A stretch of 64,000 bases of DNA from NCBI GenBank assembly GCA_963704885.1, contig CAVPIB010000004.1, positions 1,072,793-1,136,792 of the forward strand, written 5' to 3'. The stretch comes from an uncultured Actinomycetes bacterium. Its GTDB lineage: Bacteria; Actinomycetota; UBA4738; HRBIN12. The notes beneath the pieces are model-generated. The model saw nothing but the letters and a program-made list of their open reading frames with translations. It was not told the origin of the DNA and did no database searches. Positions within the stretch are counted from its first letter, which is position 1. Each line of letters begins with the position of its first letter. Positions 1 through 64,000 of this stretch are shown piece by piece. Made by a program: the position numbers and the translations under genes.

Positions 1-1140
1 AGCGTGACCTCCGTCGGCGCATAGCTATCGCCGGACGTGTCAACGCCCAGATCGGCCAAGGCCGCGAGCGCCTCGTTCACGATGTCGTTCGTCCACGCCC
101 CATCGGTCGGCTCCGCGGTAAGCACCGTGGCTCCCTCCAGGTTCGGAGTATCCATCGCGATCTGGACCGTGCGGTCCCACGCGGCCTCGTCGATCACGCC
201 GATCCCGTTCGAGGACGGCCAGATCAGCTGGTTGATCTCGTTCATCTGCCACAGCTGGTGGCTGTTGCCGAGCTTCGAGCCCTTCGCCACGACGATGTCG
301 CGGCACTCCTCGACGTTGTCCCGGCAGTAAGCCCATCCCTGCAGCGACGCGGTCACGAACCGTACCGCCATGTCGCGGTATGCGGCGTCGGACTCGAGCT
401 TGTCGGCGTTCGCCCAGATCGCATCCTGCAGCATGCCGACGCCCTCGCCCTCGTAAGACACGACGTTCAGCTCGTCCGGCGTGTACAGCTCACCCGTGTC
501 CGGGTTCACGGCCTCCAGCACCTGCGCGTACTCGTTGTAGATCATGGCCTCGGCGGCGTCGATGTCGCCCGACAGCAGCCCAAGCATGTCGAACTGCTGC
601 TGCACCAACGAGACGTCGTTAGCGGGGTCGAGGCTCTTCCTTGGCCAGGGCGGCGAAGATCTCGTACTCGTTGCCGAAACCCCAGTTGCCGATCGTCTTT
701 CCGGCGAAGTCGGCGGCCGACGTGATCCCGGCGTCCTTGAACGAGACCTGCAGCGTGCCGGAACGCTGGAACACCTGCGCGATGTTCACGATGTTCGCCC
801 CGGCCTCGCGGCTCGCGAGGGCCTTCGGGACCCACGCCATCGCGAAGTCCACGGCGCCATCGGCGAGCTGCTGCTGGGGCACGATGTCGACGCCGCCCTC
901 GACGATCGTCACGTCCAGGCACTGGTCGGCGTAGAAGCCCTTGTCCTGCGCCGCGAAGAACCCTGCGAACTGAGCCTGGATGAACCACTGCAGCTGGAGC
1001 TTGACCGAGTCGGTCGTCGTGCACTCCTCTTCGCCGCCGCCGCCGCCCCCGCCTCCTCCGTCGTCGTTGCTACATGCTGCGCCCACGAGCGCGAGCGCCA
1101 CCACCCCTGCGGCGATGAGACGGAATCGATGACCCCTCAT
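1..1140 (-). CDS. ABC transporter substrate-binding lipoprotein, NMT1/THI5 family (frameshift near 630; 3' end runs off window)
   Basis: Lipobox (GAAC), poly-Gly linker, LQLQWFIQAQFAGFFAAQDKGFY motif; after ~630 another frame continues DPANDVSLVQQQFDM...LQDAIWA...QLWQMNEINQLIWP with no stop before base 1. Confidence 0.85.
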
Positions 1141-1208
1141 GTGTTGCCTCCTCCCCCCGGGGCGACAGCCCCGCTCGAACTTCTCTCAAGACGATCGGCC
1201 ATCATGCC

Positions 1209-2021
1209 CTATCGAGACGTCGGCCGCCGACCCGGCGTGGCGACGCGCTCCAACCCCACCGCGATCAGGTAGAACGTGAGCCCCAGGAGGCAGGCCCCCA
1301 TCACGTAGGCCCAGGCCGATGCGTTCTTCGAGATCGCGATGCTCGCGACTATCCGGCTCCCCAGGCCGTTCTGGCTGCCGCCGAAGTACTCCGAGACGAA
1401 CGCCGTGATAACGGCGGCCGGCGCCGCGATCCTGAGCGCCGTGAACAGGTACGGCACCGCGTTCGGCACCCGGACCTTCCGCAGGATCGCGACCTCGCTG
1501 GCCGCGTAGGAGCGCATCAACTCGAGCTGCGTCGGACCGACCTCCCTTAGACCTCTGGCCACATTCACCAATACGATGAAATAGACGACGAGGCTCACCA
1601 TCAGCCGCCGAGGCACCTCGCTGGTGATCGAGAACATGTTATTGAACACCGACACCAGGACGAAGATCGGTACCGCGTTGAGTCCGATCGCGAGCGGCGT
1701 GACCAGGTCGTTCAACAGGCGGAACCGCACCAGCAGGAAGCTCATCGTGATGCCGAGCCCGGTTCCCACCAGCAACCCGATCAGGGCGTTCAGCCCGGAG
1801 ACCTTCGTCGCGTTCCATATCAGGGTCGTGTTCTCGTTGAACTGCTGCCAGATCGAAGTCGGTGCCGGCAGGAAGTAGGGCTTGAAGTCGAACACCTTCA
1901 CGGCGAGCTCCCAGAGCACGAGGAACCCGAGACCGAACACGACCGGCGGCCACAGGGACTGGAACAGCGACCCGGTCGAGCGGGTCCGCCGGGCCTGGCT
2001 GGACGCCAGCGCGGAGCTCAC
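1209..2021 (-). CDS. ABC transporter permease (NitT/TauT family)
   Basis: Several TM segments, ELMRSYAAS...KVRVPNAVPYLFTALR loop; overlaps stop of ATPase gene. Confidence 0.9.
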   Translation of the reverse strand: MSSALASSQARRTRSTGSLFQSLWPPVVFGLGFLVLWELAVKVFDFKPYFLPAPTSIWQQFNENTTLIWNATKVSGLNALIGLLVGTGLGITMSFLLVRFRLLNDLVTPLAIGLNAVPIFVLVSVFNNMFSITSEVPRRLMVSLVVYFIVLVNVARGLREVGPTQLELMRSYAASEVAILRKVRVPNAVPYLFTALRIAAPAAVITAFVSEYFGGSQNGLGSRIVASIAISKNASAWAYVMGACLLGLTFYLIAVGLERVATPGRRPTSR

Positions 2022-2857
2022 GGTTCCAGCACCGCCTCGTCCAGGTCGGTCACCTGCATCCCGCGGAGTGCCTCGCGCACCTCCGTGACCTTCCGGAAGA
2101 AGGCAGCGTCCTCGCGCGTGTCGACGTCGCGCCGAGCACCCAGGTCAACGTCGATCATGGTCTTGATCCGGCCCGGCCGCGGAGACATCACGACCACTCG
2201 GGTCGACAGGTAGACAGCCTCTGGGATCGAGTGGGTCACGAACACGACCGTGGTCTCGGTCTCGCCGCAGATCCGAAGGAGCTCGGTCTGCATGTGCTCG
2301 CGGGTCATCTCGTCCAGGGCGCCGAACGGCTCGTCCATCAGCAGCAGCGGCGGGTGCGCGGCCAGCGCGCGGGCGATCGCCACGCGCTGTTGCATGCCAC
2401 CCGAGAGCTGCCACGGAAGATGATCCGCGAACTCCGGTAGCTTCACGAGCTCCAACATCTCCATCGCGCGCTTGCGCCGTTCCTCCTTGCCACGGCCCTT
2501 CAGCTCCAGCGGCAGCTCCACGTTCTTCGCAACCGTGCGCCATTCGAACAGGCCGGCATGCTGGAACGCCATGCCGTAGTCCTGGTCCAACCGCGCCTGC
2601 CGCGCAGGCTTTCCGTTCACCAGGACCTCGCCGGAGGTGGGCTCCAGCAGGTTCGCGATCAACCGGAGCTGTGTGGACTTCCCGCATCCCGACGGCCCGA
2701 TCAGCGAGACGAACTCCCCAGGCGAGATCGTCAGGTCTATGTCCACCAGCGCGTCGACCGCATTGGGCAGCCCGGCGTTGAACGTCTTCGTCAGGTCCCT
2801 GACCTCGACGGCAGCCGCGGCCGGCGCATCGGAGATCACGCTCTTGGGATCGCTCAT
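2018..2857 (-). CDS. ABC transporter ATP-binding protein (NitT/TauT family)
   Basis: GPSGCGKS, LSGGMQQR, LLMDEPF; true start MSDPKS at 2857 overlaps upstream TGA (ATGA). Confidence 0.92.
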   Translation of the reverse strand: MSDPKSVISDAPAAAAVEVRDLTKTFNAGLPNAVDALVDIDLTISPGEFVSLIGPSGCGKSTQLRLIANLLEPTSGEVLVNGKPARQARLDQDYGMAFQHAGLFEWRTVAKNVELPLELKGRGKEERRKRAMEMLELVKLPEFADHLPWQLSGGMQQRVAIARALAAHPPLLLMDEPFGALDEMTREHMQTELLRICGETETTVVFVTHSIPEAVYLSTRVVVMSPRPGRIKTMIDVDLGARRDVDTREDAAFFRKVTEVREALRGMQVTDLDEAVLEP

Positions 2858-3759
2858 CCCGCGGCCTCCTTCGGCGGACGGTTCCGCATCGTGGCCAGGT
2901 CGATGACGGCGACCAGCCCTGCCATCACAAGCCCGATCGCCGCGGCCCCGAACACCGCCGTGAAGACCTTCGCGGGATCGCTCGTCGCCTCTCGCGCGTA
3001 CTCGATGATCAGCCTCCCCACTCCCCCGGCCAGCCCGGTCGAGATCTCGGCCACGACCACCCCGATCACCGAGGCCGTTGCCGCCAGCTTCAGAGCCGGG
3101 ATCATGAACGGAACCGCCGCTGGGAACCGCAGCTTGAAGAGCGTCTGGCGCCAAGACGCCGCGTAGGAGTCCATCAGCTCCAGCGATGTCGGCTGCGGCG
3201 CCGAGGTCAGGCCCTTCAACGTCCCGACGGCGACCGGGAAGAACGCCAGGAACGCGCCCAGCACGGCCGCCGAGAGCCATCGCGGCCACTCGAACCCACC
3301 GATGTGGAGCTTGCCTCCCCAGCTCACGACGAGCGGCGCCAGCGCGATCAGCGGCACCGTCTGGCTGATCACCAGGTACGGCAGCAGGCCGCGCTCCACG
3401 ACCTTGTACCGCGCCATCAGCACGGCCAGGCCGATGCCGATCAACGTCCCGAAGACGAAGCCCGTCATCGCCAAACGGAACGAGAACCACGCGCCCGACA
3501 GGACCACCAGGAAGATCGAGCTGGACGCGCCTCGCCGCTCGGGCCGGGCATAACGCGAGAGCATCTCCCACACGTGCGGCATCGCGGTGTCGTTCGCCCG
3601 CGGCAGGATCTTCATGCCGAAGACCTGCCCGCCGTCCTGCGGACCCACCAGCTTGTAGAGCTCCCACAGGACCGCGACAGATACGAGCGCCAGCATGAAC
3701 ATCCAGGCGCGCCGTATCCGCGGTCGCGACAGCGCTCCCCCCAACCCCGCGGTCGTCAC
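2854..3759 (-). CDS. ABC transporter permease
   Basis: TM segments, SQTVPLIALAP, ELMDSYAASWRQTLFKLRFP. Confidence 0.9.
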   Translation of the reverse strand: MTTAGLGGALSRPRIRRAWMFMLALVSVAVLWELYKLVGPQDGGQVFGMKILPRANDTAMPHVWEMLSRYARPERRGASSSIFLVVLSGAWFSFRLAMTGFVFGTLIGIGLAVLMARYKVVERGLLPYLVISQTVPLIALAPLVVSWGGKLHIGGFEWPRWLSAAVLGAFLAFFPVAVGTLKGLTSAPQPTSLELMDSYAASWRQTLFKLRFPAAVPFMIPALKLAATASVIGVVVAEISTGLAGGVGRLIIEYAREATSDPAKVFTAVFGAAAIGLVMAGLVAVIDLATMRNRPPKEAAG

Positions 3760-4778
3760 GACTTCGCGAGCGCGCTTTCTGCGATGGCGGGGAGCACCTT
3801 CTCGCCGTAGGCCTGCAGGGTCCCGTCTTTGTCGTCGTGTTGCAGGTAGACGGCGAACTGGTCCACGCCCAAGCTCCTGAGCTCCTCAAGCCGGCGCACG
3901 TGCTCCTCGACCGGTCCGAGGATGCAGAATCGGTCGACGATCTCGTCGGGCACGAACTGCGTGTGGACGTTGCCCGCCTGGCCGTGTTGGTTGTAGTCGT
4001 ATCCCTCGCGACCCTTGATGTAGTCGGTCAGCGCGGCCGGAACCTCCGACGACTCGCCGTAGCGCGCGACGATGTCGGCGACGTGATTGCCCACCATGCC
4101 GCCGAACCACCGCGTCTGGTCGCGCGCGTGGCCGAGGTCGTCGGTCACGTAGGCGGGCGCCGCGACGCAGATCGTGATCTCCGACGGATCCCGCCCGGCT
4201 TCCTCGGCCGCCTTCCGCACCGCTCCGATCGTCCACGCCGCGATGTCGGGATCGGCCAGCTGCAGGATGAACCCGTCGCCTACCTCACCGATCAGCTTCA
4301 ACGCCTTCGGGCCGTAGCCCGCGATCCACGCCTCCATCCGGCTCTTCCCCGCCCACGGGAACCGGAGCATCGAGTCCCGGTACTTCACCTCGCGGCCGTT
4401 CGCCAACTCGCGGATGACGTGGACGGCGTCGCCCAACCCGGCGAGCGTCGAGGGTTTTCCGTCGATCACCCGTACCGCCGAGTCGCCGCGTCCGATCCCC
4501 ATCACGGTCCTGTTGCCGAACATCTCGTTCATGGTGGCGAAGAGGCTGGCGGTGACGGTCCAGTCTCGCGTGAGCGGATTCGTGACCATGGTGCCAACGG
4601 TGACGTTGCGTGTCTCGGCGAGGATCTGCGTGAAGATCGGGAAAGGCTCCTGCCAAAGCAGGTGACTGTCGAACGCCCAGACGTTACTGAAGCCGTACGT
4701 CTCCGCCCTCTTCGCCAGGTCCACCACCCGCGCGCTCGGCGGGGTGGTCTGCAGGACGACTCCGATGTCCATCGTCAT
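3756..4778 (-). CDS. LLM-class (probably F420-dependent) oxidoreductase, TIGR03842-like, pyrimidine-catabolism associated
   Basis: MDIGVVLQTTPP...FDSHLLWQEP...GIGRGDSAVR...RWFGGMVGNHVAD; start at 4778 overlaps nitrilase stop (TGATG). Confidence 0.85.
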   Translation of the reverse strand: MTMDIGVVLQTTPPSARVVDLAKRAETYGFSNVWAFDSHLLWQEPFPIFTQILAETRNVTVGTMVTNPLTRDWTVTASLFATMNEMFGNRTVMGIGRGDSAVRVIDGKPSTLAGLGDAVHVIRELANGREVKYRDSMLRFPWAGKSRMEAWIAGYGPKALKLIGEVGDGFILQLADPDIAAWTIGAVRKAAEEAGRDPSEITICVAAPAYVTDDLGHARDQTRWFGGMVGNHVADIVARYGESSEVPAALTDYIKGREGYDYNQHGQAGNVHTQFVPDEIVDRFCILGPVEEHVRRLEELRSLGVDQFAVYLQHDDKDGTLQAYGEKVLPAIAESALAKS

Positions 4779-5617
4779 CACCTGGCCACGATGTCGTCGT
4801 ACGCGTCGGGCCGACGGTCGCGGTAGAACGCCCAGCGGTCGCGAACGGCGCGGATCTTGTCCAGGTCCAGGTCTCGCACGATCAGCTCGGGCTTGTACGC
4901 GTCTGCGGGCTCGCCCACGAACTGCCCCTCCGGATCGACGAAGTAGCTCTGCCCGTAGAAATCGTTCTCGCCCAGCGGTTCGATCCCGACGCGGTTGATC
5001 GCACCCACGTAGTACATGTTCGCGACCGCGGCGGCCGGCTGCTCCAGGCGCCAGATGTACTCGGAGAGCCCGCGATGCGTTGCCGACGGGTTGAATACGA
5101 TCTCGGCGCCGTGCAGGCCGAGCATGCGCCACCCCTCGGGGAAGTGGCGGTCGTAGCAGATGTAGACACCGACCTTGCCGACGGCCGTCTCGAAGACCGG
5201 GAACCCTTCGGTCCCGGGCGTGAAGTAGAACTTCTCCCAGAAGCCCTTCACCTGGGGGATGTGATGCTTGCGGTACTTGCCCAGGTAGGTGCCGTCGGCG
5301 TCGATCACCGCGGCGGTGTTGAAGTACTGGCCCGCCTGCACGATCTCGTACATCGGCAGCACGAGCACCATCCCCAGTTCCTTAGCGACGCTCTGGAACC
5401 GCTTGGTGGTCGGCCCGTCGGGGATCGGCTCCGTGTAGCTGTAGTACTCCGCGTCCTGAACCTGGCAGAAGTACGGCCCGTAGAAGAGCTCCTGGAAGCA
5501 CATCACCTGAGCGCCCTGGGCGGCGGCGTCTCGGGCGGCTTCCTCGTGCTTGTCGATCATGGACGCCTGGTCGCCCGACCAGTCGGTCTGCAGCAATGCG
5601 GCCTTCACGGTGGTCAT
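4778..5617 (-). CDS. Nitrilase-family carbon-nitrogen hydrolase (beta-ureidopropionase-like)
   Basis: Catalytic triad motifs CFQELF, YRKHHIP, YICYDRHFPE; FWEKFYF; GGAG upstream of ATG 5617. Confidence 0.9.
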   Translation of the reverse strand: MTTVKAALLQTDWSGDQASMIDKHEEAARDAAAQGAQVMCFQELFYGPYFCQVQDAEYYSYTEPIPDGPTTKRFQSVAKELGMVLVLPMYEIVQAGQYFNTAAVIDADGTYLGKYRKHHIPQVKGFWEKFYFTPGTEGFPVFETAVGKVGVYICYDRHFPEGWRMLGLHGAEIVFNPSATHRGLSEYIWRLEQPAAAVANMYYVGAINRVGIEPLGENDFYGQSYFVDPEGQFVGEPADAYKPELIVRDLDLDKIRAVRDRWAFYRDRRPDAYDDIVAR

Positions 5618-5736
5618 CGCGCAACTCCCTCTTCCGGCTCTGGGTGCCATGGTAGTCAGCCGGTCCGAACGGCGCGACCCTAACGCCCCGCGACAGGCGG
5701 TGGCGCTCGGCATCCCATCGGCCGTAGGCTCGACGG

Positions 5737-8700
5737 ATGCTGACCTGCGGCAACTGTGGCCGGGAGAGCCCGCAGGATCATGCGTTCTGTCCGGCGTGCG
5801 GTGCGTCGCTCGTTCCTCAGACACCGGTCCGCGAGGTCCGCAAGACGGTCACCGTCGTGTTCTGCGACGTCACGGGCTCCACCGCCCTCGGCGAGCGCCT
5901 GGATCCCGAATCGCTCCGTGACGTGCAGTCACGCTATTTCGACGCGATGCGCGAGGCGATCGAGCGCCATGGGGGAACCGTCGAGAAGTACATCGGCGAC
6001 GCGGTCATGGCCGTGTTCGGGATCCCCCAGCTCCATGAGGACGACGCGCTTCGGGCCGCGCGGGCGGTCGTCGACATGCGTGAAGGGCTCGCCGCGTTGA
6101 ACAAGGAGCTCGAGCGCGATCGGGGCGTCACGATCGCGGTGCGCATAGGCGTGAATACCGGCGAGGTCGTGGCAGGCGATCCGACCGCCGGGCAGGCGCT
6201 CGTGACAGGCGACGCCGTCAACGTAGCCGCCCGTCTGGAGCAGCACGCGGCTCCCGGCGAGATCCTCCTGGGAGAGGACACCCACCGGCTCGTGCGCGAC
6301 GCGGTGGACGTGGAACCGGTCGAGCCGCTCGAGCTGAAGGGCAAGGCCGAACGTGTCCCGGCTTGGCGACTCCTCGGCGTGCGGGACGTGACCTCTGCCG
6401 TGCCGAGACACATGGGCTCGCCGATGGTCGGGCGCGAGCGGCAGCTCGCCCAGCTCCGTCAGGCGTTCGAGGCCGCGGTCGAAGATGCGGGGTGTCAGCT
6501 CTTCACGCTCCTCGGTTCAGCCGGAGTGGGCAAGTCCCGTCTGGTCGAGGAGTTCATCTCCGGACTCGGAACCGGAGCGACCGTCCTGGTTGGCCGATGC
6601 CTGCCCTACGGCGAGGGGATCACCTACTACCCGGTCGTAGAGGCGATCAAGCAGGCCACCGGGCTGGCCGACTTCGACCTGCCGGAGGTCGTCGAAGCGA
6701 AGGTCTGCTCGATCCTGGAGGGCGACGAGCACCAGGAGCGGGTCTGCCGTCATGTCGCCCAGCTGATGGGCGTGGCCGAGTCTGCCGCCGGCGAGGAGAC
6801 GTTCTGGGCGATCCGCAGGTTCTTCGAGGCATCCGCGCGTGAAGGTCCGCTCGTGCTCGTGTTCGACGACATCCATTGGGGCGAGCCCACGTTCCTGGAT
6901 CTCGTCGAGCACATCGCGGACTGGTCGCGGGGCTCACCCATCCTCTTGCTGTGCATGGCGCGTTCCGATCTACTCGACATCCGGCCGGCGTGGGGAGGCG
7001 GGAAGCTGAATGCCGCCAGCGTGTCGCTCGAGCCCCTCAACGAGGAACAGGCGGGGGCGCTCGTGGCCAACCTCCTCGGCGCGGCCGAACTGCCGACAGA
7101 GCTCGCTGAGGGGATCGTCGAGAAGGCCGAAGGGAATCCGCTGTTCGTGGAGGAGACCCTCGCGATGCTGATCGACGACGGCGTCCTCATCCGCCAGGAC
7201 GAAGGGTGGCTCGTGATCGGTGATCTGTCCGCCGTCACGGTTCCACCTTCGATCCACGCGCTGCTCGCTGCTCGCCTGGATCGCCTCACCCCTGAGGAGC
7301 GCACGGTGCTCGAGGCGGCGGCGGTCATCGGGAAGGACTTCTTCGTCGGCGCCGTCCGAGACCTGGTGCCCGAGGACGCCCGCCAGCGCGTGCCATCGGA
7401 TCTGATGGCGCTCGTACGCAAGGAACTGATCCAGCCAGAGCGCACCACCCTTCCGGGCGAAGACGCGTTCCGGTTCCGCCACCTGCTGATCCGCGATTCG
7501 GCGTACGACGCGATCGCGAAGACCCGCCGCGCCGAGCTGCATGAGCGGGTGGCGGAATGGCTGGAGCGGGTGGCAGGGGACGGGGTCTTCGAGCAGGAGG
7601 AGATCGTCGGTTATCACCTGGAGCAGGCCCATGCCTACCGCACCCAGCTCGGTCCCCCAGACGATCGTTCGGACGCGATCGGACGGCGGGCGGCTGCCCG
7701 CCTTGCGACGGCGGGACGTCGGGCGACTGGTCGAGGCGACTTCCCGGCTTCGGCGAACCTCCTCCGCCGGGCCTTGAGGGTCGGTCCGAGCGACGATGCC
7801 GAGCAGGCCGCGAACCTCTACCACCTCGGCGTCGCCCTGGACGAGGTCGGCGATATCCAAGCGACGTTAGAGGCGTTCGACGAGGCCGTACGGCTCGCCG
7901 CCGCCTCCGGCGACCGTTCGCTGGAGTGGCTCGCCCGCATCTGGCGCTCTGAGGTGCTGACGAACGCCGATCCGCGCAATACGTCTACGCAGGAGTGCCG
8001 CGAGCAGCTCGAAGAGGCCATCCGCCGGTTCGAGGAGCTCAGCGACGAAGCCGGACTGGCGACGGCGTGGGCGAAGCTCGCATTCCTCGAGTTCATCCCA
8101 TGCCGGTACGATCACGCTCAGCGAGCGGCGCGCCGAGCCGTGGACCACGCACGTCGGAGCGGCGACGATCGGCTCCTCACCGACGCCATCCGATACCTGC
8201 TCTTATCGCAGTGTTTCGGGCCCGCCACGCCGGAGGAAGGACGCCGGACGCTGGACGAATTGACCGAAGACATCTCCCGCACCCGATCGCTCGAGGCGAC
8301 TGCCCTCGCCGTCCGCGGGTCGTTCCGGGCCATGGAAGGGTCGTTCGACGAAGCACGCCGACTGACGGGACTCAGCATCGAGATCGCGGAGGCCCTCGGG
8401 TCCCGGGTGATGGTCGCGGTGTACGAGTCATTCGTGGGTTCCGTAGAGCGAGAGGCCGGCGATGCGATCGCAGAGGAGCGCTCCTTCCGGCGGAACTACG
8501 AGATCTTGGACCAGATGGGTCAGGAGGGCTTCAAGTCGACGGCCGCGGCCGAACTGGCTCAGACCCTTTGCGCGCTCGGCCGGTTCGATGAAGCCGAGAC
8601 GTTCGCCACGATCGCCCGAGACGTCGCAGCCGAGGACGACCTTTCGTCCCAGGTGTTCGGACGGTCGGCGCAGGCGCTGGTGCTCGCCGAACGCGGCGAG

Positions 8701-8937
8701 TTCGACGAAGCCGAGCGACTCGCCCATGAGGCTGTCCAGATGCTCGAGGACGCCGAGAATCCGAACGGCCAGGGCGGCGTGAACATGGATCTGGCGCAAG
8801 TCCTACGGACGGCCGGGAAGACCGCGGCAGCCGCCGACGCTGCCCGCGAAGCGCTCGCTTTCTTCGAGCGCAAGGGGAACCGGCCGTCGGCCGCCTCCAC
8901 CCGAGCATTCCTCCAGGAGCTCGGCGCCACCAGCTGA
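5737..8937 (+). CDS. Zinc-ribbon / class III adenylate-guanylate cyclase / STAND ATPase / helical-repeat protein
   Basis: CGNC..CPAC; FCDVTG, EKYIGDAVMAVFG, GDAVNVAARL; Walker A GSAGVGKS, Walker B LVLVFDD; helical C-terminus. Confidence 0.92.
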   Translation: MLTCGNCGRESPQDHAFCPACGASLVPQTPVREVRKTVTVVFCDVTGSTALGERLDPESLRDVQSRYFDAMREAIERHGGTVEKYIGDAVMAVFGIPQLHEDDALRAARAVVDMREGLAALNKELERDRGVTIAVRIGVNTGEVVAGDPTAGQALVTGDAVNVAARLEQHAAPGEILLGEDTHRLVRDAVDVEPVEPLELKGKAERVPAWRLLGVRDVTSAVPRHMGSPMVGRERQLAQLRQAFEAAVEDAGCQLFTLLGSAGVGKSRLVEEFISGLGTGATVLVGRCLPYGEGITYYPVVEAIKQATGLADFDLPEVVEAKVCSILEGDEHQERVCRHVAQLMGVAESAAGEETFWAIRRFFEASAREGPLVLVFDDIHWGEPTFLDLVEHIADWSRGSPILLLCMARSDLLDIRPAWGGGKLNAASVSLEPLNEEQAGALVANLLGAAELPTELAEGIVEKAEGNPLFVEETLAMLIDDGVLIRQDEGWLVIGDLSAVTVPPSIHALLAARLDRLTPEERTVLEAAAVIGKDFFVGAVRDLVPEDARQRVPSDLMALVRKELIQPERTTLPGEDAFRFRHLLIRDSAYDAIAKTRRAELHERVAEWLERVAGDGVFEQEEIVGYHLEQAHAYRTQLGPPDDRSDAIGRRAAARLATAGRRATGRGDFPASANLLRRALRVGPSDDAEQAANLYHLGVALDEVGDIQATLEAFDEAVRLAAASGDRSLEWLARIWRSEVLTNADPRNTSTQECREQLEEAIRRFEELSDEAGLATAWAKLAFLEFIPCRYDHAQRAARRAVDHARRSGDDRLLTDAIRYLLLSQCFGPATPEEGRRTLDELTEDISRTRSLEATALAVRGSFRAMEGSFDEARRLTGLSIEIAEALGSRVMVAVYESFVGSVEREAGDAIAEERSFRRNYEILDQMGQEGFKSTAAAELAQTLCALGRFDEAETFATIARDVAAEDDLSSQVFGRSAQALVLAERGEFDEAERLAHEAVQMLEDAENPNGQGGVNMDLAQVLRTAGKTAAAADAAREALAFFERKGNRPSAASTRAFLQELGATS

Positions 8938-8981
8938 GGCGCTGAGGCGCTGAGACCGACGAAGACCCTGGGTGCCCTCGC

Positions 8982-10292
8982 TCAGCGACGACGTTGAGGT
9001 TGGCGCGTCGCCTGCGGCTGACGGTTGCCGCGACCATTGGATCGGGGTCTGGGGCGTGGAGTCGCCCCTCGATCGGGGCCATCCGCGTTTCCCATCCCGG
9101 CGTCGCGCCATTCGGCGTGCAGGTCGAGCTCGTTCGCGATCCTGCGAACGTCAGCCCGTTGGTCGGGCATCACGAACGTGATGCCCTCTCCCCCGCGTCC
9201 GGCTCGCGCCGTGCGACCAACCCGGTGAACGTACGCCTTCCCGTCCTCGGGCGGATCGAAGTTCACCACGTGCGTGATGTGCTCCAGATCCAGGCCGCGA
9301 GCGGCGACATCTGTGGCGACCAACACGTCGTTGCGACCCCTGGCGAACTGCGCGAGAGCGCGGTCGCGCTGCGGTTGTGACATGTTTCCGTGCAACGCAC
9401 CCGCGCTGAACCCCTGCTGCGTCAACCGCTGCTTCAAGCGGTCGGCGCCGCGCTTGGTCCGCACGAACACCAGTGTCAGTCCGCGGTCTGCGGCGAGCTC
9501 GCGCACCAGCGTGGAGACCTTGTGCTGGTGCTCCACCGCGATGAAGCGGTGGTCAGCCTCCGTCACCACCGGGCGTGGATCGTCGATCTCGTGCAGGACG
9601 GGCTCGATCGTGAACTCCTTGGCGAGGCGTCCCACCTCGCCATCGAGCGTCGCGGAGAAGAGCATGGTCTGACGACCGGTAGGCAGCTGCTCCAAGATCC
9701 TTCGGACGTCGGGCAGGAACCCCATGTCCAGCATGCGGTCGGCCTCGTCCAGCACGCAGATGCGCGCCTTGTCCAGGCGGAGCATCTTGCGGCCCAACAG
9801 GTCGAGCAAGCGGCCCGGTGTCGCGATCACGACATCGGCGCGGCGCGCGCGCTTCGCCTGGTCGTGCATCCCGACGCCGCCGTAGACGGTCGCGATCTGC
9901 ATCCGGCGCACGTCGGCGATCGCACGGAACTCCTCGGCCACCTGACTGGCCAGCTCGCGCGTAGGGACCAGGATCAGGGCCTTCGGGCTGCGGCCGTCGG
10001 GCTGGATCCGTTCCACGATCGGCACGGCGAACGCGAGCGTCTTGCCCGAGCCCGTCCTCGAGCGCGCCAGCACGTCGCGCCCGGCGAGCGCGTCGGGCAG
10101 CACGAGCGCCTGGATCGCGAACGGCGCGGTGAAGCCGCGCATCGCGAGCGCCTGGGCGACCGGCCGAGAGACGCCGAGCTGGTCGAACGACGCGAGGGAC
10201 GGGTCGGCGGCCTGCTGAACCGCGGGCGCGGTAGGTCTGGGTGCGTCGCGTCGGGGCGTGTTGCGACGGTGTTCGGTACGGGTGGTGGTCAA
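8982..10292 (-). CDS. DEAD-box RNA helicase (RhlE-like)
   Basis: Q motif, TGSGKT, PTRELA, TPGRL, DEAD, SAT, ARGLD, HRVGRTAR. Confidence 0.95.
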   Translation of the reverse strand: MTTTRTEHRRNTPRRDAPRPTAPAVQQAADPSLASFDQLGVSRPVAQALAMRGFTAPFAIQALVLPDALAGRDVLARSRTGSGKTLAFAVPIVERIQPDGRSPKALILVPTRELASQVAEEFRAIADVRRMQIATVYGGVGMHDQAKRARRADVVIATPGRLLDLLGRKMLRLDKARICVLDEADRMLDMGFLPDVRRILEQLPTGRQTMLFSATLDGEVGRLAKEFTIEPVLHEIDDPRPVVTEADHRFIAVEHQHKVSTLVRELAADRGLTLVFVRTKRGADRLKQRLTQQGFSAGALHGNMSQPQRDRALAQFARGRNDVLVATDVAARGLDLEHITHVVNFDPPEDGKAYVHRVGRTARAGRGGEGITFVMPDQRADVRRIANELDLHAEWRDAGMGNADGPDRGATPRPRPRSNGRGNRQPQATRQPQRRR

Positions 10293-10479
10293 TGTGGGCC
10301 TTCCTGCATGGCGCGACAGCGGTTACGAGGAGCGTGGCGCGCGCAAGGGCTCGGATGAGCCACCAGGATCCTTCGGGCGAGCGCCCGAGGTATCCAGAGT
10401 ACTACGTGGATGCCCACCGCGAGCTGAAGAAGCCGGGCGAAGGTGTTGGCTCACACCGGGAGGCTCCTATACTCCCGGC

Positions 10480-11058
10480 GTGAGCAGGCGTTCGCTCCCT
10501 CTCCTGCTGGCGGCGACGATCTTCGCGTCGCTGATGGTTAGCCCCGGCTCCGCGACCGCGAGGCAGGCCCCTTACCGGCCCGATGCATGGATCAAGCTGT
10601 GCGGCCTCAGCACGGGCTGCACGATCGATCCTCTCCCGCATCCATGGCTCGGCGACAACGTCTACAACCGGACGGGAGCAAGGCAGAAGATCGCCGTTCG
10701 GTTGGAGGACGGAGAGGACGTCCGGTTCTGGATCACGCTTCAGAACGACAGCGAACAAGAGGACTCGATCAGGGTCAAAGGCTGTAAGGGAACCCGGCTG
10801 TTCGTGATCATCGCGGTGAAGATCGGCTTCCTGAAGCGCCCGGACTGGCGACCGAAGGACGTCACCGTCGAGTTCAAGAACGGCACGTTGACGTTCCCGT
10901 TCCCACCCGCGTCTGAGGGCAAGAAGGTTCCGCTGACGCTCGCGTTCATCGCACCGACAACGGCCGAGGGTGTCACTTACCGCTGCCCGATCACGATCCG
11001 GTCCCAGAACGACCCGACCCGGCGGGACAGGATCATGGCCATCATGACCACGTACTGA
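10480..11058 (+). CDS. Hypothetical secreted protein
   Basis: Signal peptide MSRRSLPLLLAATIFASLMVSPGSATA; TATACT -10 at 10468-10473 suggests leaderless GTG start. Confidence 0.7.
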   Translation: MSRRSLPLLLAATIFASLMVSPGSATARQAPYRPDAWIKLCGLSTGCTIDPLPHPWLGDNVYNRTGARQKIAVRLEDGEDVRFWITLQNDSEQEDSIRVKGCKGTRLFVIIAVKIGFLKRPDWRPKDVTVEFKNGTLTFPFPPASEGKKVPLTLAFIAPTTAEGVTYRCPITIRSQNDPTRRDRIMAIMTTY

Positions 11059-11090
11059 GCCGGGCGGCCCAGAACCCTAGACTCCGGCGG

Positions 11091-11988
11091 ATGGACAGAA
11101 CCTTCCGCGTCGGCGTGCAGCTACCAGAGGTCGAACGCGAGGTGCGCTTCCCGGAGTACGCGGCCATGGCCCGGGCGGCCGAGGAGGTCGGGTTCGACTC
11201 GATCTGGATGGGCGACCATCTGCTCTACCGTGGCGACGGACGCCCCGAGCGCGGGCCCTGGGAGGCGTGGACGCTCCTAGCCGCGCTGGCCGCGGTCACC
11301 GACCGAGTCCGGCTCGGTCCATTGGTCGCTTGCGCCGGGTTCCACGCGCCCGCGATGCTCGCGAAGATGGCCGCGACGGTCGACGAGATCAGCGGTGGGC
11401 GCCTGGTCCTTGGTCTAGGCGCCGGGTGGAACCGCGAGGAGTTCGACGCGTTCGGCCTGCCGTTCGACCATCGGGCGTCCCGATTCGAGGAGTCGTTCGA
11501 GGTCGATCCGGCGCCTGCTCTCCGGCGAGCGCGTCACGCTTCACGGGCGGTTCTCCCACGTTGACGATGCGGTGCTCCTTCCGGCTCCGGCGCGTCGTCC
11601 GACCTTGATGATCGGCAGCAGCGGTGAGCGAGTGTTGCGGGCCGCACTGCCCCACGTAGACGCGTGGAACACGTGGTACGACCTCTACGGCAACACGCCC
11701 GAGGGGTTCGCGGCAGAGAACGCGAAGATCGACGAGGCGGCCGCGCTGGCTGGCCGGAGGCCTGGCGAGATCATGCGGAGCGCGTGCGTCCGCGTGGTGC
11801 TCGACCGCTCGGCGGACGAGCGACCTATCGACCCCGCGTGCCCGCCGCTCGAGGGTGGCGCGGATCGGATCGCCAACGGCTTGCGCGCGATATCCGAAGC
11901 GGGCGCGGATGAGGTGATCCTGGTCGTGACACCGATCACGGAGACGTCGATCCGCGAACTGGGTGCGGTGCTCGTCGAACTGCGGTAG
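11091..11988 (+). CDS. LLM-class flavin-dependent oxidoreductase (frameshift near 11503)
   Basis: GFDSIWMGDH, LAKMAATVDEISGGRLVLGLGAGW; continues in a second frame PTLMIGSSGERVLR...DAWNTW to stop at 11988. Confidence 0.85.
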
Positions 11989-12206
11989 TCACGCGCGGAC
12001 CGGCGTGGGTGAGTGGTTCGACGGCCCGCATCGACACCATCGCGTCCACGGATCGACACCGACCAGATGCGGCTCAAGCCACCGCCGATAAGGCCACTCC
12101 CCGTCTATACCCTTCAGCCGGTGCACGCCGCGGTTCAGGAACGCGATCTCGGACCCGACCACCAGATCCCCGGCGCGCGGCCGGTCCCTCTGTCCATACT
12201 TGACCC

Positions 12207-13607
12207 ATGAGCTCGGCCGAGCACGTCGACCTGGTGGTGGTCGGGGGCGGCGCGGCCGGCGAGAAGGGCGCCGCACAGGCCGCCTACTTCGGCAAGCGCG
12301 TGGTGGTGGTCGAGCGCCGGTCCGAGCCCGGGGGTGCCACCATCCACACGGGCACGCTCCCCTCGAAGACCCTACGTGAGGCAGCGCTGTTCCTCTCGGG
12401 GTATCGCCAGCGGGACTTGTACGGGGTGTCGGTGGAGGTGTCGCGCGACCTCAGCGTGTCCAGGTTGATCCACCGGAAGGACGCCGTCCGCCGGATGGAG
12501 ACCGAGCGGATGCGCACCAACCTCGACCGCCACCACGTCGAGCTGGTGCACGGTGTGGCGCGCCTGGTGGACGCCACCTCGGTCGAGGTGACCGACAGCG
12601 ACGGTGGCAGGCGTGGGTTCGTCGCCGACGCCGTCCTGATCGCCACGGGCTCCCACCCGTTCCGCCCGCCCGGCATCCCCTTCGACGACCCGGACGTGCA
12701 CGACTCCGACAGCATCCTCGAGATCGACCGGCTGCCCGCCTCGCTCGCGGTCCTGGGCGGTGGAGTGATCGGCTGCGAGTACGCATCGACGTTCGCGGCG
12801 TTGGGCACCGAGGTGCACGTGCTCGAACGGCGGACGCCTCTGCTGTCGTTCCTGGACGGCGAGATCGTCGAGCGGATGATGGAGGGTATGACGGCTCTAG
12901 GCGTGCGGTTCCACCTGGGCGAACGAGCCGACGCCGTCATGCGCCGCGACGCCGAACTCGTGTGCACGCTGACGTCGGGCGACGAGCTCGCGGCGGAGAA
13001 GGTGCTCGTGACGTCGGGCCGTGTAGGCAACACGGCAGAGCTGGGGCTGGAGGCGGTCGGCGTGCAGGTCGACGATCGCGGCCGGGTCGCGGTGGACGGA
13101 TCGTTCCGCACCGCCGTGCCGAGCATCTACGCGGCCGGAGATGTGATCGGGTCGCCGGCCCTGGCGTCCGCGTCGATGGAGCAGGCGCGCGTGGCCGTGT
13201 GCAAGGCGTTCGGGTTCGAGTACAAACAGGAGATATCGAGCCTGATGCCGTTCGCGGTGTACACGATCCCAGAGGTGAGCAGCGTCGGGCTCTCGGCGCA
13301 GGAGGCCGCGGACCGGGGGGTCGACGCCGTCGTCGGGCGCGCGCCGTTCCACGACAACGCTCGTGGGGCGATCATCGGGGACCGCGAGGGGATGACGAAG
13401 CTGGTGTTCGACCGCGCGACGCGGCGGCTGATCGGGATCCAGTGCGTCGGCGAGCGGGCATCCGAGTTGGTGCATGTGGGCCATGCCGTGCTGACGCTGG
13501 GGGGAACGGTCGAGACCTTCATCGACATGGTCTTCAACTACCCAACACTCAGCGAGACCTATAAGTACGCGGCCTACGACGCGCTGGGGAAGATGGAACA
13601 AAGGTAG
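12207..13607 (+). CDS. sthA: Soluble (Si-specific) pyridine nucleotide transhydrogenase
   Basis: HTGTLPSKTLREAA without redox Cys pair, GGGVIGCEYAS, FNYPTLSETYKYAA. Confidence 0.88.
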   Translation: MSSAEHVDLVVVGGGAAGEKGAAQAAYFGKRVVVVERRSEPGGATIHTGTLPSKTLREAALFLSGYRQRDLYGVSVEVSRDLSVSRLIHRKDAVRRMETERMRTNLDRHHVELVHGVARLVDATSVEVTDSDGGRRGFVADAVLIATGSHPFRPPGIPFDDPDVHDSDSILEIDRLPASLAVLGGGVIGCEYASTFAALGTEVHVLERRTPLLSFLDGEIVERMMEGMTALGVRFHLGERADAVMRRDAELVCTLTSGDELAAEKVLVTSGRVGNTAELGLEAVGVQVDDRGRVAVDGSFRTAVPSIYAAGDVIGSPALASASMEQARVAVCKAFGFEYKQEISSLMPFAVYTIPEVSSVGLSAQEAADRGVDAVVGRAPFHDNARGAIIGDREGMTKLVFDRATRRLIGIQCVGERASELVHVGHAVLTLGGTVETFIDMVFNYPTLSETYKYAAYDALGKMEQR

Positions 13608-13614
13608 GCGCCGA

Positions 13615-14760
13615 TCAGGAAGCTGGCACCTTCTTCTGTGGGTCGACGAACGGGATAGGGGCCGTCAGGCCGACACGCCCCCCGTCATCCGTCTCGACGT
13701 CCAGGCGTGTGCCGGGAGCCGCGAGCTCGATCGGCACCCAGACGTAGCCGATGTTCTTCTCCAGACGCGGCGACCAGCACGCGTCGGTGACGTGGCCGAC
13801 CGCCTCGCCCCCGTGCGACACCGGCCAGTGCTGCGTCGGCTGGTCCACCGGCTCGCCTTCCAGTTCGATGCCTACTAGCTTGCGCGACACGCCCTCTCGC
13901 CGGATCCGCTCGAGCGCGGCCTTGCCGATGTAGTCGGCCTCTTGATCCTCCACCAGGCGCTCGAGGCCCGTGATCTCTAACGGGTTGTCTCCCAGGCCGA
14001 TGTCGGACCCCCAATCGAAGATGCCCGCCTCCATACGTCGGATATCCGAGGAGGGCGTGACACGGATGCCGTGCGGCTTGCCGGCGTCGAGGATGCGCTC
14101 CCACAGGTCGTCGCCACGGCTCGGGTCGCGCAGGTAGATCTCGTAGCCGACCACAGCGGTCCAGCCGGTCCGGCTGATCACGACGGGGATGCCGTCGAGG
14201 TCCGTCTCGTCGCACCAGTAGTACTTCATGTCCAACACCCAGTCGCCGAAGAGATCGCGCATCGTGTCCTTGGCCTTGGGTCCCTGTACCTGAACGGGGT
14301 AGACCTCGGGGTGCGTGACCTTCACGTCCATGCCGGAGTTCACGGCGACACCCATCGCATAGAGGCCGGCATCGGAGTCGGCCAGGGCGAGCCACCACCG
14401 GTTCTCCTCGATCCGCAGCAGCACAGGGTCGTTCACGATGCCGCCGTCCTCGGCAGTCATCAGAACGTACTTGCCCTGCTTCACCGCGCACTTGGTGAGA
14501 TCGCGGCAGGTCAGCAGGTTCGTGAACGCGCTCGAGTCGGGTCCCGTGATCTCGACGATGCGCTCGACGCTCACGTCCCAGAGCGTCACGTCGTTCACGA
14601 GCGCCCAGTACTCCTCGATGGGATCGCCGTACGTGTTCGGGTGGTACATGTGCTGGTAGACGTCATAGGCGGAGCAGCCTGCTCGCAGCGTCGCTTCGAA
14701 GAACGGCGACCTGAGGTACCAGGGCCCCCAGTTGAGCGTGGTGTTGTCCGGTATCGCCAT
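13615..14760 (-). CDS. GcvT-family aminomethyltransferase-like protein (DmdA-like)
   Basis: WDVSVERIVEITGPD, VQVQGP, SRTGWT..GYEIY, RRMEAG, WSPRLEKNIGY, PFVDP. Confidence 0.85.
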   Translation of the reverse strand: MAIPDNTTLNWGPWYLRSPFFEATLRAGCSAYDVYQHMYHPNTYGDPIEEYWALVNDVTLWDVSVERIVEITGPDSSAFTNLLTCRDLTKCAVKQGKYVLMTAEDGGIVNDPVLLRIEENRWWLALADSDAGLYAMGVAVNSGMDVKVTHPEVYPVQVQGPKAKDTMRDLFGDWVLDMKYYWCDETDLDGIPVVISRTGWTAVVGYEIYLRDPSRGDDLWERILDAGKPHGIRVTPSSDIRRMEAGIFDWGSDIGLGDNPLEITGLERLVEDQEADYIGKAALERIRREGVSRKLVGIELEGEPVDQPTQHWPVSHGGEAVGHVTDACWSPRLEKNIGYVWVPIELAAPGTRLDVETDDGGRVGLTAPIPFVDPQKKVPAS

Positions 14761-14884
14761 CGGATCCTCCTCGGCTCGGTCGGTTGCGGAGTCTACGGGC
14801 GTCTGCCTCGTAGCCGGTAGCTGGGTTCCCGCACCTGCGCATCATCTTCTCGGTCGTGCTACGAAGACGACGGGAGGGAGTTCG

Positions 14885-15139
14885 TTGGAGAGAGAACGTT
14901 CGAGGCTCACCAGACCGCGGTATCCGATGCCGTCGTCCGTGCGTGATGCACTCACGCGACGGGGGCTCATGGACGCCTATCGGGCGCGCCCCGACTACCA
15001 GCAGAATGACTACATCGGCTGGATCACGCGAGCCAAGCGCGAGGAGACGCAGCAGAGGCGCCTCCAGCAGATGCTGGACGAGCTTCGGCGCGGAGACACG
15101 TATATGAAGATGACCTACCGCCCGAAGGACGGCGCCTAG
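14885..15139 (+). CDS. YdeI/OmpD-associated family protein
   Basis: AYRARPDYQQNDYIGWITRAKREETQQRRLQQMLDEL; GGAGG before TTG 14885 (alternative ATG 14927). Confidence 0.8.
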   Translation: MERERSRLTRPRYPMPSSVRDALTRRGLMDAYRARPDYQQNDYIGWITRAKREETQQRRLQQMLDELRRGDTYMKMTYRPKDGA

Positions 15140-15612
15140 GCGTGCCCCTCGTTCCATACGTCGGTGATCTCCGCGTAGCGGACCGACTGGGATCCGAAGA
15201 GCGGCTTGACGTCCACCTTCACCGACTCCGTTTGCGTGCCAGCCGCGAAGATCACCGAGCCGTGGTCGTGCACGGTCGGGTCCACGATCATCTCGACTTC
15301 GAGTAGCGGCGCAACCGGTGGGAGGGCCCCAAGCTCGAAACCGCCGAAGTCGTGGGTGATCTCGCTCTCATGCGCCAAAGTGACATCGCGATCGTCCAGG
15401 ACGTTCCGCACGAGCGCCATGTCCAGGCGCTCGTCGCTCGGCAGCACCAAGGCCACATGCCGGCCACCGGTGTCGACTATCACTGTCTTCAGCACCTCGT
15501 CGGCCTCGATCCCGAGCGCCTGAGCCTCCGCGATGCCGGTGAACGCCCGTTCGTGCTTCAGGATCTCGTACTCGATCTCCTGCTGCTCCAGGTAGTCCGT
15601 CAACGTCGTCAT
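15136..15612 (-). CDS. YbaK/EbsC aminoacyl-tRNA editing family protein
   Basis: VLKTVI, ELGALPP, FAAGTQTES motifs; GAGG upstream of ATG 15612. Confidence 0.85.
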   Translation of the reverse strand: MTTLTDYLEQQEIEYEILKHERAFTGIAEAQALGIEADEVLKTVIVDTGGRHVALVLPSDERLDMALVRNVLDDRDVTLAHESEITHDFGGFELGALPPVAPLLEVEMIVDPTVHDHGSVIFAAGTQTESVKVDVKPLFGSQSVRYAEITDVWNEGHA

Positions 15613-15878
15613 GACCTCACCCCCGACGACATGAAACACCACCGGGCATCGGTCTGGCAGCGCAGTCCGACCCGCCGCGGGGGGGACCTTTGGCGGGCTC
15701 CCGGCAGCGTCGTTGTCACCGCTGGGCCGTCAAAGTGAACGAGCCGATAGGTCGAGAATCGACACCTGGTTTCGCGTGCCGAAAGACTGACCTCGGGACG
15801 GCCAGCTCCCTTTACCGTACCGTGCCCCCCGGTGTACAAGAGCTTTCCGTAGGGAACATGAGACACGAGGGGGTTCGC

Positions 15879-17159
15879 ATGACGCATCCGAAGGACCGCA
15901 TCCCGCCGCTTTCTCGGAGGGAGTTCCTGCGACGAGCGGCGGTAACGGGCGCGGCCGTGCCCAGCCTGGCGGCGATCCTAGCCGCCTGCGACTCCTCGAC
16001 GGGATCCGGCGGCGATGGTGGCTCGAGCGCGAGCCCGTCTGGCGGACTGCAGCTGGCTCGCCCCGACAGCCCCGTGACCCTGCCCGTCACCGATGCCAAC
16101 CCCGCGATCGTGGACGGGCTGACGCCCGAGCAGGGTCCACTCAAGATCTTCGGATACAACGACTACATCTGGAAGAAGGTGCGGAACGGCTTCGGCGACC
16201 GGTACGGCGTGGAAGTGGAATACACCGTCTTCGACACGCCAGACGAGATGGTCGCGAAGATGCAGTCCAACGGCGCCGACTTCGATCTGATCGTGACGGT
16301 TACGCTCGACAACATCGGGAAGCTGGCCCAAGGCGGCCTGATCCAACCGCTGAACGAAACCTATATCCCCGCGGTCCAGGAGCAGCTTTGGTCGGCGATC
16401 CCGGACTTCTACGACGTCGGGCGCCAGTACTCGGTCCCTTACGTGGTGTTCACCACCGGCATCGCGTGGCGGAACGATCTGGTGAGCGACGACATCGGCG
16501 CCATGGATAACCCCTATGACGTGATGTGGGATCCGGCGTATCAGGGACAGGTCCACCTCCTGAACGGCTCTCGCGACATGATCGCGACAGGTCTGCTCCG
16601 CAAGGGCTACGACCCGAACGAGTCGGACCCCGCGATCCTGGAGCAGGTGAAGCAAGACCTGCTCGCCGGCGCCGATTCGATGGGGTGGAAGTACGACCAC
16701 GTCGACTACACCGAGCTGTCGAACAGCCTGTGGGAGATCCACGGGACTTGGTCCGGGCAGATGGTCTACTACCAGTACTACCTACCGAAGGGCCTGGACA
16801 TCACGGCGGTCTCCTACGCCTGGCCCCCACAGGGCCCGGGCGGGCAGAAGGGCCTGATCTCTCACGACCTGTTCGCGATCTCGAAGGGCGCTGCCAACCC
16901 GGTCCTGGCACACCTGTTGATCGACTACCTCTACGAACCGGACAACGCCCTCCAGAACTACACGTACGAGGGGTATCAGCCAACGGTGCTGTCGCTCGAC
17001 AAGGAGACGGCGCTCGACAAGGGGTACCTGCCCCCCAGCCTGGACTACACGTTCGTGACCGAGGACATGCTCCCTCTCGGGGTGAGCGAGCTGGAGCTCG
17101 CCCCCGCAGTGAACCAGCTCTACCAGCAGATCTACCAAGAAGTGACAGGTGGGGCGTAG
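15879..17159 (+). CDS. PotD/PotF-type ABC substrate-binding lipoprotein with Tat signal
   Basis: SRREFL twin-arginine plus LAAC lipobox; YNDYI, YSVPYVVFTTGIAW, WSG. Confidence 0.88.
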   Translation: MTHPKDRIPPLSRREFLRRAAVTGAAVPSLAAILAACDSSTGSGGDGGSSASPSGGLQLARPDSPVTLPVTDANPAIVDGLTPEQGPLKIFGYNDYIWKKVRNGFGDRYGVEVEYTVFDTPDEMVAKMQSNGADFDLIVTVTLDNIGKLAQGGLIQPLNETYIPAVQEQLWSAIPDFYDVGRQYSVPYVVFTTGIAWRNDLVSDDIGAMDNPYDVMWDPAYQGQVHLLNGSRDMIATGLLRKGYDPNESDPAILEQVKQDLLAGADSMGWKYDHVDYTELSNSLWEIHGTWSGQMVYYQYYLPKGLDITAVSYAWPPQGPGGQKGLISHDLFAISKGAANPVLAHLLIDYLYEPDNALQNYTYEGYQPTVLSLDKETALDKGYLPPSLDYTFVTEDMLPLGVSELELAPAVNQLYQQIYQEVTGGA

Positions 17160-18069
17160 GGACGACTCGGAGGGAACCTGGTTCCCTCGCGCCTTCTGGC
17201 CGTCGTTCGCGGCGCCGGCGACCGTGTGGGTCCTGCTCTTCTTCGTCGCGCCGTTCTACGTCATCTTGTCCGTGGCGTTCGGGGGCCTCGACCAGATCTT
17301 CCTGACAGCCACCCCCATCTACAACCCGCTGCGCTGGAACACGGGTCCATTCCGAGAGGTGACGTCCCAGTTCTTCACGAGTCAGTCGATCACCCAGCAG
17401 ACGTTCGTCCGAACGCTGGTGTACGTGGGGATCGCCACGACGATCAGCCTGCTGATCGGCTACCCGGTCGCCTACTTCATCGCGCGACACGCCGGTCGCG
17501 CCAGGACCGTGTTCCTGGTGGCGTTCATCGCGCCGTTTTGGATCAGCTACATGATGCGGATGTTCGCCTGGGTGAACCTGCTGCAGCCCAAGGGGTACGT
17601 GAACAAGATCCTGCAGTGGCTCGGCATCTTGAATGAACCACGCCTGTGGCTGAACGGGAAGCCTACGACCGTAGTGATGGGGTTGGTCTACGGGTACGTG
17701 CCATACATGATCCTGCCGCTGTACGCCATGCTCGATCGGATCGATCGATCCACGATCGAGGCCGCGCGCGACCTGGGCGCGAGCCAAGCCAGGACGTTCT
17801 TCCGGGTCACCCTGCCACTCTCCCGGCAGGCCATCCTGGCGGGGTGCGTGATCGTCGCCCTGCCGATGTTCGGCGACTACTTCACGCAGACCCTGCTCGC
17901 GAGCACGCGCCAAACGTCCATGTTCGGCAACCTGATCGTGAGCTCCATGGACAGCTCGCTCGTGAACCAGGGAGCGTCGCTCGTGATCATCCTGATCTTG
18001 GTCTTGATCGCGCCGATGCTCTACTACCTGAGGAGCACGAACGCCGCCCGGGAGCTGGCGCGCCGATGA
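17149..18069 (+). CDS. ABC permease, PotB-like
   Basis: IGYPVAYFIA, PFWISYMMRMFAW, EAARDLGAS. Confidence 0.92.
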   Translation: MGRRDDSEGTWFPRAFWPSFAAPATVWVLLFFVAPFYVILSVAFGGLDQIFLTATPIYNPLRWNTGPFREVTSQFFTSQSITQQTFVRTLVYVGIATTISLLIGYPVAYFIARHAGRARTVFLVAFIAPFWISYMMRMFAWVNLLQPKGYVNKILQWLGILNEPRLWLNGKPTTVVMGLVYGYVPYMILPLYAMLDRIDRSTIEAARDLGASQARTFFRVTLPLSRQAILAGCVIVALPMFGDYFTQTLLASTRQTSMFGNLIVSSMDSSLVNQGASLVIILILVLIAPMLYYLRSTNAARELARR

Positions 18070-18947
18070 GCACGCGCGATAGAAGCCCGAAAGCCAAGTC
18101 ACGAGTCTTCGCGTGGACGATGAATCCCTGGGCTCGGGCTCACTTCCTCTGGCTCATCGCTATCGCCTACGTGGTGTGGACCCTGCTTCCCGTGTTCATC
18201 GCGGTCGCCTTCTCCTTCAACGCCGGGAAGGCACAGACCGCGTGGCAGGGCTTCTCTTTGACGCGCTGGTACGTGACGGACGTGAACTCGGTGTGGCAGA
18301 ACGGCGAGCTCCGCTCAGCCCTCTTCCAGAGCCTGAAGCTGTCGGGCGTCACGGTCCTGATAGCTGTGCCCTTCGGGGTCATGTTCGCGCTGGCACTCGA
18401 CCGATGGGAGGCGCGCAGCGCCTCCGCCGCGAACTTCTTGATGCTCTTCTCCTTCATCACACCCGAGATCGCGGTCGGCGTGGGCCTGTTCCTGATGTTC
18501 ACGCAGCTGGTGTCGGGGATCGGCTTGGGGTTCCAAGCGCAGGTGTTCGGCCTGTCGATGTTCGAGTTGGCCTATCCGGTGATCGTGGTCCGAGCTCGCC
18601 TGCTCTCGATCGGCCGAGAGTACGAGGAAGCGGCCATGGACCTGGGTGCCTCGCCGATCGGGGCGATGCGTCGGGTACTCCTACCGTTACTCGCGCCCGC
18701 GATATTCGCGAGCGTGGCTATCGTCTTCGCGTCGGCGATAGACAACTTCGTGATCTCGCAACGGCTGTCGGTGAACGCCTCTACGCAGACGATCCCGATC
18801 ATCATCTATAGCTCGGCGCGGCGGTCGCCGCTGCCCTCGCTGAACGCCCTCGCCACGATCACGCTTGTATCGTCCACGATCCTGGTCGCCGCGGCAGCGA
18901 TCGTCTATCGACGGTTCACGCGCAACGAACGCCGGGTACCCGACTAG
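18066..18947 (+). CDS. ABC permease, PotC-like
   Basis: FSFN...WQGFSL, EEAAMDLGASP; ATG 18066 overlaps upstream stop. Confidence 0.9.
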   Translation: MSTRDRSPKAKSRVFAWTMNPWARAHFLWLIAIAYVVWTLLPVFIAVAFSFNAGKAQTAWQGFSLTRWYVTDVNSVWQNGELRSALFQSLKLSGVTVLIAVPFGVMFALALDRWEARSASAANFLMLFSFITPEIAVGVGLFLMFTQLVSGIGLGFQAQVFGLSMFELAYPVIVVRARLLSIGREYEEAAMDLGASPIGAMRRVLLPLLAPAIFASVAIVFASAIDNFVISQRLSVNASTQTIPIIIYSSARRSPLPSLNALATITLVSSTILVAAAAIVYRRFTRNERRVPD

Positions 18948-18957
18948 GCTCGCTCCC

Positions 18958-19791
18958 GTGGAATACCTCGTTCCGGCCGATGTTGCAGCCGCCGTCGAGA
19001 TACGGGGTACGGGCTGCGCCGTGCTGGCGGGCGGCACCGACCTCTACCCGCAGCACGTCGGGCGTGCGATGACGGGGCCCGTCCTCGACATCGGCGGGCT
19101 CTCAGAGCTCCGCGGCATCGAGCAGACCGCGGACGCCTACAGGATCGGCGCGCTCACGCGATGGGCCGACGTGGCCGCAGCTGCGCTCCCGGCCTGTTTC
19201 GACGGCATCCGAGCCGCCGCCCGCGAGGTCGGATCGGTTCAGGTGCAGAACTCCGCCACGGTGGGGGGCAACCTGTGCAATGCATCACCTGCCGCCGACG
19301 GTATCCCTCCCTTGCTCACGCTGGACGCCTCCGTCGAACTGACGTCGGTGGCCGGGAGTCGCGTGCTGCGGCTCGAGGACTTCCTCACCGGGTACCGCCA
19401 GACGGCGCTCCGGCCCGATGAGCTACTCACCGCGGTCCTCGTTCCTCACGACGCGGACAACGCCCGGTCGGCGTTCCTGAAGCTCGGGCTTCGACGCTAT
19501 CTGGTGATCTCGGTCGTGATGACGGCGGTCGTGGTCGCGGTGGATCTGGATGGTCGGATCGCCGACGCCCGGGTTGCGGTCGGGGCGTGCTCGCCTGTGG
19601 CGCAACGCCTGCCTTCGCTCGAGGCGCAGCTGGTGGGCCGCTCCACCGACGAGCTCGACGAGGCTTCGATCCCCGAGCATCTCTCAACGCTCAGTCCGAT
19701 CGACGATGTGCGAGCGACGGCCGACTACCGGCGCCGGTCCGCGGCGATCCTTCTGCGGCGCGCTCTCCAGAGCTGCGGGGCCGGCCGGTGA
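18958..19791 (+). CDS. Molybdenum hydroxylase FAD subunit (nicotinate dehydrogenase NdhF-like)
   Basis: LAGGTD, VQNSATVGGNLCNASPAAD, FLKLGLRRYLVIS, PIDDVRATADYR. Confidence 0.9.
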   Translation: MEYLVPADVAAAVEIRGTGCAVLAGGTDLYPQHVGRAMTGPVLDIGGLSELRGIEQTADAYRIGALTRWADVAAAALPACFDGIRAAAREVGSVQVQNSATVGGNLCNASPAADGIPPLLTLDASVELTSVAGSRVLRLEDFLTGYRQTALRPDELLTAVLVPHDADNARSAFLKLGLRRYLVISVVMTAVVVAVDLDGRIADARVAVGACSPVAQRLPSLEAQLVGRSTDELDEASIPEHLSTLSPIDDVRATADYRRRSAAILLRRALQSCGAGR

Positions 19792-22520
19792 GCGCGGTGA
19801 CGCTGAACGTCAACGGTTCGCCGGTCCAGACCGAGGGGTCGGCCCGCCGCCTGAGCGATGTCTTGCGGGACGAGCTGGGGCTCACCGCCACCAAGGTGGG
19901 ATGCGACGCCGGCGACTGCGGCGCGTGCACGGTCCTGTTGGACGGCGAGCCTGTGAGCGCGTGCATGACGCCTGTCGGGCGCATGGAGGGCCGCCGTGTG
20001 GAAACGCTCGAGGGGCTCGATTCCAGCGGAGAGGCACTCGCACTTCAAGCGACGTTCCTGGCGCACGGTGCCGCGCAATGCGGCATCTGCACGCCGGGCA
20101 TGCTGGTCGCGGCGACCGCGCTCCTGCGGGCGACGCCGGCGCCCACCGAGCCACAGGTGATGGACGCCCTGGGAGGAGTGCTCTGTCGCTGCACCGGCTA
20201 CCGCAAGATCATCTCGGCAGTGATGGATGCGCATGCGGCTGAGGAGGTCGAACCGCCGCCTCCCGTTGGCAAGGCGGTCGGTCATCGCGTGCGTCGCGTC
20301 GACGGCGAACGCAAAGTGAACGGCACCGACGTGTTCGGATCCGACCAAGCGCCCGACGGGGCGCTCGTCATCCGGATCGTGCGATCGCCGCACCACAGGG
20401 CTCGATTCGAGCTGGGCGACCTGGCCGGATACGTCGCCGCCACGCCGGGAGTGGTCGCGGTGATGACCGCTGCCGACATAGACGGCCTCAACCGCTTCGG
20501 CGTCATCCCCGCCACTGCCGACCAGCCGGTCTTCGCTGAGGAGGAGGTGCGGTTCCGCGGCGAGGCCGTCGCGATGATCGTCGGCGAGCCCTCGCCTATG
20601 ACTGCGCTGGACCTGTCGTCTTTCCCAGTTACGTGGGAGGAGCTGCCGCCGGTCATGTCGATGGACGACGCGCAGGCTCCAGACGCGCCTCGCATCCACC
20701 GATCGCGCGAGGGCAACGTCCTGATCCGAGGCAACGTGCGCCGCGGCGACCTGGACCAGGCGTTCGCGGCGGCCGAGGTAACGGTCGAGGGCGTCTTCCA
20801 GACCGGCTCCATCGAACACGCCTACATCGAGCCTGAGGCCGGCTACGCCGAACGCGTCGGCGACCGGGTGGAGGTGCAGGTGACGACGCAGTCCCCGCAC
20901 ATGGACCGCATGGAGCTGGAGGCGATCCTTGGTCTGCCCGAGGGAGCGGTCAGGATCAAACCGACCGCGGTCGGCGGCGGGTTCGGAAGCAAGCTCGATC
21001 TGTCGGTACAGCCCTACCTGGCACTCGCCGCGTGGAAGCTCGACCGGCCGGTTCGCCTCACGTACACCAGGCCCGAGTCGATGATGTCCACGACGAAACG
21101 CCATCCCTCAACGCTCCGTGCGCGGATCGGCGCAACAAGCGACGGCCGCCTGACCGCCATGGACTTCACCGGGGAGTTCAACACCGGTGCCTACGCCTCG
21201 TGGGGACCGACCGTCGCGAACCGGGTCCCGGTCCACGCGGGCGGGCCCTACATCTACGACGCGTACCGCGCGCGCACCGTGGCTGTGCACACGAACGCTC
21301 CGCCCTCGGGTGCGTTCCGCGGATTCGGCGTTCCGCAGTCCACGATCGCGCAGGAGTGCCTGTTCGACGAGCTCGCGGACGCCGTGGGGATGGATCGGCT
21401 CGAGTTCCGGTACGTGAACGCGCTCACGACTGGCGTGCCGACGGTCACCGGCCAGGTATTCCCATCGGGCGTCGGGTATCGCGATTGCCTAGAGGCGCTC
21501 CGGCCTCACTGGAAGCGTGCACGGACCGAGGCGGCAGCGGCGAACTCCGACGGAGGCTCGACCCGCAGCGGGGTCGGCCTCGCAGGCATGTGGTACGGCT
21601 GTGGCAACACGGCTATGCCGAATCCCTCGACGATCAAGGTCGGGCTCCACCGCGACGGCTTCATCGCGCTCTATCAGGGAGCGGTCGACATGGGACAGGG
21701 CGCCAACACCGTGATGACCCAGATCTGCGCCGACGCCTTGGGCGTGGACCTGTCGTGCATCGTGACGCTCGGTGCCGACACCGACACCACGCCCGATGCC
21801 GGCAAGAGCTCCGCGTCGCGACAGACATTCATCTCGGGGAACGCGACCTTCCTGGCGGCGACGGCGCTCCGCGCGCGGCTCCTTCTGATGTGCGGCGCGT
21901 CGGATGAGGCCTACCTCGAGTTCGACGGTCGACACCTGGTGGTCCACGATCAGGGTGCGACGACGGTTCTGGACCTTCGCGCCTTAGATGCCGACGCGGG
22001 TGGCCTGGTCGCGGCCGACACCGAGACCTACGACCCGCCGACGACGGCGCTTGATGAGGACGGCCAGGGTGAGCCTTACGCGCAGTTCGGGTTCGGGGCA
22101 CACATGGCCGAACTGCAGATCGACCTCGAGCTCGGCACGGTCCACCTCCGCCGGATCACGGCCGCGCACGACGTCGGGCGCGCCGTGAACCCCACGTTGG
22201 TCGAGGGCCAGATCGAGGGCGGCGTCGCCCAGGGGATCGGCATGGCGTTGATGGAGGAGTACATCCCAGGGCGGAACGAGAACCTGCACGACTACCTGAT
22301 CCCCACGATCGGCGACGTGCCGGAGGTCGTGAGCATCCTGGTGGAATCGGGTGATCCCGCCGGCCCTTACGGGGCGAAGGGGATCGGCGAGCACTCGCTG
22401 ATCCCTACCGCTCCGGCCATCCTGAACGCGATCCGCGACGCGGTCGGTGCGGGCATCCGCCATCTGCCCGCTACCCCCGAACGCGTGCTCGCCGCGATCG
22501 CGGAGGGAGCCGCGCGGTGA
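19788..22520 (+). CDS. Fused 2x[2Fe-2S] + molybdopterin subunit, xanthine/nicotinate dehydrogenase family
   Basis: KVGCDAGDCGACTV, QCGICTPG, CRCTGY, GGGFGSK, AFRGFGVPQ, SSASRQT, GAKGIGE; GTG 19788 overlaps upstream stop. Confidence 0.92.
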   Translation: MSAVTLNVNGSPVQTEGSARRLSDVLRDELGLTATKVGCDAGDCGACTVLLDGEPVSACMTPVGRMEGRRVETLEGLDSSGEALALQATFLAHGAAQCGICTPGMLVAATALLRATPAPTEPQVMDALGGVLCRCTGYRKIISAVMDAHAAEEVEPPPPVGKAVGHRVRRVDGERKVNGTDVFGSDQAPDGALVIRIVRSPHHRARFELGDLAGYVAATPGVVAVMTAADIDGLNRFGVIPATADQPVFAEEEVRFRGEAVAMIVGEPSPMTALDLSSFPVTWEELPPVMSMDDAQAPDAPRIHRSREGNVLIRGNVRRGDLDQAFAAAEVTVEGVFQTGSIEHAYIEPEAGYAERVGDRVEVQVTTQSPHMDRMELEAILGLPEGAVRIKPTAVGGGFGSKLDLSVQPYLALAAWKLDRPVRLTYTRPESMMSTTKRHPSTLRARIGATSDGRLTAMDFTGEFNTGAYASWGPTVANRVPVHAGGPYIYDAYRARTVAVHTNAPPSGAFRGFGVPQSTIAQECLFDELADAVGMDRLEFRYVNALTTGVPTVTGQVFPSGVGYRDCLEALRPHWKRARTEAAAANSDGGSTRSGVGLAGMWYGCGNTAMPNPSTIKVGLHRDGFIALYQGAVDMGQGANTVMTQICADALGVDLSCIVTLGADTDTTPDAGKSSASRQTFISGNATFLAATALRARLLLMCGASDEAYLEFDGRHLVVHDQGATTVLDLRALDADAGGLVAADTETYDPPTTALDEDGQGEPYAQFGFGAHMAELQIDLELGTVHLRRITAAHDVGRAVNPTLVEGQIEGGVAQGIGMALMEEYIPGRNENLHDYLIPTIGDVPEVVSILVESGDPAGPYGAKGIGEHSLIPTAPAILNAIRDAVGAGIRHLPATPERVLAAIAEGAAR

Positions 22521-23932
22521 CCGAGGCCGCGACCGACACCGTCGTCTGCGACGCCTGCCCCATCCGGTGCGTGATCAAGCCGGGGCGGACCGGTGCGTGC
22601 GACCGTTACGGCAACGTTGACGGCGTGCTCGCGCGCATGGATCCGCTCCTGGTGCTGGAGCGCACCCAAGAGCAAGGCGGCGCGCTGGTCCCGTTCGCGT
22701 CGCGGCTGGGCGATTGGGAGGGCGAGCTGGTCCCGACCGGGGAGGTGTTCCTGACCGGGGCCGGTTCCGGCACGACGTATCCCGACTACAAGCCCGCGCC
22801 GTTCATCGTGTCGTCGAAGATCGCGGGTGTCGACATGGTGACGGTGGTGACCGAGGCGATATTCAGCTACTGCGGCGTGGACTTGAAGATCGACACGGAT
22901 CGTCATGTGGGCGCCGAACGGCAGATCGTGCGTGCCCGCGGCGAGGCCGTGGGACATGTCACCACCGGTCAGTACGGATCCCAGATGCTCTCGCTGGGCG
23001 GGGTGAACCATCTGACCGGCGGCTCTAAGCGCGAGGGCGTGGTGACGATGGAGACGCTGCTGGCGCTCTGCAGCGGTGAGGCGGTCGAGTTGTCCGTGGA
23101 CGAAGGCTCGGAGCTGATCCTTCAGGCCGGGAAGCCGCCGGTGATCAACGGCGTCGTCGAGGAACGGATGCGCGTGGGTTGCGGGTCCGCCACCATCGGC
23201 ATGTTCGCGCAGCAGTGGTACGAACACGTCGACGAGGTCGTGGTGGTCGACGATCACATCACCGGTGTGCTCTCCGAGCACCAGGCGGGCAGGTATCTGG
23301 ACATCCCGGCGACCGGTATCAAGGTCAAGGGCCGTCGATCGACACCCGGTCGGTACTTCAACGTCGCGAAGCCCGGGACCGGGTGGGGCGGAACCGACAT
23401 CGAGGACCCCCTCACGATCCTCGATGCGTTCGACCCGAAGGTGGCGAAGCCCGGCCTCACGTTGCTGATGATCGGCACGACCGGCGAGCATCACGCGTAC
23501 TTCGTGCTCGATGACGAACTCCGCCCCATGCCGGCTCCGCTCCCCGACGACCTGCGCCTGTCCGTCGAACGGATCCGCGAGAATTGCGAGCCGGCCATGA
23601 CCTCGGTCCTGTTCATGGCGGGAGCGGGCGGGTCGCTCCGCGCGGGGGCCACGGTGAATCCCGTAGCGCTCACCCGTTCGGTCAATCAGACCCTCACCAG
23701 GGTCACGTGCGGCGGCGCGCCCGTCTACGTCTGGCCCGGCGGCGGCATCACGTTCATGGTGGACGTCACGCTCGTCCCGCCGGGCGCGTTCGGATACGTG
23801 CCCACTCCCGCCCTGGTCGCGCCACTCGAGTTCACGATGCGTCAAGACGATTACGCAGCGCTCGGCGGTCACATGGAGGCGATCGTTCCCATGGAGGAGG
23901 TGCTCGCACGCCCCGACGTGCGCCATCTATGA
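22517..23932 (+). CDS. hnr: 6-hydroxynicotinate reductase
   Basis: CDACPIRC..GACDRY, GTTYPDYKPAPFIV, MRVGCGSATIGMFA, DDHITG, AGAGGSLRAG, VWPGGGI; lies between Mo-hydroxylase and enamidase. Confidence 0.85.
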   Translation: MTEAATDTVVCDACPIRCVIKPGRTGACDRYGNVDGVLARMDPLLVLERTQEQGGALVPFASRLGDWEGELVPTGEVFLTGAGSGTTYPDYKPAPFIVSSKIAGVDMVTVVTEAIFSYCGVDLKIDTDRHVGAERQIVRARGEAVGHVTTGQYGSQMLSLGGVNHLTGGSKREGVVTMETLLALCSGEAVELSVDEGSELILQAGKPPVINGVVEERMRVGCGSATIGMFAQQWYEHVDEVVVVDDHITGVLSEHQAGRYLDIPATGIKVKGRRSTPGRYFNVAKPGTGWGGTDIEDPLTILDAFDPKVAKPGLTLLMIGTTGEHHAYFVLDDELRPMPAPLPDDLRLSVERIRENCEPAMTSVLFMAGAGGSLRAGATVNPVALTRSVNQTLTRVTCGGAPVYVWPGGGITFMVDVTLVPPGAFGYVPTPALVAPLEFTMRQDDYAALGGHMEAIVPMEEVLARPDVRHL

Positions 23933-24792
23933 CCGGGCCGGTCGCGGCGATGACGACGGACGGTTCGCGGCTGCATCTGCAGCACGGACCGATCGATCTG
24001 ATCATCGAGGGTTGGGGCTCACCCGAGGAGGTCGCGGCCGCGTACCGGCGGGCGTGGGAGCGGTTCCAACCGCTGCTGGATGAGCTTGTCGCGGAGCTGC
24101 CGTTGCTCCGGCGGCCGCTGGACCCCGCACTCGGCGATCCTTCGGGTTCGGTCGCCCGGCGGATGGCTGACGCCGTCCGCCCGTTCGCCGATCGCTTCAT
24201 CACCCCGATGGCCGCGGTGGCCGGCGCCGTCGCCGACGAGATCTGCGCGGAGATGGTGTCGGGCGGCGGCCTGCGCCGCGCGTACGTGAACGACGGCGGA
24301 GATATCGCGCTCCATCTCTCACCGGGCGAGACCTTCGACGTCGGGCTCGTGCCCGTGCCGAACCGGCCGGCACTGCTCGGGAAGATGACCGTTCACGCGG
24401 ATGAGCCGATCCGCGGCGTGGCCACCAGCGGACGACACGGGCGGAGCTTCTCGCTCGGGATCGCGGACGCGGTGACGGTGCTGGCCGACTCGGCGGCCCG
24501 AGCCGACGCGGCGGCCACCCTGATCGCCAACGCCGTGAACCTCGCGGACCACCAGGCGATCCGGCGCGTCCCCGCGTCCGAGCTGCAGCCAGACACCGAC
24601 CTCGGGACCCAACTCGTGACGACCGAGGTCGGCGTTCTCACCTCCGACGAGATCGAACGGGCGCTCTCCCCCGGCGTGGCCGAAGCCGAACGCATGCGAT
24701 CCGATGGGGTGATCGGTGCCGCGGTGCTGTGCCTGAACGATCGGGTCGCGACGGTCGCGACACCCGTGCTAGCGTCGGCGATCGGAGGCTAG
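23929..24792 (+). CDS. UPF0280 (ApbE-like) family protein
   Basis: LHLQHGPIDL, TPMAAVAGAVAD, VNDGGDIA, GVATSGRHGRSFSLGIADAVTV. Confidence 0.88.
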   Translation: MTGPVAAMTTDGSRLHLQHGPIDLIIEGWGSPEEVAAAYRRAWERFQPLLDELVAELPLLRRPLDPALGDPSGSVARRMADAVRPFADRFITPMAAVAGAVADEICAEMVSGGGLRRAYVNDGGDIALHLSPGETFDVGLVPVPNRPALLGKMTVHADEPIRGVATSGRHGRSFSLGIADAVTVLADSAARADAAATLIANAVNLADHQAIRRVPASELQPDTDLGTQLVTTEVGVLTSDEIERALSPGVAEAERMRSDGVIGAAVLCLNDRVATVATPVLASAIGG

Positions 24793-25365
24793 ATGGACAT
24801 CCGGAAGATCGTCTCGATCGTCGAAGACGTTCGTATCGAGGCCGCGCGGCCGGTCGACCCGCCGATCAGGCGAGTCGTGACCGCCGCCGTGCTCCATAAC
24901 CCGTTCGCCGGCCGCTACGAGCAGGACCTGAGCGAGCTGATCGCCCGGAGCATCGAGCTCTCGGGGACGCTATCCGCGATCGCGGTCGAGCACCTGGGAG
25001 GCAACCCGGTCCACAGCTACGGCAAGGGCGGCATCGTCGGGACCAAGGGTGAGCTGGAGCACGTCGCCGCCATGCTCCATCCGGAGTTCGGCGCGCCGCT
25101 GCGCGAGGCGTGCGGTGGCGGGAAGGCCATCATCCCTTCGGCTAAGAAGCGCGGCGGCCCGGGCGTCACGCTGGACGTCCCGCTCCACTACAAGGACGCC
25201 GCGTTCGTCCGCAGCCACTTCGATGCGGTGGAGCTCCGGATCGTGGATGCGCCCGACGACGACGAGATGGTGATCGCCGTCGCGGTCACGGATGGCGGCC
25301 GCCCGCTTCCGCGTGTCGGAGGGCTGAAGGTGTCGGAGATCGTGGGAGAAGACGGTCTCCGGTGA
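24793..25365 (+). CDS. DUF1185 ('amino acid synthesis') family protein
   Basis: NPFAGRY, SYGKGGIVGTKGELEH, FVRSHFD, GGRPLPRVGGL. Confidence 0.88.
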   Translation: MDIRKIVSIVEDVRIEAARPVDPPIRRVVTAAVLHNPFAGRYEQDLSELIARSIELSGTLSAIAVEHLGGNPVHSYGKGGIVGTKGELEHVAAMLHPEFGAPLREACGGGKAIIPSAKKRGGPGVTLDVPLHYKDAAFVRSHFDAVELRIVDAPDDDEMVIAVAVTDGGRPLPRVGGLKVSEIVGEDGLR

Positions 25366-26525
25366 GCGACCTGGTCATCCGCAACATCGGCACGATCGTG
25401 ACCGGTGACGTCGACGCGCCGATCGCAGATGGAGACACGATCGTCGTGAGAGATGGCGTGATCGCGGCGGTCGGTGACTCGTCGAGCGCCGACGCGGACG
25501 GCATCTCCGCCGCGATCGACGCCGCCGGCGCGACCGTGACGCCTGGGTTCTGCGACAACCACACGCACCCAGTGATCGGCGACTTCACGCCGCGCCAGCT
25601 CCAGGTCGACTTCATCGATTCGTACCTGCACGGGGGGACGACGACGATGATCTCGGCCGGTGAGCCTCACACGCCCGGTCGTCCGACCGATCCCGCAGGC
25701 GTGAAGGCGCTCGCGATCCTTGGGCACAAGTCATTCGCGAACCTACGCCCCTCGGGCGTCAAGGTGCATGCGGGAGCTGTGTTGCTGGAACCCGGCCTCA
25801 CCGAAGCCGACTTCCAGGAGATGGCGGCGGCCGGGGTCGATCTGGTCGGTGAGATCGGGATCTCGGGCGTGAAGGACGCCGCCGCTGCCGCGGAGATGAC
25901 GCGCTGGGCGCAGGCGCTCGGGATGCGCGTGATGGTTCACACCGGTGGAGCGTCGATCCCCGGGAGCGGGATCGTCGGTGCGGACTTCGTGGTGCAGGTA
26001 CAGCCCGACGTGGCCGGTCACGTGAACGGAGGCCCGACGGCGCTCCCGCTAGATCATGTGGAGCGGATCTTGGAAGAAACGTCGGCCCGGGTCGAGATCG
26101 TGCACAACGGGAACGTGAAGGCGGCGGGCGAGGTCGCTGCGCTGGTCGCGCGCAGGGGAGAGCTCCGCCGTCTGGTGATCGGGACCGACAGCCCCGCGGG
26201 ATCGGGTGTGCAGCCCCTCGGCATGCTGCGGACGGTGTCGTGGGTGGCCTCGCTGGGCGAGATCGACGCTTCACTCGCGGTCGCCGCCGCCACTGGGAAC
26301 GTCGCGGCTCTGCACGGCCTGAACACAGGGGTGATCGCGGTCGGTCGCGAGGCCGACCTGCTCGTCGTGGACGCACCCCTTGGATCGCAAGCCGCCGATG
26401 CGCTCGGCGCGCTCGCGATAGGCGACACGCTCGCCGTGGCCACGGCGATCATCGACGGGAAGCCGCGCTTCACGAAGAGCCGGAACACGCCACCTGCCGT
26501 GCGTCCGGTGTCGTTCTCGAGTTAG
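25362..26525 (+). CDS. ena: Enamidase (amidohydrolase superfamily)
   Basis: DNHTHPVIGDFTPRQ, ISAGEPHTPGRP, HTGGASIPGS, HVNGGPT, HNGN, GTDSPAGSGVQPLG, SRNTPP. Confidence 0.85.
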   Translation: MSDLVIRNIGTIVTGDVDAPIADGDTIVVRDGVIAAVGDSSSADADGISAAIDAAGATVTPGFCDNHTHPVIGDFTPRQLQVDFIDSYLHGGTTTMISAGEPHTPGRPTDPAGVKALAILGHKSFANLRPSGVKVHAGAVLLEPGLTEADFQEMAAAGVDLVGEIGISGVKDAAAAAEMTRWAQALGMRVMVHTGGASIPGSGIVGADFVVQVQPDVAGHVNGGPTALPLDHVERILEETSARVEIVHNGNVKAAGEVAALVARRGELRRLVIGTDSPAGSGVQPLGMLRTVSWVASLGEIDASLAVAAATGNVAALHGLNTGVIAVGREADLLVVDAPLGSQAADALGALAIGDTLAVATAIIDGKPRFTKSRNTPPAVRPVSFSS

Positions 26526-27121
26526 CCGGCAGGCCGTAGCGTCGCGCCCGCGGCCCCCATCTGGGCGAGCGCGGCGTCTCCGTCGCCCGGCCTGAGGTCG
26601 ACCGCCCGCACGGCGTCGGTGAGCAGGGTGACCGAGAACCCCTCGGTGAGTCCGTCGAGCACGGTCGACTTCACGCAGTAGTCGGTGGCGAGTCCGGTCA
26701 CGACGAGCGTGGTGACGCCCGCGTTCCGCAGCAGCTTCGCGAGCTCCGTCGGCTCGGTTCGATCGGTCGACGGGTCGCGGGTCGAGAACCCCGAGTAGCC
26801 GTCCTGCCCGTCGACGCCCTTGCGGACGATCGGGCCGGACACGATCAGGTCGGGGTGGAACTCCGCGCCCCACGAGTCGCCGACGCAATGCACGGGCCAG
26901 ATGCCGCCGTCCTTGGCGAAGTGCGGGGTCGACGCCGGGTGCCAGTCTGCGGTGTAGAAGACGTGGGCGCCGCTCTGCCGCGCCTCCGCGATCTGCGCGT
27001 TGATGAGCGGGACCACGGCCTCGCCCCCGCTCACGTACAGGTTGCCGCCGGCGTCGGCGAAATCGTTCTGCACGTCGACCACGATGAGCGCGGTCTGCGG
27101 GTCGTAAGGGATGCTATCCAT
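26522..27121 (-). CDS. pncA: Nicotinamidase/pyrazinamidase
   Basis: VDVQNDF, DWHP..TPHF, WPVHC, KG...DGYSGF, GLATDYCV. Confidence 0.9.
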   Translation of the reverse strand: MDSIPYDPQTALIVVDVQNDFADAGGNLYVSGGEAVVPLINAQIAEARQSGAHVFYTADWHPASTPHFAKDGGIWPVHCVGDSWGAEFHPDLIVSGPIVRKGVDGQDGYSGFSTRDPSTDRTEPTELAKLLRNAGVTTLVVTGLATDYCVKSTVLDGLTEGFSVTLLTDAVRAVDLRPGDGDAALAQMGAAGATLRPAG

Positions 27122-27160
27122 GACCGGACCGATGATACCCAGGGTGGATGGAGGGAAGCC

Positions 27161-27556
27161 ATGGACGTAGCGCGAGCGATCGACGGAAGTTTCGAACGGG
27201 GAGACGAGGGCCGGTTCACCGGTGAGGTATGGCTGCGATCGGCGCTAGGCGACGGCGCGACGTCTATCGCGGTGGTTCACTTCTCTCCCGATGCGCGCAC
27301 GAGATGGCACCGTCATGCGACGGGGCAGTTCCTTTACGCGATCAGCGGCCGCGGTCGCGTGCGCACGCGCGGCGAGGCCGGCCATGCGCTCGAACCCGGT
27401 GACGTGATCCACGTGGGACCCGACGAGTGGCACTTCCACGGCGGATCGCGCGGCGCACCCATGGTGCACGTGGCGGTCTCGGGCGGAACCGTCGAATGGG
27501 GCGAGCCCGTGAACGATGAGGAGTTCGACCAAGGGTTCGCCGACCACCCCAGGTGA
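27161..27556 (+). CDS. Cupin domain protein
   Basis: ARTRWHRHATGQ, PGDVI...EWHFHG, MVHVA; GGAGG upstream. Confidence 0.85.
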   Translation: MDVARAIDGSFERGDEGRFTGEVWLRSALGDGATSIAVVHFSPDARTRWHRHATGQFLYAISGRGRVRTRGEAGHALEPGDVIHVGPDEWHFHGGSRGAPMVHVAVSGGTVEWGEPVNDEEFDQGFADHPR

Positions 27557-27686
27557 TCGCGCGCCTCTCGCGCGAAGACGAAGAAGAAGGATGTGACCAA
27601 CCACGCGACACGGCCCTGCCGGTGCGGGTCTTGTGGACCGGGGCCGTGACGCGCGGCCGGGATACGGTTGCGTAAGGAGGTCCCCG

Positions 27687-28358
27687 ATGCACCGGCGAAC
27701 CTTCCTGGCGACCGCCACACTGGCCGCGCTAGGCGCGTGCACGAACGAGCCCGGCGCTATCGCAGCGCTCACCTCCGGCCGAAAGACGGTCCTGCCATCG
27801 GCCGAACGTGAGAGGCGCGCAGGTCTCGACGACGTCCTGGCTCGAAGGCGATCGATCCGCTCCTTCACGGACGAACCCGTAGATGCGGGAACGATCTCGC
27901 AGCTCCTTTGGGCGGCGCAAGGCGTCACGGCACCTTGGGGCGGGCGGACCGCTCCCTCGGCCGGCGCCCTGTACCCGATCGAGATCTACGTGGCGACGGC
28001 GGACGTCCTGTTCCGATACGTGCCCGACGAGCATCGCGCGGTGGAGCTAACCCCCGAGGACCGGCGCGCGCGGATCGCAGCGGCGGCCGGCGAGCAGGAG
28101 GCGGCCGTGAACGCACCGACGTTGTTCGTGATCACAGGAGTCGTTGAACGAACGGCCGCGAAGTACGGCGAGCGAGCCGAGCGGTACGTGCAGCTGGAGG
28201 CGGGACACGTCTGTCAGAACCTCCTACTCGAGGCGACCTCGCTGGGCCTCGCTGCCGTGCCGATGGGGGCCTTCTCGGACGAGCTGCTGCGTGTCGCCCT
28301 AGGCGTGGGCGACCACGAGCTACCCCTCTACATCGTGCCCGTCGGGCACCCGTCATGA
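27687..28358 (+). CDS. SagB/ThcOx-like nitroreductase-family protein with Tat lipoprotein signal
   Basis: RRTFL + LGAC; RRSIRSF, LLWAAQG, RTAPSAGALYP, LEAGHVCQN; AAGGAGG RBS. Confidence 0.88.
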   Translation: MHRRTFLATATLAALGACTNEPGAIAALTSGRKTVLPSAERERRAGLDDVLARRRSIRSFTDEPVDAGTISQLLWAAQGVTAPWGGRTAPSAGALYPIEIYVATADVLFRYVPDEHRAVELTPEDRRARIAAAAGEQEAAVNAPTLFVITGVVERTAAKYGERAERYVQLEAGHVCQNLLLEATSLGLAAVPMGAFSDELLRVALGVGDHELPLYIVPVGHPS

Positions 28359-28380
28359 GGTGACGCACAGACCTCGGCGA

Positions 28381-29211
28381 CTAGTTCGGCGGCGCCAGGC
28401 GCGTCTTCAACGCCGAGACGTCCAGATCCGTTCGAGGGTATCGCGGGTCCATACGCTCGAGCGTCTCGACGAGGATCCTTCCGATCGCCCAGTTCCGGTA
28501 CCACTTGCGGTCGGCAGGGATCACGTACCACGGAGCCACATCGGCTGCGCACCGAGCGATCGCGTCGTTGTAGGCGGCCATGTAGTCCCGCCAGAGCGCG
28601 CGCTCGTCTATGTCGCTCTCGCGAAACTTCCAGTGTTTGGAGGGGTCGTCAAGGCGCGCCAGCAGTCGTTCGCGTTGCTCGTCGTAGGAGATGTGCAGGA
28701 AGCACTTCACGATCGTCGTGCCGGCTTCGGCCACCCGGCGTTCGAAGTCGTTGATCTGCTCGTAGCGCGCCCTCCACACGGGCTCGTCCACCAACCCGTG
28801 CACCCGCACGACCAGTACGTCCTCGTAGTGCGACCGGTCGAACACGACGACCTGGCCGGGTCCCGGCAGGTGCTTCTCGATCCGCCACAGGAAGTCGTGC
28901 GCCAGCTCCTCATCGGTCGGCTTCTTGAAGGCGGCCACGTCGACCCAGGCCGGGTTCATCGAGGAGAGCACGTGAGCGACGGTGCCGCCCTTGCCGCTGG
29001 TGTCCATCCCCTGCAGCACCAGCAGCATCGAGCGGGTTCCCTCGGCCCAGAGCTTCTCCTGCAGTTCGTCCAGCTTCTCCGCCAGCTCGGGGAGCTCAGC
29101 TTCGGCGTCCTCACGGTCCTTCACGCCGGGGGTGGCGTTCGTCTCGACGCTCGATGCCGGCGCGGCCGCCGGCGCGGTCAAGCGCTCGGTGAGCGAAGGC
29201 GCTTTCGGCAT
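28381..29211 (-). CDS. ppk2: Polyphosphate kinase 2 family
   Basis: LQGMDTSGKGG, FKKPTDEELAHDFLWR, FDRSHYEDVL, WYVIPADRKWYR. Confidence 0.92.
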   Translation of the reverse strand: MPKAPSLTERLTAPAAAPASSVETNATPGVKDREDAEAELPELAEKLDELQEKLWAEGTRSMLLVLQGMDTSGKGGTVAHVLSSMNPAWVDVAAFKKPTDEELAHDFLWRIEKHLPGPGQVVVFDRSHYEDVLVVRVHGLVDEPVWRARYEQINDFERRVAEAGTTIVKCFLHISYDEQRERLLARLDDPSKHWKFRESDIDERALWRDYMAAYNDAIARCAADVAPWYVIPADRKWYRNWAIGRILVETLERMDPRYPRTDLDVSALKTRLAPPN

Positions 29212-29276
29212 GGCGAGCACGCTAACAGGACGCCCGTCCACCGGCCGACCCCTGCCGTCTGTGAGCCCTTCGCGGT

Positions 29277-30284
29277 TCAGTCGAGAAGGCCGAGCACACG
29301 TCCGAAGTTGTCGCCCAGGATCCCATCGATCTTGTGCTGGGGGATCGGCGGCAGCCCGCACGCATCGGCTTCCTCGTTCACACCGACCAACTTCTCCATC
29401 AGCTTCACCGGGTCGTACAGGAACCCGGGGTAGTCGGTACCGAAGAAGATCTTCTCGAGCGGGACGAACATCGGCTCGCAGCGGGACAGCAACAGGAACA
29501 GGTCCCTCCTCGTGATGCTCGCGATCAGGTAGGACAGCTCCGCGTAGAAGTTGGGATGTTTCGTGAGCAGGAACAGAGCCTCGTCGACCCACGGCAGTCC
29601 GCAATGCGCGACGATCACGCGCAGATCCCTGAACACGCGGCCGATATCGTCCAGGAGCGCGGGCCGCCCGAGCTCGAGCTTGGCGTCGATGCGGGTCGAG
29701 CCCGCCTGGTGGATCATCACGGGGATCCCCAGTTCCTGAGCCTTGGCATAGACCGGGAAAGCGACGTCTGGATCGTTGGGCGCCCAATGCTGGTACATCG
29801 GGTAGAGCTTCACTCCCGAGAGTCCGAGCTCGACGACGGCCCGTTCGAGCTCGGCGACCGCCGCCTCTGGTCCGTTGTACATCGGGTTCACCGACGCGAA
29901 CCCGATGAACCGGTCGGGGTCGGTGTGCACGACCGCAGCGATGTAATCGTTGCAGAGGTCGGGGTGCTTCGGCCCGTCGACCCCGAGGAGCCCCGTCGTG
30001 TCGACGGTCCCGATCAGTCGCCCATCCAGCCACTGCGGCGAGATCGCCAGGACGACCACCTTGTCGAACCCGGGGTGATCGCGAAGCGACTCCTCCGGCC
30101 CGATCACCGGCCACCCCTTGCGCGTGAAGCCGCTCGCCTCCCACTCCTCCTCGGTCGGCATCCGGTGCGACGGAAGGAGTCCCATGCTCCTGTAGATGCA
30201 CAGCGACCCCTCGCGGCCGTACTCGATGGTGAACTCCGGATCCTCGGCGAGGCTGAGGATGTGGCTGTGCGCGTCGATGATCAC
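29277..30284 (-). CDS. Amidohydrolase_2 family protein
   Basis: IIDAHSH, KLYP, MIHQAG, IVAHCG, FGTDYP; GTG 30284 overlaps TGA of upstream gene (GTGA). Confidence 0.85.
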   Translation of the reverse strand: MIIDAHSHILSLAEDPEFTIEYGREGSLCIYRSMGLLPSHRMPTEEEWEASGFTRKGWPVIGPEESLRDHPGFDKVVVLAISPQWLDGRLIGTVDTTGLLGVDGPKHPDLCNDYIAAVVHTDPDRFIGFASVNPMYNGPEAAVAELERAVVELGLSGVKLYPMYQHWAPNDPDVAFPVYAKAQELGIPVMIHQAGSTRIDAKLELGRPALLDDIGRVFRDLRVIVAHCGLPWVDEALFLLTKHPNFYAELSYLIASITRRDLFLLLSRCEPMFVPLEKIFFGTDYPGFLYDPVKLMEKLVGVNEEADACGLPPIPQHKIDGILGDNFGRVLGLLD

Positions 30285-31862
30285 GACGCCACTCCCGGTG
30301 GCCGCTTCGCGTTGTAGGCATAGGCGGGCTCGACGGGCATCCCATACCAGCGCTGATAGAAGTCGATCACGTACGGCTCGACCAGCCGACCGAGCTCCGC
30401 CCACCTCTGCACGTCGCTCGGGGAGCCGGTAGACGCGCTCGTGCACCGCTGCCGCGAACCGTTCCTTCACGGCGTCCTCGTCGACAACGGTCACGCGCCC
30501 GCCTTCGACCAGGACGCGGCCCTGCACCATCACCGTGTCGATGTCGGACGCCTCCGCCCGGTCGAGCACCACGTCCAGGAACGGCTCCTGGTCGTAGCGA
30601 CCCGGCGGGAACATGATCCGTTCCTTGTCGACGATCAGCAGGTCGGCCAGCCGGCCGGGCGCGAGGGATCCAAGCCGGTCTTCCATCCCCAGAGCGCGAG
30701 CACCGTTGACGGCGGCAGCCCGAAGCACCGCTTCGCTATCGAGCCGTTGCCGTTCGAACGTGTGTGGCATCCGCTGCAGGTAGCAGGCGAGCCGCAGCTC
30801 CTGGAAGAAGTCCTCGCGATCGGAGAACGAGATGCCGTCCGTGCCGAAGGCGATCCGCCCGCCGGTATCCATGATGTCGCGCACACGACAGATCCCGCTC
30901 GACAACCTGAGGTTCGACCCGGGATCGTTCGACGCGACGGCCCCTGAATCCGCGAAGATCTGTAGCTCGTCGTCCGTCACCCAGACGAAGTGCTCCAGCA
31001 CGGTCTCGGGTGTCAACACCCCGATGTCGGCCAGACGCTGGAGCGCGGGCTTCCCGTACCGCTCGAGGTTGTAGAGCATCTCCGATCGCGTTTCGAGCGC
31101 GTGCGTGATCATCCCCGTTCCGTGCTCGTCCGCCGTTCGTCGGCAGAGACGATAGAGGTCGTCGGAGCACGCCGGTGTCCAGTCCGGCGCCGTCACGATC
31201 CTGAAGCGGTCGTCTCGGCCATGCCAGGTGGAGTGCAGACGCTCGAACGACGCCATCACGTCCTCGATCGGCCAGGCATAGCCCATCGGTGAACCGCGAA
31301 CCTCATCAGCCAGGTCGGCGGGCAGGCGTTCGAGGAAGCGTTCGTTGGGCTCGTGGACGTAGATGTTCTCGTCACGACTCACGAGGCCGAACGCGGTCCG
31401 CATGCCGATGTCCTCGTAGGCCCTCAGCGCCGGAGGGCATCCGAAGTCGGACATGCCCGGCCTCCCGTAGTACATGTCGACCGTCGCGGTCTGCCCACCC
31501 TTCAGCGCGTTGACCAGCCCCCAGAGGACCCCTGTGTAGAGGTCTTCTTCCTCGATGTCGCCGGTCGCCGCCTGGATGAAGACGTTCGCACGCTCGAAGA
31601 TGAACTGATACAGCCCCGGACCGATGGCGAGCTCGGAGTGGTAGTGACAGTTCACGAATCCCGGCATCACGAAGTGGGCGCCCGACCCGAGCACGGCGTC
31701 GAACGGACCCCGACCTTCGAGCTCGGTGCGTGCACCAGCCGCCACGATCGTCGAGCCCTCGACGATCAGCGCGCCGTCGGGGATCAGCGCCTGCTCACCC
31801 AGCGCGACGATCGGGTCACCCAGGATCAGTCTTCGCCCAACGGGTGTATCTACGAGCGTCAT
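30281..31862 (-). CDS. Metal-dependent deaminase/amidohydrolase (AtzA/MTA-SAH deaminase-like; frameshift near 30415)
   Basis: PGFVNCHYH, THALET, EHFVW, FGTDG; shifted frame ends VQRWAELGRLVEPYVIDFYQRWY...PGVAS* at 30281. Confidence 0.82.
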
Positions 31863-31874
31863 CGTGCGGCCTTC

Positions 31875-33200
31875 CTACGAGGGCACGACCATCCTTTCGA
31901 GCACGTGCTGGAACGCAAGGTTCGCCTCGTGCAGAGTGCGTCCCTCATCGATCGTCGTGAACTCTCGGTCGCGGTAGAGGATCTTCCCGTCGACGATCGT
32001 CGTGTTCACCGCACTCCCGTTAGCGGCGAAGACCAGATGTGAGTACAGGTGCGCCTTCGACTCGGGGAACAACGGTGTGAACATCTGGTTGCCGAGGTCC
32101 ACCGTGATCACATCGGCCTTCTTGCCCACCGTCAGCTCGCCCGTGTCGTGCCTAAGCGCAGCGGAACCGTTGCGCGTGGCCATCCGCACCACGTCGGGCG
32201 CCTGCTGCAGGCTTGGGTCCACCCGGCTCGCGCGATGTATCAGCGACGCGAACTTCATCACCTCGAACAGGTCGCGGCTGTTGTTGCACTCAGCGGCGTC
32301 GTGACCGAGCCCGACGTTCAGCCCGGCGGCGAGCATCTCCGGAACGCGGGCGATCCCGTTGCCGAGCTTCGCGTTCGAGGACGGGTTGTGTGAGATCTGC
32401 GTTCCCGTCTCCCGCATCAGCGCGATCTCGGTATCGGAGAGCCAGACGCAGTGCGCCGCGATGCATCGATCGAATAGGATGCCGCAGTCGTACGCGACCT
32501 CGGTCGGACGCCGGCCGAACCGTTCCTTGGAGTTCTCGACCTCGGTCAGTGACTCGTTCAGGTGGATGTGGATCCCCGTATCCAGATCGTCCGCGAGCAT
32601 CCTCGTGTCTCTCAGAAGTCCTTCCGAGGCGAGCGGCAGCCACTCGATGCCGATGTACACCTCGATGCGGCCGTTCGCCGCGCCGTTTGATTGCTCGTAG
32701 GCGGCCTTGTTGTCCTCCAAGGTGTCGAGGTCGTGCTCGTCGTCGGCGACGTCGTTAGACAAGACGGCCCGGATCCCGATCTCCTCCGCCGCCCTGGCCA
32801 GCCCGCCCAACTGGCGGTACATGTCGTTGACCGTCGTTACGCCGCACTTGATCGACTCGCTGTAACTCGCGAGAGCCGCCCAGTAGGCCTCCTCCGGGTT
32901 CAAGGCCCGGATGATCGGATACCAACACGTGTCGAGGTACTCCCACAGCGGCAGGTGGTCGCTCCAGCCCTTGCCGACCGCGGTGTGGTAGTGCAGGTCG
33001 ACGAGGCCGGGGAGGACCGCCTTGTCGGAGGCGTCGATCACGGTCGCGCCGGCCTCTTCGGTCCTGCCGGCGACATCGGCTGCGGTGCCGACGTCGGTGA
33101 TCCGGTCGTTCTCGATCACGACGGTGCCGCCGAAGATCACGTCGTCCGCGTCGTTCATGGTGACCACGGTGCCGTTCTTGATGATGATCCGATCGCTCAT
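31875..33200 (-). CDS. Metal-dependent deaminase/amidohydrolase (MTA/SAH deaminase-like)
   Basis: PGLVDLHYH, HIHLNES, AAHCVW, HNPSSNAKL, GHDAAECNN. Confidence 0.9.
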   Translation of the reverse strand: MSDRIIIKNGTVVTMNDADDVIFGGTVVIENDRITDVGTAADVAGRTEEAGATVIDASDKAVLPGLVDLHYHTAVGKGWSDHLPLWEYLDTCWYPIIRALNPEEAYWAALASYSESIKCGVTTVNDMYRQLGGLARAAEEIGIRAVLSNDVADDEHDLDTLEDNKAAYEQSNGAANGRIEVYIGIEWLPLASEGLLRDTRMLADDLDTGIHIHLNESLTEVENSKERFGRRPTEVAYDCGILFDRCIAAHCVWLSDTEIALMRETGTQISHNPSSNAKLGNGIARVPEMLAAGLNVGLGHDAAECNNSRDLFEVMKFASLIHRASRVDPSLQQAPDVVRMATRNGSAALRHDTGELTVGKKADVITVDLGNQMFTPLFPESKAHLYSHLVFAANGSAVNTTIVDGKILYRDREFTTIDEGRTLHEANLAFQHVLERMVVPS

Positions 33201-33213
33201 CGCGTCCCCCTTC

Positions 33214-34725
33214 CTATCGAGAGATCCCTTGCCCCGACTGGGGCACCGCCGAGGTCAGGTCGACCCAGACCGACTTCGAGTGCAGGTATGGCTCCAACGC
33301 CTCCTCGCCTAGCTCCTTGCCGAACCCGGAGTGCTTCCGACCGCCGAACGGCACCGCGACGTCGAACATCCCGTAGGTGTTGATCCATACGGTGCCGGCG
33401 TCGAGGCGGTCGGCCAGACGCAACGCCTTGCTCACATCCGACGTCCAGATGCCGGAGGCGAGACCGTAGTCGACGCCGTTCGCGAGCGCGAGCAGCTCCT
33501 CCTCGTCCTTCCACGGTATGACCGAAAGAACGGGACCGAAGATCTCCTCCTGGGCGACCTTCATGTCGTTGCGCACCCCGCTGATGACCGTCGGTTCCAG
33601 GAAGAAGCCGCCCTCGTGTCCGCTCACGCTCGCGTCCGAACCCCCGACGACCACGTCCGCGCCCTGCTCCCGGGCCGACTCGACGTAGCTCTTCACGCGC
33701 GTCCGATGGGCCGCCGAGATGAGCGGCCCCATCTGAGTGTCGGGATCGAGGCCGGAGCCCAGTCGGATCTGGCCCGCCCGTTCGCTGACCACGGCTGCGA
33801 GCTCGTCGGCCACCGATGCTTCCACGAAGAGTCGCGACCCGGCGACGCAAGCCTGGCCCTGGTTGAAGAAGATGCCGCCGAAGGCTCCGCTCGCGGCCGC
33901 ATCGAGGTTCGCGTCCGCGAACACGATGTTAGGGCTCTTGCCTCCGAGCTCCAGGGACACGCGCTTCAGACCGTCGGCTGCGCTCCGCATGATCTCCTTC
34001 CCGGTGGCCGTCTGACCCGTGAAGGCGATCTTCTGCACGCCGGGATGCCGCACGAGCGCGGCACCGATGTCGGGTCCCCCGATCACGACGTTGACGACGC
34101 CGGGTGGGAAGCCGGCCTCGTGGACCAACTCCATCAGGCGGAGCGTGGAGAGCGGCGCGAGCTCGGATGGCTTGATCACGATCGTGCAGCCAGCCGCAAG
34201 CGCGGGACCGAGCTTGTAGCCGACCTCCAGCAGCGGGAAGTTCCACGGTGTTATCGCCGCGACGACGCCGACGGGCTCCCGCTTGGCCACCGTGAACATC
34301 CCCGGGATCGAGTTGGGCAGGACCTTCCCCTCGATCTTCGTCGTCCATCCCGCGTAGTAGCGCAGCAGCTCGATCGTCAGCGCGATGTCGACGGCCTCCG
34401 CCTCCCACATCGGCTTGCCGTTGTCCAGGACCTCGATCGTCGCGAACTCGTCCTTGTTCGCCTCGAGGAGGTCGGCGAGCGTCCACATCAGCCGGGCTCG
34501 CTGGGTCGCGGGCGTGGATCGCCACACGTCGAACGCGCGAGCCGCGGCCGCGACCGCGGCATCGACCTCGCGTTCGGTCGCGAGCGGCGCCTCGGCGAGG
34601 GTCTGGCCCGTCGCCGGGTTGATCGTCGCGAGCGAACCGTCCGTCTCCACGAACGCCCCGTCGATGTACAGGCGGAGCGGCCGGTCCAAGAACCCCATCG
34701 TCTGCTCGGAGATCGTGGATGCCAT
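33214..34725 (-). CDS. NAD(P)-dependent aldehyde dehydrogenase
   Basis: ITPWNFP, LELGGKSP, FNQGQAC, EEIFGP, PFGGRKHSGFGKE. Confidence 0.95.
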   Translation of the reverse strand: MASTISEQTMGFLDRPLRLYIDGAFVETDGSLATINPATGQTLAEAPLATEREVDAAVAAAARAFDVWRSTPATQRARLMWTLADLLEANKDEFATIEVLDNGKPMWEAEAVDIALTIELLRYYAGWTTKIEGKVLPNSIPGMFTVAKREPVGVVAAITPWNFPLLEVGYKLGPALAAGCTIVIKPSELAPLSTLRLMELVHEAGFPPGVVNVVIGGPDIGAALVRHPGVQKIAFTGQTATGKEIMRSAADGLKRVSLELGGKSPNIVFADANLDAAASGAFGGIFFNQGQACVAGSRLFVEASVADELAAVVSERAGQIRLGSGLDPDTQMGPLISAAHRTRVKSYVESAREQGADVVVGGSDASVSGHEGGFFLEPTVISGVRNDMKVAQEEIFGPVLSVIPWKDEEELLALANGVDYGLASGIWTSDVSKALRLADRLDAGTVWINTYGMFDVAVPFGGRKHSGFGKELGEEALEPYLHSKSVWVDLTSAVPQSGQGISR

Positions 34726-34741
34726 ATCTCGTTTGCCTCCT

Positions 34742-35770
34742 TCAGCTCGTGAGCTCGAGCACCTGACGCCCCAATACGGCGCGCCTGCGCAGCGCATCGA
34801 GCGCTTCGTGGATCCCTTCGAGCGGATAACGGCCCGCGATGGGCACCGTCAAAGCGCCCGCCGCCGCGAGCGTGAGCGCGTCCTGCAGGTCCAGACGCGT
34901 CGCCGCCACCGTGGACACGAACGACGTCTCCGGCAGGATGAATTCGATCGGATGGATCTCGAGTAACTGGTCCGTGTAGCCCGTCGACACGAAACGCCCG
35001 CCCTTGGCGAGGGACCGGATGCCCGCGTTCATGGTCTGGGTCGTCCCCACGAGCTCGTAGAAGACGTCGGTGCCTCGTCCGTCCGTGAGCGCTCGCACTC
35101 GGTCCGGCACGGTCTCGTAGCTCTCCGGCGAGTCGACCAGCACCCCATCGCTCGCACCATGTGATCTCGCAAGCTCGAGCTTCTCCTCCGAGTCGCCGAT
35201 CGCGATCACTCGTGCGCCGGCGTGGGCCGCCGCCTGAACCACGATGATGCCGACGCCACCGATCCCGTTCACGACCGCGGTGTCTCCCAGGCGCAGCCCC
35301 GAGAGCTTGGTCGCGTGTATCGCCGTCATCCCTGCGCACGTGAGGACGGAGGCGGCCGCCAGGTCGACGTCGTCGGGAACCGGCACGGCGTTCTGCTCGG
35401 GGACGACGACGTACTCGGCGTCGCCTCCGTCCCGGTTGAAACCGAGCTGTTCGGGCTCGTTGTCGCAGATGTTCGTCCGGCCCTTGAGGCACTGCTCGCA
35501 CCGACCGCAGAAGATCTTGTTGTAGATCGCGACGCGCGATCCGGTCGTCAAGGACACTCCATCTCCGACGCCCTCGACCATGCCGGCGGCCTCGTGCCCG
35601 AGCGTCATCGGGTACGGGTCCGGCTTGATCATGCCGTCGAGGATGTGGAGATCGGTCCCACACACACCCGCGGCGTGGATCCGGATCAGCACCTCGCCCG
35701 GCCCCGGGATCGGGTCGTCGATCTCGTCCAAACGCAGAGATAGGTCTTCGTGGATCCGTACCGCACGCAT
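34742..35770 (-). CDS. Zn-dependent alcohol dehydrogenase
   Basis: GVCGTDLH, GHEAAG, CGRCEQC...C, GIGGVG. Confidence 0.93.
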   Translation of the reverse strand: MRAVRIHEDLSLRLDEIDDPIPGPGEVLIRIHAAGVCGTDLHILDGMIKPDPYPMTLGHEAAGMVEGVGDGVSLTTGSRVAIYNKIFCGRCEQCLKGRTNICDNEPEQLGFNRDGGDAEYVVVPEQNAVPVPDDVDLAAASVLTCAGMTAIHATKLSGLRLGDTAVVNGIGGVGIIVVQAAAHAGARVIAIGDSEEKLELARSHGASDGVLVDSPESYETVPDRVRALTDGRGTDVFYELVGTTQTMNAGIRSLAKGGRFVSTGYTDQLLEIHPIEFILPETSFVSTVAATRLDLQDALTLAAAGALTVPIAGRYPLEGIHEALDALRRRAVLGRQVLELTS

Positions 35771-36478
35771 CTACGCTCCTTCTCCCTCGGTGGGACCGGC
35801 AGAATGGTCGTCGCCATACGCCATGTCCCAGAACTCGGCCTCGTACCGTGTGGATCGCTCGAAGATCCGCGAGAGGCTCGCCATGCGGCCCTCGTCGCTC
35901 GGATCGACGAGTCTGTCGAGCAGAGCCGTGCTCTGCGCCACCAGCCCGTCGTATTCGTCGTTGCCGAACATCCCGATCCAGTCGGCGTAGATCGGGTCAT
36001 CCGGCGGGTGCGCCGTGAGCGGCCGCGCCAACTCCCCGTAGCTCCACTGGCACGGCAGCACCGCGGTGAGTCCATCCGCGCAGTCGCCGAGAGCGCAGAC
36101 GGAAAGGAGGTGCCGCGTGTACCCGTAGGTGGCCGGGAACATCTCGCCTCGGCCGGCGAACGTGTCGGGATCACCTCCAAGGCGATCGAGGAAAGCGAGG
36201 TTGGCAGGGATCTCGCCCTCGACGATCCGCGCCTGGAACCTCGTGAGGACCGTGATCGCATCCCGGTCGGGGGCCTTCCCGACGATCATGCCGATGGCTC
36301 GCGCATAGTCCTCGAGATACGGGATGTTCTGAGTGAAGTACCGCCTGAAGGTCTCGTGCGGGAGCGAGCCGTCCGCGATGCCCCTTACCATCGGGTGATG
36401 GACCGCTGCATCCCACGAATCCCTCCCTTGCCGGTGAAGGATCGAAGCCACGCGGCCATCTGGCCGTTCCCCGGTCAC
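35771..36478 (-). CDS. tenA: TenA family protein (thiaminase II / aminopyrimidine aminohydrolase-like)
   Basis: HPMVRGIADGSL, LPCQWSY (catalytic Cys), YADWI, YEAEFWDMAY; QN where QD is usual. Confidence 0.85.
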   Translation of the reverse strand: MTGERPDGRVASILHRQGRDSWDAAVHHPMVRGIADGSLPHETFRRYFTQNIPYLEDYARAIGMIVGKAPDRDAITVLTRFQARIVEGEIPANLAFLDRLGGDPDTFAGRGEMFPATYGYTRHLLSVCALGDCADGLTAVLPCQWSYGELARPLTAHPPDDPIYADWIGMFGNDEYDGLVAQSTALLDRLVDPSDEGRMASLSRIFERSTRYEAEFWDMAYGDDHSAGPTEGEGA

Positions 36479-37194
36479 TCAACCACCTCGTCTTCGAACG
36501 CCGCCCTCGTGGCCAGCTGATCTGCCAGGACGCTGCCGATGTGGACCCGCATCAGCCGCTCCGCCTCGTCCGGATCGCGCGCGACGATCGCCTCCACGAT
36601 CGCTGCGTGTTCCTCGACGGATGACTCGACCCGTCCGGGGATGCTCTCCGTGAGCTTGCCGATCCTCGTGAGGTGCGCCCGCAGGTTGTCGATCAGGGCC
36701 CCGATCCGCTCGTTCTTCACCTGTGCGTACACGATCACGTCGAACCGCTCCAACAGTCCCGCCAGCCCGACCAGATCGCCCGCGTCCCGGAGCTCACGGC
36801 TGCGGTCGACCACGTCGCGCAGCGCGCCGACGGTTTCATGGTTCGACCCCTCGGCAGCTGCACGCGCGGCGGCCCCTTCCAGTAGCGCGCGCAGCTCGTA
36901 GATCTCCATCAGATCCCGCTCCGAGTAGCCCGATACGACCGCGCCTTTGAAGGTGGTCGTCTCCACGAGTCCCTCCAGCTTGAGTCGCGCGAAGGCTTCG
37001 CGGAGCGGCGTCTTGCTCACCCCCAGCTGTTCGGCCAGCGCCGCCTCCCGCAGCGGCTCGCCGGGAAGGAGACGAAGCTCGATGATCGCGTCACGGAGCT
37101 CCTCCCACACCCAATCGGTCATGTTGCGGCGGTCGGGGCGTCCCGTGAACACGGGCCGTTCTTCACTCGTCTCCGCGCTTCGCAGGTCGTCCAT
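36475..37194 (-). CDS. GntR-family transcriptional regulator (FCD)
   Basis: LAEQLGVSKTPLREA, IYELRALLEG, EEHAAIVEAI. Confidence 0.93.
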   Translation of the reverse strand: MDDLRSAETSEERPVFTGRPDRRNMTDWVWEELRDAIIELRLLPGEPLREAALAEQLGVSKTPLREAFARLKLEGLVETTTFKGAVVSGYSERDLMEIYELRALLEGAAARAAAEGSNHETVGALRDVVDRSRELRDAGDLVGLAGLLERFDVIVYAQVKNERIGALIDNLRAHLTRIGKLTESIPGRVESSVEEHAAIVEAIVARDPDEAERLMRVHIGSVLADQLATRAAFEDEVVE

Positions 37195-37646
37195 CAATCG
37201 TCTCCTTGTCCGAACCGGCGTTCATCTCCCGCTGGGGTCGATGCCTCCTCGACGAGCTCGACGAGCACGCCGCCGAAGGCTGCAGGATGCAGGAAGGCGA
37301 TACGCGTTCCCATACCTCCAGGCCGCGGCTCACTATCGATGAGCGGAACGCCGCGCTCAGCCAGGTCGGCGAGCGCCGGCGCGATCGCGTCGACCGCGAA
37401 AGCGACGTGGTGCAGCCCAGGGCCCCGCTTGTCGAGGAACCGCTGGACCGTGCCGTCCCCCGTTGCCTCCAGCGTCTGAACGTACGAGGGTCCGAGCTCG
37501 TACATGCGCTCCAGGAACCCGGGCCCTTCCTCCGCGTGCACGGAGGGACCGATCAGCGATCCGAGCGCGTCCTCGCAGACCGGGTCGTCGCCGTGGGCGA
37601 TCGCGACGTGGTGCAGACCCGTGACGTGCCAGCCCTCGGTGCTCAT
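37194..37646 (-). CDS. VOC-family protein, methylmalonyl-CoA epimerase-like
   Basis: LHHVAIA, FLDKRGPGLHHVAFAV, IAFLHP..FGGVLVELVE. Confidence 0.85.
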   Translation of the reverse strand: MSTEGWHVTGLHHVAIAHGDDPVCEDALGSLIGPSVHAEEGPGFLERMYELGPSYVQTLEATGDGTVQRFLDKRGPGLHHVAFAVDAIAPALADLAERGVPLIDSEPRPGGMGTRIAFLHPAAFGGVLVELVEEASTPAGDERRFGQGDD

Positions 37647-38647
37647 CTGGCGCCTCCCTCCGACGACTGCGTGAAACAACGGGAGAAGGCCTCGACCGTC
37701 TCCATCCGTCGGGCGCCCAGCGGGAAGACGTGGACCGAATCGGCGCCTGCGGCGGCCACGGCCTCGATGCGCTCCCGAGCCTGACTCGCGTTGCCGGCCA
37801 GCGCCACAGCCCGAACGAACTCGTCCGGCAGCAAGCGCGCCGCCTCCTCGGCCTCCTGGAACTCCCCACCCGCGTAGCGTTCGCGGACCTGCTCGATGAG
37901 CGACGACGGGAGGCCCGCGAGCTCACAGATGACGGGAGCCGTCTGCGGGAACCACGCGGCGATCGACCGGGCTGATGCGAGCGCGGCGTCCTCGTCGTCG
38001 TCGATCGCCCCGTACGCGAACACGGCCACGTGCGGCCGCGGTCGCCCCGCCTTCGCGGCGCCCCGGTCCACGTGTTCGAGCGCCCACGCGAGCGCGTCGG
38101 GGAACAGGCCGACGAGCAGGATCACCCCATCGGCGATCTCGCCGGCCAGCTCGAGCGTCTTCGGTCCGCTCGCCGAGATGTAGACGGGGATGTCGGGACG
38201 GGCGCCGAATCGAAGATGCGCGTCGTGAAGCTCGAAGCCTGCGTCCTCGACCGTTACCTCCTCGCCCGACCACAGCGCACGGATCGCGCCGATCGTCGCT
38301 CGGAGCGAGGCGAGTCTCGCCGGTCGCATCCCCAGCGCGAGGAGGGGTCGGTCACCGGCGCCGATCCCCAGGATCATGCGGCCGTCGGAGATCTCGTCCA
38401 CCGTCGCGGCCGCCACCGCCGTGATCGCGGGATGGCGAGTGAGCGGGTTCGTGACGGCGGTCCCGAGCAGTAACCGGGGAGACGTCATCGCCGCGAGGGT
38501 GAGGTAGGCGTAGGAGTTGCGAGCGTGCAGGGACGAATCGGTGAGCCAGAGGTTCGAGTAGCCCAGAGCATCGATCCTTTCGACCATCGATCGGAACTCG
38601 CCGGGCGGATACGCCCCCTGGAGCACCACGCCCGACCGAAGGCTCAT
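37643..38647 (-). CDS. LLM-class (Mer-like) oxidoreductase
   Basis: LWLTDS, GTAVTNPLTRHP, LGIGAGD, SASGPKTLELAGEIADG; ATG 38647 overlaps upstream stop. Confidence 0.88.
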   Translation of the reverse strand: MSLRSGVVLQGAYPPGEFRSMVERIDALGYSNLWLTDSSLHARNSYAYLTLAAMTSPRLLLGTAVTNPLTRHPAITAVAAATVDEISDGRMILGIGAGDRPLLALGMRPARLASLRATIGAIRALWSGEEVTVEDAGFELHDAHLRFGARPDIPVYISASGPKTLELAGEIADGVILLVGLFPDALAWALEHVDRGAAKAGRPRPHVAVFAYGAIDDDEDAALASARSIAAWFPQTAPVICELAGLPSSLIEQVRERYAGGEFQEAEEAARLLPDEFVRAVALAGNASQARERIEAVAAAGADSVHVFPLGARRMETVEAFSRCFTQSSEGGAR

Positions 38648-39725
38648 GCGGAAAGCTCCTCGAACCGCTCGACCGTCCGCGCCAGTGCCCGCACCCCGTC
38701 CTCGATCGGACCCGTCTCGATCCATTCCTCCGGCGTGTGCTCGCCCGATCCTGTGGTCACTCCCACGGCGATCGCCGGGATCCCACGGGCGTGGGCGGCG
38801 TTCGCATCGGTGCTCGTGGGTGGAGTCACCGAAGCTATGCCGACCTCGCCGAGCGCGTCCTGCGCGGCGCGGACGAGGGCATGTTCCTGGTCCACGCGGC
38901 CGGCGGGCCGGTCGCCGAGCACCTCTTGCTCCAGCGAGAGGGGTGGATCTACCTGCATGGCCAAGTCGTCCACCTGGCGCGCCAGCGCCGCGAGAGCATC
39001 CGGATCGTCGGCCCGGAGGTCGAGCTCGAACCACGCCTCGCGTGCCCGCATGTTGATGCCCTCGCCACCGCCGATGCGACCGATGTTCACGGAGGTCCCC
39101 TCGCGGCGAGGGATCGCGGCGATCGACCCGACGAGCTCGGGCGACACGGTGGACCGCGCTCGGCATCTCGGCGGCCTCCCACGCGTGACCACCAGGACCG
39201 CTCACGCGGATGCGACGGCGAACCGATCCGACGCCGACCGTCGACACGCGGCCCAGGTAGTTCCCTTCGACGGCGACGAACCCGGCGACCGGCGAGGGCG
39301 AGGCGTCGAGCGCTGCGATCGCTCCGCGCAGGTTGCCGAGACCCTCTTCACCCACGCTGGCGAGCAGCCAGACGGCCCCTCCATCGTCGTGCGAGCAACG
39401 CGCCGGCCGAGGACAGGGCTGCGACGCCGACGGAGTCGTCGCCGACGCTCGGACCGACGAGCGTCTCGCCTTCGACACGCACGATGTGGGGCACCCCGGA
39501 TCCGAACACGGTGTCGAGGTGTGCGCACAGGATGACGATCGGACCGTCACCACTCCGCGCCCGTCCCCAGACGTTGCCGGCCGCGTCTACGTGCACCTCA
39601 TCGAGCCCATCGAGCTCCCACCACGATCGGACCAACGCGGCTCGCTCCCCTTCGGCCCCCGTCGGCGCGGGCACCTCGGCGATCTCGATCGTTCGACGCA
39701 CCACGGTCTCCGTGACGTCGCTCAC
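38644..39725 (-). CDS. M20/M25/M40 metallo-hydrolase (frameshifts near 39385 and 39150)
   Basis: Motifs spread over three frames: AHLDTVF, GDD, GEEGLGNLRG, GPGGHAW, STDAN, HTPEEW. Confidence 0.78.
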
Positions 39726-40924
39726 GAGGCGATCGCCACCCCTTCGGCCACCAGCGCGCCGACGTCCTCCCGGCTGTAGCCGAGCTCGGTCAAGACGTCG
39801 AACGTGTGCTCCCCGAGCGCGGGCGCCGGCGACGGATAGTCGAGCGGCTCCAGGTCGAACCGCACCGGCGTCCCCACGACGCGGTAGTCGCCGGCGCTCG
39901 CGTGATGCAGCTCCTGCACCGCGCCCAGAGCCCGCGTCTGTTCGCTCGCGAGGATCTGCGCGATGTCTTGGACCTCGGCCGCCGGGACGCCTTCGGCGCC
40001 GAGCAACGCCAGCCAGTGCTCGCTCGGCTCCCGGCGAAGAACCTCTTCCAGCGCGGCCGTCAACTCGTCGCGGTGGCTGACGCGAGAGGCGTTATCTGCG
40101 AACCGGGGATCGTCGAGCAGGTGCTGGGCACCGAGCACCCCGCAGCACCGGACCCACAGGTCTTCGGAGCCGGCCCCCGCCAGCACGATCCAACCGTCGG
40201 CGGTGCGGAACCCGCCGTAGGGCGCGAAGGTCGGAGAGTGCGTCCCCAGCAGGCCGGGCACCTGCCCCGAGACGAACGTGCTCGCCGCGAGCGACCCGAG
40301 GGCGGCGAGCGCGAACTCGAGCAACGAGGACGACACGTGCCTCCCGATCCCGGTGCGCTCCCGTTCGACGTGCGCGGCCAAGAGGCCGAACGCGCAGCAC
40401 ATGCCCGCGCCGACGTCCAGCACGGGAGCGCCGACCTTCACCGGGCCCGACCCCTCGCTGCCGGTGACGCTCATCAGCCCGCTCTCGGCCTGAAGGATCA
40501 GATCGAACCCGCCGCGGGCCGCGTCGGGCCCGACGTCGCCATAGCCGGAGATAGAGCCGTAGACGATCGACGGGAAGCGCTCGTGCACGGTCTCCCAGTC
40601 CAGCCCGTAACGCGCGAAGCTTCCCGGCCGGGCGTTCTCGACCAGGAAGTGCGAGGAGGCGAGCAACCGGTCGACCGCCTCGGTCGCCAGAGGCGAGCGG
40701 AAGTCCAGAGCGAGGCTCCGCTTGCCCGAGTTCAGCGAGAGGAACAGCACCGACTGATCCCCGAGCCGCTCGGTCCCTTGCACCCGGTACGGATCTCCCC
40801 CCGGCGGCACCTCGAGCTTCACGACGTCGGCGCCGAACGCCGCCAACAGCGCGGTCGTCTGCGATCCGGCCACGAAACGCGTCAGATCGAGAACGCGCAG
40901 GCCTTCGAGCGGCCGGCTCACCAT
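39722..40924 (-). CDS. Family III (CaiB/BaiF) CoA transferase
   Basis: [48 protein letters not shown]. Confidence 0.93.
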
Positions 40925-42513
40925 GGATGCGGCTCCCTGAACTCGCCGAATACCGATCGGAAGACATCCGACAGCTCTCCCAAAGTGGCCCCGACTCGCA
41001 CAGCGTCGACCAGCGAGGGCATCACGTTGGAGCCGTCACGGGCGGCGGCCTCCACGACGGCCGTCGCGTCAGCGCACGCCGCCTGGTCGCGGGCAGCCAC
41101 GCGCGACGCGGTGCGCGCCACCTGCCGGTCCGCGATCGAAGGATCCAGCGCGAACAGCTCCGGGGTCTCGGCGGAGGTCTCAGCTGGGTCCGCGTACACG
41201 TTCACCCCGACCCGCGGTCGCGTTCCGTCGGCGGTCTCGCGTTCGATCCGGTACGCGGACTCTGCGATCCAGCGTTGCGACACGCCTCGTTCGATCGCCT
41301 CCACCGCGCCTCCGAGCGCCGCGATCTCGGTCAGGACCTCGTTCGCACGCGCCTCGAGCTCGTCGGTCAGCGTCTCCAGGTAGTAGGAACCGGCCAAAGG
41401 ATCGACCGTCCGAGGCACGCCCGACTCCAGGGCGACGATCTGCTGCGTGCGGAGCGAGAGCGTCACCGCCTCCTCCGACGGGATCTCGAACGCCTCGTCG
41501 TAGCCCATCACGTGGATCGACTGCGCTCCCCCGAGCACCGCCCCGAGGCACTGGATCGTCGAGCGGATGATGTTGTTGAGAGGCTGCTGCGCGGTAAGCG
41601 TGGTGCCTGAATTGCCCGAGAAGAACCGCAGCCGCCCGGAGTTCGGGTCCTTCGCGCCGAACCGTTCGGTGGCGATCCGGTACCACATCCGTCGCGCCGC
41701 GCGGAGCTTCGCCACCTCCTCGAACAGGTCCATCGTGGTGGCGAAGTGGAACGAGAGCCGCGGTGCGAACGAATCGAAGTCCAAGCCGCGAGCGACCAGA
41801 GCTTCCGCGTACGCGATCGCCGACGCCAGCGTCAGTGCCAGCTCCTGGACCGCGTCGCAGCCAGCCTCACGCGCGTGGTATCCGGTGATCGAGATCGGAT
41901 TGAACCTCGGGAGCCGCCCCGACGCGAACTCGATCACGTCGCAGGACAACCGCATCGACGGCTCGGGCGGGAAGACGAAGGTCTTGCGGGCGAGGAACTC
42001 CTTCAAGATGTCGTTCTGAAGCGTGCCGGCGAGCGCTCCCTGGGACACGCCCTGCCGCTCGGCGGCCACGAGGTACATCGCCAGGATGATGGGGGCGGTC
42101 GCGTTGATCGTGAAGTTCACCGAGATCTCGTCCAGCGGCAGCCCCGCGAACAGGTCGACCATGTCCTCCGCGGTGTCGATCGCCACCCCGACCCGCCCGA
42201 CCTCCGACCGCGCCACGGGATGACCGGAGTCGTAGCCGAGCTGCGTTGGAAGATCGAACGCGACCGACAATGCCGTCTGGCCTCGATCGAGCAGGAAGCG
42301 GAACCTCTCGTTCGCCTCCTCGGGAGACCCGAAGCCTGCGAACTGACGCATGGTCCACAGCCGTCCGCGATACATCGAGGGATAGGGACCGCGCGTGAAC
42401 GGCGGCGCTCCGGGGGCGCCGAGCCGTTCGGCCAACCCGGGCGCCAGGTCGTCTTCCGCATAGACCTCGCGCACAGGGATGCCGGCGTCGGTCACGTCGC
42501 GGACCTCGCTCAC
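40918..42513 (-). CDS. B12-dependent acyl-CoA mutase, large subunit (divergent active site)
   Basis: [54 protein letters not shown]; GTG 42513 overlaps upstream stop. Confidence 0.9.
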
Positions 42514-42915
42514 GGCTCCACCCGCTCTCGCGACGCCAGCGCGAGTACCCCCTCGACCACCTCGTGCAGTCCCGTGCCGACCGGGTAGACGGCCGCGACG
42601 CCCAGCTCCCGTGAGCGCTGCGGCGTCCACATCGGGGACCGTGCCGCCCACGACGACCGGGATGTGGACGCCCTCGGCATCCCGCGCCTGCAGGAGGTCG
42701 GCCGCGAGCGGCATGTGCGCGCCCGACAGCACCGAGATCCCGATCACGTCGACGTCTTCCTGGATCGCCGCCTGCACGATCTCAGGGGCCGTCCGGCGCA
42801 GGCCCAGATAGACGACCTCCGCGCCGGCGTCCCGCAGCGCCATCGCGATCACCTTGATGCCGCGGTCGTGCCCGTCCAGTCCGGGCTTCGCGAGCAGGAC
42901 GCGCGGCTGCCTCAC
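42510..42915 (-). CDS. B12-binding small subunit of acyl-CoA mutase (frameshift near 42600)
   Basis: [10 protein letters not shown] (DxHxxG), SVLSGAH, VVVGG; shifted frame ends [10 protein letters not shown]...RERVEP* at 42510. Confidence 0.85.
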
Positions 42916-43874
42916 ACGAGCTCCCCCGCAACCATCACGGGCCGCCCATCCAGCTCGAGAGTCGCATCGCGCATCACGCAGTCCAGATGCGCGATCGCGT
43001 CCACGTTGCCGCCGTATGCGATGGAGTTCCCCAATGCGATGTGCGCCGTGCCGAGCGCCGACTCCGTCTCCATCGCCACCCCGCACACCCGTCCCGACGG
43101 ATTGAACGCCATCGAGACCTCCGCCAGGTTGCCCATCCGGTCGTCGGCGCATCGCGCGAGCATCTCCTGGAGCCGGCCCGCCTCCTCCCCCTCGACGCCG
43201 GCCAGCTCGCCGGCCGCGAAGTGGAGCACGACGGGCGAGGGCAGCGGCCCCTGGCCCATGAACAACAGGTCGGCGTCCACGACGACGATGCCCTCGCTCG
43301 AGCCCTCGACCGGAGCCGTCCCCGACTCGATGTCGGGCGGCGCCATGTAGTCGCCGTCATCACGAGCGAGTCCGTGCAACACCCGGCCGGGACGGCCTTC
43401 GACCGATCCGCGCAGATCGGTGCCGGCAGGCGTCGTTAGGTGGAAGGCGGCGGCCTTCCCCCATGCGGCGCCCACCCGTTCGGCGTCGGCACGGATCGCG
43501 TCGAAGTCGACCGCGAGCGGGCCATCGTCGCGGAACGTCTCCAGCCGAACGCCGGGCATCGCGAGGTAGCGCACGCCCGCCTGGGTGGCGCTGCGTCGGG
43601 CCGCGCTCGAGCCGATGAACAGGCTCGTCAGCTCGATGACGGCACCCGCCTCGAGCATCGCGGCCGCAGCGGTGCTGGGTGGCTCCGAACCGGGCAACGG
43701 GGGCGTGGGGATCTTCGAGACCACGGCCACGCCGTTGCGAGCCTCGATGCCCGTGACCAACCCGGCCACGACGTCCAGGTCGGTCCCGTCGTCGGTCAGC
43801 AGCAGGACCTGTTCACCCGACCGAACGGCCAGACACCGATCGAGCAGGTTGTCGAAGCCCTTCGGCACGTCCAC
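42912..43874 (-). CDS. Aminopeptidase T (M29)-like metalloprotein
   Basis: [43 protein letters not shown]. Confidence 0.75.
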
Positions 43875-43878
43875 GCCA

Positions 43879-45090
43879 TCAGGTCCCTTCGGCTGACGTC
43901 AGCGCCAGCGCGGCAAAGACCGAGTAGACCTTCGTCGCCTCGTGGATGTCCTCGACCGTCAGGTGCTCGTCGGGGCAGTAGACGGGAGGTCCTCCGGGTC
44001 CGAAGATCACGGTCGGCACCTTCTCCCCGAAGCTGGCCGTGTCGCCTAGCCAGTTCTCCACGACGAGCGGCGGCTCCTCCCCTCGCACGTCGCGCACCGC
44101 CGCTCGCATCAGTCGCACGACGTCGTCGTCCGGAGCTGCGAGGTACCCCGCCTTCACGTCGGCCAGCACGACCTCCGCACGGAAGCGCGGGTCGGCCTTA
44201 GCCGCCTCGCCCAGGCACCTGTCGATCTCGGCGCGAACTTCGTCGATCGATACGCCGGGCTGCGGCCGGCAGTCGACGCGGATCACGCACTCGTCCGGGA
44301 TCATGGAGGGACCACCGGGCGCGAGCCCACCGTAGATCCGGCCCGGGACTATGAAGGTCTCGGCTCCGAACAGGTCGACGATCCAGGGCTCCAGCTGCGG
44401 CTCGTACTTCGACGCGTCCAGGGCCAGCACCGCCTGGGCCGCGAGCACGTTCGCGTTGATCGCCTGTGGTTTGTGGCACGTGTGGGCGGACCGGCCGACC
44501 GTCGTGATATCGAAGTAGTAGCGACCCCTGTGTCCCAGGCAGACCTGGTTGTCGGTCAGCTCCCCGAGGACGCATAGGTCGGCGTCGAACTCGTCGAAGT
44601 ACGCGATCGAACCGAGCTGGTCGCCCATATGGTCGGCCACCGCGGCCATGCTGACGGTGCCCTTCAGCGGCAACCCCGATGCGCGGACCGATTCGATCGC
44701 CACGATCTGACACGCCAGCGCGGCCTTCATGTCCATGACGCCGTGGCCGTATACCGACCCATCGATCAGGGCACCCGAGAACGGCTCCGTGACGCTCCAC
44801 CCTTGCGATACCGGCTTCGTGTCCATATGGCCGGTGAGGACAACCCTCGGGCCATCCCCGAACGAGGCGTGCCCGACGGCGTTGGGTCGGTCCGGAAGCA
44901 CCGGTTGAAGCTGCACGCCCTCGAAGCCCGACTCGGACATAACGGAGGCCAGGAACGCAGCCAGTTCGCCCTCCTCACCGAGGACGGACGGGATCCGGCA
45001 CACCTCCTGGACGAGCTCCACAGCGCGATCCAGATCGAGCGCATCCAGGACGTCGGTGGTCACCGAGGTGGTATCTGATATCTCACGCAC
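43879..45090 (-). CDS. M20 family deacylase (ArgE/DapE/YlmB-like)
   Basis: GHMDT, GHGVMDMK, GRSAH, FGPG...DEH; DH where EE is usual; start approximate (GTG 45090 just below a TACCTT -10). Confidence 0.82.
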   Translation of the reverse strand: MREISDTTSVTTDVLDALDLDRAVELVQEVCRIPSVLGEEGELAAFLASVMSESGFEGVQLQPVLPDRPNAVGHASFGDGPRVVLTGHMDTKPVSQGWSVTEPFSGALIDGSVYGHGVMDMKAALACQIVAIESVRASGLPLKGTVSMAAVADHMGDQLGSIAYFDEFDADLCVLGELTDNQVCLGHRGRYYFDITTVGRSAHTCHKPQAINANVLAAQAVLALDASKYEPQLEPWIVDLFGAETFIVPGRIYGGLAPGGPSMIPDECVIRVDCRPQPGVSIDEVRAEIDRCLGEAAKADPRFRAEVVLADVKAGYLAAPDDDVVRLMRAAVRDVRGEEPPLVVENWLGDTASFGEKVPTVIFGPGGPPVYCPDEHLTVEDIHEATKVYSVFAALALTSAEGT

Positions 45091-45099
45091 CAGGGCGGA

Positions 45100-45129
45100 A
45101 AGGTAACGTCTGCACTGCCGATGGGTCAA
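45100..45129 (-). promoter_or_regulatory. Sigma70-type promoter for the leftward catabolic operon
   Basis: Minus strand TTGACC-N18-TACCTT upstream of GTG 45090; divergent TTGACA at 45161-45166. Confidence 0.55.
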
Positions 45130-45196
45130 ACCCATCGTGGATCAGGTGCAAGGTCTTCGTTTGACAACGGTTCGCATCTCGTATCTCATATGCCGC

Positions 45197-45958
45197 ATGA
45201 CAGCCCTCGCCACCCCGGCGATAGAGCTCAGAGGTGTGCGCCAGCGATTCGGTGATGTCGTCGCGCTCGCCAACGTGGACTTCACGGTCAACCGGCACGA
45301 GCGGCTGGGGATCGTGGGCCCGAGCGGCTGTGGCAAGTCCACCCTCCTCTCCGAGATCGCGGGACTCATCCAGCCCGACGAGGGGACGGTCTCGATCGAC
45401 GAGGCAACGACGCCGAAGGAGCGCCTCAAGCGGTGTGCACTGATGCCGCAGCGAGATCTCCTGCTCCCCTGGCGGACCGCCATCGACAACGCCGCGATCG
45501 CCCTGCAGAACCGGGGCATGAAGATCGCCCCGGCACGGGAGAAGGCGCGGCCGCTGTTCGAGCGGTTCGGTCTCGCGCAGTTCGAGGAGCGGATGCCTGC
45601 CGAGCTCTCCGGCGGCATGCGCCAGCGCGTCGCGTTCCTGCGGACCCTCATGGCCGAGAAGGACATCCTCCTCCTCGACGAGCCGTTCGCGGCCCTCGAC
45701 TCGATCACCCGGTCCAGCATGCAGGAGTGGCTGCTCTCCGCGCTCGAGCAGGAACCCCGGACGGTCCTGCTCGTTACCCACGACGTGGACGAGGCACTCT
45801 TGCTCACCCATCGGGTCATGGTGATGTCCGCGCGCCCCGGGCGGATCGTCCGCACGCTCGAGACGGACCTACCGCGCGATCGTTCGCGCCGCGAAGTCGT
45901 CACATCGCCGCAGTTCTCGGCCTTGAAGGAGTCCGCACTAGAGGCGCTGGAACTATGA
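45197..45958 (+). CDS. ABC ATP-binding protein (ThiZ-like)
   Basis: GPSGCGKST, LMPQRDLLLPWRT, LSGGMRQRVAFLRT, LLDEPF. Confidence 0.92.
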   Translation: MTALATPAIELRGVRQRFGDVVALANVDFTVNRHERLGIVGPSGCGKSTLLSEIAGLIQPDEGTVSIDEATTPKERLKRCALMPQRDLLLPWRTAIDNAAIALQNRGMKIAPAREKARPLFERFGLAQFEERMPAELSGGMRQRVAFLRTLMAEKDILLLDEPFAALDSITRSSMQEWLLSALEQEPRTVLLVTHDVDEALLLTHRVMVMSARPGRIVRTLETDLPRDRSRREVVTSPQFSALKESALEALEL

Positions 45959-46761
45959 ACGAGCAGGCAAGCGACCTCACACCGAAGCCGAGCGGGTCGA
46001 GCGTGCGCCGGATCGTGGATCGATACGGACCCCCGGCGCTCGTGGTGGTGGTCACGATCGCACTGTGGGAGATCGTCATCCAGATCCTCGACGTGCCGAC
46101 CTACATCTGGGCGCCCCCAACGCTCATCGCCCAAACCATCCAAGAGCGTTTCCCGGAGCTGATCCATCACGGAGGCGTCACGTTGATGGAGACCATGATC
46201 GGCTTCTTCTTCGCGATCTTCTTCGGCCTGTCCTTCGGGTTCCTCCTGCACTTCTCGACGATGGCCAGGCGTGCGCTCTATCCGATCCTCATCGCCTCGC
46301 AGAGCATCCCGACCGTGGTGCTCGCGCCGGTGTTCGTGCTGGTCCTGGGGTTCGGCCTGTGGCCGAAGGTCGGGGTCGTGACCCTCTTCTGCTTCTTCCC
46401 CATCGTGGTGGGCACGATCGACGGGTTGTCGGGTGTGGACCGCGAGTACATCCGGATGATGCTTACGCTGGACGCGACGCGGATGGGCATCTTCCGGCGG
46501 GTCGAGTTCCCTTCAGCCCTGCCGCAGATCTTCTCCGGCACGCGCGTGGCCGCCACCTACGCGGCGATCGGGGCGGTCTTCGGGGAGTGGGCCGGCTCGC
46601 AATCCGGTCTGGGCTGGCAGATGCTCCAGGCGAAAGGCCGACTCGACACGCCCCTCGTATTCGCCGACATCGTATTCATCACCGTGATGGCACTGGCGCT
46701 CTTCGGCGCCGTGTCGCTCGTCGAGCGCCTGACCATCCCCTGGGCGCGGAAAGGGGGGTGA
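45955..46761 (+). CDS. ABC permease (ThiX-like)
   Basis: SQSIPTVVLAP, FFPIVV, PSALPQIFSG, GAVFGEWAGSQSGLG. Confidence 0.9.
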   Translation: MNEQASDLTPKPSGSSVRRIVDRYGPPALVVVVTIALWEIVIQILDVPTYIWAPPTLIAQTIQERFPELIHHGGVTLMETMIGFFFAIFFGLSFGFLLHFSTMARRALYPILIASQSIPTVVLAPVFVLVLGFGLWPKVGVVTLFCFFPIVVGTIDGLSGVDREYIRMMLTLDATRMGIFRRVEFPSALPQIFSGTRVAATYAAIGAVFGEWAGSQSGLGWQMLQAKGRLDTPLVFADIVFITVMALALFGAVSLVERLTIPWARKGG

Positions 46762-46840
46762 CCGAGGCTCTCGAGCACGCGGTGCCAACTCACCGCAAGC
46801 AGCAGATCAGGGCAACAACGGACGAACGGAGGAGGTACCT

Positions 46841-47911
46841 ATGGATCTGAAGAAGCGGAACATCCGTTCCCGCTTGCTCGCCCTCGGCGTCGTGATGGGC
46901 GTCTTGCTGGCGGCCTGCGGGAGCGACGCGGAAACCCCGGCGGCATCGCCGTCTTCCGGAGAGAGCCCCACCACGGCAGAGAGCCCAACGATGGCGCCCG
47001 CCACGCTTAAGGTGGCGCTGGACTGGTTCGCGAACCCCGATCACGTCGCGCTCTACTACGCGCAGGACAACGGGTTCTTCGCCGACCAGAACCTGACCGT
47101 TGAGTTCGAGGTCCCCTCGGACGTCACCGCAGGCCTCAAGCTCGTCGGGACGAACAAGTTCGACCTCTCGATCTTCTATCAGGGCGACATGTTCTTCGCC
47201 GCGCAAGAAGGCCTCCCCGTGATCGCGGTGGGCTCGCTGGTGCCGCAGCCTCTCAACTCGCTGATGGCGCTCGCGGACTCCAAGGTCCAGGGACCGGATA
47301 CCGTGAAGGGCGCCACGATCGGGGTCGCGGGGCTTCCGTTCGATGACGCGATCCTGGAGACGATCCGCACGACGCAGGGGCTGGCGGAATCCGACGTGAC
47401 CAGCGTCAACGTGGGGTACGACCTCGTCCCGGCACTGCTCTCGAAGCAGGTGGACGCGGCGATCGGGACTTACTTCAACATCGAGGGCGTCCACATCGAG
47501 TCCAAGACCGGTGAGGCGCCGGTCATCGTGAAGATGGCTGAACTCGGAGTCCCCACCTACGACGAGCTGATCGTCGTCGGCAACAGCGAGCGGCTGCAGA
47601 GCGACCCGGAGTACGCGGACGCCGTCAGCCGCTTCCTGACCGCGTTGGTCGAGGCGACGAAGGCCGCTCAGGCCGACGAGGCCGGATCGATCGCGACCAT
47701 GGAGGCGAACACCGAGTACACGGAAGAGGAGATCGCAGCGATGGTTCCCGACACTCTGCCGCTGCTCTCTTCACCGCAAGGGCTCGAGACGGGCTGCTTC
47801 AGCCTGGAAGCCTGGCAGACGTTCGGTGACTGGATGTTCGACAACGGACTCCTGGATGCGGCGGTCGACCCCGCCACCATCGCCACCAACGACTACTTGC
47901 CGGCCTGCTGA
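46841..47911 (+). CDS. NMT1/THI5-family substrate-binding lipoprotein (ThiY-like)
   Basis: LAAC lipobox, LDWFANPDH, GVPTYDEL, TNDYL; GGAGG RBS. Confidence 0.88.
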   Translation: MDLKKRNIRSRLLALGVVMGVLLAACGSDAETPAASPSSGESPTTAESPTMAPATLKVALDWFANPDHVALYYAQDNGFFADQNLTVEFEVPSDVTAGLKLVGTNKFDLSIFYQGDMFFAAQEGLPVIAVGSLVPQPLNSLMALADSKVQGPDTVKGATIGVAGLPFDDAILETIRTTQGLAESDVTSVNVGYDLVPALLSKQVDAAIGTYFNIEGVHIESKTGEAPVIVKMAELGVPTYDELIVVGNSERLQSDPEYADAVSRFLTALVEATKAAQADEAGSIATMEANTEYTEEEIAAMVPDTLPLLSSPQGLETGCFSLEAWQTFGDWMFDNGLLDAAVDPATIATNDYLPAC

Positions 47912-47920
47912 GAACGAGCG

Positions 47921-47953
47921 ATGGCGGGGGAGGCCACCGGCCTCCCCCGCCAT
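47921..47953. terminator. Perfect 15-bp hairpin between convergent genes (probable bidirectional terminator)
   Basis: ATGGCGGGGGAGGCC-ACC-GGCCTCCCCCGCCAT. Confidence 0.8.
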
Positions 47954-47969
47954 CTCCTTCCTGAAGAGA

Positions 47970-48671
47970 TCAGCCCTCGAGGAGATCGGGCCACTGCTCG
48001 AGCGTGTAGGCCATCTCCCAGAACGAACGTTCCAGCCGCGAACTCGTCGCGAAGATCTCCGCGATCTCGCGCCGGCGAACATCGCTCGCGGCTTCCTCCA
48101 ACATCAGCACGTCGAAGTCCCGACGCATCTCGGCGACCATCTCCACGACCCGCGGCATCGAGAAGTACGCGATCCACCCTGCGTACACCGGGTGGGTGCC
48201 GTCCGTGCGCTCTCGCAAGGCGGTCGCGATCTCCACGTAGCTCCACGAGCATGGCAGGAGCGCCGCCATGATCTCGAGCGGGCCCCCTCGGAGGGAGAGT
48301 GCCTGCATGTAGCTCGTATACGCAACGTTCGCCGGCGCCATCGCCAAGGAACCGCCCCGGTCCTCCGCTCCGAGCTCGATCACCTGCGCCAAGAGTTCAC
48401 GGTTGCTCGGGATCTCGGCGTCGAGCACCTGGTTCAGATCGACGGTGAAGTATCGGAGCTCACGCTCGGTGCGCGACTTCGCGGCGCCCAACGCCAGGCA
48501 CCGGGCGTACTCCTGCAGATAGAAGACGTCCTGCTCTAAGAAGAACCGGAACTTGTCCAACGGCAACGTGCCCTCGGCCAGCTCGGTGATGAACGGGTGC
48601 TGATGAAGAGCCGTCCAGATGGGCGAGCAATCCTCGCGGAGCAGATCGGAAGACGAGGTCGTCGTGCTCAT
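47970..48671 (-). CDS. tenA: TenA thiaminase II / aminopyrimidine aminohydrolase
   Basis: HPFITELAEGTL, FFLEQD, LPCSWSY, YAGWI, LERSFWEMAY (D/C/E set intact). Confidence 0.9.
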   Translation of the reverse strand: MSTTTSSSDLLREDCSPIWTALHQHPFITELAEGTLPLDKFRFFLEQDVFYLQEYARCLALGAAKSRTERELRYFTVDLNQVLDAEIPSNRELLAQVIELGAEDRGGSLAMAPANVAYTSYMQALSLRGGPLEIMAALLPCSWSYVEIATALRERTDGTHPVYAGWIAYFSMPRVVEMVAEMRRDFDVLMLEEAASDVRRREIAEIFATSSRLERSFWEMAYTLEQWPDLLEG

Positions 48672-48696
48672 GGTGCTGAGTGTAAGCGGACTTGCT

Positions 48697-49266
48697 TCAG
48701 CCGAGCGACCAGGTGACCGTCACGCTCACGGAGCCGAGGTACATGTCGGGAACCGGAGCGGGTTCCATGCCACCGCCACCGCCGGGCGATCCCGGTGACG
48801 ATCCGGATCCGCTGGCGCCGCCCATCATCGGGTAGTAGTACGGCGTCGCGGATACCTGCATGTCGATGATCGGGCCGAGCGTTATCCCGGCGGCGCCCGC
48901 GGCAGCGTTGGCCTGTGCCATCGCATCCTGAACGGCCGCTGCGATCGCAGCGTCGCGGGCGGCCGGGTCCTGTCCTTCGATCGTCGCCTGTCCATACGTC
49001 GTGAGACCGGGAACCGCGCCGGAGGCTCCGCAGCACCACGCGGGAGCGGCGATTCCGGAACCGATCGCGATATCGGGAGCCGATGTCACGGTTCCGACGG
49101 AAACACCGGCGGTTCCTGTCGAGCCGGAGACCCCTCCCCCATCCGACGGATCCTCTGATGCAGCGGCGCCCTCACCGAACGCCGCGGTCGCACCGATCAC
49201 CAACGTGACCACCGCCACTGCGAACGCCAGGATCGGACGGGCCGGATACCTTCGAGACACGTTCAT
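48697..49266 (-). CDS. Secreted SIMPL (DUF541)-like protein
   Basis: Signal peptide; ARDAAIAAAVQDAMAQANAAAGAAGITLGPI...VSVTVTW. Confidence 0.72.
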   Translation of the reverse strand: MNVSRRYPARPILAFAVAVVTLVIGATAAFGEGAAASEDPSDGGGVSGSTGTAGVSVGTVTSAPDIAIGSGIAAPAWCCGASGAVPGLTTYGQATIEGQDPAARDAAIAAAVQDAMAQANAAAGAAGITLGPIIDMQVSATPYYYPMMGGASGSGSSPGSPGGGGGMEPAPVPDMYLGSVSVTVTWSLG

Positions 49267-49302
49267 GGCGTGCTCCCTTCGGGGGTAGGTAGGTCATCTC
49301 TG

Positions 49303-49329
49303 GACGCCCCCGGCACGCCGTGAGGTTCC
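49303..49329 (-). promoter_or_regulatory. ECF-sigma-type promoter for the SIMPL gene
   Basis: Minus strand GGAACC-N17-CGTC, resembling actinobacterial SigH/SigE consensus GGAAC..CGTT. Confidence 0.5.
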
Positions 49330-49358
49330 TGATGTCAACCGATCTACGCGCGATCCAT

Positions 49359-49745
49359 TCACCAGATCGTGCGGATGGGATAGCTCTGCAGGATCTCGTC
49401 GCCGGTCACCAGGTCAAGATCCTCGACCAGCGCCTGGGCGACGAGCATCCGGTCGAACGGATCGGCGTGGATCGCGGGGAGCCCGGGCAGCGCGTCCACG
49501 TGTCGTTGTTCGATCGCCATGATCTCGGATGCGTAGTCGCTCAGATACTCGGCGAAGTGCACCTCGGGTTCCTGCGGGAGCCGGAGTCGCCCGGCCAGAA
49601 CCTTGACGGTGAGCTCCCACGTCGTGGCGACGCTCACCACCACCCGCGTCCGGCGGTCGGCGAGGAGGTCACGCACTTCGGGAGGGAGTCGTTCGTCGTC
49701 TGACCCCAACCACAGGAACACGTGGCTGTCGATCAGGACCCTCAC
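49359..49745 (-). CDS. vapC: PIN-domain toxin
   Basis: LIDSHVFLW, SVATTWE, HADPFDRMLVAQA, LVTGD. Confidence 0.92.
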   Translation of the reverse strand: MRVLIDSHVFLWLGSDDERLPPEVRDLLADRRTRVVVSVATTWELTVKVLAGRLRLPQEPEVHFAEYLSDYASEIMAIEQRHVDALPGLPAIHADPFDRMLVAQALVEDLDLVTGDEILQSYPIRTIW

Positions 49746-50005
49746 TCGTAAGGGAACCCGGGGAAGATCTGCCACGGAAGCGGATCGTCGAAGTCCTCCG
49801 ACATCCAGATCTGACCCTTGTACTTGCCCAGTGGACGTCGTTCCAGCACGGGCTCGATGGCGACCAGCCTGGCGATGGGTTTCCCCGCACGGGCGATGAC
49901 GATCTCCTCCCCACGTTCGACCCGCTCGAGCAGGCGCGAGAGGTGGGTCTTCGCCTCGTGGACGTTCACGGTATCGAGGCCCGAGATCTCCTCTGCCGTC
50001 GCCAT
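49742..50005 (-). CDS. Phd/YefM-type antitoxin
   Basis: VNVHEAKTHLSRLLERV..GEEIVIARAGKPIARL...DFDDPLP. Confidence 0.92.
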   Translation of the reverse strand: MATAEEISGLDTVNVHEAKTHLSRLLERVERGEEIVIARAGKPIARLVAIEPVLERRPLGKYKGQIWMSEDFDDPLPWQIFPGFPYE

Positions 50006-50025
50006 GCGACGCAGCTTAGTCCGTC

Positions 50026-50041
50026 TGACTTAGCTAAGTCA
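50026..50041. promoter_or_regulatory. Perfect 16-bp palindromic operator over the promoter of the Phd-VapC pair
   Basis: TGACTTAGCTAAGTCA inside minus-strand TTGACT-N18-TAAGCT, 7 nt before ATG. Confidence 0.75.
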
Positions 50042-50075
50042 ACACTAAGAGTCGTTGTGCGAAGGTGCCGCCAAC

Positions 50076-50393
50076 TCAACAGTCGGTGACCGCTCGGAGC
50101 GCTTCGCAGACCTCGTGGGCGCGGCCGGGTCCGAGCGCACCCAGGCGTCTTGTGAACGCTGATTTCGGCACCGTCTCGATGTTGTCGAACGAGGCGACGC
50201 TTGACGCGGGCAGGCCTTCGTCGGCGCCGAGGACAACCTCTGTGGGGATGCCTCGGACCGTCCGGGTGATCGGTGCTGCGACGACGCGGCGGAGGACCGG
50301 GATCGCCTGATCGCGCGTCAGCACCAGATAGGGCCTCGGGGTCCTGTCGGGGATCTCAGTCCACCAGATCTCGCGGCGGGCTGGCTCAGGCAT
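50076..50393 (-). CDS. mazF: PemK/MazF-family toxin
   Basis: REIWW...RPYLVLTR, APITRTVRGIPTEV, SFDNIETV. Confidence 0.88.
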   Translation of the reverse strand: MPEPARREIWWTEIPDRTPRPYLVLTRDQAIPVLRRVVAAPITRTVRGIPTEVVLGADEGLPASSVASFDNIETVPKSAFTRRLGALGPGRAHEVCEALRAVTDC

Positions 50394-50631
50394 CGCTGGA
50401 GCCTGGTGCCGGGAATCCGCCGAGATCCTCGTCGAGGTCGTCGGATTGCGGCAGGAGTCTGTAGCCCTCGACGATGGCCTGCCCCACCTGCCTCCGACGC
50501 TCCTCGTCGACCAGATGCTCGATGCCGGCTCTGACCGCCTCAGCACGAGTCTCGAAGCGGCCGCCCTCTACGAGCTGGTCGATCTGATCGAGCAACGGGG
50601 CTGGCAGTCGAACAGCGATCTGAGGCGACAT
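50386..50631 (-). CDS. Ribbon-helix-helix antitoxin
   Basis: QIAVRLP..LLDQIDQLV..GRFETRAEAVR; TATGCT -10 6 nt upstream (leaderless). Confidence 0.85.
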   Translation of the reverse strand: MSPQIAVRLPAPLLDQIDQLVEGGRFETRAEAVRAGIEHLVDEERRRQVGQAIVEGYRLLPQSDDLDEDLGGFPAPGSSDA

Positions 50632-50698
50632 GCGTTCAGCATACCGACTTGGGACACGCACGGGACCCCCCGCGGGATCGAGGTAAAGGGGTCTTCAG

Positions 50699-50720
50699 AC
50701 CCTACCCTGCGGGTCCGACA
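50699..50720 (-). promoter_or_regulatory. RecA-NDp (PafBC-type) promoter
   Basis: TGTCGG-ACCCGCAGGG-TAGGGT facing RHH-MazF pair 1. Confidence 0.7.
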
Positions 50721-50724
50721 CGGA

Positions 50725-51072
50725 TCAGGCGTCGGCCGGTGGCGTGGGAGGCGGAGGCGTGGAGCCTCCCTTCGAGCGGATCGCCTCGGTGGCCTCGTTC
50801 ACCGTTGCGGTGATGGCATCCCCAAGCGCGCTGACGGCTTCGGTCAGATCCTTCTTCGCCTGGTCGTCCTTGAACGTCGCGCCCACCGCAGACACGCCCT
50901 TGGATAGCTCGTCGAACAGCTCCTTCATAGCGCGCTTCAGCTCGCGATCGGCCTCGTCGGCGTCGGTCCTACCCGTGGATCCCGCCTCGTGGTAGCGATC
51001 GGCGACCCCGCGTCCGAACGACGAAAACTTCTCGCCCACCTCGCCCCAAGCCTGCTTCGCACTCTCGGTCAT
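50725..51072 (-). CDS. Hypothetical helical protein
   Basis: AGGAGG RBS before ATG 51072; amphipathic helices, Pro-rich tail. Confidence 0.72.
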   Translation of the reverse strand: MTESAKQAWGEVGEKFSSFGRGVADRYHEAGSTGRTDADEADRELKRAMKELFDELSKGVSAVGATFKDDQAKKDLTEAVSALGDAITATVNEATEAIRSKGGSTPPPPTPPADA

Positions 51073-51149
51073 GTGGACCTCCTGATGCCGTGGCACCTCA
51101 ACCCTAGCGCGCGGATCCAACATCGATCCCAGAGCAGTCGGTTGCGATG

Positions 51150-51542
51150 CTAGCCGTTGTGAAGGACCAGATCGGGGGCGGCACGCTGGATGCGAACGAA
51201 GTCCGCGTCGCGCGTCCACAGCTCCGCTTCAGCGCGTAATGCTGCGACCGCGATCGCCACATCGAGCAGGGGGACGGAAGCTCCGAGCCGCCTGAGCGCG
51301 TGTCCAAGTTCTCCGATCTCGCGCCACGCCACCTGGTCCAGGTCGATCCAGGGGAGGCTCCCAACGGCCAGCCAAAGCTCATCCCGATCCTCGGGCATCG
51401 TCCCCACCAGCAGCTCTGCCATGATCGGACCGCATACGAGGACGGACTCCCCATCGAGGTAGCCATCCAACCCGTCAACCAGCGACACGTCTGACCCGTT
51501 CAGATAGTCCACCCAGATCGACGTGTCGGGGAGGATGTTCAC
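51150..51542 (-). CDS. vapC: PIN-domain toxin
   Basis: PDTSIWVDYL, AELLVG, LDVAIAVAA, LWTRDADF. Confidence 0.9.
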   Translation of the reverse strand: MNILPDTSIWVDYLNGSDVSLVDGLDGYLDGESVLVCGPIMAELLVGTMPEDRDELWLAVGSLPWIDLDQVAWREIGELGHALRRLGASVPLLDVAIAVAALRAEAELWTRDADFVRIQRAAPDLVLHNG

Positions 51543-51742
51543 GTCCGCCGATCCACGGATCGCAACTCGGCCGAGGCGTCCTCGATCTGGATCCGACCGC
51601 GGAGTGCCTTGGTCCGCGCCGCCGCATCCTTCGACAGGTACTCCGAGATCGCTCGCTCTACAGCCTCCCGCTTGGTCACTCCTGGATGTCTCGCCAGGAG
51701 TGCCCTGAGCAGGTCGTCGTCGATGTCCAAGGTCGTTCTCAT
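51539..51742 (-). CDS. vapB: VapB-type antitoxin
   Basis: MRTTLDIDDDLL...TKREAVERAI; stop overlaps vapC start. Confidence 0.88.
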   Translation of the reverse strand: MRTTLDIDDDLLRALLARHPGVTKREAVERAISEYLSKDAAARTKALRGRIQIEDASAELRSVDRRT

Positions 51743-51793
51743 GGCATCATGATGACATAGCAGCTCAGGCACGGTCCAGTCCTCCGAAACGGG

Positions 51794-51815
51794 ACCATGC
51801 TCCGCGGTACTGACA
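51794..51815 (-). promoter_or_regulatory. RecA-NDp-like promoter (variant -10)
   Basis: TGTCAG-TACCGCGGAG-CATGGT facing the vapBC pair. Confidence 0.45.
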
Positions 51816-51827
51816 GTCTGTGCTCCC

Positions 51828-51856
51828 TTGTCAGGCAGACGAGCTGTGGCTACGGT
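51828..51856 (+). promoter_or_regulatory. Sigma70-type promoter
   Basis: TTGTCA-N17-TACGGT upstream of the beta-propeller lipoprotein. Confidence 0.55.
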
Positions 51857-51887
51857 CGAACGCGATGCGTGGACGCGGTTGCCTCCG

Positions 51888-53138
51888 GTGAGGGCTGGTC
51901 CCCGCTCCCTCGCGTTGGTCGCGGCCTCCCTACTCCTCGCCGCCGGGTGTACCGGAGGGCTCTGGGAAACCCCGCCGGAACCAGGCACGGAACAGCCGTC
52001 GGAACGCCCCTCCCCCTCCACCCAGCCAGCGGGCGTGCCCGGCGCGACCGGTCGGATCGCAGCGCTGGACGAGGACGGGAACCTCATCGCGTTCGATCCC
52101 GACGGATCGGATCCGGTCCTACTCGACGGATCCGTGCCGGGTGAGACCCTCGTTAGGCAGCCCACGTGGTCGCCCGACGGCGGGCGCGTCGCTTGGGTCC
52201 GGCTCGCCGCCGAAGGGACGTCCGCCGAGGTCGCGACGGCAGCGGCGGACGGGACGCGGCCGACCGAGACCCCCGTCGCCGCCGCACCCTTCTACCTCTC
52301 GTGGGATCCGACGTCCTCCCGGGTCGCCTACCTCGGTGGCTCGGCGAAGGCCGACATCGAGCTCGGCATCGTGGACGTGGAGACCGGCAGCGAGGCGGTC
52401 CCCATCGACGCCGGCAGCCCCTTCTACTTCTCTTGGAACCCGTCGGGGCAGCAGATGCTGGTGCACGTGGGTACGGATCGACTCGACCGGTTGGCGATCG
52501 ACGGCACGCTCACCACCGTCGACGATCGGCCGGGGATATTCAACGTCCCGGTGTGGACCTCGAACGGACGGACCTTCGTCTACGCAACGCAGACCGCAAC
52601 CGGGCAGCGGTTGGTCGCGTACGACCCCGACGCGGGTCGGGGTGAGGCCCTGGTGCGGTTCGACGGCGCCATCACGTTCGTGGTGAGTCCCGACGGGAGA
52701 CGCGTCGCCTTCCAGGTGACCCAGGATGGGAACCTGGTGGTTCCGCTATCGGTGCTCGATCGTCGGACCGGCGCGATCGAACGCGTGGGGACCCAGGGCG
52801 CCGTGGCCTTCTTCTGGAGCCCCTCGGGCAACAAGCTCCTGTCCCTGCTCCCGGAGCGGGACCCGGATCGCTTCCTGTTCCGCTGGGGCGTCTGGGAGGA
52901 CGGGTCGTCGTTCACAACCGATCGCTTCGTGCCGAGCGTCGAGTTCAGCCGCGAGTACCTCCAGTTCTTCGAGCAATACGCGCAGAGCATGAGCCTGTGG
53001 TCCCCCGATAGCAGTGCGTTCGTGTACGCCGGATCGAGCGAGTCGGGCGAGACGGGCGTCTGGATCCAGCCGGCCACCACGGGCACCGCGCCCGTCCTGG
53101 TGGCCGACGGAGTGTTCGCGACATGGTCGCCGGCATGA
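51888..53138 (+). CDS. TolB-like beta-propeller lipoprotein
   Basis: LAAGC lipobox; repeated WSPDG/WDPTS/WNPSG/SPDG/WSPSG motifs. Confidence 0.85.
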   Translation: MRAGPRSLALVAASLLLAAGCTGGLWETPPEPGTEQPSERPSPSTQPAGVPGATGRIAALDEDGNLIAFDPDGSDPVLLDGSVPGETLVRQPTWSPDGGRVAWVRLAAEGTSAEVATAAADGTRPTETPVAAAPFYLSWDPTSSRVAYLGGSAKADIELGIVDVETGSEAVPIDAGSPFYFSWNPSGQQMLVHVGTDRLDRLAIDGTLTTVDDRPGIFNVPVWTSNGRTFVYATQTATGQRLVAYDPDAGRGEALVRFDGAITFVVSPDGRRVAFQVTQDGNLVVPLSVLDRRTGAIERVGTQGAVAFFWSPSGNKLLSLLPERDPDRFLFRWGVWEDGSSFTTDRFVPSVEFSREYLQFFEQYAQSMSLWSPDSSAFVYAGSSESGETGVWIQPATTGTAPVLVADGVFATWSPA

Positions 53139-53170
53139 CACGAGCGGACGACCCGCGGCCGGTACGCGCC

Positions 53171-53671
53171 CTAGCCGCGCTCGGTCTGTTCGAGGATCCG
53201 TCTGAGCACCGGGAGGACGAGCCGGTCCTTCTCGCGGCCGGCGGCCTCCTTCGAACGGATCACGTCGGCGAGCGACGCCACATCCACCTCGGCACCGAGG
53301 ATCGTCAGGTGAACGGCGTCTCGCGATACGTCGGCGTAACCTGCGGTCCCGCTCGGCTCGAACGTGATGTCGAGCCGTCCGTGATCGGTGACGAGGTTCC
53401 ATGTGCGTGCGGCGGCGAGCGACGCCGCGTCGTGATCGAACGCGAGCCCAGCCGGTTCCGCGTCGGTCCACACCTTGGCGCGAAGCTCGTCGAGCGCCGC
53501 TGAGAGCCGTCGGAGGTTGTCGACGGCAGGATCGGGCACCACGTCGACGTCGGTCGTGAGGTACGGCGAGCCATGGATCACCCCGGCGAACCCGCCGATC
53601 AAGACGTAGCGCACGCCGTAGCGCGCCAGGACCTGGAGCAGCTTCTCGGGGCGGAACTCATCCTCGGACAT
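53171..53671 (-). CDS. Nucleotidyltransferase-fold protein (putative toxin)
   Basis: LIGGFA..HG...TTDVD, GRLD, LADVIRSKEAAGREKD. Confidence 0.8.
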   Translation of the reverse strand: MSEDEFRPEKLLQVLARYGVRYVLIGGFAGVIHGSPYLTTDVDVVPDPAVDNLRRLSAALDELRAKVWTDAEPAGLAFDHDAASLAAARTWNLVTDHGRLDITFEPSGTAGYADVSRDAVHLTILGAEVDVASLADVIRSKEAAGREKDRLVLPVLRRILEQTERG

Positions 53672-53981
53672 CGGCCATAGCCTCACGCCCGGCTCGTGCG
53701 AACCGGAGCGCTGCCTGATGGCGGCGGACACGATCGTCGGGTCCGACCGTCAGGTTCGTGGACGCCACGGACCAGTCGGAGTCGTCGGCCCCGAGCAACT
53801 GCGGCACCAGCTCCATCCCGCATGCGCGCACGGCCTCGTCGACCCGCCTGTACGACGGCTCGGTGCCGCCACGTTCCAAGCGAGCGATCGCGGACTGCGT
53901 CGTGCCCAGGCGCTCGGCCAGCTCGACCTGGGTGAGCCCGGCACGGCGGCGGGCCTCCCTGATGAGGTCTCCGGCTTTCAT
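53658..53981 (-). CDS. XRE-family HTH protein (putative antitoxin)
   Basis: REARRRAGLTQVELAERLGTTQSAIARLERG; TATATT -10 6 nt upstream; palindrome ATAGC-N6-GCTAT at 53991-54006. Confidence 0.88.
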   Translation of the reverse strand: MKAGDLIREARRRAGLTQVELAERLGTTQSAIARLERGGTEPSYRRVDEAVRACGMELVPQLLGADDSDWSVASTNLTVGPDDRVRRHQAALRFARAGREAMADVRG

Positions 53982-54095
53982 GGTTGTAATATAGCAGATA
54001 CGCTATGACAGGTGGTCAGGAGTCGGCGCTGGAGTGATCCAGAACGCTGCATCACCGAATTGCAGAGATACGGTCATGTCTGTAACCTGTGATAC

Positions 54096-54359
54096 ATGAG
54101 TGATGACGTGGCGCAGCTCTCGAGCCGAGGGACCGTGACCCTGCCCGCCGGCCTCCGGCGGGAACTCGGTCTGTCGGAGGGCGACGTGCTCACCGTGCGG
54201 ATCGTGAACGGCGCGATCGTGCTGACCCCCGCCGTCCTCACCGAGGTGGAGGCCTACACGGACGAGCGGATCCGGGAGTTCGAGGACTCCGCGAAGATGA
54301 ACGAGGACGAGCTCCGGGCGGCGCGCCGTGCGTGGCGCGTCACGCACCCGAGCACGTGA
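54096..54359 (+). CDS. AbrB/MazE-type antitoxin
   Basis: SSRGTVTLPAGLRRELGLSEGD...IVLTP. Confidence 0.9.
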   Translation: MSDDVAQLSSRGTVTLPAGLRRELGLSEGDVLTVRIVNGAIVLTPAVLTEVEAYTDERIREFEDSAKMNEDELRAARRAWRVTHPST

Positions 54360-54790
54360 CGGCTGCGCCCCTCGTCTTCCTGGACGCGAACGTACTGTTC
54401 TCGGCGGCCGTCGGCGGCGAGGCGTTCGGTCTGCTGTTCGAGCTCGCGCGTCGGGACAAGGTCCGGTTCGTGACCAGTCGCGTGTGCGAGCTGGAAGCCC
54501 GGAGGAACCTCGAGCGGAAGCGCCCCGAACGGGCGCAGGCCCTCACCAGCATCCTTCGCGCCGCTCCCCCCGCGGACGTGGACCCATCCGAACACCTCGC
54601 CTGGGCGCGGGCTCTGGTGGGCGATGCCGACGCCCACGTCCTGGCCGCGGCGCGGAGCCTCGCTTGCGTCGCGCTCGTGACAGGCGACCTGACGCACTTC
54701 GGTCCCCTGATGGAACGAGGGGATCTGCCGCTCACGATCCGAACGCCGCGCGCGTTCCTGATGGAAGGACCGCCGGGGTCGGCCAGCTGA
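54356..54790 (+). CDS. vapC: PIN-domain toxin
   Basis: FLDANVLFSA, EARRNL, DAHVLAAA, LVTGD..HF; GTG 54356 overlaps antitoxin stop. Confidence 0.88.
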   Translation: MTAAPLVFLDANVLFSAAVGGEAFGLLFELARRDKVRFVTSRVCELEARRNLERKRPERAQALTSILRAAPPADVDPSEHLAWARALVGDADAHVLAAARSLACVALVTGDLTHFGPLMERGDLPLTIRTPRAFLMEGPPGSAS

Positions 54791-54857
54791 CGTCGGGAGC
54801 GGCCGAACGGGCCCGAGTGCTAACGTCCCGTGCATGGACGGAGCGGTGCCCGCCCGT

Positions 54858-55088
54858 ATGGAGGAAGGGGTGGCCCGGACCTACCGGGCCGACCGGATCG
54901 AGGTCACGTGGGCTCCCCGGCTCTGCATCCACGCGGGCGAGTGTTTCGGCAACGCGCCTGAGGTCTTCGATCCGCGCGCTCGCCCGTGGGTCCGGCCCGA
55001 GGCCGCGCATCCCGACCTGATCGAGGAGACGGTTCTGCTCTGCCCGAGCGGCGCCCTGGGGTTCCGCCGCCTCGACGGCTCAGGTTAG
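54858..55088 (+). CDS. Divergent 4Fe-4S mono-cluster protein (YjdI-like)
   Basis: CIHAGEC...PEVFDPRARPWV...CPSGAL. Confidence 0.85.
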   Translation: MEEGVARTYRADRIEVTWAPRLCIHAGECFGNAPEVFDPRARPWVRPEAAHPDLIEETVLLCPSGALGFRRLDGSG

Positions 55089-55405
55089 GCGCGGATACCG
55101 AGCGCGTACCGGAGGGCCCCGTCGAGCGAGACCAGCTCGAGCGGCGTGAGGCGGCCGATCGGCCGGGTGCCGAGCAGCGCCTTCGGGATGGTCTGGAGAG
55201 TGTCGCAGTTCGCGACCGACGCGGCGCGCAACCCGTGGGGACGGCCGAGCGGCAACTCGCTCGGGATGCGCCGGATGGTCCTGGTCACCGGGGCGACCGT
55301 GATCGTCGTACGCACGCCGAGGACGGCTGAACGCGTCACCACGACGACGGGCCGGCGACCGACGGGTTGGGGGAGCCGCGCCCAGTAGACCTCACCCCGG
55401 CGCAC
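55085..55405 (-). CDS. mazF: PemK/MazF-family toxin
   Basis: RGEVYW...GRRPVVVVTR, APVTRTIR, ANCDTLQTIPK. Confidence 0.9.
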   Translation of the reverse strand: MRRGEVYWARLPQPVGRRPVVVVTRSAVLGVRTTITVAPVTRTIRRIPSELPLGRPHGLRAASVANCDTLQTIPKALLGTRPIGRLTPLELVSLDGALRYALGIRA

Positions 55406-55408
55406 GGC

Positions 55409-55648
55409 TCAGGCGTCCGGCCAGGCAGCGACCCGCGCGAACGCCTCGACCTCTGCGGGGTCCTCCGGTACCTCTAGATACGCGCGGATCGTGCGCGCGT
55501 CCCATGCAGCCTCGCGCCCGGCGTCGAGATAAGCACCCAGGGCCTCACGGATCAGCTCGCTGCGGTTCCGCTCGAGCGCATCGGCTGCGGAATCGAGTCG
55601 CGCGATCAGCTCGTCATCGAGCTGCACCAGGACCTGCCGCCGGGCCAT
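55409..55648 (-). CDS. Ribbon-helix-helix (CopG-like) antitoxin
   Basis: QVLVQLDDELIARLD...NRSELIREAL. Confidence 0.88.
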   Translation of the reverse strand: MARRQVLVQLDDELIARLDSAADALERNRSELIREALGAYLDAGREAAWDARTIRAYLEVPEDPAEVEAFARVAAWPDA

Positions 55649-55660
55649 CGGGAGAACCCT

Positions 55661-55682
55661 ACCATATGAGATAACATATGGT
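55661..55682. promoter_or_regulatory. Palindromic operator of RHH-MazF pair 2
   Basis: ACCATATG-AGATAA-CATATGGT adjoining minus-strand -10 TAGGGT (55656-55661). Confidence 0.72.
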
Positions 55683-55792
55683 CGGCCCAGCCGCCGTGAT
55701 CATCGTCACGCTGGCGGCTCGTCCAGCGACCGTGTGGCGGTGTCGGTAGCGAAGGAAGCGCTCTGCGGGATCCGCTGACCTGCCACGCGTGC

Positions 55793-55814
55793 ACGTTAGC
55801 GGGAACCACTGACA
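55793..55814 (-). promoter_or_regulatory. RecA-NDp (PafBC-type) promoter
   Basis: TGTCAGTG-GTTCCCGC-TAACGT, matching tTGTCRgtg-N8-TAnnnT. Confidence 0.72.
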
Positions 55815-55827
55815 GACCGGGTCGGGG

Positions 55828-56538
55828 TCAGGTCTCGCACCCGATGCCGGTGTGGTCGCCGTCGAAGTTGTGGGGGTCGGGCGGCAGGACCTGGAAGTGC
55901 CGGAACGAGATGTCCGCGCAATCCAGATCGGGCGGCGGAGGAGGGATGCACACGCCCGGATACGCGGGATCGCACCGATGTCCGCCGCCGCCCACACCCG
56001 GGCACGCGCCCCACAGCCCACGATCGTGCTCGCGCGCGACCCGCTGCGCGGCGGTGAACACGTCCACGTAACGGACGTTCGGCGGGTACGTGTCGACCAC
56101 GGCGTAACCGCCCGCCACCAGCCGCCGGTTGAACAGGTGCCCTCGCAACCAGACGTAGGCGAGCGTCCGCCCGTACCGGTCGAGCCGCTCCACGTCGAAC
56201 TCCAGCCGCACGGTGCGACCGGTGAGCGCACGCTCGGTGAAGCGCGACGCCTGCTCGCCGTAGCACTGGACGGGCTGCGAGGGGTCGACGGTCTCGGGCG
56301 TGTCGATGCCGATCAGCCGCACGTCCAGGTCGTTCCCACGGAACGTCACATGGATCGTGTCCCCGTCGACGGTCCGGGTGACGACCGCCGGTTCGCCCGG
56401 CGTGCGGAGGCCACCACTACCGTCGGAGGCCGCGGAGGACTCAGGCGCCGTGGGCGTGCCCGCCGGTCCCGACCGCCCAGACGAGCACCCCGCCAACAAC
56501 AGGACCAGTGCGACGACCAACGACCGTCGGGCGTTCAT
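55828..56538 (-). CDS. Thermonuclease (SNase) lipoprotein with Cys-rich Excalibur-like tail
   Basis: LAGC lipobox; VDGDTI, VRLIGIDTPE, DRYGRTLAYV, GLWG; tail CDPAYPGVCIP..DLDC...FDGDHTGIGCE. Confidence 0.92.
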   Translation of the reverse strand: MNARRSLVVALVLLLAGCSSGRSGPAGTPTAPESSAASDGSGGLRTPGEPAVVTRTVDGDTIHVTFRGNDLDVRLIGIDTPETVDPSQPVQCYGEQASRFTERALTGRTVRLEFDVERLDRYGRTLAYVWLRGHLFNRRLVAGGYAVVDTYPPNVRYVDVFTAAQRVAREHDRGLWGACPGVGGGGHRCDPAYPGVCIPPPPPDLDCADISFRHFQVLPPDPHNFDGDHTGIGCET

Positions 56539-56677
56539 GCCGGCGCAGGTGCCTCCGTCGGCGCCTCCGTCGGCTCCTGGCCGGCTCCTGGGCCGGCTCC
56601 TCCACGGGCAGCGTCTCGGGCACGGGGACATCGACCGGCTCGATCTCGCGGACGCGCTTGGGCTTACCGATGTTCAT
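56535..56677 (-). CDS. Small acidic Pro/Glu-rich peptide (~47 aa; probable one-base deletion near 56580)
   Basis: AAGGAGG RBS; MNIGKPKRVREIEPVDVPVPETLPVEEPAQEPA; restoring one C gives QEPTEAPTEAPAPA* with TGA overlapping the thermonuclease ATG. Confidence 0.65.
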
Positions 56678-57602
56678 GAGGTGCTCCTCCTTCTTCTACG
56701 GGGATCGACCACGGGTTCGCCGCATGCGCCCAACGATGGACGGACGACGTGTCTCGGTACGGGAGATCGTCACTCGGAGGAACGACGATCGGCGTCACTG
56801 CGACCGGTGACGCTACGGCGACGGACGGCGTCGCAGCGTCGGCCGGGCCGAACCCGAGCGCCTTCGTGACCAGGCTGAACGCGCCAACGACGAGCGCCAG
56901 GGCGAGGAGGATGAGCCCCGAGTAGGCCCAGATGAGGAACAACCCGCCGACGACCACCTTCACGAGTGACCAGACGCCGAGCGCCACCATCCTCAGGAGC
57001 TCCGCCGGATCCGACCTCATCGGTGCCGGACCGGTACGCATGCTGCGGTCGATCCGCTCGATGGGCATCAGGTCGACGCCGTAGGTGGAGAGCAGCTCCG
57101 ACTGCACCTGGTCGGCAGGCCACGAGGACCCCGCGATGCCACCTCTGTGCCGCGCGCAGACGGCCGTAAACGCACCCCCGCTGTCGATAACGCTCGTCGG
57201 ATCGACCGCGCCCTCGGCCATGTACAGGCACTGACCGCATACCAGCCGCAGGCGCGCCGGATAAGCCAACCGCGACCGGGCGCCGCGTTGGTGCTCCACG
57301 ACGGTTCCCCACATCGCGATCGCGCCGACCACGCACGTGCCAACGCCGAGGATGCCCGAGCGCGCCAGGTCCTTGGGCGTCGCTGCCGCGTAGAGCCCGC
57401 ACATGCATCCCCGGCTCGGGACCGTGCTCTCGTGGTGCAACGCACATGTCGCCTTCATGGCCTCCCCCGGAGGCCAGCCGTCGGGCCTGGTCAGCGAGAG
57501 GAGCGTGAGTACGCCGCCGATCCGCTGCAGACGCCAGGCGCGCCAGCCGAGCACCGGCTCCAGCGAGAGCGGTGGATCGGCGGGCTGGGGGGAAGTCGCC
57601 AT
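56664..57602 (-). CDS. Uncharacterised Cys/His-rich protein with C-terminal membrane segment
   Basis: GAGG RBS; GWRAW, C..HH..P..CMCGLYA, VVGAIAMWGTVVEHQRGARS, CGQC, CARH, then a long hydrophobic stretch. Confidence 0.75.
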   Translation of the reverse strand: MATSPQPADPPLSLEPVLGWRAWRLQRIGGVLTLLSLTRPDGWPPGEAMKATCALHHESTVPSRGCMCGLYAAATPKDLARSGILGVGTCVVGAIAMWGTVVEHQRGARSRLAYPARLRLVCGQCLYMAEGAVDPTSVIDSGGAFTAVCARHRGGIAGSSWPADQVQSELLSTYGVDLMPIERIDRSMRTGPAPMRSDPAELLRMVALGVWSLVKVVVGGLFLIWAYSGLILLALALVVGAFSLVTKALGFGPADAATPSVAVASPVAVTPIVVPPSDDLPYRDTSSVHRWAHAANPWSIPVEEGGAPHEHR

Positions 57603-57622
57603 GGGTACCTCTTCGGCGGGGG

Positions 57623-58379
57623 TCAGGGGAAGCGCACGAGCGCGGCTCCGTAGCGAGCGGACGGCAGGTCGGCGCCCGCACGCGTCAGGTACGCCTGCCA
57701 GAAGCGCTCGATCGTGAGGAAGCGGTCGGCGGGCAGTGACGAGCTCGCGAGCGCCCCCGCGCCAACCACGTAGACCGACACGCCCAGCAGGTTCGGGAAT
57801 CAGGCCCTCGGCAGCGAGCGTGTCGAGGGTCGGCCCGATCGCGGCGTCGTCGAAGTGCGCTCGCGCCACGTTCAGCCGGGGCGAGCGCTCGACCATGTCG
57901 GACAGGAGCACCAGGGAGCGAGCGCCCGCCTCCGGGTAGGAGTCGAACACGCGCTCGGCGAGCCCGAGCCCGTTGTGGATGTCGGTCCCGGATGCGGTCG
58001 GTTCCTGCGCCAGGATCGCGCGCGCCTGGGCGTCAACACGTTGACGCGTCCGCGTGATCCCCGCGTCGCACACGAGCTTGTTGTCGGTGAACGCGTCGCA
58101 CGCAGCGAACGTCGCGTCGATCGGATACGTCGAGTGGGCGAGCGGGTCGTCGTCGATCACGTCGCCGACGATGGTGCCGTGCTCAGCGACCACATGGTCA
58201 AGGACACGCTCGAACGCAGCGAGGTAGCGCGCACGCACGGCCGGGTCGTTCGTGCTCCGGGACACGTCGAAGAGCACGACCACGAGCGGGCCGGGCTGCC
58301 CACTACCGGTCACCGCGCGTACGGCCGAGCACCCGGTCAGCGCCAACAGGCACAAGAGCACCGCCAAGGAGCGCCTCAT
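57623..58379 (-). CDS. Lipoprotein with VWA/MIDAS-like domain (extra base near 57796)
   Basis: LTGC lipobox; VVVLFDVSRS (DxSxS), GTDI, LVLLSDM; corrected frame ends IERFWQAYL...LVRFP*. Confidence 0.75.
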
Positions 58380-59479
58380 GCGACGTGCACCGCCTTCAGC
58401 GCCGGCTCTGCGAGCTCCTCCGGCACGGCGATCACCGGCAGCTCGCGCAGCACCGCCGGGATCTCGGGTAGCCGCCGCGCGCGCAGGTTCGCCGCGCAGT
58501 ACACCGACATCTGCCCTCGGTAGTAGGCGACCAGCCCGGCGGTTCGGGCGCGTGCCACGCGGAGCAGCTCGTCGCGCGCGACGTCCGCGTTCCCTAGCGC
58601 CTCCTCGTGCCGGTGGACGGCACGCGTCGCCTCGGTCAATCGCCGCTTGGCGTCGGACAGCTCCATCCGCGCGGCCTGCGTCGGGCTCACCGGATCCGCC
58701 GCCTTCCGCGCGGCCGGACGCGGTGCGTGCGCCAGGTAGGAGAGCATCGTCGTGCCCGTGTAGATCAGCAGGTTGATCACCAGGAACACCAGGCTGCCAA
58801 CGACCGGCCCGAGCACGTTCAGCCCGGTGACCGCGGCCTCCATCGACAGGTAGCGCGCGCGGATCAACGCGATCCCCACGAGCGCCAGCACCGGCACCGC
58901 GATCAGGATCCAGATGAACCGCCGCTCGGCCATCGTCGGCTGCTCCAGCCGCAGGAACGTGCCCAGGCCGTGCGCGCACACCACGAGCATCACCGCCAGG
59001 CCCGCGGTCATCACCCACGTGAGGACCTCCGCCTCGCCGAACAACCTGAACGCGATCGCGTTCAGCGGGAACTCGGCGAGCAGGATCGCGACGATCGCCG
59101 CTACGTAAACGCGCGTCGAGATCCGCGCGCCGGCAGGCGTCGGCGGCGCGAGCACTAGTTCCTCGCGATGCGCGTCCAGCGCGCGCCGCCGGTCCTGCGC
59201 CTCGGTGACGTCGACGTTGGCGTTCCGCACATCCTCCTCGGAGGTGCGCAAGCCATACGTGTCGGCGCCGGAGCGTTCGCGCAGACGCGCGTCCTCACCG
59301 GCCCACCATCGGATCAGCTCGGCGACGGCCTCGTCGGCCCGCTGCGCGATCGCCATCAACGCCGGCGGGTGCGCGACCTCGTTCGTGGTCGGGATGCCGA
59401 GCTGACCGTCGCGCTTGCCGTCACGGCGAGCCCGCACGCGGTCGCGGAGCCGGCCGAACGCACCAGGGGGAACCTGCAT
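58376..59479 (-). CDS. Uncharacterised membrane protein: coiled coil / 4 TM / coiled coil
   Basis: GGAGG RBS; four central hydrophobic segments flanked by charged helices; C-terminal YCAANLRAR; stop overlaps next ATG. Confidence 0.8.
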   Translation of the reverse strand: MQVPPGAFGRLRDRVRARRDGKRDGQLGIPTTNEVAHPPALMAIAQRADEAVAELIRWWAGEDARLRERSGADTYGLRTSEEDVRNANVDVTEAQDRRRALDAHREELVLAPPTPAGARISTRVYVAAIVAILLAEFPLNAIAFRLFGEAEVLTWVMTAGLAVMLVVCAHGLGTFLRLEQPTMAERRFIWILIAVPVLALVGIALIRARYLSMEAAVTGLNVLGPVVGSLVFLVINLLIYTGTTMLSYLAHAPRPAARKAADPVSPTQAARMELSDAKRRLTEATRAVHRHEEALGNADVARDELLRVARARTAGLVAYYRGQMSVYCAANLRARRLPEIPAVLRELPVIAVPEELAEPALKAVHVA

Positions 59480-59498
59480 AGGGGGAGCCTCCAGTTCC

Positions 59499-59547
59499 GA
59501 GGACGTCCCTCCGCCGGACGACCGGCGGAGCAGGGGGTGACGTCCTC
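59499..59547 (-). other. Long stem-loop in the 5' leader of the five-gene operon
   Basis: GAGGACGTC(59499-507)/GACGTCCTC(59539-547) enclosing CTCCGCCGG-ACGA-CCGGCGGAG. Confidence 0.65.
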
Positions 59548-59556
59548 TCTGAAGTC

Positions 59557-59578
59557 AAGGTACGCAAGGGCTCTGACA
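59557..59578 (-). promoter_or_regulatory. RecA-NDp (PafBC-type) promoter of the five-gene operon
   Basis: TGTCAG-AGCCCTTGCG-TACCTT. Confidence 0.72.
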
Positions 59579-59593
59579 CGAACGGGTGTTCGA
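59578..59593. promoter_or_regulatory. LexA SOS box (actinobacterial consensus)
   Basis: ACGAAC-GGGT-GTTCGA versus consensus TCGAAC-N4-GTTCGA. Confidence 0.72.
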
Positions 59594-59785
59594 GCCCGTT
59601 CGGTACCTGTCTTCACATGGCCGCGCGTTGTGATACCTGGCGGCCGAGAAGTATCACGAGGTGTCTAGAAGCGATCCAGCCACCGGAGCACACGGGCCAA
59701 CTGGCTCCTCGTCATGAGCGTGCGCGCCGCGCCGAACCGAACCCTTAGGGCGCTCCATGGCTCTCTCTCCATCAGGCTTCCGAAG

Positions 59786-60079
59786 TCACGGACCGGGTCG
59801 ACTCCCGGCGATCGAGAGCTCTTCACCGATGGCGAGGGCGAAGCGCTCGACGGTCGAGATGCGCGGATCGCTCTCACCACCTTCGAGGCGGGCCAGGGCG
59901 GACTGCGAGGTCCCCATCCGCGCAGCAACCACGGTTTGGCTGAGTCCGCGCTCGCCACGCCGTCTCGCAAGCTCTTTGATCAGAGCGCGGGCTCGGGTCG
60001 CAGCCTCGACCATGACCGGGAACTCGGGGTTCGCTCGGGTCCGCTCCTCGACAACCTCGTCCAACAGGTCCTTCGTCAT
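59786..60079 (-). CDS. XRE-HTH antitoxin (HigA-like)
   Basis: GLSQTVVAARMGTSQSALARLEGG..PRISTVER; GGAGG RBS. Confidence 0.88.
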   Translation of the reverse strand: MTKDLLDEVVEERTRANPEFPVMVEAATRARALIKELARRRGERGLSQTVVAARMGTSQSALARLEGGESDPRISTVERFALAIGEELSIAGSRPGP

Positions 60080-60125
60080 GTCCAGCACCTCCAGGATGGC
60101 ACTCTCTCATAGCGCATAAGAGATA

Positions 60126-60491
60126 TCAAGTTCGAGATACCGACCGGGACCTCCAGTCGCGCAGGCGCCGCTCAGCGAGTTGGATCGTCCGAGGCGGAGT
60201 CTTCTGCGACGTCTTCGCGAAGGCCTCGAGCGCCAACAAGATCTGGGCGCGACGACCCTCGGTTGCGAACAGGACTCGATAGGCGGCGCCATCGCCAACC
60301 ACCCTCACCTCGTAGATGTCGCCGTGCAGATGGCGAGCTCCCGACAGCCCTTCGACAGCAACTTCGCGCATCGCTACGACCACGGCTGCGGCGTCAGCGT
60401 CCGACAGCGTGCGGATGAAGTCCCGCACCGGACGATGGCCCGCACGCGTCGTGTAGTCGCGCCATCGCCGCCAGGTCGGGAGGTTGCTCAC
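60126..60491 (-). CDS. RelE/ParE-family toxin (HigB/Gp49-like)
   Basis: YTTRAGHRPVRDF, HLHGDIYEVRV, YRVLF, FAKTSQKTP; toxin lies upstream of HTH antitoxin. Confidence 0.88.
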   Translation of the reverse strand: MSNLPTWRRWRDYTTRAGHRPVRDFIRTLSDADAAAVVVAMREVAVEGLSGARHLHGDIYEVRVVGDGAAYRVLFATEGRRAQILLALEAFAKTSQKTPPRTIQLAERRLRDWRSRSVSRT

Positions 60492-60591
60492 GTGGCCTTC
60501 TTCTCATGAACCGGGGCGATCGTCTGTGAGCTTGGTCATGCTTGGTGTTTCTCACGGTCGCCGTTCGACGTGGACAGATGATTTCTGAGCG

Positions 60592-62285
60592 TCAAGGGTC
60601 GAGAGATCCGATAGGGGCGATCGATCGCGAGTTGCCATCGAGCCAGTCGCGGATCGCGAGCGTGGCCTCGACGTCGCCTCGGTTGTACGTGAGGAGCCAG
60701 TCCCGAGCCGCCAGACGCTCGGCCTCTGAGGACGACGAGCCGGCCGCGACCTCGTAGAGGAGCATCGACTCCTCGCCACCGGGATCGTCGACCTCCCAGG
60801 TGTATCCCGCGAGCGGAGCCACCACCTTCAGGCCGCTCCCTCCGCCGGTGATCAGCTGGCTGTCGAAGACGCGCAACATGTCGACCCAATCATCCGAGAC
60901 GATGAACGCCTCCACTTGGTCGAGCACCTCTCCCGTGATGCCCAGCTTGCGGAGGTACGTGTTCTCCGCCGCCGCGTTGTAGCAGTACGCGCGGAACGTC
61001 TGGCCGGCCGCGTGCGCTCCCGCGCGGATCGCCATCAACCAGTTCCAGAACTCCAGGAAGTTCGACGTCTGGACCTCGGGACCCAGCGGATCCCACGTCA
61101 CGAACGGCCGGTAGCGCCCGATCGGCGCAGGCATCGCCGATCGGTCGGTGAGGAGCGCTCCCCACAGGTACACGCCATCTTCGACGTTCTCCATGTCGAC
61201 ATCCACCTCGATGTCGCCCCTGGGGACCACGATCGCGCCGACCCCACGCCGCCGGTAGACGGGATCGGGTCCGAGCGCGGCTCGCGCCTGATCGATCTGC
61301 TCGGGGAGCGAAGACATCCCGGAGTCCGATGCGGTGCGGAGGTCGAGCGCGGCGAGCGCCGCGCGGTCGGTCACGCCGTGATCGTGGTGGATCTTCCACT
61401 CGCGCCAACCGATCCGAGGGAGCAGGCTGACGTCACCCGAGCCTGCTTCGAGCTGCGGGCGGCAGTGGTCCCACCACGGACACTCGGCACACTCCGCAAG
61501 CTTCACCGGCACGACGAGCAGCTCCACCCCCGGGTCGACCAGGTGCTGTTGCGCGACCGCGATGATGTCGAGTCGGAAGTCGAACTCGAAGTCGTAGACC
61601 TCCATCGTCGTCCGCATCTTCTGGGTGCCGGACGAAGACGGGGTCCGCCACATCGGCGCATCGAGGTCGTGCCACACGATCCGGCGCTCGACGCCGATGA
61701 TCCCGCCATGTCGGCCATCACCCGCGGCGACGCCGGCCGCCTCCAACATGCGCTGGTAGTGCGCGAGCTGGAGAAGGTCCCCTTTGTGCTTGCGCACGCG
61801 AGTGGTGTCGTCCGTCTCCGCGTCCTCGAACGCCGGCCGAGCGAGCTCCGAGCACGTGCTGCGGGAGACTCCGCGGCTCCGCTGGCTCGAGCGCCATATG
61901 GTGCTTGATGTCGACGGGTCGATATCCGCCACCGGGTGCAGCGACCAGGAGGTCCGGCTTGCCCACCCTCCTGCCGGTCGCGTCGCTCGGCAGCCGTCCA
62001 CCGAGGATCAGCGGGGATCCCGCCGCGATCGCCGCGGATGTCGCGACCTCGAGCGCGGCGGAGTCGGCGCCCTCCACGGTGATCGTGTCCGGATGCAGTT
62101 GGCGAAGGTCGGCGACGATCTCGGCCTCGAACAGACGCCCTCGCTCGGAATCGTCGTTCGAGGACAGGCGATGGAGAGATCGGCTCAGCAGGGCCGAGCG
62201 CGTCGTTCTGCGCGCGCACCGGACACTGCTTGGCGACGTAACCACCCTGGAGTGGCACGGACGAGATGTCGTATCGCGTCGTCAT
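60592..62285 (-). CDS. TM0106-family RecB-like nuclease with RNase H-like C-terminus (frameshifts near 62145 and 61855)
   Basis: GKPDLL..YRPVDIK, QLAHY, KQC + [31 protein letters not shown] across three frames. Confidence 0.8.
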
Positions 62286-62337
62286 TTGGCCCTCCGCGGG
62301 AAGACTACGGGAGCTGAGCGAGAGTACGCGCGCACGC

Positions 62338-62359
62338 TGTCGGGGCGGCAAGGTAGATT
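62338..62359 (+). promoter_or_regulatory. RecA-NDp (PafBC-type) promoter, leaderless, of the R-M gene
   Basis: TGTCGG-GGCGGCAAGG-TAGATT, 7 nt before ATG 62367. Confidence 0.75.
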
Positions 62360-62366
62360 CCGGGTC

Positions 62367-64000
62367 ATGCCTCCTTCGAGGACGTTCCTCGCCAATCGTG
62401 TTGGCGCGCGTCCCTGGAAGGTCCCGGATGGTGGGAGGGCCGCGTTCGAGCCGGAGGGTCTCTACCTCGGTAAGGGTGACAACGCTCTTCAGGTGGCGAT
62501 CGCGCAGTCGAAGTCGAAGCCGAACGTCCAGGACATCAGGAACCTGTGGGAGCGTCGGCAGAACAAGGGGGCCAGCCCACTCCTCCTTGTGGTCACCTAT
62601 CAGGGGCCAAGCGGTCCCCAGGCCATGGCGTGCGGACCGGCGGGCGAGCGGCCCCCGGTTACGCCAACGCTGGAACCCGGGCATCTTGAGCGGATCGCCG
62701 CCGCTGCTCTGGAGGAGCCCAATCGTCATGCCGCTATCCGCCTTCTGAACGTCGCTCTGCCCGATGCGCAATCCGATCTCCCAGGCATCCGGAACAACGG
62801 CATGTTTGCCTCCCACGAACTTCGTGCCGGGGTGCCGCTCAGGCAAGACTGGGCAGTAGCAACCGAGGCGTCCAAGCCGTTGCTGACGAAGCACGGCAAG
62901 CCGCTGGTCGAGAGTCTTGGCTACACCGTTGAGCCACGAGGAACGTCAGCGTCGCTCCTTCGTGCGGGCGAGACCGCGACTGCGATCGCAGTGTTCCTCG
63001 AAGAGAGCGAGACTCCAGAAGCTCCATCTCCGCGCTTCAACGGGCTCTCTCCGGTGTCTCAGGCGTTCGCCGAAGCGGACAAGGACCGATTGCCTTGGGT
63101 TGTGGTCACTCGCGGTCCTGAGATCCGGGTGTACTCGACCAACCCAGATGTCGGGGTCGGGCGCAAGGGGCGCTCGGAGACCTTCATCGGTATCAACTTC
63201 TCGCTCCTCCCGGATGACCGGGCCGGATACCTCTCGCTGCTCTTCGGCTCCGAAGGACTCCAACCGGGGGGTTCCTTCGAGCAGATCCTCGAACGCTCGA
63301 AAGACTTCTCTGCCGGGCTCGGAGAGCGACTTCGCGAGCGAGTGTATGTCGATGTCATCCCCGGACTGGCTGAGGCGATCGCCACGCGCTATGAGTTCGA
63401 TGAGACCGCCACCGATGCAGAGCTGGACTTCGTTTACCAAGCCTCTCTAGTCCTGCTCTTCCGCCTCCTCTTCATCGCCTATGCGGAGGACAAGGGTGTA
63501 TTGCCCTACCAACGCAACGGGATGTACGACCACCGGGCGCTGAAGACCCTTGCGCGGGAGTTCGCGCATCGAATCAACGAGGGCACCAAGGAGTTCGACG
63601 AGGAAGCCACAGACCTGTGGCAGCAGGTCAGGTCGCTCTTCAACGCGGTGAACGAGGGCAACTCGGACTGGGGGGTGCCTCCGTACGACGGAGGACTCTT
63701 CTCAAACGACCAGGTTGTTGAGGAGTCAGGCTACGAACTGGACAGCATCGAGCCGCTCACCAACGCGGAGCTTGGACCTGCCCTGTCAGCGTTGCTGGTC
63801 GATAAGGGTGACGACGGCGTTCTCGGCCCGGTCGATTTCCGCAGCCTCTCCGTCCGCGAGTTCGGCACGATCTACGAGGGTCTCCTCGAGTCCAACCTGT
63901 CGATGGCCGTGACCGATCTGACCCTCGACAGGAGCGGGACCTATGTGCCCGCCAAGAAGGAGCAGGCGGTTCACGTAGAGAAAGGCACCGTCTATCTGCA
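62367..64000 (+). CDS. Type IIG-like restriction-modification enzyme, N-terminal part (runs off window; absent from ORF track)
   Basis: Open frame [11 protein letters not shown]...; [50 protein letters not shown], motifs that normally precede the N6-adenine MTase domain. Confidence 0.82.

Follow-up and report, generated by a model that had tools for sequence, protein, structure and literature searches.

What does a soil actinobacterium do with a 19-kb cluster (29277..48671 of the window, the 64,000-nucleotide stretch of DNA that we analysed) in which a thiamine-type importer and two TenA genes accompany a B12 mutase? We put at about one half the probability that the cluster encodes a catabolic route for thiamine-derived aminopyrimidines, controlled by a GntR regulator and ending in a methylmalonyl-CoA mutase (MCM)-type enzyme that would linearise a branched C4 remnant. 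The same gene set recurs in several bacterial lineages, so the cluster probably represents an undescribed pathway for degrading the pyrimidine moiety of vitamin B1; in the literature that we searched we found no thiamine or pyrimidine catabolic pathway.

Pfam and NCBIfam profile searches of the window's proteins confirm the positions that a sequence-only reading gave for the 15-gene leftward run, for the ThiXYZ-like importer diverging from it and for a second TenA (Table 1); many adjacent genes overlap by 4 nt. That reading was right about the gene set and its positions, but its picture needs some correction. In this assembly, DEA2 and AH2 form a single 861-aa ORF, the two mutase subunits one of 744 aa, and M20b is spread across three frames. 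Each anomaly coincides with one or more 1-nt insertions, four in all, which are specific to the window and absent in relatives. One near 30416 shifts the 3' end of DEA2 and one near 42613 that of the small mutase subunit (the extra base is missing in 3/3 aligned relatives in each case); two lie in M20b, at 39138 and 39383, where relatives' contigs from other runs have one letter fewer. Separate, intact versions of the affected genes are found in L012, L028, L030, L004 and L025. The DEA2 of relatives has its own stop codon, which overlaps the AH2 start; the small mutase subunit is a separate 132-aa gene in L012, and a stop stands between the subunits in L025; M20b orthologues are unbroken (366-378 aa) in L012, L028 and L030. 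By comparison with these relatives, the two apparent fusions and the split are an effect of the four insertions. The frameshifts in this copy could be decay instead of assembly error.

Table 1. Features of the cluster, with positions in the window, strand and the basis of each assignment.
Feature	Position	Strand	Basis
AH2, Amidohydro_2 of ACMSD/LigW/LigJ type	29277..30284	-	PF04909, E 2.5e-34; GTG start 30284
DEA2, amidohydrolase of TRZ/ATZ/HutF-like deaminase group	30285..31862	-	Amidohydro_1, E 2.5e-46
DEA1, heterocycle aminohydrolase (cog0402-type deaminase)	31875..33200	-	Amidohydro_1, E 2e-59
Aldehyde dehydrogenase (ALDH)	33214..34797, likely start near 34725	-	Aldedh, E 4.6e-181
Zn-dependent alcohol dehydrogenase (ADH)	34742..35770	-	ADH_N + ADH_zinc_N
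TenA1, TenA_C-type, Asn for Asp44 ('QN' type)	35771..36478	-	PF03070, E 4.9e-34
GntR/FCD transcription regulator	36475..37122	-	PF00392 + PF07729
Methylmalonyl-CoA-epimerase-like Glyoxalase_4	37194..37646	-	PF13669
LLM, luciferase-like oxidoreductase, F420-dependent Mer type	37643..38647	-	PF00296
M20b, ArgE/DapE-type M20 deacylase, three frames here	38644..39725	-	N- and C-terminal pieces match M20 models
CoA-transferase, family III	39722..40924	-	PF02515, E 1.9e-112
Acyl-CoA mutase, large (catalytic) subunit	40918..42513	-	PF01642, E 7e-194
Mutase, small B12-binding subunit	about 42510..42915	-	PF02310, E 6.8e-26
M29/NicX-fold metalloenzyme, 320 aa	42912..43874	-	Profile match to NicX 7cn3; predicted fold
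M20a, ArgE/DapE-type M20 deacylase, first gene of leftward operon	43879..45063	-	PF01546 + PF07687; start 45063 from alignment with relatives
Divergent control region	45071..45187		Invariant blocks in 5-locus alignment
ABC transporter ATPase (ThiZ-like)	45197..45958	+	NCBIfam taurine/nitrate/sulfonate-type ATPases
ABC transporter permease (ThiX-like)	45955..46761	+	PF00528; SaoP/SsuC/TauC-type models
NMT1/THI5-like substrate-binding lipoprotein (ThiY-like)	46841..47911	+	PF09084, E 8.9e-50
TenA2, canonical thiaminase II ('QD' type)	47970..48671	-	PF03070, E 4.6e-40

Do these genes belong together? Co-conservation in other genomes had been named beforehand as the test, and the set does recur together, spanning several classes and extending to one further phylum: in several gene orders it is found in Actinomycetota MAGs, Acidimicrobiia, Thermoleophilia, Dormibacterota, Marmoricola, Nocardioides and Herbiconiux. 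With LLM (at least 48% identical) as the anchor and 10-kb flanks inspected, a TenA lies within 10 kb in 27 of 37 loci and a mutase in 29. A metagenome search seeded with the Asn44-type TenA gave 522 relatives; in all 38 loci of at least 6 kb this TenA adjoins cluster genes (DEA1 in 33, GntR in 33, LLM in 30, ADH in 29, CoA-transferase in 20 and mutase in 18). The cluster marker is present in 5 of 401 genomes of the phylum, and when the host's family was searched for both TenA and marker, the two agreed in 15/15 cases (both present in 2, both absent in 13). Because the set is conserved in other genomes, the cluster is far more than a chance neighbourhood.

One could still argue that two unrelated neighbours meet here, namely an ordinary salvage module (ThiXYZ, TenA2 and, in the role of a YlmB-like deformylase, M20a) and an independent catabolic operon for another compound that by chance includes a TenA-like gene. 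Jenkins et al. in 2007 reportedly described the Bacillus salvage set as exactly this, an importer, an M20 enzyme and a TenA, and the host does need scavenged HMP. We nevertheless regard this explanation as quite improbable. Within the family, gain and loss of TenA go together with gain and loss of the marker gene, linkage of the set outlasts rearrangement in at least seven lineages, and the importer is contiguous and co-directional with catabolic genes in L012 (where 19/19 genes, importer included, point the same way) and L013.

The control region argues in the same direction. It holds two copies of GAGATAYSAGATRC (45071-45084 and 45174-45187), the only exact matches in the 64-kb window; the two flank an inverted repeat, TTGTCAAAC / GTTTGACC. 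Five relatives with the divergent layout also have two exact copies, and six with the co-directional layout have one copy upstream of the ABC ATPase. An identical, conserved, operator-like box thus precedes both the importer and M20a, which speaks against two separate units, as does the result for TPP riboswitches (0 Rfam matches in the window and in seven relatives' loci); the host genome's single TPP riboswitch is located at thiE. The GntR regulator, the shared box and this placement of the riboswitch argue against plain salvage, and so does the patchy, accessory distribution of the cluster. Like the ThiXYZ-YlmB-TenA salvage of base-degraded thiamine in Bacillus halodurans and B. subtilis, the cluster has an NMT1/ThiY-type binding protein, an ABC permease and ATPase, an ArgE/DapE-type M20 enzyme and a Cys135-type TenA. 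It differs in having neither the riboswitch nor linkage to thiD/thiE, in being under GntR control instead, and in adding an Asn44 TenA subtype and twelve co-conserved catabolic-type genes.

The host itself has ThiD and ThiE, both encoded elsewhere on the contig, so the earlier statement that the window contains neither gene is correct. ThiC, ThiM and a clear ThiG were not found in the host genome, and its only two NMT1-type binding-protein loci both lie inside this window. In such a host the importer and TenA2 may therefore also serve salvage, and could even be needed for it.

Another explanation is damage control instead of nutrition: the cluster would destroy look-alike or deaminated pyrimidines (4-oxo 'oxy' and oxidised forms, antivitamins) admitted by a broad ThiXYZ-type importer, and so protect thiamine synthesis in cells dependent on scavenged HMP. 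ThiC is absent from 17/18 genomes with a TenA-linked cluster, and a 4-oxo ring would suit the Asn44 TenA. FAMP and HMP are reported at 13-36 pM in seawater (PMC10470507), which is too scarce to feed a cell and so counts against a feeding role, although these are seawater figures and soil may differ. According to a 2024 paper, it is unknown what becomes of PCA and other oxidised products of thiamine (PMC11223231), an acknowledged gap that counts for this explanation and for the catabolic one alike. We consider damage control unlikely all the same. ThiC loss is lineage-wide (60/61 genomes of the order are without it, one has it) and does not track cluster carriage; the fullest version of the cluster sits in Nocardioides, whose carriers have ThiC; and a 15-gene route to central metabolites exceeds what detoxification needs.

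If the catabolic reading is right, is the substrate derived from thiamine? The ThiY-like protein has the FAMP-binding ThiY of B. halodurans as its best solved relative (3ix1, 1.8e-35), followed by THI5/THI13. TenA2 retains the equivalents of Asp44, Cys135 and Glu205 and, at 163.3 bits, exceeds the cut-off of 130 for the NCBI thiaminase II equivalog (TIGR04306). TenA1, 30% identical to TenA2, scores slightly below it (126 bits) and retains the equivalents of Cys135, Glu205 and Tyr, with Asn replacing Asp44. Among its metagenome homologues 79 of 80 have Asn44 and 80 of 80 the catalytic Cys; on the tree Asn44 requires two changes: 20 rows form a main clade, and 3 Thermoleophilia rows nest among Asp-type rows. 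HMP-P is bound through its amino group by Asp44, and the D44A substitution severely impairs the enzyme of B. subtilis (PMC5623701), so that TenA1 has lost the residue contacting the 4-amino group of HMP.

This loss fits a different substrate for the same machine: other 5-substituted pyrimidines or related N-heterocycles, such as thymine, 5-hydroxymethyl-uracil or -cytosine, or 5-aminomethyl pyrimidines from modified DNA. Recruited TenA paralogues would then cleave C5-methylene substituents, AH2 would act like isoorotate decarboxylase, LLM, a hydrolase and an M20 enzyme would replace the reductive pyrimidine pathway, and the mutase module would take a methylmalonate-type product. Five genomes had no TenA in their 10-kb flanks. 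On a wider look, TenA, NMT1 binding-protein and deaminase genes adjoin the core in Nocardioides (2 genomes; 15-22 kb from the core, Amidohydro_2 also present) and in Herbiconiux (1 genome; less than 10 kb), and no TenA was found in the Streptomyces and Pseudactinotalea core carriers. There the core adjoins a Bmp/PnrA-type nucleoside ABC importer and an amidohydrolase, which argues that it is not tied to thiamine as such. In Herbiconiux and Pseudactinotalea an aminotransferase (in Herbiconiux also an ALDH) beside the core takes the mutase's place, an arrangement like that of beta-amino-acid disposal, and three lineages have xanthine-dehydrogenase-type genes close to the cluster; purine-oxidation systems, too, are reported to use NMT1-family binding proteins (PMC7373994). 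Against another substrate stand the ThiY likeness, the score of TenA2 and the fact that an Asp44-type TenA accompanies the Asn44 type in every TenA-bearing lineage. Both M20 enzymes, moreover, group with ArgE/DapE deacylases and not with carbamoylase or allantoate amidohydrolase models (5e-6 to 4e-4 on M20b), and N-acetyl or N-formyl products of a 2-methyl ring fit this better than N-carbamoyl products. We hold the other-substrate explanation to be rather unlikely.

DEA1 has MTA/SAH deaminase as its best solved relative (4f0r, 5.4e-54) and also matches 8-oxoguanine deaminase and atrazine chlorohydrolase; DEA2, 25% identical to DEA1, has only NCBIfam matches below cut-off, formimidoylglutamate deiminase (3e-28) among them. 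All NCBIfam equivalogs of the ALDH are below cut-off as well. M20a scores 170 bits against TIGR01910 (cut-off 217.6), and its solved relatives are DapE and ArgE. The top NCBIfam and PDB relatives of LLM are all F420 enzymes (e.g., Mer 1z69, 7.4e-42), and the host genome codes for CofD and F420 ligase, suggesting that the host can synthesise F420. AH2 is a candidate decarboxylase or hydratase: its best solved relatives are BB4693, ACMSD, LigJ and the gamma-resorcylate and 5-carboxyvanillate decarboxylases, and its HxH and GTDYP motifs line up with ACMSD. If AH2 decarboxylated the 5-carboxylate, the proposed mutase substrate would be lost.

The M29-like protein has no match in local Pfam or NCBIfam, the Pfam M29 model included; its database homologues bear PF26233 and the JGI name 'aminopeptidase T'. 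It has a profile match to the 2,5-dihydroxypyridine dioxygenase NicX (7cn3, 8e-14), and its AF2 model (pLDDT 94.7) has the same fold as NicX (Foldseek TM 0.78) and as the M29 aminopeptidases PepS, AmpS and AmpT (0.65-0.72). Its invariant residues are E252, E269, E271, H278, H296 and D298. The His-x-Asp pair aligned to NicX His318/Asp320 is retained, whereas an invariant Glu replaces NicX His265, and the further invariant Glu and His resemble the M29 peptidase two-metal site, so that the protein is more probably a hydrolase than a dioxygenase. For AH2, the M29-like protein and both M20 enzymes, individual roles are indistinguishable here.

The mutase is an extra paralogue, one of three mutase genes in the genome. 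As in ICM and HCM, its subunits are split, the small one carrying the DxHxxG motif (LDGHDRG), and HcmA is the best solved relative of the large one (4r3u, 1.1e-154; human MCM, 7e-134). Like MCM, it has the carboxylate-binding Arg207 equivalent, retained in 23/23 orthologues; this agrees with a branched, carboxylated C4 unit being rearranged. At the Tyr89 position this protein and 15 orthologues have Phe, and 8 orthologues have Tyr; these 8 thus have the pair of true methylmalonyl-CoA mutase, another point for a different substrate. The set of Phe/Tyr 89, Ala at the HcmA Asp117 position and Arg 207 fits neither HCM nor ICM, the latter having a Phe/Gln pair, as does the genome's own paralogue L084. 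No gene for a G-protein chaperone was found within the cluster. The epimerase-like protein reaches 90.8 bits against TIGR03081 (cut-off 114.95), and the nearest named NCBIfam models of the CoA-transferase (succinate-glutarate, formyl-CoA and succinyl-CoA:mesaconate transferases) are all below cut-off.

The earlier catabolic reading is thus partly supported, by conservation, regulation, patchy distribution and the mutase arginine; we infer the identity of the substrates (HMP, AmMP or FAMP), the individual reactions and their sequence, and a nutritional role is a proposal. FAMP, AmMP (the 5-aminomethyl pyrimidine) and HMP would enter through the ThiXYZ-like importer. An M20 deacylase would remove the formyl group of FAMP, a TenA would hydrolyse the C5-aminomethyl group, and oxidation of the 5-hydroxymethyl group by ADH and ALDH would give the 5-carboxylate, PCA, which is a known metabolite; this would commit the compound to breakdown. 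DEA1 would then take off the 4-amino group, LLM reduce the ring, DEA2 and/or the M29-like hydrolase open it, and an M20 deacetylase release the 2-methyl carbon as acetate. The branched C4 remnant (C4, C5, C6 and the C5 substituent) would become a substituted malonate, to be CoA-activated by the CoA-transferase, epimerised and then rearranged by the B12 mutase into a linear skeleton of succinate or aspartate type.

Parts of this route have known counterparts. In vitamin B6 (pyridoxine) degradation by Mesorhizobium loti and Pseudomonas MA-1, oxidation turns the side-chain alcohols of a 2-methyl N-heterocycle into acids, ring opening yields an N-acetyl compound, and a hydrolase splits this into acetate, ammonia and a C4 acid. 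The logic is similar, but homologues of the flavin ring-opening oxygenase are absent from the cluster, which instead has an F420-type LLM, cog0402 amidohydrolases, the M29-like enzyme and a B12 mutase. Reductive pyrimidine catabolism (PydABC) may be alike in that the ring is reduced, opened hydrolytically and deacylated to a beta-amino acid; as in its thymine branch (methylmalonate semialdehyde, succinyl-CoA), a 5-substituent would give a branched C4 unit that requires a methylmalonyl-CoA epimerase/mutase route. The defining Pyd enzymes are all absent from the cluster, however, which has an F420-type LLM as its candidate reductase, M29-like or cog0402 hydrolases and ArgE/DapE-type M20 deacylases. 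In fungal thymidine salvage, isoorotate (uracil-5-carboxylate) decarboxylase is an Amidohydro_2 enzyme acting after alcohol-to-acid oxidation of the pyrimidine C5 substituent. AH2, of the same family, would be similarly placed; among its 20 listed PDB sequence matches there is no solved isoorotate decarboxylase, BB4693 and ACMSD being closest.

Why keep two TenA enzymes? The Asn44 enzyme, TenA1, may act on the 4-oxo (deaminated) form. If it does, salvage, running from TenA2 to ThiD, would be separate from breakdown through TenA1.

The cluster around the TenA and mutase genes may be the first gene set for the breakdown of the vitamin B1 pyrimidine in bacteria. We give this joint reading a probability of roughly 0.3. 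Under it, an atom-economical route would yield acetate, three ammonia and either a C4 amino acid or a C4 dicarboxylate from the aminomethyl pyrimidine AmMP, with new activities for an Asn44-type TenA and for a B12 mutase, and in Nocardioidaceae the genes would make up an island of about 45 kb.

Pfam and NCBIfam scans bore out every gene that the sequence-only reading had named. From high to low coordinates, the leftward run consists of an M20 deacylase (M20a), a 320-aa protein without a Pfam match, the small and large mutase subunits, a family III CoA-transferase, a second M20 deacylase (M20b), an F420-type luciferase-like oxidoreductase (LLM), an epimerase-like Glyoxalase_4 protein, a GntR/FCD gene, TenA1, a zinc alcohol dehydrogenase (ADH), an aldehyde dehydrogenase (ALDH), two Amidohydro_1 "deaminases" (DEA1 and DEA2) and an Amidohydro_2 protein (AH2). 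Many cluster genes overlap by 4 nt. Divergent from M20a are an ABC ATPase, a permease and an NMT1-type binding protein, and then comes TenA2. The host genome (3.0 Mb in 20 contigs, 67% G+C, 97% complete) has uncultured soil Actinomycetota as its close relatives, and its only two NMT1 loci both lie inside the window. The second NMT1 importer adjoins two permeases and a nitrilase-family (CN_hydrolase) gene. Directly downstream of AH2 is a polyphosphate kinase gene, and the window also holds a toxin-like ORF (see the table).

Positions of the cluster, its neighbours and loci elsewhere (plain coordinates refer to the window)
Feature	Position	Strand
Binding-protein gene of second NMT1 importer, in two frames	312-975	
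Second NMT1-type ABC importer	312-5824	
Second N-heterocycle-type gene set	18865-28358	
PPK2 polyphosphate kinase domain gene	28381-29150	same as AH2
Cluster	29277-48671	
Insertion or frame break	~30416	
TenA1	35771-36478	-
M20b stretch matched by the 97% identical contig	39105-39462	
M20b shift sites	39138 and 39383	
Insertion or frame break	~42613	
TenA2	47970-48671	-
PemK/MazF-like toxin domain ORF	50076-50546	
TPP riboswitch and thiE genes, host genome	G000:C4:75467-78180 (L095 3468-6180)	
Nocardioides TenA region (L105, L106)	G021:C3:164000-198000	
Marmoricola TenA region	L024 14-4167	
MoCoBD gene, Nocardioides	L106 8781-11150	
MoCoBD gene, Thermoleophilia	L033 16846-19239	

The genes recur together in other genomes. 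A search seeded with LLM gave 80 loci, which we scored by tblastn for all cluster proteins. LLM is at least 48% identical in 37 of them, and within 10 kb these have TenA in 27 cases and the mutase in 29. In the scored loci, M20b accompanies the trio of CoA-transferase, epimerase-like protein and mutase in every case. Gene order varies among lineages (the window type, L012/L013, Marmoricola, Acidimicrobiia, Thermoleophilia and a Dormibacterota MAG). All 19 genes are co-directional in the relatives' loci L012 and L013, TenA2 and the importer included, and in Thermoleophilia ADH and LLM are flanked by two TenAs. TenA is missing from ten of the 37: five loci from Herbiconiux, two from Nocardioides, one each from Streptomyces and Pseudactinotalea, and a 7-kb contig. 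We searched five TenA-less genomes whole and then fetched wider flanks. In Nocardioides, three TenAs, an NMT1 binding protein, an ABC ATPase, GntR and Amidohydro_2 genes, a DEA2-like gene, an FAD-linked oxidase, an ALDH and an epimerase-like gene are found 15-22 kb from the core (the LLM-containing catabolic genes) on the same contig. In Herbiconiux, two TenAs, an NMT1 binding protein and a deaminase lie just past the 10-kb flank. The Herbiconiux (L018, L107) and Pseudactinotalea (L041) variants are without mutase or CoA-transferase and have a class I/II aminotransferase directly after the core, in L041 with an amidase as well. Herbiconiux also has added LLM monooxygenase-type genes of 440-450 aa, one of them co-directional with an Asn44 TenA.

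Whole-genome searches found no TenA in the Streptomyces and Pseudactinotalea carriers, where the core is paired with a Bmp/PnrA-type importer. These two genera with a TenA-less core, together with xanthine-dehydrogenase-type genes near the cluster in three lineages, led us to entertain three other explanations. So did two points from the literature: one paper puts thiamine pyrimidines at picomolar levels in seawater (PMC10470507), and another has NMT1 binding proteins also serving purine-oxidation systems (PMC7373994). The substrate could be a different 5-substituted pyrimidine, which is possible if rather doubtful. A role in damage control seems unlikely to us. That the genes belong to two unrelated neighbouring units is quite improbable.

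Breakdown of the B1 pyrimidine, the reading we prefer, would involve two types of TenA. The TENA_THI-4 domain is present in both window copies (4.9e-34 in TenA1, 4.6e-40 in TenA2). Against the 130-bit cut-off of the NCBIfam equivalog TIGR04306, TenA2 scores above (163.3) and TenA1 just under (126); the two proteins are 30% identical. In an alignment, both keep the catalytic Cys135 and Glu205 and the Tyr residues of Bacillus subtilis TenA, and at Asp44 (B. subtilis numbering) TenA2 has Asp and TenA1 has Asn. Of the 37 full-length cluster TenA rows, 23 have Asn at this position. Every TenA-bearing lineage examined, Nocardioides and Herbiconiux included, places an Asn-type copy next to at least one Asp-type copy, except Marmoricola and Acidimicrobiia, in whose fetched loci only Asp-type rows were found. 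On a tree of 37 rows (rows shorter than 185 aa or with stops were left out), Asn44 requires two changes, one for a long-stemmed clade of 20 rows and one for three Thermoleophilia rows that nest within the Asp type. Of the bootstrap trees, 5% show a single origin. A metagenome scan with the Asn-type alignment, using search patterns without the Asn position, returned 522 relatives; of the best 80, 79 have the Asn and all 80 the Cys. Thirty-eight metagenome loci of at least 6 kb were drawn from these best-scoring 80 of 522, so that close relatives are over-represented among them. They contain DEA1 (33), GntR (33), LLM (30), ADH (29), AH2 (20), CoA-transferase (20), ALDH (18) and mutase (18). The Asp44 carboxylate is described as binding the amino group of HMP-P, and the D44A change as crippling the enzyme (PMC5623701). 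An Asn44 TenA may act on the 4-oxo form, which would keep breakdown apart from salvage by TenA2 and ThiD.

The best solved relative of the binding protein is the ThiY that binds formylaminopyrimidine (FAMP; 3ix1, 1.8e-35), followed by THI5/THI13, and its gene adjoins the permease and ATPase genes. By family, the importer is ThiXYZ-like, with a putative pyrimidine ligand. DEA1 groups with cog0402 heterocycle deaminases. DEA2 is 25% identical to DEA1 and has sub-threshold matches to formimidoylglutamate deiminase and imidazolonepropionase, which are amidine hydrolases. AH2 has a PF04909 domain whose HxH and late Asp metal motifs align with ACMSD-type enzymes; we regard it as an ACMSD-type protein and a candidate decarboxylase, hydratase or lactonase. 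LLM has the Bac_luciferase fold, is nearest to the F420-dependent Mer (1z69, 7.4e-42), and its top NCBIfam matches are all F420 classes, below their cut-offs. CofD and F420 ligase genes are adjacent in the host genome, and judged by its sequence the host can make F420. M20a and M20b match general ArgE/DapE-type models, below cut-off, rather than carbamoylase models.

The 320-aa protein is modelled with high confidence (pLDDT 94.7) in the NicX/M29 fold, with a TM score of 0.78 to NicX. Equivalents of NicX His318 and Asp320 are kept, but His265 of the NicX iron site (2-His-1-carboxylate) aligns with the invariant Glu252. Extra invariant Glu and His residues are kept as well. We downgraded a NicX-type dioxygenase because one iron ligand is replaced. 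The protein resembles M29 peptidases in fold but not in its Pfam profile: PF02073 has no match in it at E values up to 5 and none in the host genome, and a search of 21 relatives gave one weak match. We favour a hydrolase.

The mutase has an MM_CoA_mutase domain and a B12-binding domain with DxHxxG, and is nearest to HcmA (1.1e-154). At the three specificity positions aligned with HcmA it has Phe, Ala and Arg, the Arg replacing a Gln. We take the Ile90/Asp117 pair of HcmA to be the specificity residues of 2-hydroxyisobutyryl-CoA mutase, and on the specificity residues we rejected this identity. Arg207 is the carboxylate binder of MCM. Its equivalent is kept in the window mutase and in all 23 orthologues, and the Tyr89 equivalent is Phe in the window and 15 orthologues and Tyr in the other 8. 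The host has two further mutase paralogues, one with an ICM-like Phe/Gln pair.

The operon order TenA1-ADH-ALDH-DEA1-DEA2-AH2 suggests an order of steps. The C5-aminomethyl group would be hydrolysed first, the alcohol oxidised to the 5-carboxylate, and the 4-amino group removed before the ring chemistry. Hydrolytic opening of a 2-methylpyrimidine would lead to an N-acetimidoyl compound first and an N-acetyl compound next, a course that would call for an amidine hydrolase (DEA2) together with ArgE-type deacetylases. C4, C5 and C6 with the C5 substituent would form a branched, carboxylated C4 unit, and only a carbon-skeleton mutase could convert such a unit into a succinate- or aspartate-type chain. 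This need would account for the CoA-transferase, the epimerase-like protein and the Arg207-bearing mutase forming a constant trio. One atom-balanced version would take AmMP to acetate, three ammonia and aspartate via (acetamidomethyl)malonyl-CoA. The Asn44 TenA would cleave a 4-oxo (deaminated) pyrimidine, separating breakdown from salvage, and the B12 mutase would rearrange an (acetamido/amino/hydroxy)methyl-malonyl-CoA into an aspartyl- or malyl-type CoA ester.

In Nocardioides and Marmoricola, TenA genes stand beside an FAD_binding_4/ALO-type oxidase and an ALDH, and near them are two rhodanese genes, metallo-beta-lactamase-fold genes, a TauE/SafE exporter and RidA. The Nocardioidaceae locus may be a larger island that also handles the sulfur-containing thiazole half of thiamine; the cluster would then extend to a thiamine-utilisation island of about 45 kb with sulfur-handling genes for that half. 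In the window, a second N-heterocycle-type gene set lies just upstream of the cluster, with xanthine-dehydrogenase-family FAD and Fer2+MoCoBD subunits, a 471-aa protein without a Pfam match, AA_synth (PF06684), an amidohydrolase, an isochorismatase-family hydrolase and a nitroreductase. Since MoCoBD genes are also near the cluster in Nocardioides and Thermoleophilia, a molybdenum hydroxylase may belong to the pathway.

Some genes look fused or broken in this copy. DEA2 and AH2 form one ORF of 861 aa, the two mutase subunits one of 744 aa, and the coding of M20b is spread across three frames; all are ordinary separate intact genes in relatives. In DNA alignments, DEA2 and the small mutase subunit each have one extra base at the 3' end that is missing from three of three aligned relatives. 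We rejected both fusion proteins, since these 1-nt insertions cause them. At the M20b shift sites, contigs of other public runs have one letter fewer. An ancient M20b pseudogene is unsupported, as a 97% identical contig lacks both extra letters. The binding-protein gene of the second importer is likewise split, and altogether at least five genes within 64 kb have single-base insertions or frame breaks that are missing in relatives. The insertions are probably consensus (assembly indel) errors, though recent decay may be an alternative source. Because the assembly probably has indel errors, annotating this genome from its ORFs will produce too many fusions and pseudogenes.

Rfam searches of the window and of seven relatives' loci gave no family above threshold. 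The single TPP riboswitch of the genome is far from the window, directly before thiE, an AIR-synthase-family (ThiL-like) gene and a PfkB kinase; the importer has neither TPP-riboswitch control nor a thi-gene neighbourhood. The divergent region between M20a and the importer contains two invariant AT-rich boxes and an inverted repeat. The only two exact matches of GAGATAYSAGATRC in the window are both in this region. Five relatives with the divergent layout have two copies each; six with a co-directional layout have a single copy, located before the ABC ATPase. A scan of the control region for sigma-70 promoters and terminators found neither. No RNA run was listed as containing the stretch, and all 20 runs contain at most 0.14 of its words. 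The host has ThiD and ThiE; ThiC and ThiM were not found in its genome, and ThiG-like matches are weak only. With ThiM and ThiG both missing, the role of a thiazole or pyrimidine kinase may fall to the PfkB protein as a non-orthologous enzyme.

ThiC is present in 4 of 24 cluster genomes (a Dormibacterota MAG, two Nocardioides and a Streptomyces). It is likewise rare in the host's order (1 of 61 genomes), and its scarcity is therefore background and not an association. For the same reason, we rejected ThiC absence as evidence for a salvage-only role. We used the 320-aa protein as marker and found it in 5 of 401 genomes taken from the whole phylum, a count that includes the host and an unpublished genome (G045) at 34% identity, and in 3 of 22 genomes of the host's family. 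TenA occurs in 29 of 61 order genomes, six unpublished ones counted. Both TenA and the marker were looked for in 15 family genomes: 2 have the pair and 13 have neither, a result independent of those six. Most ThiC-less relatives thus live without the cluster, which behaves as an accessory island.

To our knowledge, there are no known genes for the fates of thiamine's pyrimidine and its oxidised products. The 5-carboxylic acid (PCA) of the thiamine pyrimidine was observed in the 1960s in soil bacteria, and it has been found in urine. In the openly available full-text literature on thiamine and pyrimidine catabolism and on F420, NicX or mutase routes for pyrimidines, we found no description of such a cluster. 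A passage in a 2024 paper calls the fates of the 5-carboxylate and related oxidised products unknown and still orphan (PMC11223231). A defined cluster that is widespread in soil would open the question of the pyrimidine's fate to tests in cultured Nocardioides and Herbiconiux. With the cluster come a new subclass of TenA and perhaps an acyl-CoA mutase of new specificity. TenA and ThiY matches in metagenomes should not be read automatically as salvage, and the cluster would add a sink term to the cycling of vitamin B1 in the environment.

Follow-up and report, generated by a model that had tools for sequence, protein, structure and literature searches.

PafBC-type promoter motifs in a mosaic, toxin-antitoxin-rich region of an uncultured actinomycete genome

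The window analyzed here, 64,000 nt of contig CAVPIB010000004.1 from an uncultured member of the Actinomycetota, includes a region rich in toxin-antitoxin (TA) genes. A sequence-only reading of the window proposed that repeated PafBC-type, DNA damage-responsive promoters wire this region into a single regulon. The locus raises three questions: are the motif copies genuine promoter elements, which regulator would read them, and how many of the genes around them could come under its control?

TA genes abound in this region, which has a mosaic make-up. Its GC content (0.62–0.71) is similar to that of its surroundings, and its presence across 40 relatives is variable and mosaic. Two of its genes are frameshifted (one vWA-like, one RecB-like), which means that part of the cluster may be decaying, or that the assembly contains errors. 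Several HTH, RHH and AbrB DNA-binding antitoxins are also encoded here. Classification as a mobile genomic or defence island was considered and rejected: of its features, only the variable presence in relatives is seen here. There is no tRNA gene in the window, no integrase was found by Pfam among the 22 proteins, and the GC content does not deviate; on the right, the region runs into the end of the contig.

Motif occurrence in the window and the genome

The pattern TGTCRG-N10-TANNNT has exactly four matches in the window: 50699–50720(−), 55793–55814(−), 59557–59578(−) and 62338–62359(+), referred to below as sites 1, 3, 4 and 5. As originally described, the first 49 kb contain none; all four are confined to 50.7–62.4 kb. 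Together with a CANNNT variant at 51794–51815(−), they are intergenic and point into the genes first named as their targets (two MazF pairs, a VapBC pair, an operon and a restriction gene). Ungapped identity among the site flanks is 15–33%, which excludes a repeated element as their common origin. The early estimate of well under one chance match also holds: shuffled sequences give 0.09 matches per window, and none of 100 shuffles attains four. The variant is present as claimed, but taken by itself it is not statistically supported; the CA form occurs four times in the window, three of these beyond the cluster, against ~0.9 expected, which places it at chance level.

Genome-wide, the 10 nt spacer yields 31 matches, 16 of them mostly non-coding, while each of 13 control spacers (4–9 and 11–17 nt) yields 1–8 matches, with 0–4 in non-coding DNA. 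By crude gene calls, ~90% of the genome is coding and ~10% non-coding. Neither of the two sequence-based outcomes that the sequence-only reading had named as counting against it is seen: coding DNA does not hold the motif at equal frequency, and a PafBC homologue is present (see below). With other spacers, non-coding DNA yields a background of ~1.4 matches per 290 kb. In five relatives, 22–32 motif matches were found per genome, versus 0–5 with a reversed-pattern control. In this genome, then, the motif represents a true signal that depends on the spacer length.

Could the four window matches nonetheless all be accidental? High-GC genomes are rich in partial matches, and ~4–5 of the 31 genome matches are expected to arise randomly (some clearly do, such as one inside rpsD). 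Set against this are the shuffling result, the intergenic position and correct orientation of all four matches, and the apparent conservation of sites 4 and 1 in relatives (see below). We regard the probability of a purely random origin as negligible.

The host regulators and the genomic regulon

One copy of the motif lies 7 nt 5' of the recA start codon, where the sequence-only reading had suggested looking. Other genes 3' of the motif are uvrA, uvrB, dnaN, a dnaE2 cassette, an adnB-like gene, mpa, comM and rmuC; taken together, the downstream genes make up a canonical PafBC regulon and a textbook set of damage genes. At 14 of the 31 matches a start codon lies 6–10 nt past the −10 element, a leaderless geometry shared by recA, uvrA, uvrB, the AdnB-like helicase gene, comM and the putative type IIG restriction gene of the cluster.

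The assignment of the motif to the PafBC type agrees with the 22 nt bipartite consensus from PafBC ChIP-seq, tGTCgg(N10)tA(N3)T, as given in PMC8635444. The genome also encodes the corresponding regulator, in the form of tandem pafB and pafC genes on the same contig as the window (C4:239452–241381). PafB carries WYL and WCX domains, and PafC carries HTH_PafC, WYL and WCX domains. PafB matches M. smegmatis PafB (7p5x chain AY) at 1.2e-40, and it retains the two arginines described as reading the GTC triplet (PMC8635444), its R46 and R50 (own residue count) aligning with arginines of that chain. LexA is encoded at C4:400567 and coexists with PafBC in this genome.

An alternative is that the cluster sites are read by some other factor, such as a region-specific regulator or an alternative sigma factor. 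Nothing points to this directly, although the region does encode several DNA-binding antitoxins. Against it, an identical 22 nt motif stands in front of recA and of the genome's classical damage genes and equals the PafBC ChIP-seq consensus cited above; the genome yielded no WYL genes other than pafB and pafC, and Pfam detected none among the proteins of the cluster; and the antitoxins have distinct operator-like repeats of their own. We consider a non-PafBC reader very improbable.

Four exact sites and a variant

Site 4 (TGTCAG-N10-TACCTT) lies 77 nt 5' of a gene encoding a 367-aa protein (58379–59479, −). The motif is exact in 11 of 13 homologous loci (protein identity 49–91%), and the other two have near-matches (an N11 spacer in L037, TGTCAC in L039). 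Directly adjoining the −26 element of site 4 is CGAAC-N4-GTTCG (59579–59592), which we take to be the LexA (SOS) operator consensus of Actinomycetota. This box is found in 13 of 13 homologous loci and at recA, lexA and dnaE2 of this genome; in non-coding DNA genome-wide there are 12 such boxes with the N4 spacer, versus 0 with N3 and 3 with N5. The box at site 4 has the features of an Actinomycetota LexA operator, and by adding repression it would place the operon under dual control.

The 367-aa protein belongs to no known family (0 matches in Pfam, PADLOC and NCBIfam) and has 148 homologues. It has long N- and C-terminal helices around four transmembrane helices; its AlphaFold model has a pLDDT of 78, and comparison of the model with the PDB returned coiled-coil noise only. 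Next in the operon is a vWA-like lipoprotein gene (57623–58379, −) with a lipobox and a DxSxS motif. It is frameshifted near 57783–57799, where the proteins of relatives switch frame (tblastn), giving rise to an apparent 571-aa read-through ORF; VWA matches of the L032 homologue are sub-threshold (under Pfam cut-offs). Two further genes follow: (i) one for a 314-aa Cys-rich protein (56667–57608, −) with C-terminal transmembrane helices, which is a separate gene in relatives and for which a family search (Pfam included) gave no match, and (ii) one for a staphylococcal-nuclease-like (SNase) lipoprotein (55831–56538, −; Pfam SNase, 2.6e-24; lipobox present), also a PADLOC candidate of type SNc+LTD (2.7e-39).

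Sites 1 and 3 are each associated with a MazEF pair, both of which fit the MazEF type: a small RHH antitoxin gene that overlaps or abuts a PemK/MazF toxin gene (Pfam RHH_1 and PemK_toxin). Site 1 (TGTCGG-N10-TAGGGT) lies 67 nt 5' of the ATG (50631) of MazEF1 (antitoxin 50389–50631, toxin 50079–50393, both −). The pair has its own leaderless −10 element, TATGCT (50638–50643, −), 6 nt 5' of the ATG, and this native promoter is kept in 7 of 7 orthologous loci as GGTATGCT-N6-ATG or, in more distant loci, TACGCT-N7-GTG. Among the same seven loci, one has an exact site 1-type motif (G021, 66 nt upstream of a 60%-identical pair) and one a near-motif at the site 1 position (G003, −10 TAGCGC). Across the order, an exact motif is found in the 600 nt upstream of 5 of 29 MazF1-like loci in other genomes, versus ~0.01 expected from the off-spacer rate, and 24 lack it. 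In four of these five, from published genomes of three genera, the spacing to the pair equals that in the window. Sites 4 and 1 thus appear to be conserved in relatives.

Site 3 (TGTCAG-N10-TAACGT) lies right after the SNase stop codon and 144 nt 5' of the antitoxin ATG of MazEF2 (antitoxin 55412–55648, toxin 55088–55405, both −). This pair likewise has its own leaderless promoter (55656–55680, −), with a −10 element TAGGGT (55656–55661) 7 nt 5' of the ATG and an operator-like inverted repeat, CATATG-N6-CATATG (55663–55680, −). The native promoter is kept in 5 of 5 orthologous loci; a counterpart of site 3 is found in 0 of the same 5. The junction that holds site 3 is peculiar to this genome, with homology to relatives stopping at ~55680–55713. 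Both pairs combine a native antitoxin promoter with a PafBC-type site 67 or 144 nt further upstream, an anatomy that agrees with damage control superimposed on TA autoregulation. As toxin and antitoxin would be induced together, the net effect is not predictable.

The variant site (TGTCAG-N10-CATGGT) deviates at the first −10 base and lies 51 nt 5' of the VapB gene of a VapBC pair (VapB 51542–51742, PIN 51153–51542, both −; Pfam VapB_antitoxin and PIN). The orthologous pair in G002 has TGTCGA-N10-TAACGT at the equivalent place (−76 vs −73). At best, the VapBC site with its CATGGT −10 element is a weakened member of the regulon.

Site 5 (TGTCGG-N10-TAGATT) is located in a 78 nt divergent intergenic region, 7 nt 5' of the ATG of a putative type IIG restriction-methylase gene, i.e., in leaderless geometry. 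The window holds the N-terminal 544 aa (62367–63998, +; PADLOC REase_MTase_IIG, 2e-95), covering positions 30–548 of the 1378 in the profile; the gene is truncated by the contig end, and a search of the assembly did not recover its missing part. The 544-aa part has no Pfam match. The gene is strain-specific, being absent from 59 of 60 relatives. Among the loci of IIG homologues elsewhere, 0 of 11 have the site 5 motif; plain leaderless −10 promoters occupy the same place.

These differences in conservation suggest an alternative in which only the conserved sites (site 4 and probably site 1) work. Sites 3, 5 and the CATGGT variant would then be fortuitous matches in ordinary or silent sequence, and the clustering would reflect a promoter-dense, fast-evolving TA region rather than co-regulation. 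The lack of counterparts to sites 3 and 5 in homologous loci and the chance-level frequency of the CA variant both favor this, and groups of 2–3 sites within ~7 kb are common in relatives. For site 5, given the plain −10 elements of IIG homologues, just a TGTCGG in register would have to arise by chance. Yet the off-spacer background predicts only ~0.01 matches in the intergenic DNA of the region, and four sites within 11.7 kb were reached in just 0.6% of 20,000 simulations in which 31 sites were placed uniformly. In addition, the only two PemK/MazF operons of the genome each have an exact motif upstream, and the leaderless spacing of site 5 is exactly that of recA, uvrA and uvrB. We therefore consider the partial explanation unlikely, if clearly the most credible of the alternatives, and think it probable that all four exact matches represent true hybrid promoters dependent on PafBC.

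A putative damage-responsive extension of the PafBC regulon

As hybrid promoters, the four sites would consist of a −26 element (TGTCRG) and a −10 element (TANNNT), without a −35 element. Transcription would be expected to begin ~7 nt past the −10 element, for which the leaderless spacing at site 5 gives indirect support. According to the mechanism published for mycobacteria, single-stranded DNA from DNA damage activates the PafB/PafC heterodimer, which initiates transcription by inserting between the −26 element and region 4 of sigma-A ("sigma adaptation"); we infer that the same would apply here. Control shared with recA, uvrA/B, dnaE2 and mpa would then raise transcription of four cluster units: (i) the conserved operon for the membrane protein, vWA-like lipoprotein, Cys-rich membrane protein and secreted SNase, (ii) the horizontally acquired IIG gene, as a leaderless mRNA, and (iii, iv) the two MazEF pairs, each of which would have a second promoter upstream of the leaderless, presumably antitoxin-controlled one. 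To speak of one regulon for the whole region is too strong, however, because four exact sites and one weak variant serve just 4–5 of ~11 transcription units. Those without a site are the Phd-PIN, 186-aa HTH, AbrB-PIN, HigBA-like, RecB-like and PD40 genes.

The arrangement was initially thought not to have been described. This is correct in part, and there are precedents in the higB1 promoter, M. smegmatis VapB and the control of restriction-modification (R-M) genes by DdaA. The M. tuberculosis higB1-higA1-Rv1957 (TAC) operon has a RecA-NDp promoter P1 and an antitoxin-repressed promoter P2 (PMC2897130, PMC3968373). As at both MazEF pairs, a TA operon thus combines a LexA/RecA-independent damage-type promoter with an autoregulated one. 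The two cases differ in toxin family (HigB there, MazF here) and in layout, the RecA-NDp promoter being proximal in higB1-higA1 and distal here, where the native promoter is leaderless. Moreover, the present locus, known from its sequence, brings the two MazEF pairs together with a nuclease operon and a restriction gene.

VapB is reported to belong to the M. smegmatis PafBC regulon (PMC8165232). As described in PMC8635444, that regulon shares with the present one the identical 22 nt consensus (−26 and −10, no −35), targets that include recA and repair genes, and a WYL-domain PafB/PafC pair in which the arginines that read DNA are conserved. Differences are the host, here an uncultured member of the Actinomycetota outside the mycobacteria, and, relative to the targets named there, the inclusion of a secreted nuclease operon and a putative type IIG restriction-methylase.

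In Moraxellaceae, DdaA is described as a global WYL damage-response activator of R-M and CRISPR-Cas systems, and its motif in R-M promoters means that DNA damage raises immunity (PMC12392091). The parallel is a motif for a WYL-family damage activator at an R-M promoter. DdaA belongs to another phylum and regulator lineage, has another motif and was studied experimentally; it replaces SOS, whereas LexA and PafBC coexist here. BrxR and CapW are likewise WYL-domain ssDNA sensors tied to the control of defence genes, yet they are local repressors encoded beside their systems, in contrast to a distant global activator acting through promoter motifs.

We infer that DNA damage would induce these four units, and that this may affect toxin activity and restriction. 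Rather than pointing to a new mechanism, the finding would extend the known PafBC regulon to TA and restriction genes and to a membrane-protein/nuclease operon.

PafBC-type promoters in the window and the genome

A pattern scan of the 64-kb window for the motif TGTCRG-N10-TANNNT, a -26 element followed by a -10 hexamer, returned exactly four matches: site 1 at 50699-50720(-), site 3 at 55793-55814(-), site 4 at 59557-59578(-) and site 5 at 62338-62359(+). These are the four that the sequence-only reading had located; 0.09 matches are expected from shuffled sequence, and none of 100 shuffles attained four. With C also allowed as the opening base of the -10, four further matches appear in the window (~0.9 expected), a single one of which, at 51794-51815(-), lies in the cluster; the CA variant thus has no statistical weight by itself. 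Relaxing the motif to NGTCRG, TGTCNG, TGTCRN or TGTCNN added nothing in the cluster, while the loosest form, NGTCNN, added one match there (GGTCCT at 51147(-)) that we do not count as credible. A repeat origin of the window sites is ruled out by ungapped flank identities of 15–33%, and a search of window positions 44–64 kb and of L030, a low-GC stretch elsewhere in the genome, gave no Rfam match, neither rRNA nor another known RNA.

The window forms the final 64 kb of a 1.14-Mb contig. In the assembly as a whole (3.0 Mb, 67% GC), the 10-nt spacer yields 31 matches, against 1 to 8 for each other spacer tried (N4–9 and N11–17). Of these matches, 16 fall mainly within non-coding DNA, which makes up ~10% of the genome as defined by a crude codon-usage gene caller made for this analysis; the other spacers give 0–4 matches there. 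The motif is thus commoner outside coding DNA rather than equally frequent within it. In 14 of the 31 matches, a start codon follows 6–10 nt past the -10 hexamer, the geometry of a leaderless mRNA. Genes behind the matches include recA, uvrA, uvrB, dnaN, a DUF6504/DnaE2 cassette, an AdnB-like helicase-nuclease, the proteasomal ATPase, a LysM protein adjoining lexA, comM, UPF0102 and rmuC; some matches are evidently chance, such as one within rpsD. Five relatives carry 22–32 matches each, versus 0–5 with a reversed-pattern control.

Other motif-bearing places were encountered during the genome scan. L030 (contig C1:96300-101900) is a 5.6-kb stretch of ~58% GC, compared with 67% for the genome, with neither a long ORF nor an Rfam match. 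It contains three exact motifs (C1:99553, 100417 and 101330), one of them upstream of an 87-aa AAA_16/STAND NTPase fragment, and is flanked by PIN genes at C1:93514 and C1:102928. The stretch could be the decayed remains of another accessory region bearing PafBC sites, the second in this genome. On two small contigs (C15:26250 and C17:16465), an identical 22-nt motif with similar flanks precedes paralogous Pyr_redox genes and falls within an ORF of the opposite strand; the pair may reflect a contig that is duplicated, or varies by strain, in the bin.

The sequence-only reading supposed a PafBC-like factor in the host, and a tandem pair is present: the genome's two WYL genes are adjacent, one encoding WYL+WCX and the other HTH_PafC+WYL+WCX domains. 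The WYL+WCX protein matches the Mycobacterium smegmatis PafB chain of RNA polymerase complex 7p5x (1.2e-40) and keeps, by our own residue count, arginines at R46 and R50, the residues that read the GTC triplet according to the sigma-adaptation paper (PMC8635444). The ChIP-seq consensus given by that paper, tGTCgg(N10)tA(N3)T, is the same pattern as the window motif. PafBC is described as being activated by ssDNA and then adapting RNA polymerase–SigA to -26 plus -10 promoters (PMC8635444, PMC11804915), a mechanism that the window's sequence evidence fits. Activated PafBC would accordingly be expected to adapt RNA polymerase–SigA to the -26 and -10 elements of the window sites, with damage-induced transcription of a nuclease operon, a restriction gene and two MazEF pairs as the presumed outcome. 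Since toxin and antitoxin are co-transcribed, the direction in which co-induction would shift toxin activity cannot be predicted. A search of sequencing runs for window positions 54000-63999 listed no RNA run, and only four DNA runs, which contain 5–7% of the sequence words.

Toxin–antitoxin and restriction genes

Between 49.3 kb and the contig end there are ~11 transcription units, four of which carry an exact site. In order, these encode a Phd-PIN pair, an RHH-MazF pair (MazEF1; site 1), an uncharacterised 132-aa protein, a VapB-PIN pair (variant site), a PD40 propeller protein, an HTH protein with an uncharacterised 186-aa protein, an AbrB-PIN pair with a small ferredoxin-like protein, a second RHH-MazF pair (MazEF2; site 3), an SNase-like lipoprotein with an apparent 571-aa ORF and a 367-aa protein (site 4), an HTH/Gp49 (HigBA-like) pair, a TM0106-family RecB-like nuclease and a type IIG restriction-methylase cut short after 544 residues by the contig end (site 5; PADLOC 2e-95). 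The proposal that an island here is wired into one regulon therefore overstates the case: the four exact sites stand, but most units lack one. No tRNA, integrase or GC deviation was found between 49.3 kb and the contig end, and in 40 relatives pieces of the region are scattered and reshuffled. What emerges is a TA-rich mosaic; the reading as a delimited mobile island was rejected, given the absent tRNA and the unremarkable GC content. At the VapB-PIN pair, the orthologue in one relative (G002) has TGTCGA-N10-TAACGT at the position of the window variant, suggesting that the latter, TGTCAG-N10-CATGGT, may be a decayed member of the set.

The two MazEF pairs contain the genome's only PemK/MazF genes, and both have a site. 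At MazEF1, a -10 hexamer lies 6–7 nt ahead of the antitoxin start in all seven orthologous loci, constituting a leaderless native promoter; site 1 lies 67 nt upstream of the antitoxin start, as a putative second promoter. Among the orthologues, the exact motif recurs at 66 nt in one relative (G021) and in a one-mismatch form in another (G003), and is missing from five others. Across 29 MazF1-like loci of the order, five carry the exact motif no more than 600 nt upstream, where the off-spacer rate predicts ~0.01; four of the five, in published genomes of three genera, share the window's distance from the toxin, and the fifth, in an unpublished genome, has another distance. On these counts the link between motif and MazEF is recurrent, yet confined to a minority of loci.

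MazEF2 differs in its comparative record. A CATATG-N-CATATG repeat and a leaderless -10 are kept in 5/5 orthologous loci, none of which has an upstream PafBC-type motif; site 3 falls immediately past the SNase stop codon, in a junction peculiar to this genome. Outside the window, a third TA module of the genome has a PafBC-type site: an exact motif at C1:642255(-) precedes a HicB-like antitoxin gene by 123 nt.

Site 5 occupies the 78-nt gap between the IIG gene, which begins at 62367, and the divergent, frameshifted RecB-like gene. Its -10 ends 7 nt ahead of the ATG, as in recA and uvrA, and the start codon is supported by the alignment of both the PADLOC profile and the homologues from the first residues of the protein; the rest of the gene was not found elsewhere in the assembly. 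The gene is missing from 59 of 60 relatives (the single match is in an unpublished genome); among 400 other genomes of the phylum, 14 have it. None of 11 homologue loci examined, two of them from that unpublished genome, has a PafBC-type motif, and several have a plain leaderless -10 at the same place. Sites 3 and 5 are improbable as chance matches, and come without comparative support.

The RecB-like gene has a frameshift at ~62130, its N-terminal part starting near 62288 in another frame. In the window it has no motif of its own, while its divergent neighbour, the IIG gene, has one; at a locus in G021 (C2:6951-6972), an exact motif lies ~500 nt upstream of a RecB-like homologue, on the same strand.

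The envelope/nuclease operon behind site 4

Site 4 is the best supported of the window sites. It precedes the gene for the 367-aa protein, which has 148 homologues, none of them named. In 13 loci from other genome records (49–91% protein identity), the exact motif lies upstream of the homologue in 11; the remaining two have an 11-nt spacer and TGTCAC, respectively. A perfect CGAAC-N4-GTTCG palindrome, which we take from its consensus to be a LexA box, lies just upstream of the motif in the window and in 13/13 loci, abutting TGTCAG directly in the window and 11 loci and standing 21 nt further up in two. The genome's non-coding DNA holds 12 copies of this palindrome, versus 0 with N3 and 3 with N5; it also precedes recA, lexA and the dnaE2 cassette, and LexA is encoded. 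The abutment of the palindrome on the -26 element, together with the presence of LexA, points to dual LexA and PafBC control of the site 4 promoter, in which LexA would be placed to obstruct the position that PafBC has to occupy.

Conservation extends to the next gene downstream in 12/13 loci, and an SNase gene lies close by in 3/13. In relatives, the counterpart of the 571-aa ORF is two genes, one for a vWA-like lipoprotein, the other for a Cys-rich membrane protein; the window's vWA-like gene is frameshifted near 57790 (57783-57799), giving the apparent 571-aa ORF. This gene and the RecB-like gene are either pseudogenes or assembly errors. All four operon products look extracytoplasmic or membrane-bound, and lipoboxes can be read in the vWA-like and SNase-like lipoproteins. 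The 367-aa protein has no family in Pfam, PADLOC or NCBIfam, and in the ESM Atlas it falls only into unnamed actinobacterial clusters. Its predicted structure (AlphaFold, pLDDT 78) would place four transmembrane helices between long helices, and a Foldseek search of this model against the PDB gave coiled-coil matches only (E ≥ 0.011). The Cys-rich protein likewise gave no family match, and its ESM Atlas scores (0.82) are a lead only.

Two further features of the operon were observed. Firstly, a hairpin (CTCCGCC...GGCGGAG, with GGAGG after it) is conserved between the 367-aa gene's 5' leader, at 59480-59556(-), and the corresponding sequence of 11 loci; seven pairs are predicted by RNAalifold, one with a compensatory change in 2/12 sequences, and the hairpin has no Rfam family. 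Secondly, a locus in another MAG (L032:4903-9813) packs four exact motifs into 5 kb, all of them on one strand: the 367-aa gene promoter is nearly duplicated before a displaced vWA-like gene, one motif forms a leaderless promoter for a 102-aa ORF that belongs to no family, a Fic/DOC gene stands between motifs, and a MazEF1-like pair follows them.

Precedents and biological meaning

The sequence-only reading knew of no description of this arrangement, which holds for part of it. Among the papers that literature searches listed, no title or abstract describes a PafBC promoter on restriction or MazEF genes. Precedents exist, however: M. tuberculosis higB1 is described as a two-promoter TA operon, with a RecA-NDp P1 and an antitoxin-repressed P2, the same design as MazEF here (PMC2897130, PMC3968373); a review lists M. 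smegmatis VapB in the PafBC regulon (PMC8165232); and the motif of DdaA, a WYL activator, is reported in 27% of Acinetobacter R-M promoters, with restriction raised after damage (PMC12392091). A 2023 paper (PMC10693628) notes that regulation of phage defence by a WYL factor had not been described for Actinobacteria; PafBC and mycobacteriophage resistance are the subject of a 2025 paper that PMC12848934 cites. What appears new, unless published regulon tables already list TA or restriction genes, is the putative PafBC-type sites on a restriction gene and on MazEF, within an otherwise known regulon and mechanism. The most original element is the conserved LexA/PafBC-controlled envelope-nuclease operon.

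A broader reading, which we hold only tentatively and think rather unlikely, would make PafBC an ssDNA-sensing master switch of an inducible immune or growth-arrest programme in Actinomycetota, beyond repair, with accessory genes repeatedly capturing a -26 element before an existing -10; separately, the LexA/PafBC operon (13 loci) would represent a damage-induced system of the envelope, or an extracellular-nuclease system, not recognised before. Capture of the -26 element fits both the strain-specific IIG gene, which has the motif where homologues elsewhere have only a -10, and the scattered occurrence of the motif at MazEF loci of several genera.

If the promoters work as predicted, DNA damage, or ssDNA of phage origin, would induce the restriction gene, the secreted nuclease and the two MazEF modules alongside repair genes, and the window would be a concrete non-mycobacterial case of a PafBC regulon recruiting accessory genes. 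The four-gene envelope/nuclease operon, with its apparent dual promoter conserved over 13 loci, stands out as a candidate for a damage-response role not described before.

Follow-up and report, generated by a model that had tools for sequence, protein, structure and literature searches.

A conserved core of four genes, here termed g1, g2, g3 and g4, is recognised from comparison of homologous loci within positions 55828-59479 of the window (the whole 64,000-nucleotide stretch of DNA from an uncultured Actinomycetes bacterium that was analysed here), with a nuclease gene, g5, as an optional fifth member (Table 1). Our best guess is that this module is a damage-induced, tightly gated envelope effector centred on the g3-g4 pair. 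We regard this reading of it, as an accessory gene module conserved in a family of uncultured actinobacteria and acting in that way, as plausible, while stopping short of calling it probable.

All five genes in this interval lie co-oriented on the minus strand and are closely spaced: the g2 start at 58379 forms an ATGA overlap with the stop of g1, 20 nt lie between the g2 stop at 57623 and the g3 start, and g4, whose ATG is at 56677, shares 14 nt with g3, its ribosome-binding site and start being inside the last codons of g3. The first-pass annotation had described this co-orientation and these junctions, all of which were found, and it was likewise correct in calling a 784-aa ORF artefactual: the open frame 56664-59018 exists, but is a composite that runs from an off-frame g1 overlap through g2 and a frameshifted stretch into g3. 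Toxin-antitoxin pairs, also reported there on both sides of the operon, were recovered as family matches on each flank, and a scan of 18 neighbouring proteins detected no integrase or transposase families.

Table 1 Features of the module, its control region and its flanks (window coordinates)
Feature	Position	Strand	Description
g1	58376-59479	-	367 aa polytopic membrane protein
g2	57623..58379	-	VWA/MIDAS lipoprotein, frame broken by extra base
g3	56664-57602	-	312 aa, Cys/His domain and hydrophobic stretch
g4	56535..56677	-	Small acidic Pro/Glu-rich peptide, frame broken by missing C
g5	55828-56538	-	Exported staphylococcal-nuclease-type lipoprotein, optional fifth gene
Structured 5' leader	59480..59556	-	Three stacked helices
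PafBC-type (RecA-NDp) hybrid promoter	59557-59578	-	TGTCAG (-26)-N10-TACCTT (-10)
LexA (SOS) box TCGAACACCCGTTCGT	59578-59593	-	Directly abuts PafBC -26 element
PemK/MazF + RHH	55085-55405 + 55409-55648		Toxin-antitoxin pair, flank
Gp49/HigB-like + HTH	60126-60491 + 59786-60088		Toxin-antitoxin pair, other flank

Gene order and control region across homologous loci

If these genes form a system, they should co-occur elsewhere, and g1-g2-g3 are indeed found in the same order at 14 of 22 homologous genome loci; the other eight comprise five cut by contig ends, two that are rearranged and one remnant. Similarly, in metagenome loci, g2 follows g1 in all seven that reach beyond g1, and g3 follows g2 in four of the five that reach beyond g2. 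Departures from this order include a divergent g3 (L044) and a locus in which g1 and g2 are 3 kb apart with no adjacent g3 (L052). Of the 294 genomes searched from the class, 22 have a g1 match and 272 have none, and since most relatives are without the module, it is not a core damage function.

The upstream region carries two sites that had been proposed to head the operon, LexA and RecA-NDp, both of which are present and kept upstream of g1 in homologous loci. The LexA box lies 100 nt 5' of the g1 start and matches tCGAAC-N4-GNNCGa, the consensus that appears in an excerpt of PMC9380542, while the adjoining hybrid promoter fits the pattern tGTCgg(N10)tA(N3)T, as given for PafBC in part of PMC8635444, and contains no -35 element. 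The core CGAAC-N4-GTTCG, with 10 specified bases, occurs 23 times in the 3.0-Mb genome compared to ~3 occurrences expected from composition, and also precedes lexA (twice), recA and dnaE2, as well as PcrA/UvrD-like helicase and DEDD exonuclease genes. The PafBC motif, in turn, is found upstream of dnaN, a helicase, the dnaE2 operon, the proteasome ATPase, yraN and yifB, and the genome encodes a pafBC-like pair of two adjacent WYL-domain genes (G000 C4:239896-241066). Across the homologous loci with enough upstream sequence, LexA core and PafBC motif both lie upstream of g1 in 12/12 examined (6/6 + 6/6), with TGTCAC replacing TGTCAG in L045 and L091; pattern matching located the sites in additional loci.

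Between the promoter and g1 lies a structured leader with 24 matches upstream of g1 (in L052, upstream of g2), whose outermost helix pairs a 5' CUUC/CCUC stretch with the GGAGG ribosome-binding site. Paired cells make up 80.6% of an alignment that was fitted to the structure model, and sliding the partners lowers this to 36-49% (maximum 48.8%). Compensatory change is seen at 16 of 23 pairs, including 7/9 in helix 2, and the outer helix over the ribosome-binding site is the weakest (61% of cells paired). No Rfam family matched the leader. Because all three elements of this region, LexA box, PafBC motif and leader, are conserved upstream of g1, the predicted damage control of the module is well supported in silico.

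Mycobacterial genes under both LexA and PafBC are described in an excerpt of PMC8223512. They share with this locus the SOS box and the 22-nt PafBC motif without a -35 element, and lexA, recA and the pafBC-like pair are likewise found in this genome. In contrast to those genes, the regulation described here is predicted from sequence, the products are membrane-associated proteins of uncharacterised families rather than repair proteins, and the LexA box abuts the -26 element, with the conserved structured leader next.

Protein components and the g3-g4 cassette

The four hydrophobic segments anticipated for the first gene are present in g1 (residues 126-144, 152-170, 188-206 and 222-240), with charged N- and C-terminal regions and invariant polar residues of the membrane segments (E136, N140, E149, H170, R177 and H251). 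None of its 148 relatives carries a name, and searches of g1, g3 and g4 against Pfam, NCBIfam, PADLOC and PHROG models returned no match. The g2 protein carries a lipobox, LALTGC, as well as DVSRS, GTD and SDM as MIDAS residues, and scores 18.5 bits against Pfam VWA_2 over its first 199 residues (E 0.0033), below the cut-off of 27. Little or no variation is seen in DVS.ST, GTD and SDM among 15 homologues, in which the lipobox and a cysteine pair are also conserved.

In the g3 protein (predicted model pLDDT 90), an N-terminal Cys/His domain (residues 1-190) is followed by a hydrophobic stretch (204-245) and then a short tail, and its invariant C53, C66, C68 and C122, C125, C149, H152 fit two putative zinc sites. 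The ~42-residue hydrophobic stretch could be a single membrane crossing or a hairpin, and with the topology uncertain in this way the Cys-rich C-terminal domain may face the inside or the outside of the cell. The g3 family is large and uncharacterised, with 8762 cluster representatives; its domain is multi-copy and occurs in 203 of 222 genomes of family f1. Between close relatives it also diverges much faster than g1, identity in L036 being 45% for g3 versus 91% for g1.

Conservation in g4 is concentrated in an N-terminus of the form MNIG.PK...EI.P...PVP, in which M1, I3, G4, P6, K7, P14, P18, V19 and P20 are invariant (15 sequences). Adjacency across loci shows that g4 travels with g3 rather than with the nuclease: the two adjoin in the window and 15 loci, five of which are without g1-g2, and the order is g2-g4-g3 in L060 and L063. 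Additionally, tblastn with a distant g3-family member retrieves Streptomyces phage genes, and a similar pair is found at both phage loci inspected (LuckySocke genes 6 and 7; BRock gp216 and gp215), in which the end of a g3-like gene is overlapped by the next ORF, small and acidic, with M[ND]IG as its first residues and EP as residues 13-14. Since the pair occurs without g1-g2 and has such counterparts in Streptomyces phages, g3-g4 is a cassette in its own right. Its arrangement fits that of type II toxin-antitoxin genes (adjacent, coupled, one small and acidic), and it recurs as a pair, including on mobile elements; a toxin-antitoxin role is putative.

Condition of the copy in the window

The copy in this genome is either mis-assembled or decaying. 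Two frame corrections are required to read g2 and g4 as continuous genes: g2, which is a single frame in homologues, has one surplus base near 57792, and g4 has one C missing near 56579, leaving an uncorrected ORF of 78 aa (56441-56677), where the conserved peptide in other loci has 41-70 aa. Also, g3 is without the ~79-aa Cys-containing C-terminal domain seen in its closest relatives, which are 370-390 aa long, the corresponding stretch measuring 300 nt in the window and 537 nt in a related contig.

Were the frame breaks genuine mutations, the locus here would be decaying, pseudogenised and without present function, a remnant carried as cargo in a variable island, and we consider this a serious possibility that nevertheless falls short of probable. 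The breaks in g2 and g4, the shortened g3 and the patchy distribution of the module are all in line with it, as is a RecB-like neighbour gene (60592-62245) that is likewise split over two frames, and the assembly is rich in long ORFs (52 of at least 1000 aa), indicating that indels are not ubiquitous. However, a VWA gene on contig C7 of the same genome, with the same composite promoter upstream, is frame-split too, and the related metagenome-assembled genomes of L036, L055, L057 and L094 show several frame breaks in the same genes, a pattern that assembly indels typically leave. Both control region and leader, moreover, are intact and near-identical to those of relatives. No RNA run was found to contain this stretch, and the one run located contains relatives only and gives no useful coverage at either break. 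The suggestion in the first-pass annotation that the genes are cargo of a decayed mobile element fits the patchy spread, the toxin-antitoxin-rich setting and the frame breaks; among the 18 neighbouring proteins scanned there was no integrase or transposase match, and in other genomes the module is intact and conserved.

Possible activities of the module

Since g1, g3 and g4 have no characterised relatives, we infer every functional step of the envelope-effector scheme. In an undamaged cell, LexA would block the promoter, which, having no -35 element, should also be silent without activated PafBC. Upon DNA damage, LexA would be cleaved and PafBC, activated by ssDNA, would recruit RNA polymerase, and the leader, by covering the ribosome-binding site with its outer helix, would act as an extra translational gate. 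The products would then assemble at the membrane, where g1 is probably oligomeric and, as its strictly conserved polar membrane residues suggest, may form a channel-like or catalytic core; g2 would be a metal-dependent adhesion module at the outer face, g3 would join a cytoplasmic zinc-binding domain to the membrane, and g4 would bind that domain as a partner or brake. Three layers of repression, and a spread that is patchy and mosaic, suggest that the effector is costly or toxic. During damage or infection it would bring about an arrest of growth or division, or a remodelling of the envelope, and the nuclease, where present, would be an add-on acting outside the cell. In its fullest form, the scheme holds that g3-g4 is a new two-gene cassette of actinobacteria and phages, in which a zinc-bearing domain is restrained by a tiny acidic peptide, wired here to a channel-like g1 and a VWA protein, g2, and freed only after damage via LexA, PafBC and the leader; we regard this full form as doubtful. 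If true, the module would represent a class of SOS effectors that is new and serves abortive arrest or the remodelling of the envelope, and the leader masking the ribosome-binding site would be a new cis-regulatory RNA.

Known checkpoint inhibitors are damage-regulated, membrane-anchored proteins of this general layout, and by analogy the module, or g3-g4, might be the lineage's own damage-induced division or envelope checkpoint, comparable though unrelated to ChiZ (Rv2719c), YneA, DivS, SidA and DidA, likewise under a WYL activator or LexA switch. The occurrence of the g3 domain in most family f1 genomes and the PafBC-like motifs upstream of some g3-only loci (L032, L033 and L035) are consistent with such a role, as is the WYL-domain activator that, according to the abstract of PMC9186387, drives the Caulobacter inhibitor gene didA. 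We nevertheless judge it unlikely: g1-g2 have the narrow distribution described above, and no similarity of the module proteins to any known inhibitor was found. The module has four components, with no LysM or other domain in common with these inhibitors, and is patchy. Being multi-copy, fast-diverging and represented by phage homologues (as is the g3-g4 pair), g3 has the features of a conflict gene rather than of a housekeeping checkpoint.

The nuclease had been viewed as the end of a five-gene operon that degrades or blocks incoming or extracellular nucleic acid upon damage or infection, which could serve defence, DNA scavenging or uptake. As that view also had it, g5 alone is assignable, being the sole gene above the threshold of a named family (Pfam SNase PF00565: 2e-24, 86.5 bits, cut-off 21). 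It is a bona fide SNase-family lipoprotein, with lipobox LLLAGC and with DGDT, RLIGIDTPE and DRYGRTLAY, which we take to be the catalytic and Ca-binding residues. It adjoins the g1-g2-g3 triad in 5/15 cases, downstream on the same strand in the window, L036 and L063, and upstream, divergent from a shared control region, in L045 and L049; this recurrence in two arrangements argues for a real functional link. Toxin-antitoxin genes lie nearby, and the PADLOC candidate model 'SNc+LTD' matches g5 (2e-39), but only in its nuclease domain, and at E up to 1 none of g1-g4 is matched by a PADLOC-DB 2.0 model. However, the fetched sequence of the other 10/15 triad loci, several of them short or cut by contig ends, gave no nuclease match, and in L094 pilT lies directly 3' of g4, whereas the close relative L036 has the nuclease between g4 and pilT. 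The operon is therefore not fixed, and with so few triads accompanied by a nuclease, nucleic-acid degradation is unlikely as the core activity; a module built round the exported nuclease appears distinctly improbable.

Colicin-type SOS operons combine a nuclease toxin, a small acidic immunity protein and a lysis lipoprotein under LexA control. The operon described here likewise groups a nuclease with lipoproteins and a small acidic protein, under predicted LexA control. Its nuclease, g5, is nevertheless optional and, as a plain SNase lipoprotein, has neither a receptor nor a translocation domain; the acidic peptide goes with g3 and not with the nuclease, and g1-g3 have no counterpart in colicin operons.

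A further proposal is that the cytoplasmic domain of g3 is a divergent ADP-ribosyltransferase-fold enzyme, with g3-g4 as a toxin-antitoxin-like enzyme and inhibitor pair tied to ADP-ribose processing. In a structure search against representatives, ~30 of the best 50 rows had this fold (among them Tpt1, DarT, the Rhs toxins TreX and TreTu, Arr, ParT and PARPs), and they recur in another search, but all have Z <=4.4, under the tool's own noise guideline. DSP-type phosphatase domains lie beside or are fused to g3-family genes in L033, L035, L036, L045 and L049, and there is one fusion of a g3-like domain with an ARPP-1 fragment; such phosphatases and ARPP are tied to ADP-ribose systems in an excerpt of PMC9503650. 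Small size, acidity and translational coupling to the neighbouring gene, here g3, are traits that g4 shares with many antitoxins. These features recall DarTG, ParST and the ADP-ribose rhodanese-phosphatase/ARPP systems, in contrast to which no macrodomain or ARG glycohydrolase was seen here. When profiles were compared by hhalign, the probability of a match to 15 DarT sequences was 0.13%, and no conserved catalytic triad (R-S-E or H-Y-E) was found, the candidate Glu, E103, being replaced in distant family members and the phage homologue. With clearer Foldseek matches to uncharacterised viral proteins as well, we consider this proposal very unlikely.

Those matches of the g3 N-terminal domain are to an uncultured phage protein (E 5.3e-11, TM 0.59/0.63), a Streptomyces phage BRock protein (E 3.9e-4) and DUF7666 proteins (E from 8.9e-4, with low TM of 0.32-0.38), while no PDB entry was matched at E 0.001 or better. 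Likeness to the viral DUF7666 proteins is at the fold level only: 0/49 family members match Pfam DUF7666 at E up to 10, and no mention of the uncharacterised DUF7666 was found in the literature searched.

Finally, VWA-based membrane operons (Bat, and TerY-type VWA with phosphatase and kinase) share with the module a MIDAS-bearing VWA protein and membrane proteins. In contrast, g2 is a small lipoprotein VWA below Pfam thresholds, and the operon is without a MoxR ATPase, kinase or PP2C phosphatase. VWA genes recur alongside g3-family and phosphatase genes.

Gene order of the module and the place of the nuclease

The window comes from contig C4 of a 3.0-Mb, 20-contig genome of a high-GC actinobacterium, and the coding signal at 55828–59479 lies wholly on the minus strand. 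Here, the first-pass annotation had described a co-oriented operon of genes for a membrane protein (g1), a VWA lipoprotein (g2), a Cys/His protein (g3), an acidic peptide (g4) and a nuclease (g5). This observation is confirmed, since the five minus-strand genes and their joins, the artefactual 784-aa ORF at 56664–59018 and the flanking TA pairs are all as described; the flanking pairs are PemK/RHH and Gp49/HTH, and additional PIN/antitoxin pairs lie close by. A scan of 55400–59800 for sigma-70 promoters and intrinsic terminators found none, which is uninformative for a high-GC actinobacterium.

Coordinates of genes, control sites, leader matches and neighbouring features (window positions unless a locus or contig is named)
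Feature	Position	Strand	Description
g1	58376–59479	−	367 aa, four hydrophobic segments
g2	starts 58379	−	ATGA overlap with g1; lipobox and MIDAS residues
g3	56664–57602	−	312 aa; start 20 nt past g2 stop
g4	starts 56677	−	start 14 nt ahead of g3 stop
g5	55828–56538	−	SNase-family lipoprotein (Pfam 2e-24)
Control region	59557–59593		TCGAACACCCGTTCG-TGTCAG-N10-TACCTT
RecB-like nuclease gene	60592–62245	−	frames 61718–62245 and 60592–62001; RNase_H_2 tail
Long open frame	61905–63998	+	continues beyond window end
LexA box abutting TGTCAG	contig C7, ~269829–269842		same genome, outside the window
Two promoter and leader copies	L052:5133–5217 and L052:9138–9222
Weak leader match	L049:8037–8131		19.9 bits; between PafBC-like motif and cytoplasmic VWA gene
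Weak leader match	54114–54197		21.1 bits; inside MazE-like antitoxin gene
DSP-type domain	L033:5435–6001
DSP-type domain	L035:7233–7751
DSP-type domain	L036:3453–3938
DSP-type domain	L045:9010–9990
DSP-type domain	L049:9454–11304
g3-like/g4-like pair	L144:2263–3161		Streptomyces phage LuckySocke genes 6–7
g3-like/g4-like pair	L145:1447–2327		Streptomyces phage BRock gp216–gp215

Across 294 genomes of the class, g1 was detected in 22, all belonging to one family and spanning 8 of 78 genera. With the proteins of the window as queries, we searched 22 loci fetched from the 21 other genomes. Gene order is conserved, with g1-g2-g3 recurring on a single strand in 14 of these loci; five others reach a contig end after g1 or g2, one is a remnant, and two are rearranged, with g3 divergent in L044, and with g1 and g2 parted by a 3-kb insertion and g3 not adjacent in L052. 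Of 11 metagenome loci, seven extend far enough past g1 and all seven have g2 next; g3 comes after g2 in four of five.

The proposal that the nuclease forms a fixed end or core of the operon did not hold. It adjoins the g1-g2-g3 triad in 5 of 15 cases (window counted), either downstream on the same strand or upstream and divergent, and in L094 pilT directly follows g4, whereas L036, a close relative, has the nuclease between the two, which argues that it is a recurrently linked accessory gene and not a core component. L036 also shows that g3 diverges far more between close relatives (45% identity to the window, versus 91% for g1), while L082 shows the reverse pattern; these opposite divergences argue for a mosaic module. 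In L036, L041, L057 and L094 the module adjoins a PilT gene, near Sir2-like and DSP-like genes (PilT and Sir2 assigned by eye from translations), suggesting a preferred insertion neighbourhood, unlike the TA island of the window.

Composite promoter and leader RNA

Upstream of g1, the TCGAACACCCGTTCG part of the control region fits the actinobacterial SOS box tCGAAC-N4-GNNCGa (PMC9380542), and the adjoining TGTCAG-N10-TACCTT part fits tGTCgg(N10)tA(N3)T, the PafBC (RecA-NDp) hybrid-promoter motif, which lacks a −35 element (PMC8635444). In the window's genome, CGAAC-N4-GTTCG occurs 23 times, including two boxes ahead of lexA and single ones ahead of recA, the dnaE2 operon, a PcrA/UvrD-like helicase gene and a DEDD exonuclease gene. 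The PafBC pattern was found 31 times, versus ~10 expected by our own arithmetic, and stands ahead of dnaN, a helicase, the dnaE2 operon, the proteasome ATPase, yraN and yifB; a WYL gene pair lies close to the proteasome ATPase gene. Both elements are kept upstream of g1 in six of six genome loci and six of six metagenome loci with enough upstream sequence, with a TGTCAC variant of the −26 element in L045 and L091, so that the LexA and RecA-NDp sites predicted at the operon head are present in 12 of 12 such loci. Mycobacterial genes under dual LexA and PafBC control have been documented (PMC8223512). Motif fit, conservation and the presence of sites before repair genes thus make the predicted DNA-damage control of the module well supported by sequence, and the composite promoter, in which a repressor site abuts an activator site, provides a testable handle.

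Elsewhere in the genome, on contig C7, the same LexA box abutting TGTCAG stands ahead of a cytoplasmic VWA gene; that gene, too, is broken across two frames. In L049, the gene after its homologue (Pfam VWA, 2.9e-15) encodes a fusion of a g3-like domain with a DSP phosphatase.

Downstream of the −10 element and ahead of the start codon, the structured leader RNA has a conserved hairpin. Searched over 288 kb, a covariance model of 19 sequences gave 26 matches, 24 of them upstream of g1 or, in L052, of g2; this locus carries two promoter and leader copies, one ahead of g1 and one ahead of g2, past the operon-splitting insertion. In the model-fitted alignment, 80.6% of cells are paired, versus 36–49% when partners are slid, compensatory change is seen at 16 of 23 pairs, and the covariation score was reached by none of 500 shuffles. 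Helix 2 (compensatory at seven of nine pairs) and helix 3 are solid; helix 1, in which GGAGG pairs with the 5′ end, is the weaker one, with 61% of cells paired. An Rfam search with the leader returned nothing near threshold. Of two weak matches, that in L049 may be a related leader, and that within the antitoxin gene of the window is probably due to chance. As a possible translation gate, the conserved leader is a second testable handle.

Protein families and the g3-g4 cassette

When g1–g5 were scanned against Pfam, NCBIfam, PADLOC and PHROGs families, g1, g3 and g4 gave zero matches, and a profile search against solved structures returned only chance-level matches to designed propellers. The membrane segments of g1 hold invariant E136, N140, E149, H170, R177 and H251, and a nearly invariant R145, between variable soluble ends; g2 keeps its lipobox, MIDAS residues and two cysteines; and g3 has invariant C53, C66 and C68, together with C122, C125, C149 and H152, which could form two zinc sites.

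Because a full-length structure search with g3 was swamped by a long helix, its domain was refolded alone, giving a high-confidence model (pLDDT 90, pTM 0.85). Foldseek found no match to it in the PDB at E 0.001 or better; in the ESM Atlas the g3 domain had no usable match, and g1 matched unnamed clusters. An all-against-representatives search gave Z-scores of 4.4 or below, with many rows of ADP-ribosyltransferase fold; however, the reading of g3-g4 as an ADP-ribosyltransferase pair is weakened by a null hhalign profile comparison of g3 with DarT and by the loss of the candidate catalytic Glu in distant and phage members. The clearest structural relatives of the modelled domain are functionally uncharacterised viral proteins, DUF7666 proteins among them; the Pfam DUF7666 model never matches the g3 family, and our literature search found no mention of DUF7666.

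The g3 domain family, which has no model in the Pfam copy searched, is large: a cut-off of E 0.001 gives 8762 cluster representatives in 1.84 billion. Its N-domain is far commoner than g1, occurring, often in multiple copies, in 217 of 294 genomes of the class (a tally that includes unpublished genomes, G183 among them) and in 51 of 401 sampled phylum genomes (including unpublished G455, G310, G515 and G405), where distant members match positions ~10–120 only. Genes of the family repeatedly lie beside, or are fused to, DSP-type phosphatases, a cytoplasmic VWA protein, an ARPP-1 fragment and EAL domains. DSP-type domains of the rhodanese-phosphatase superfamily do so in five loci, of which the L033 neighbourhood rests on G183; in L036 and L094 a DSP-type domain gene lies immediately upstream of the g1 promoter.

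The g4 peptide, with nine positions invariant in 15 sequences (M1, I3, G4, P6, K7, P14, P18, V19 and P20), adjoins g3 in the window and in 15 loci, five of which (L035, L038, L039, L040 and L042) have g3 and g4 without g1-g2; L060 and L063 show the order g2-g4-g3. The g4 RBS and start in the window lie within the last codons of g3 (EEGGAPHEHR), which implies coupled translation. The g3-g4 pair makes up a separate cassette.

A tblastn search of phage and plasmid collections with g3 gave no match, and a distant family member used as query retrieved genes in five Streptomyces phages. At both phage loci inspected, a small acidic ORF follows and overlaps the g3-like gene; like g4, it starts with MNIG or MDIG and carries EP at positions 13–14. 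Each pair sits near an end of the phage genome, next to an HNH endonuclease gene and small genes for hypothetical proteins. The full module was found only in uncultured lineages; the cassette is a third testable handle, open to study in cultured hosts because Streptomyces phages carry it.

Putative role and state of the window's copy

Taken together, these genes very probably constitute a real, conserved and co-regulated module with genuine LexA and PafBC control sites. Three predicted stacked gates, and a distribution that is patchy, mosaic and shared with phages, suggest a costly or toxic effector. We infer that its deployment at the membrane would follow DNA damage or infection; g4 would partner or restrain g3, and the nuclease would be an optional extra. 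Rival readings are a division checkpoint and a defence centred on the nuclease, the gene that adjoins only a minority of triads. The actinobacterial DNA-damage response is known chiefly for repair genes; if the prediction holds, membrane and envelope proteins of wholly uncharacterised families would join it.

The window's copy is broken in several places. g2 shifts frame near 57792, while both halves share one frame in L034, L041, L044, L045 and L049 among genome loci, likewise in L081, L082, L086, L087 and L089, and in aligned single-frame ORFs. g4 loses its frame near 56579, giving an ORF of 78 aa versus 41–70 aa for homologous peptides, and g3 is without ~79 residues present in 370–390-aa relatives, the shortened region measuring 300 nt in the window versus 537 nt in a related metagenome contig. 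A read search yielded one DNA run, containing 5% of sampled words, and no RNA run containing the stretch; the DNA reads aligned at 85% likeness, representing diverged relatives only, with a depth of 2.4 in the bin of the g2 break and a diverged, gap-filled alignment at g4, and resolved neither break. Assembly error would fit the splitting of a second VWA gene of this genome between frames and the several breaks in the same genes of related metagenome-assembled genomes (L036, L055, L057 and L094). Real mutation, as simple decay of the window's copy, would instead fit an assembly that holds 52 ORFs of at least 1000 aa, and the breakage of the adjoining RecB-like gene, which apparently lies in two frames near the operon. 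The long open frame on the opposite strand looks, from its translation judged by eye, like a type IIG restriction-modification or BREX-type methyltransferase.
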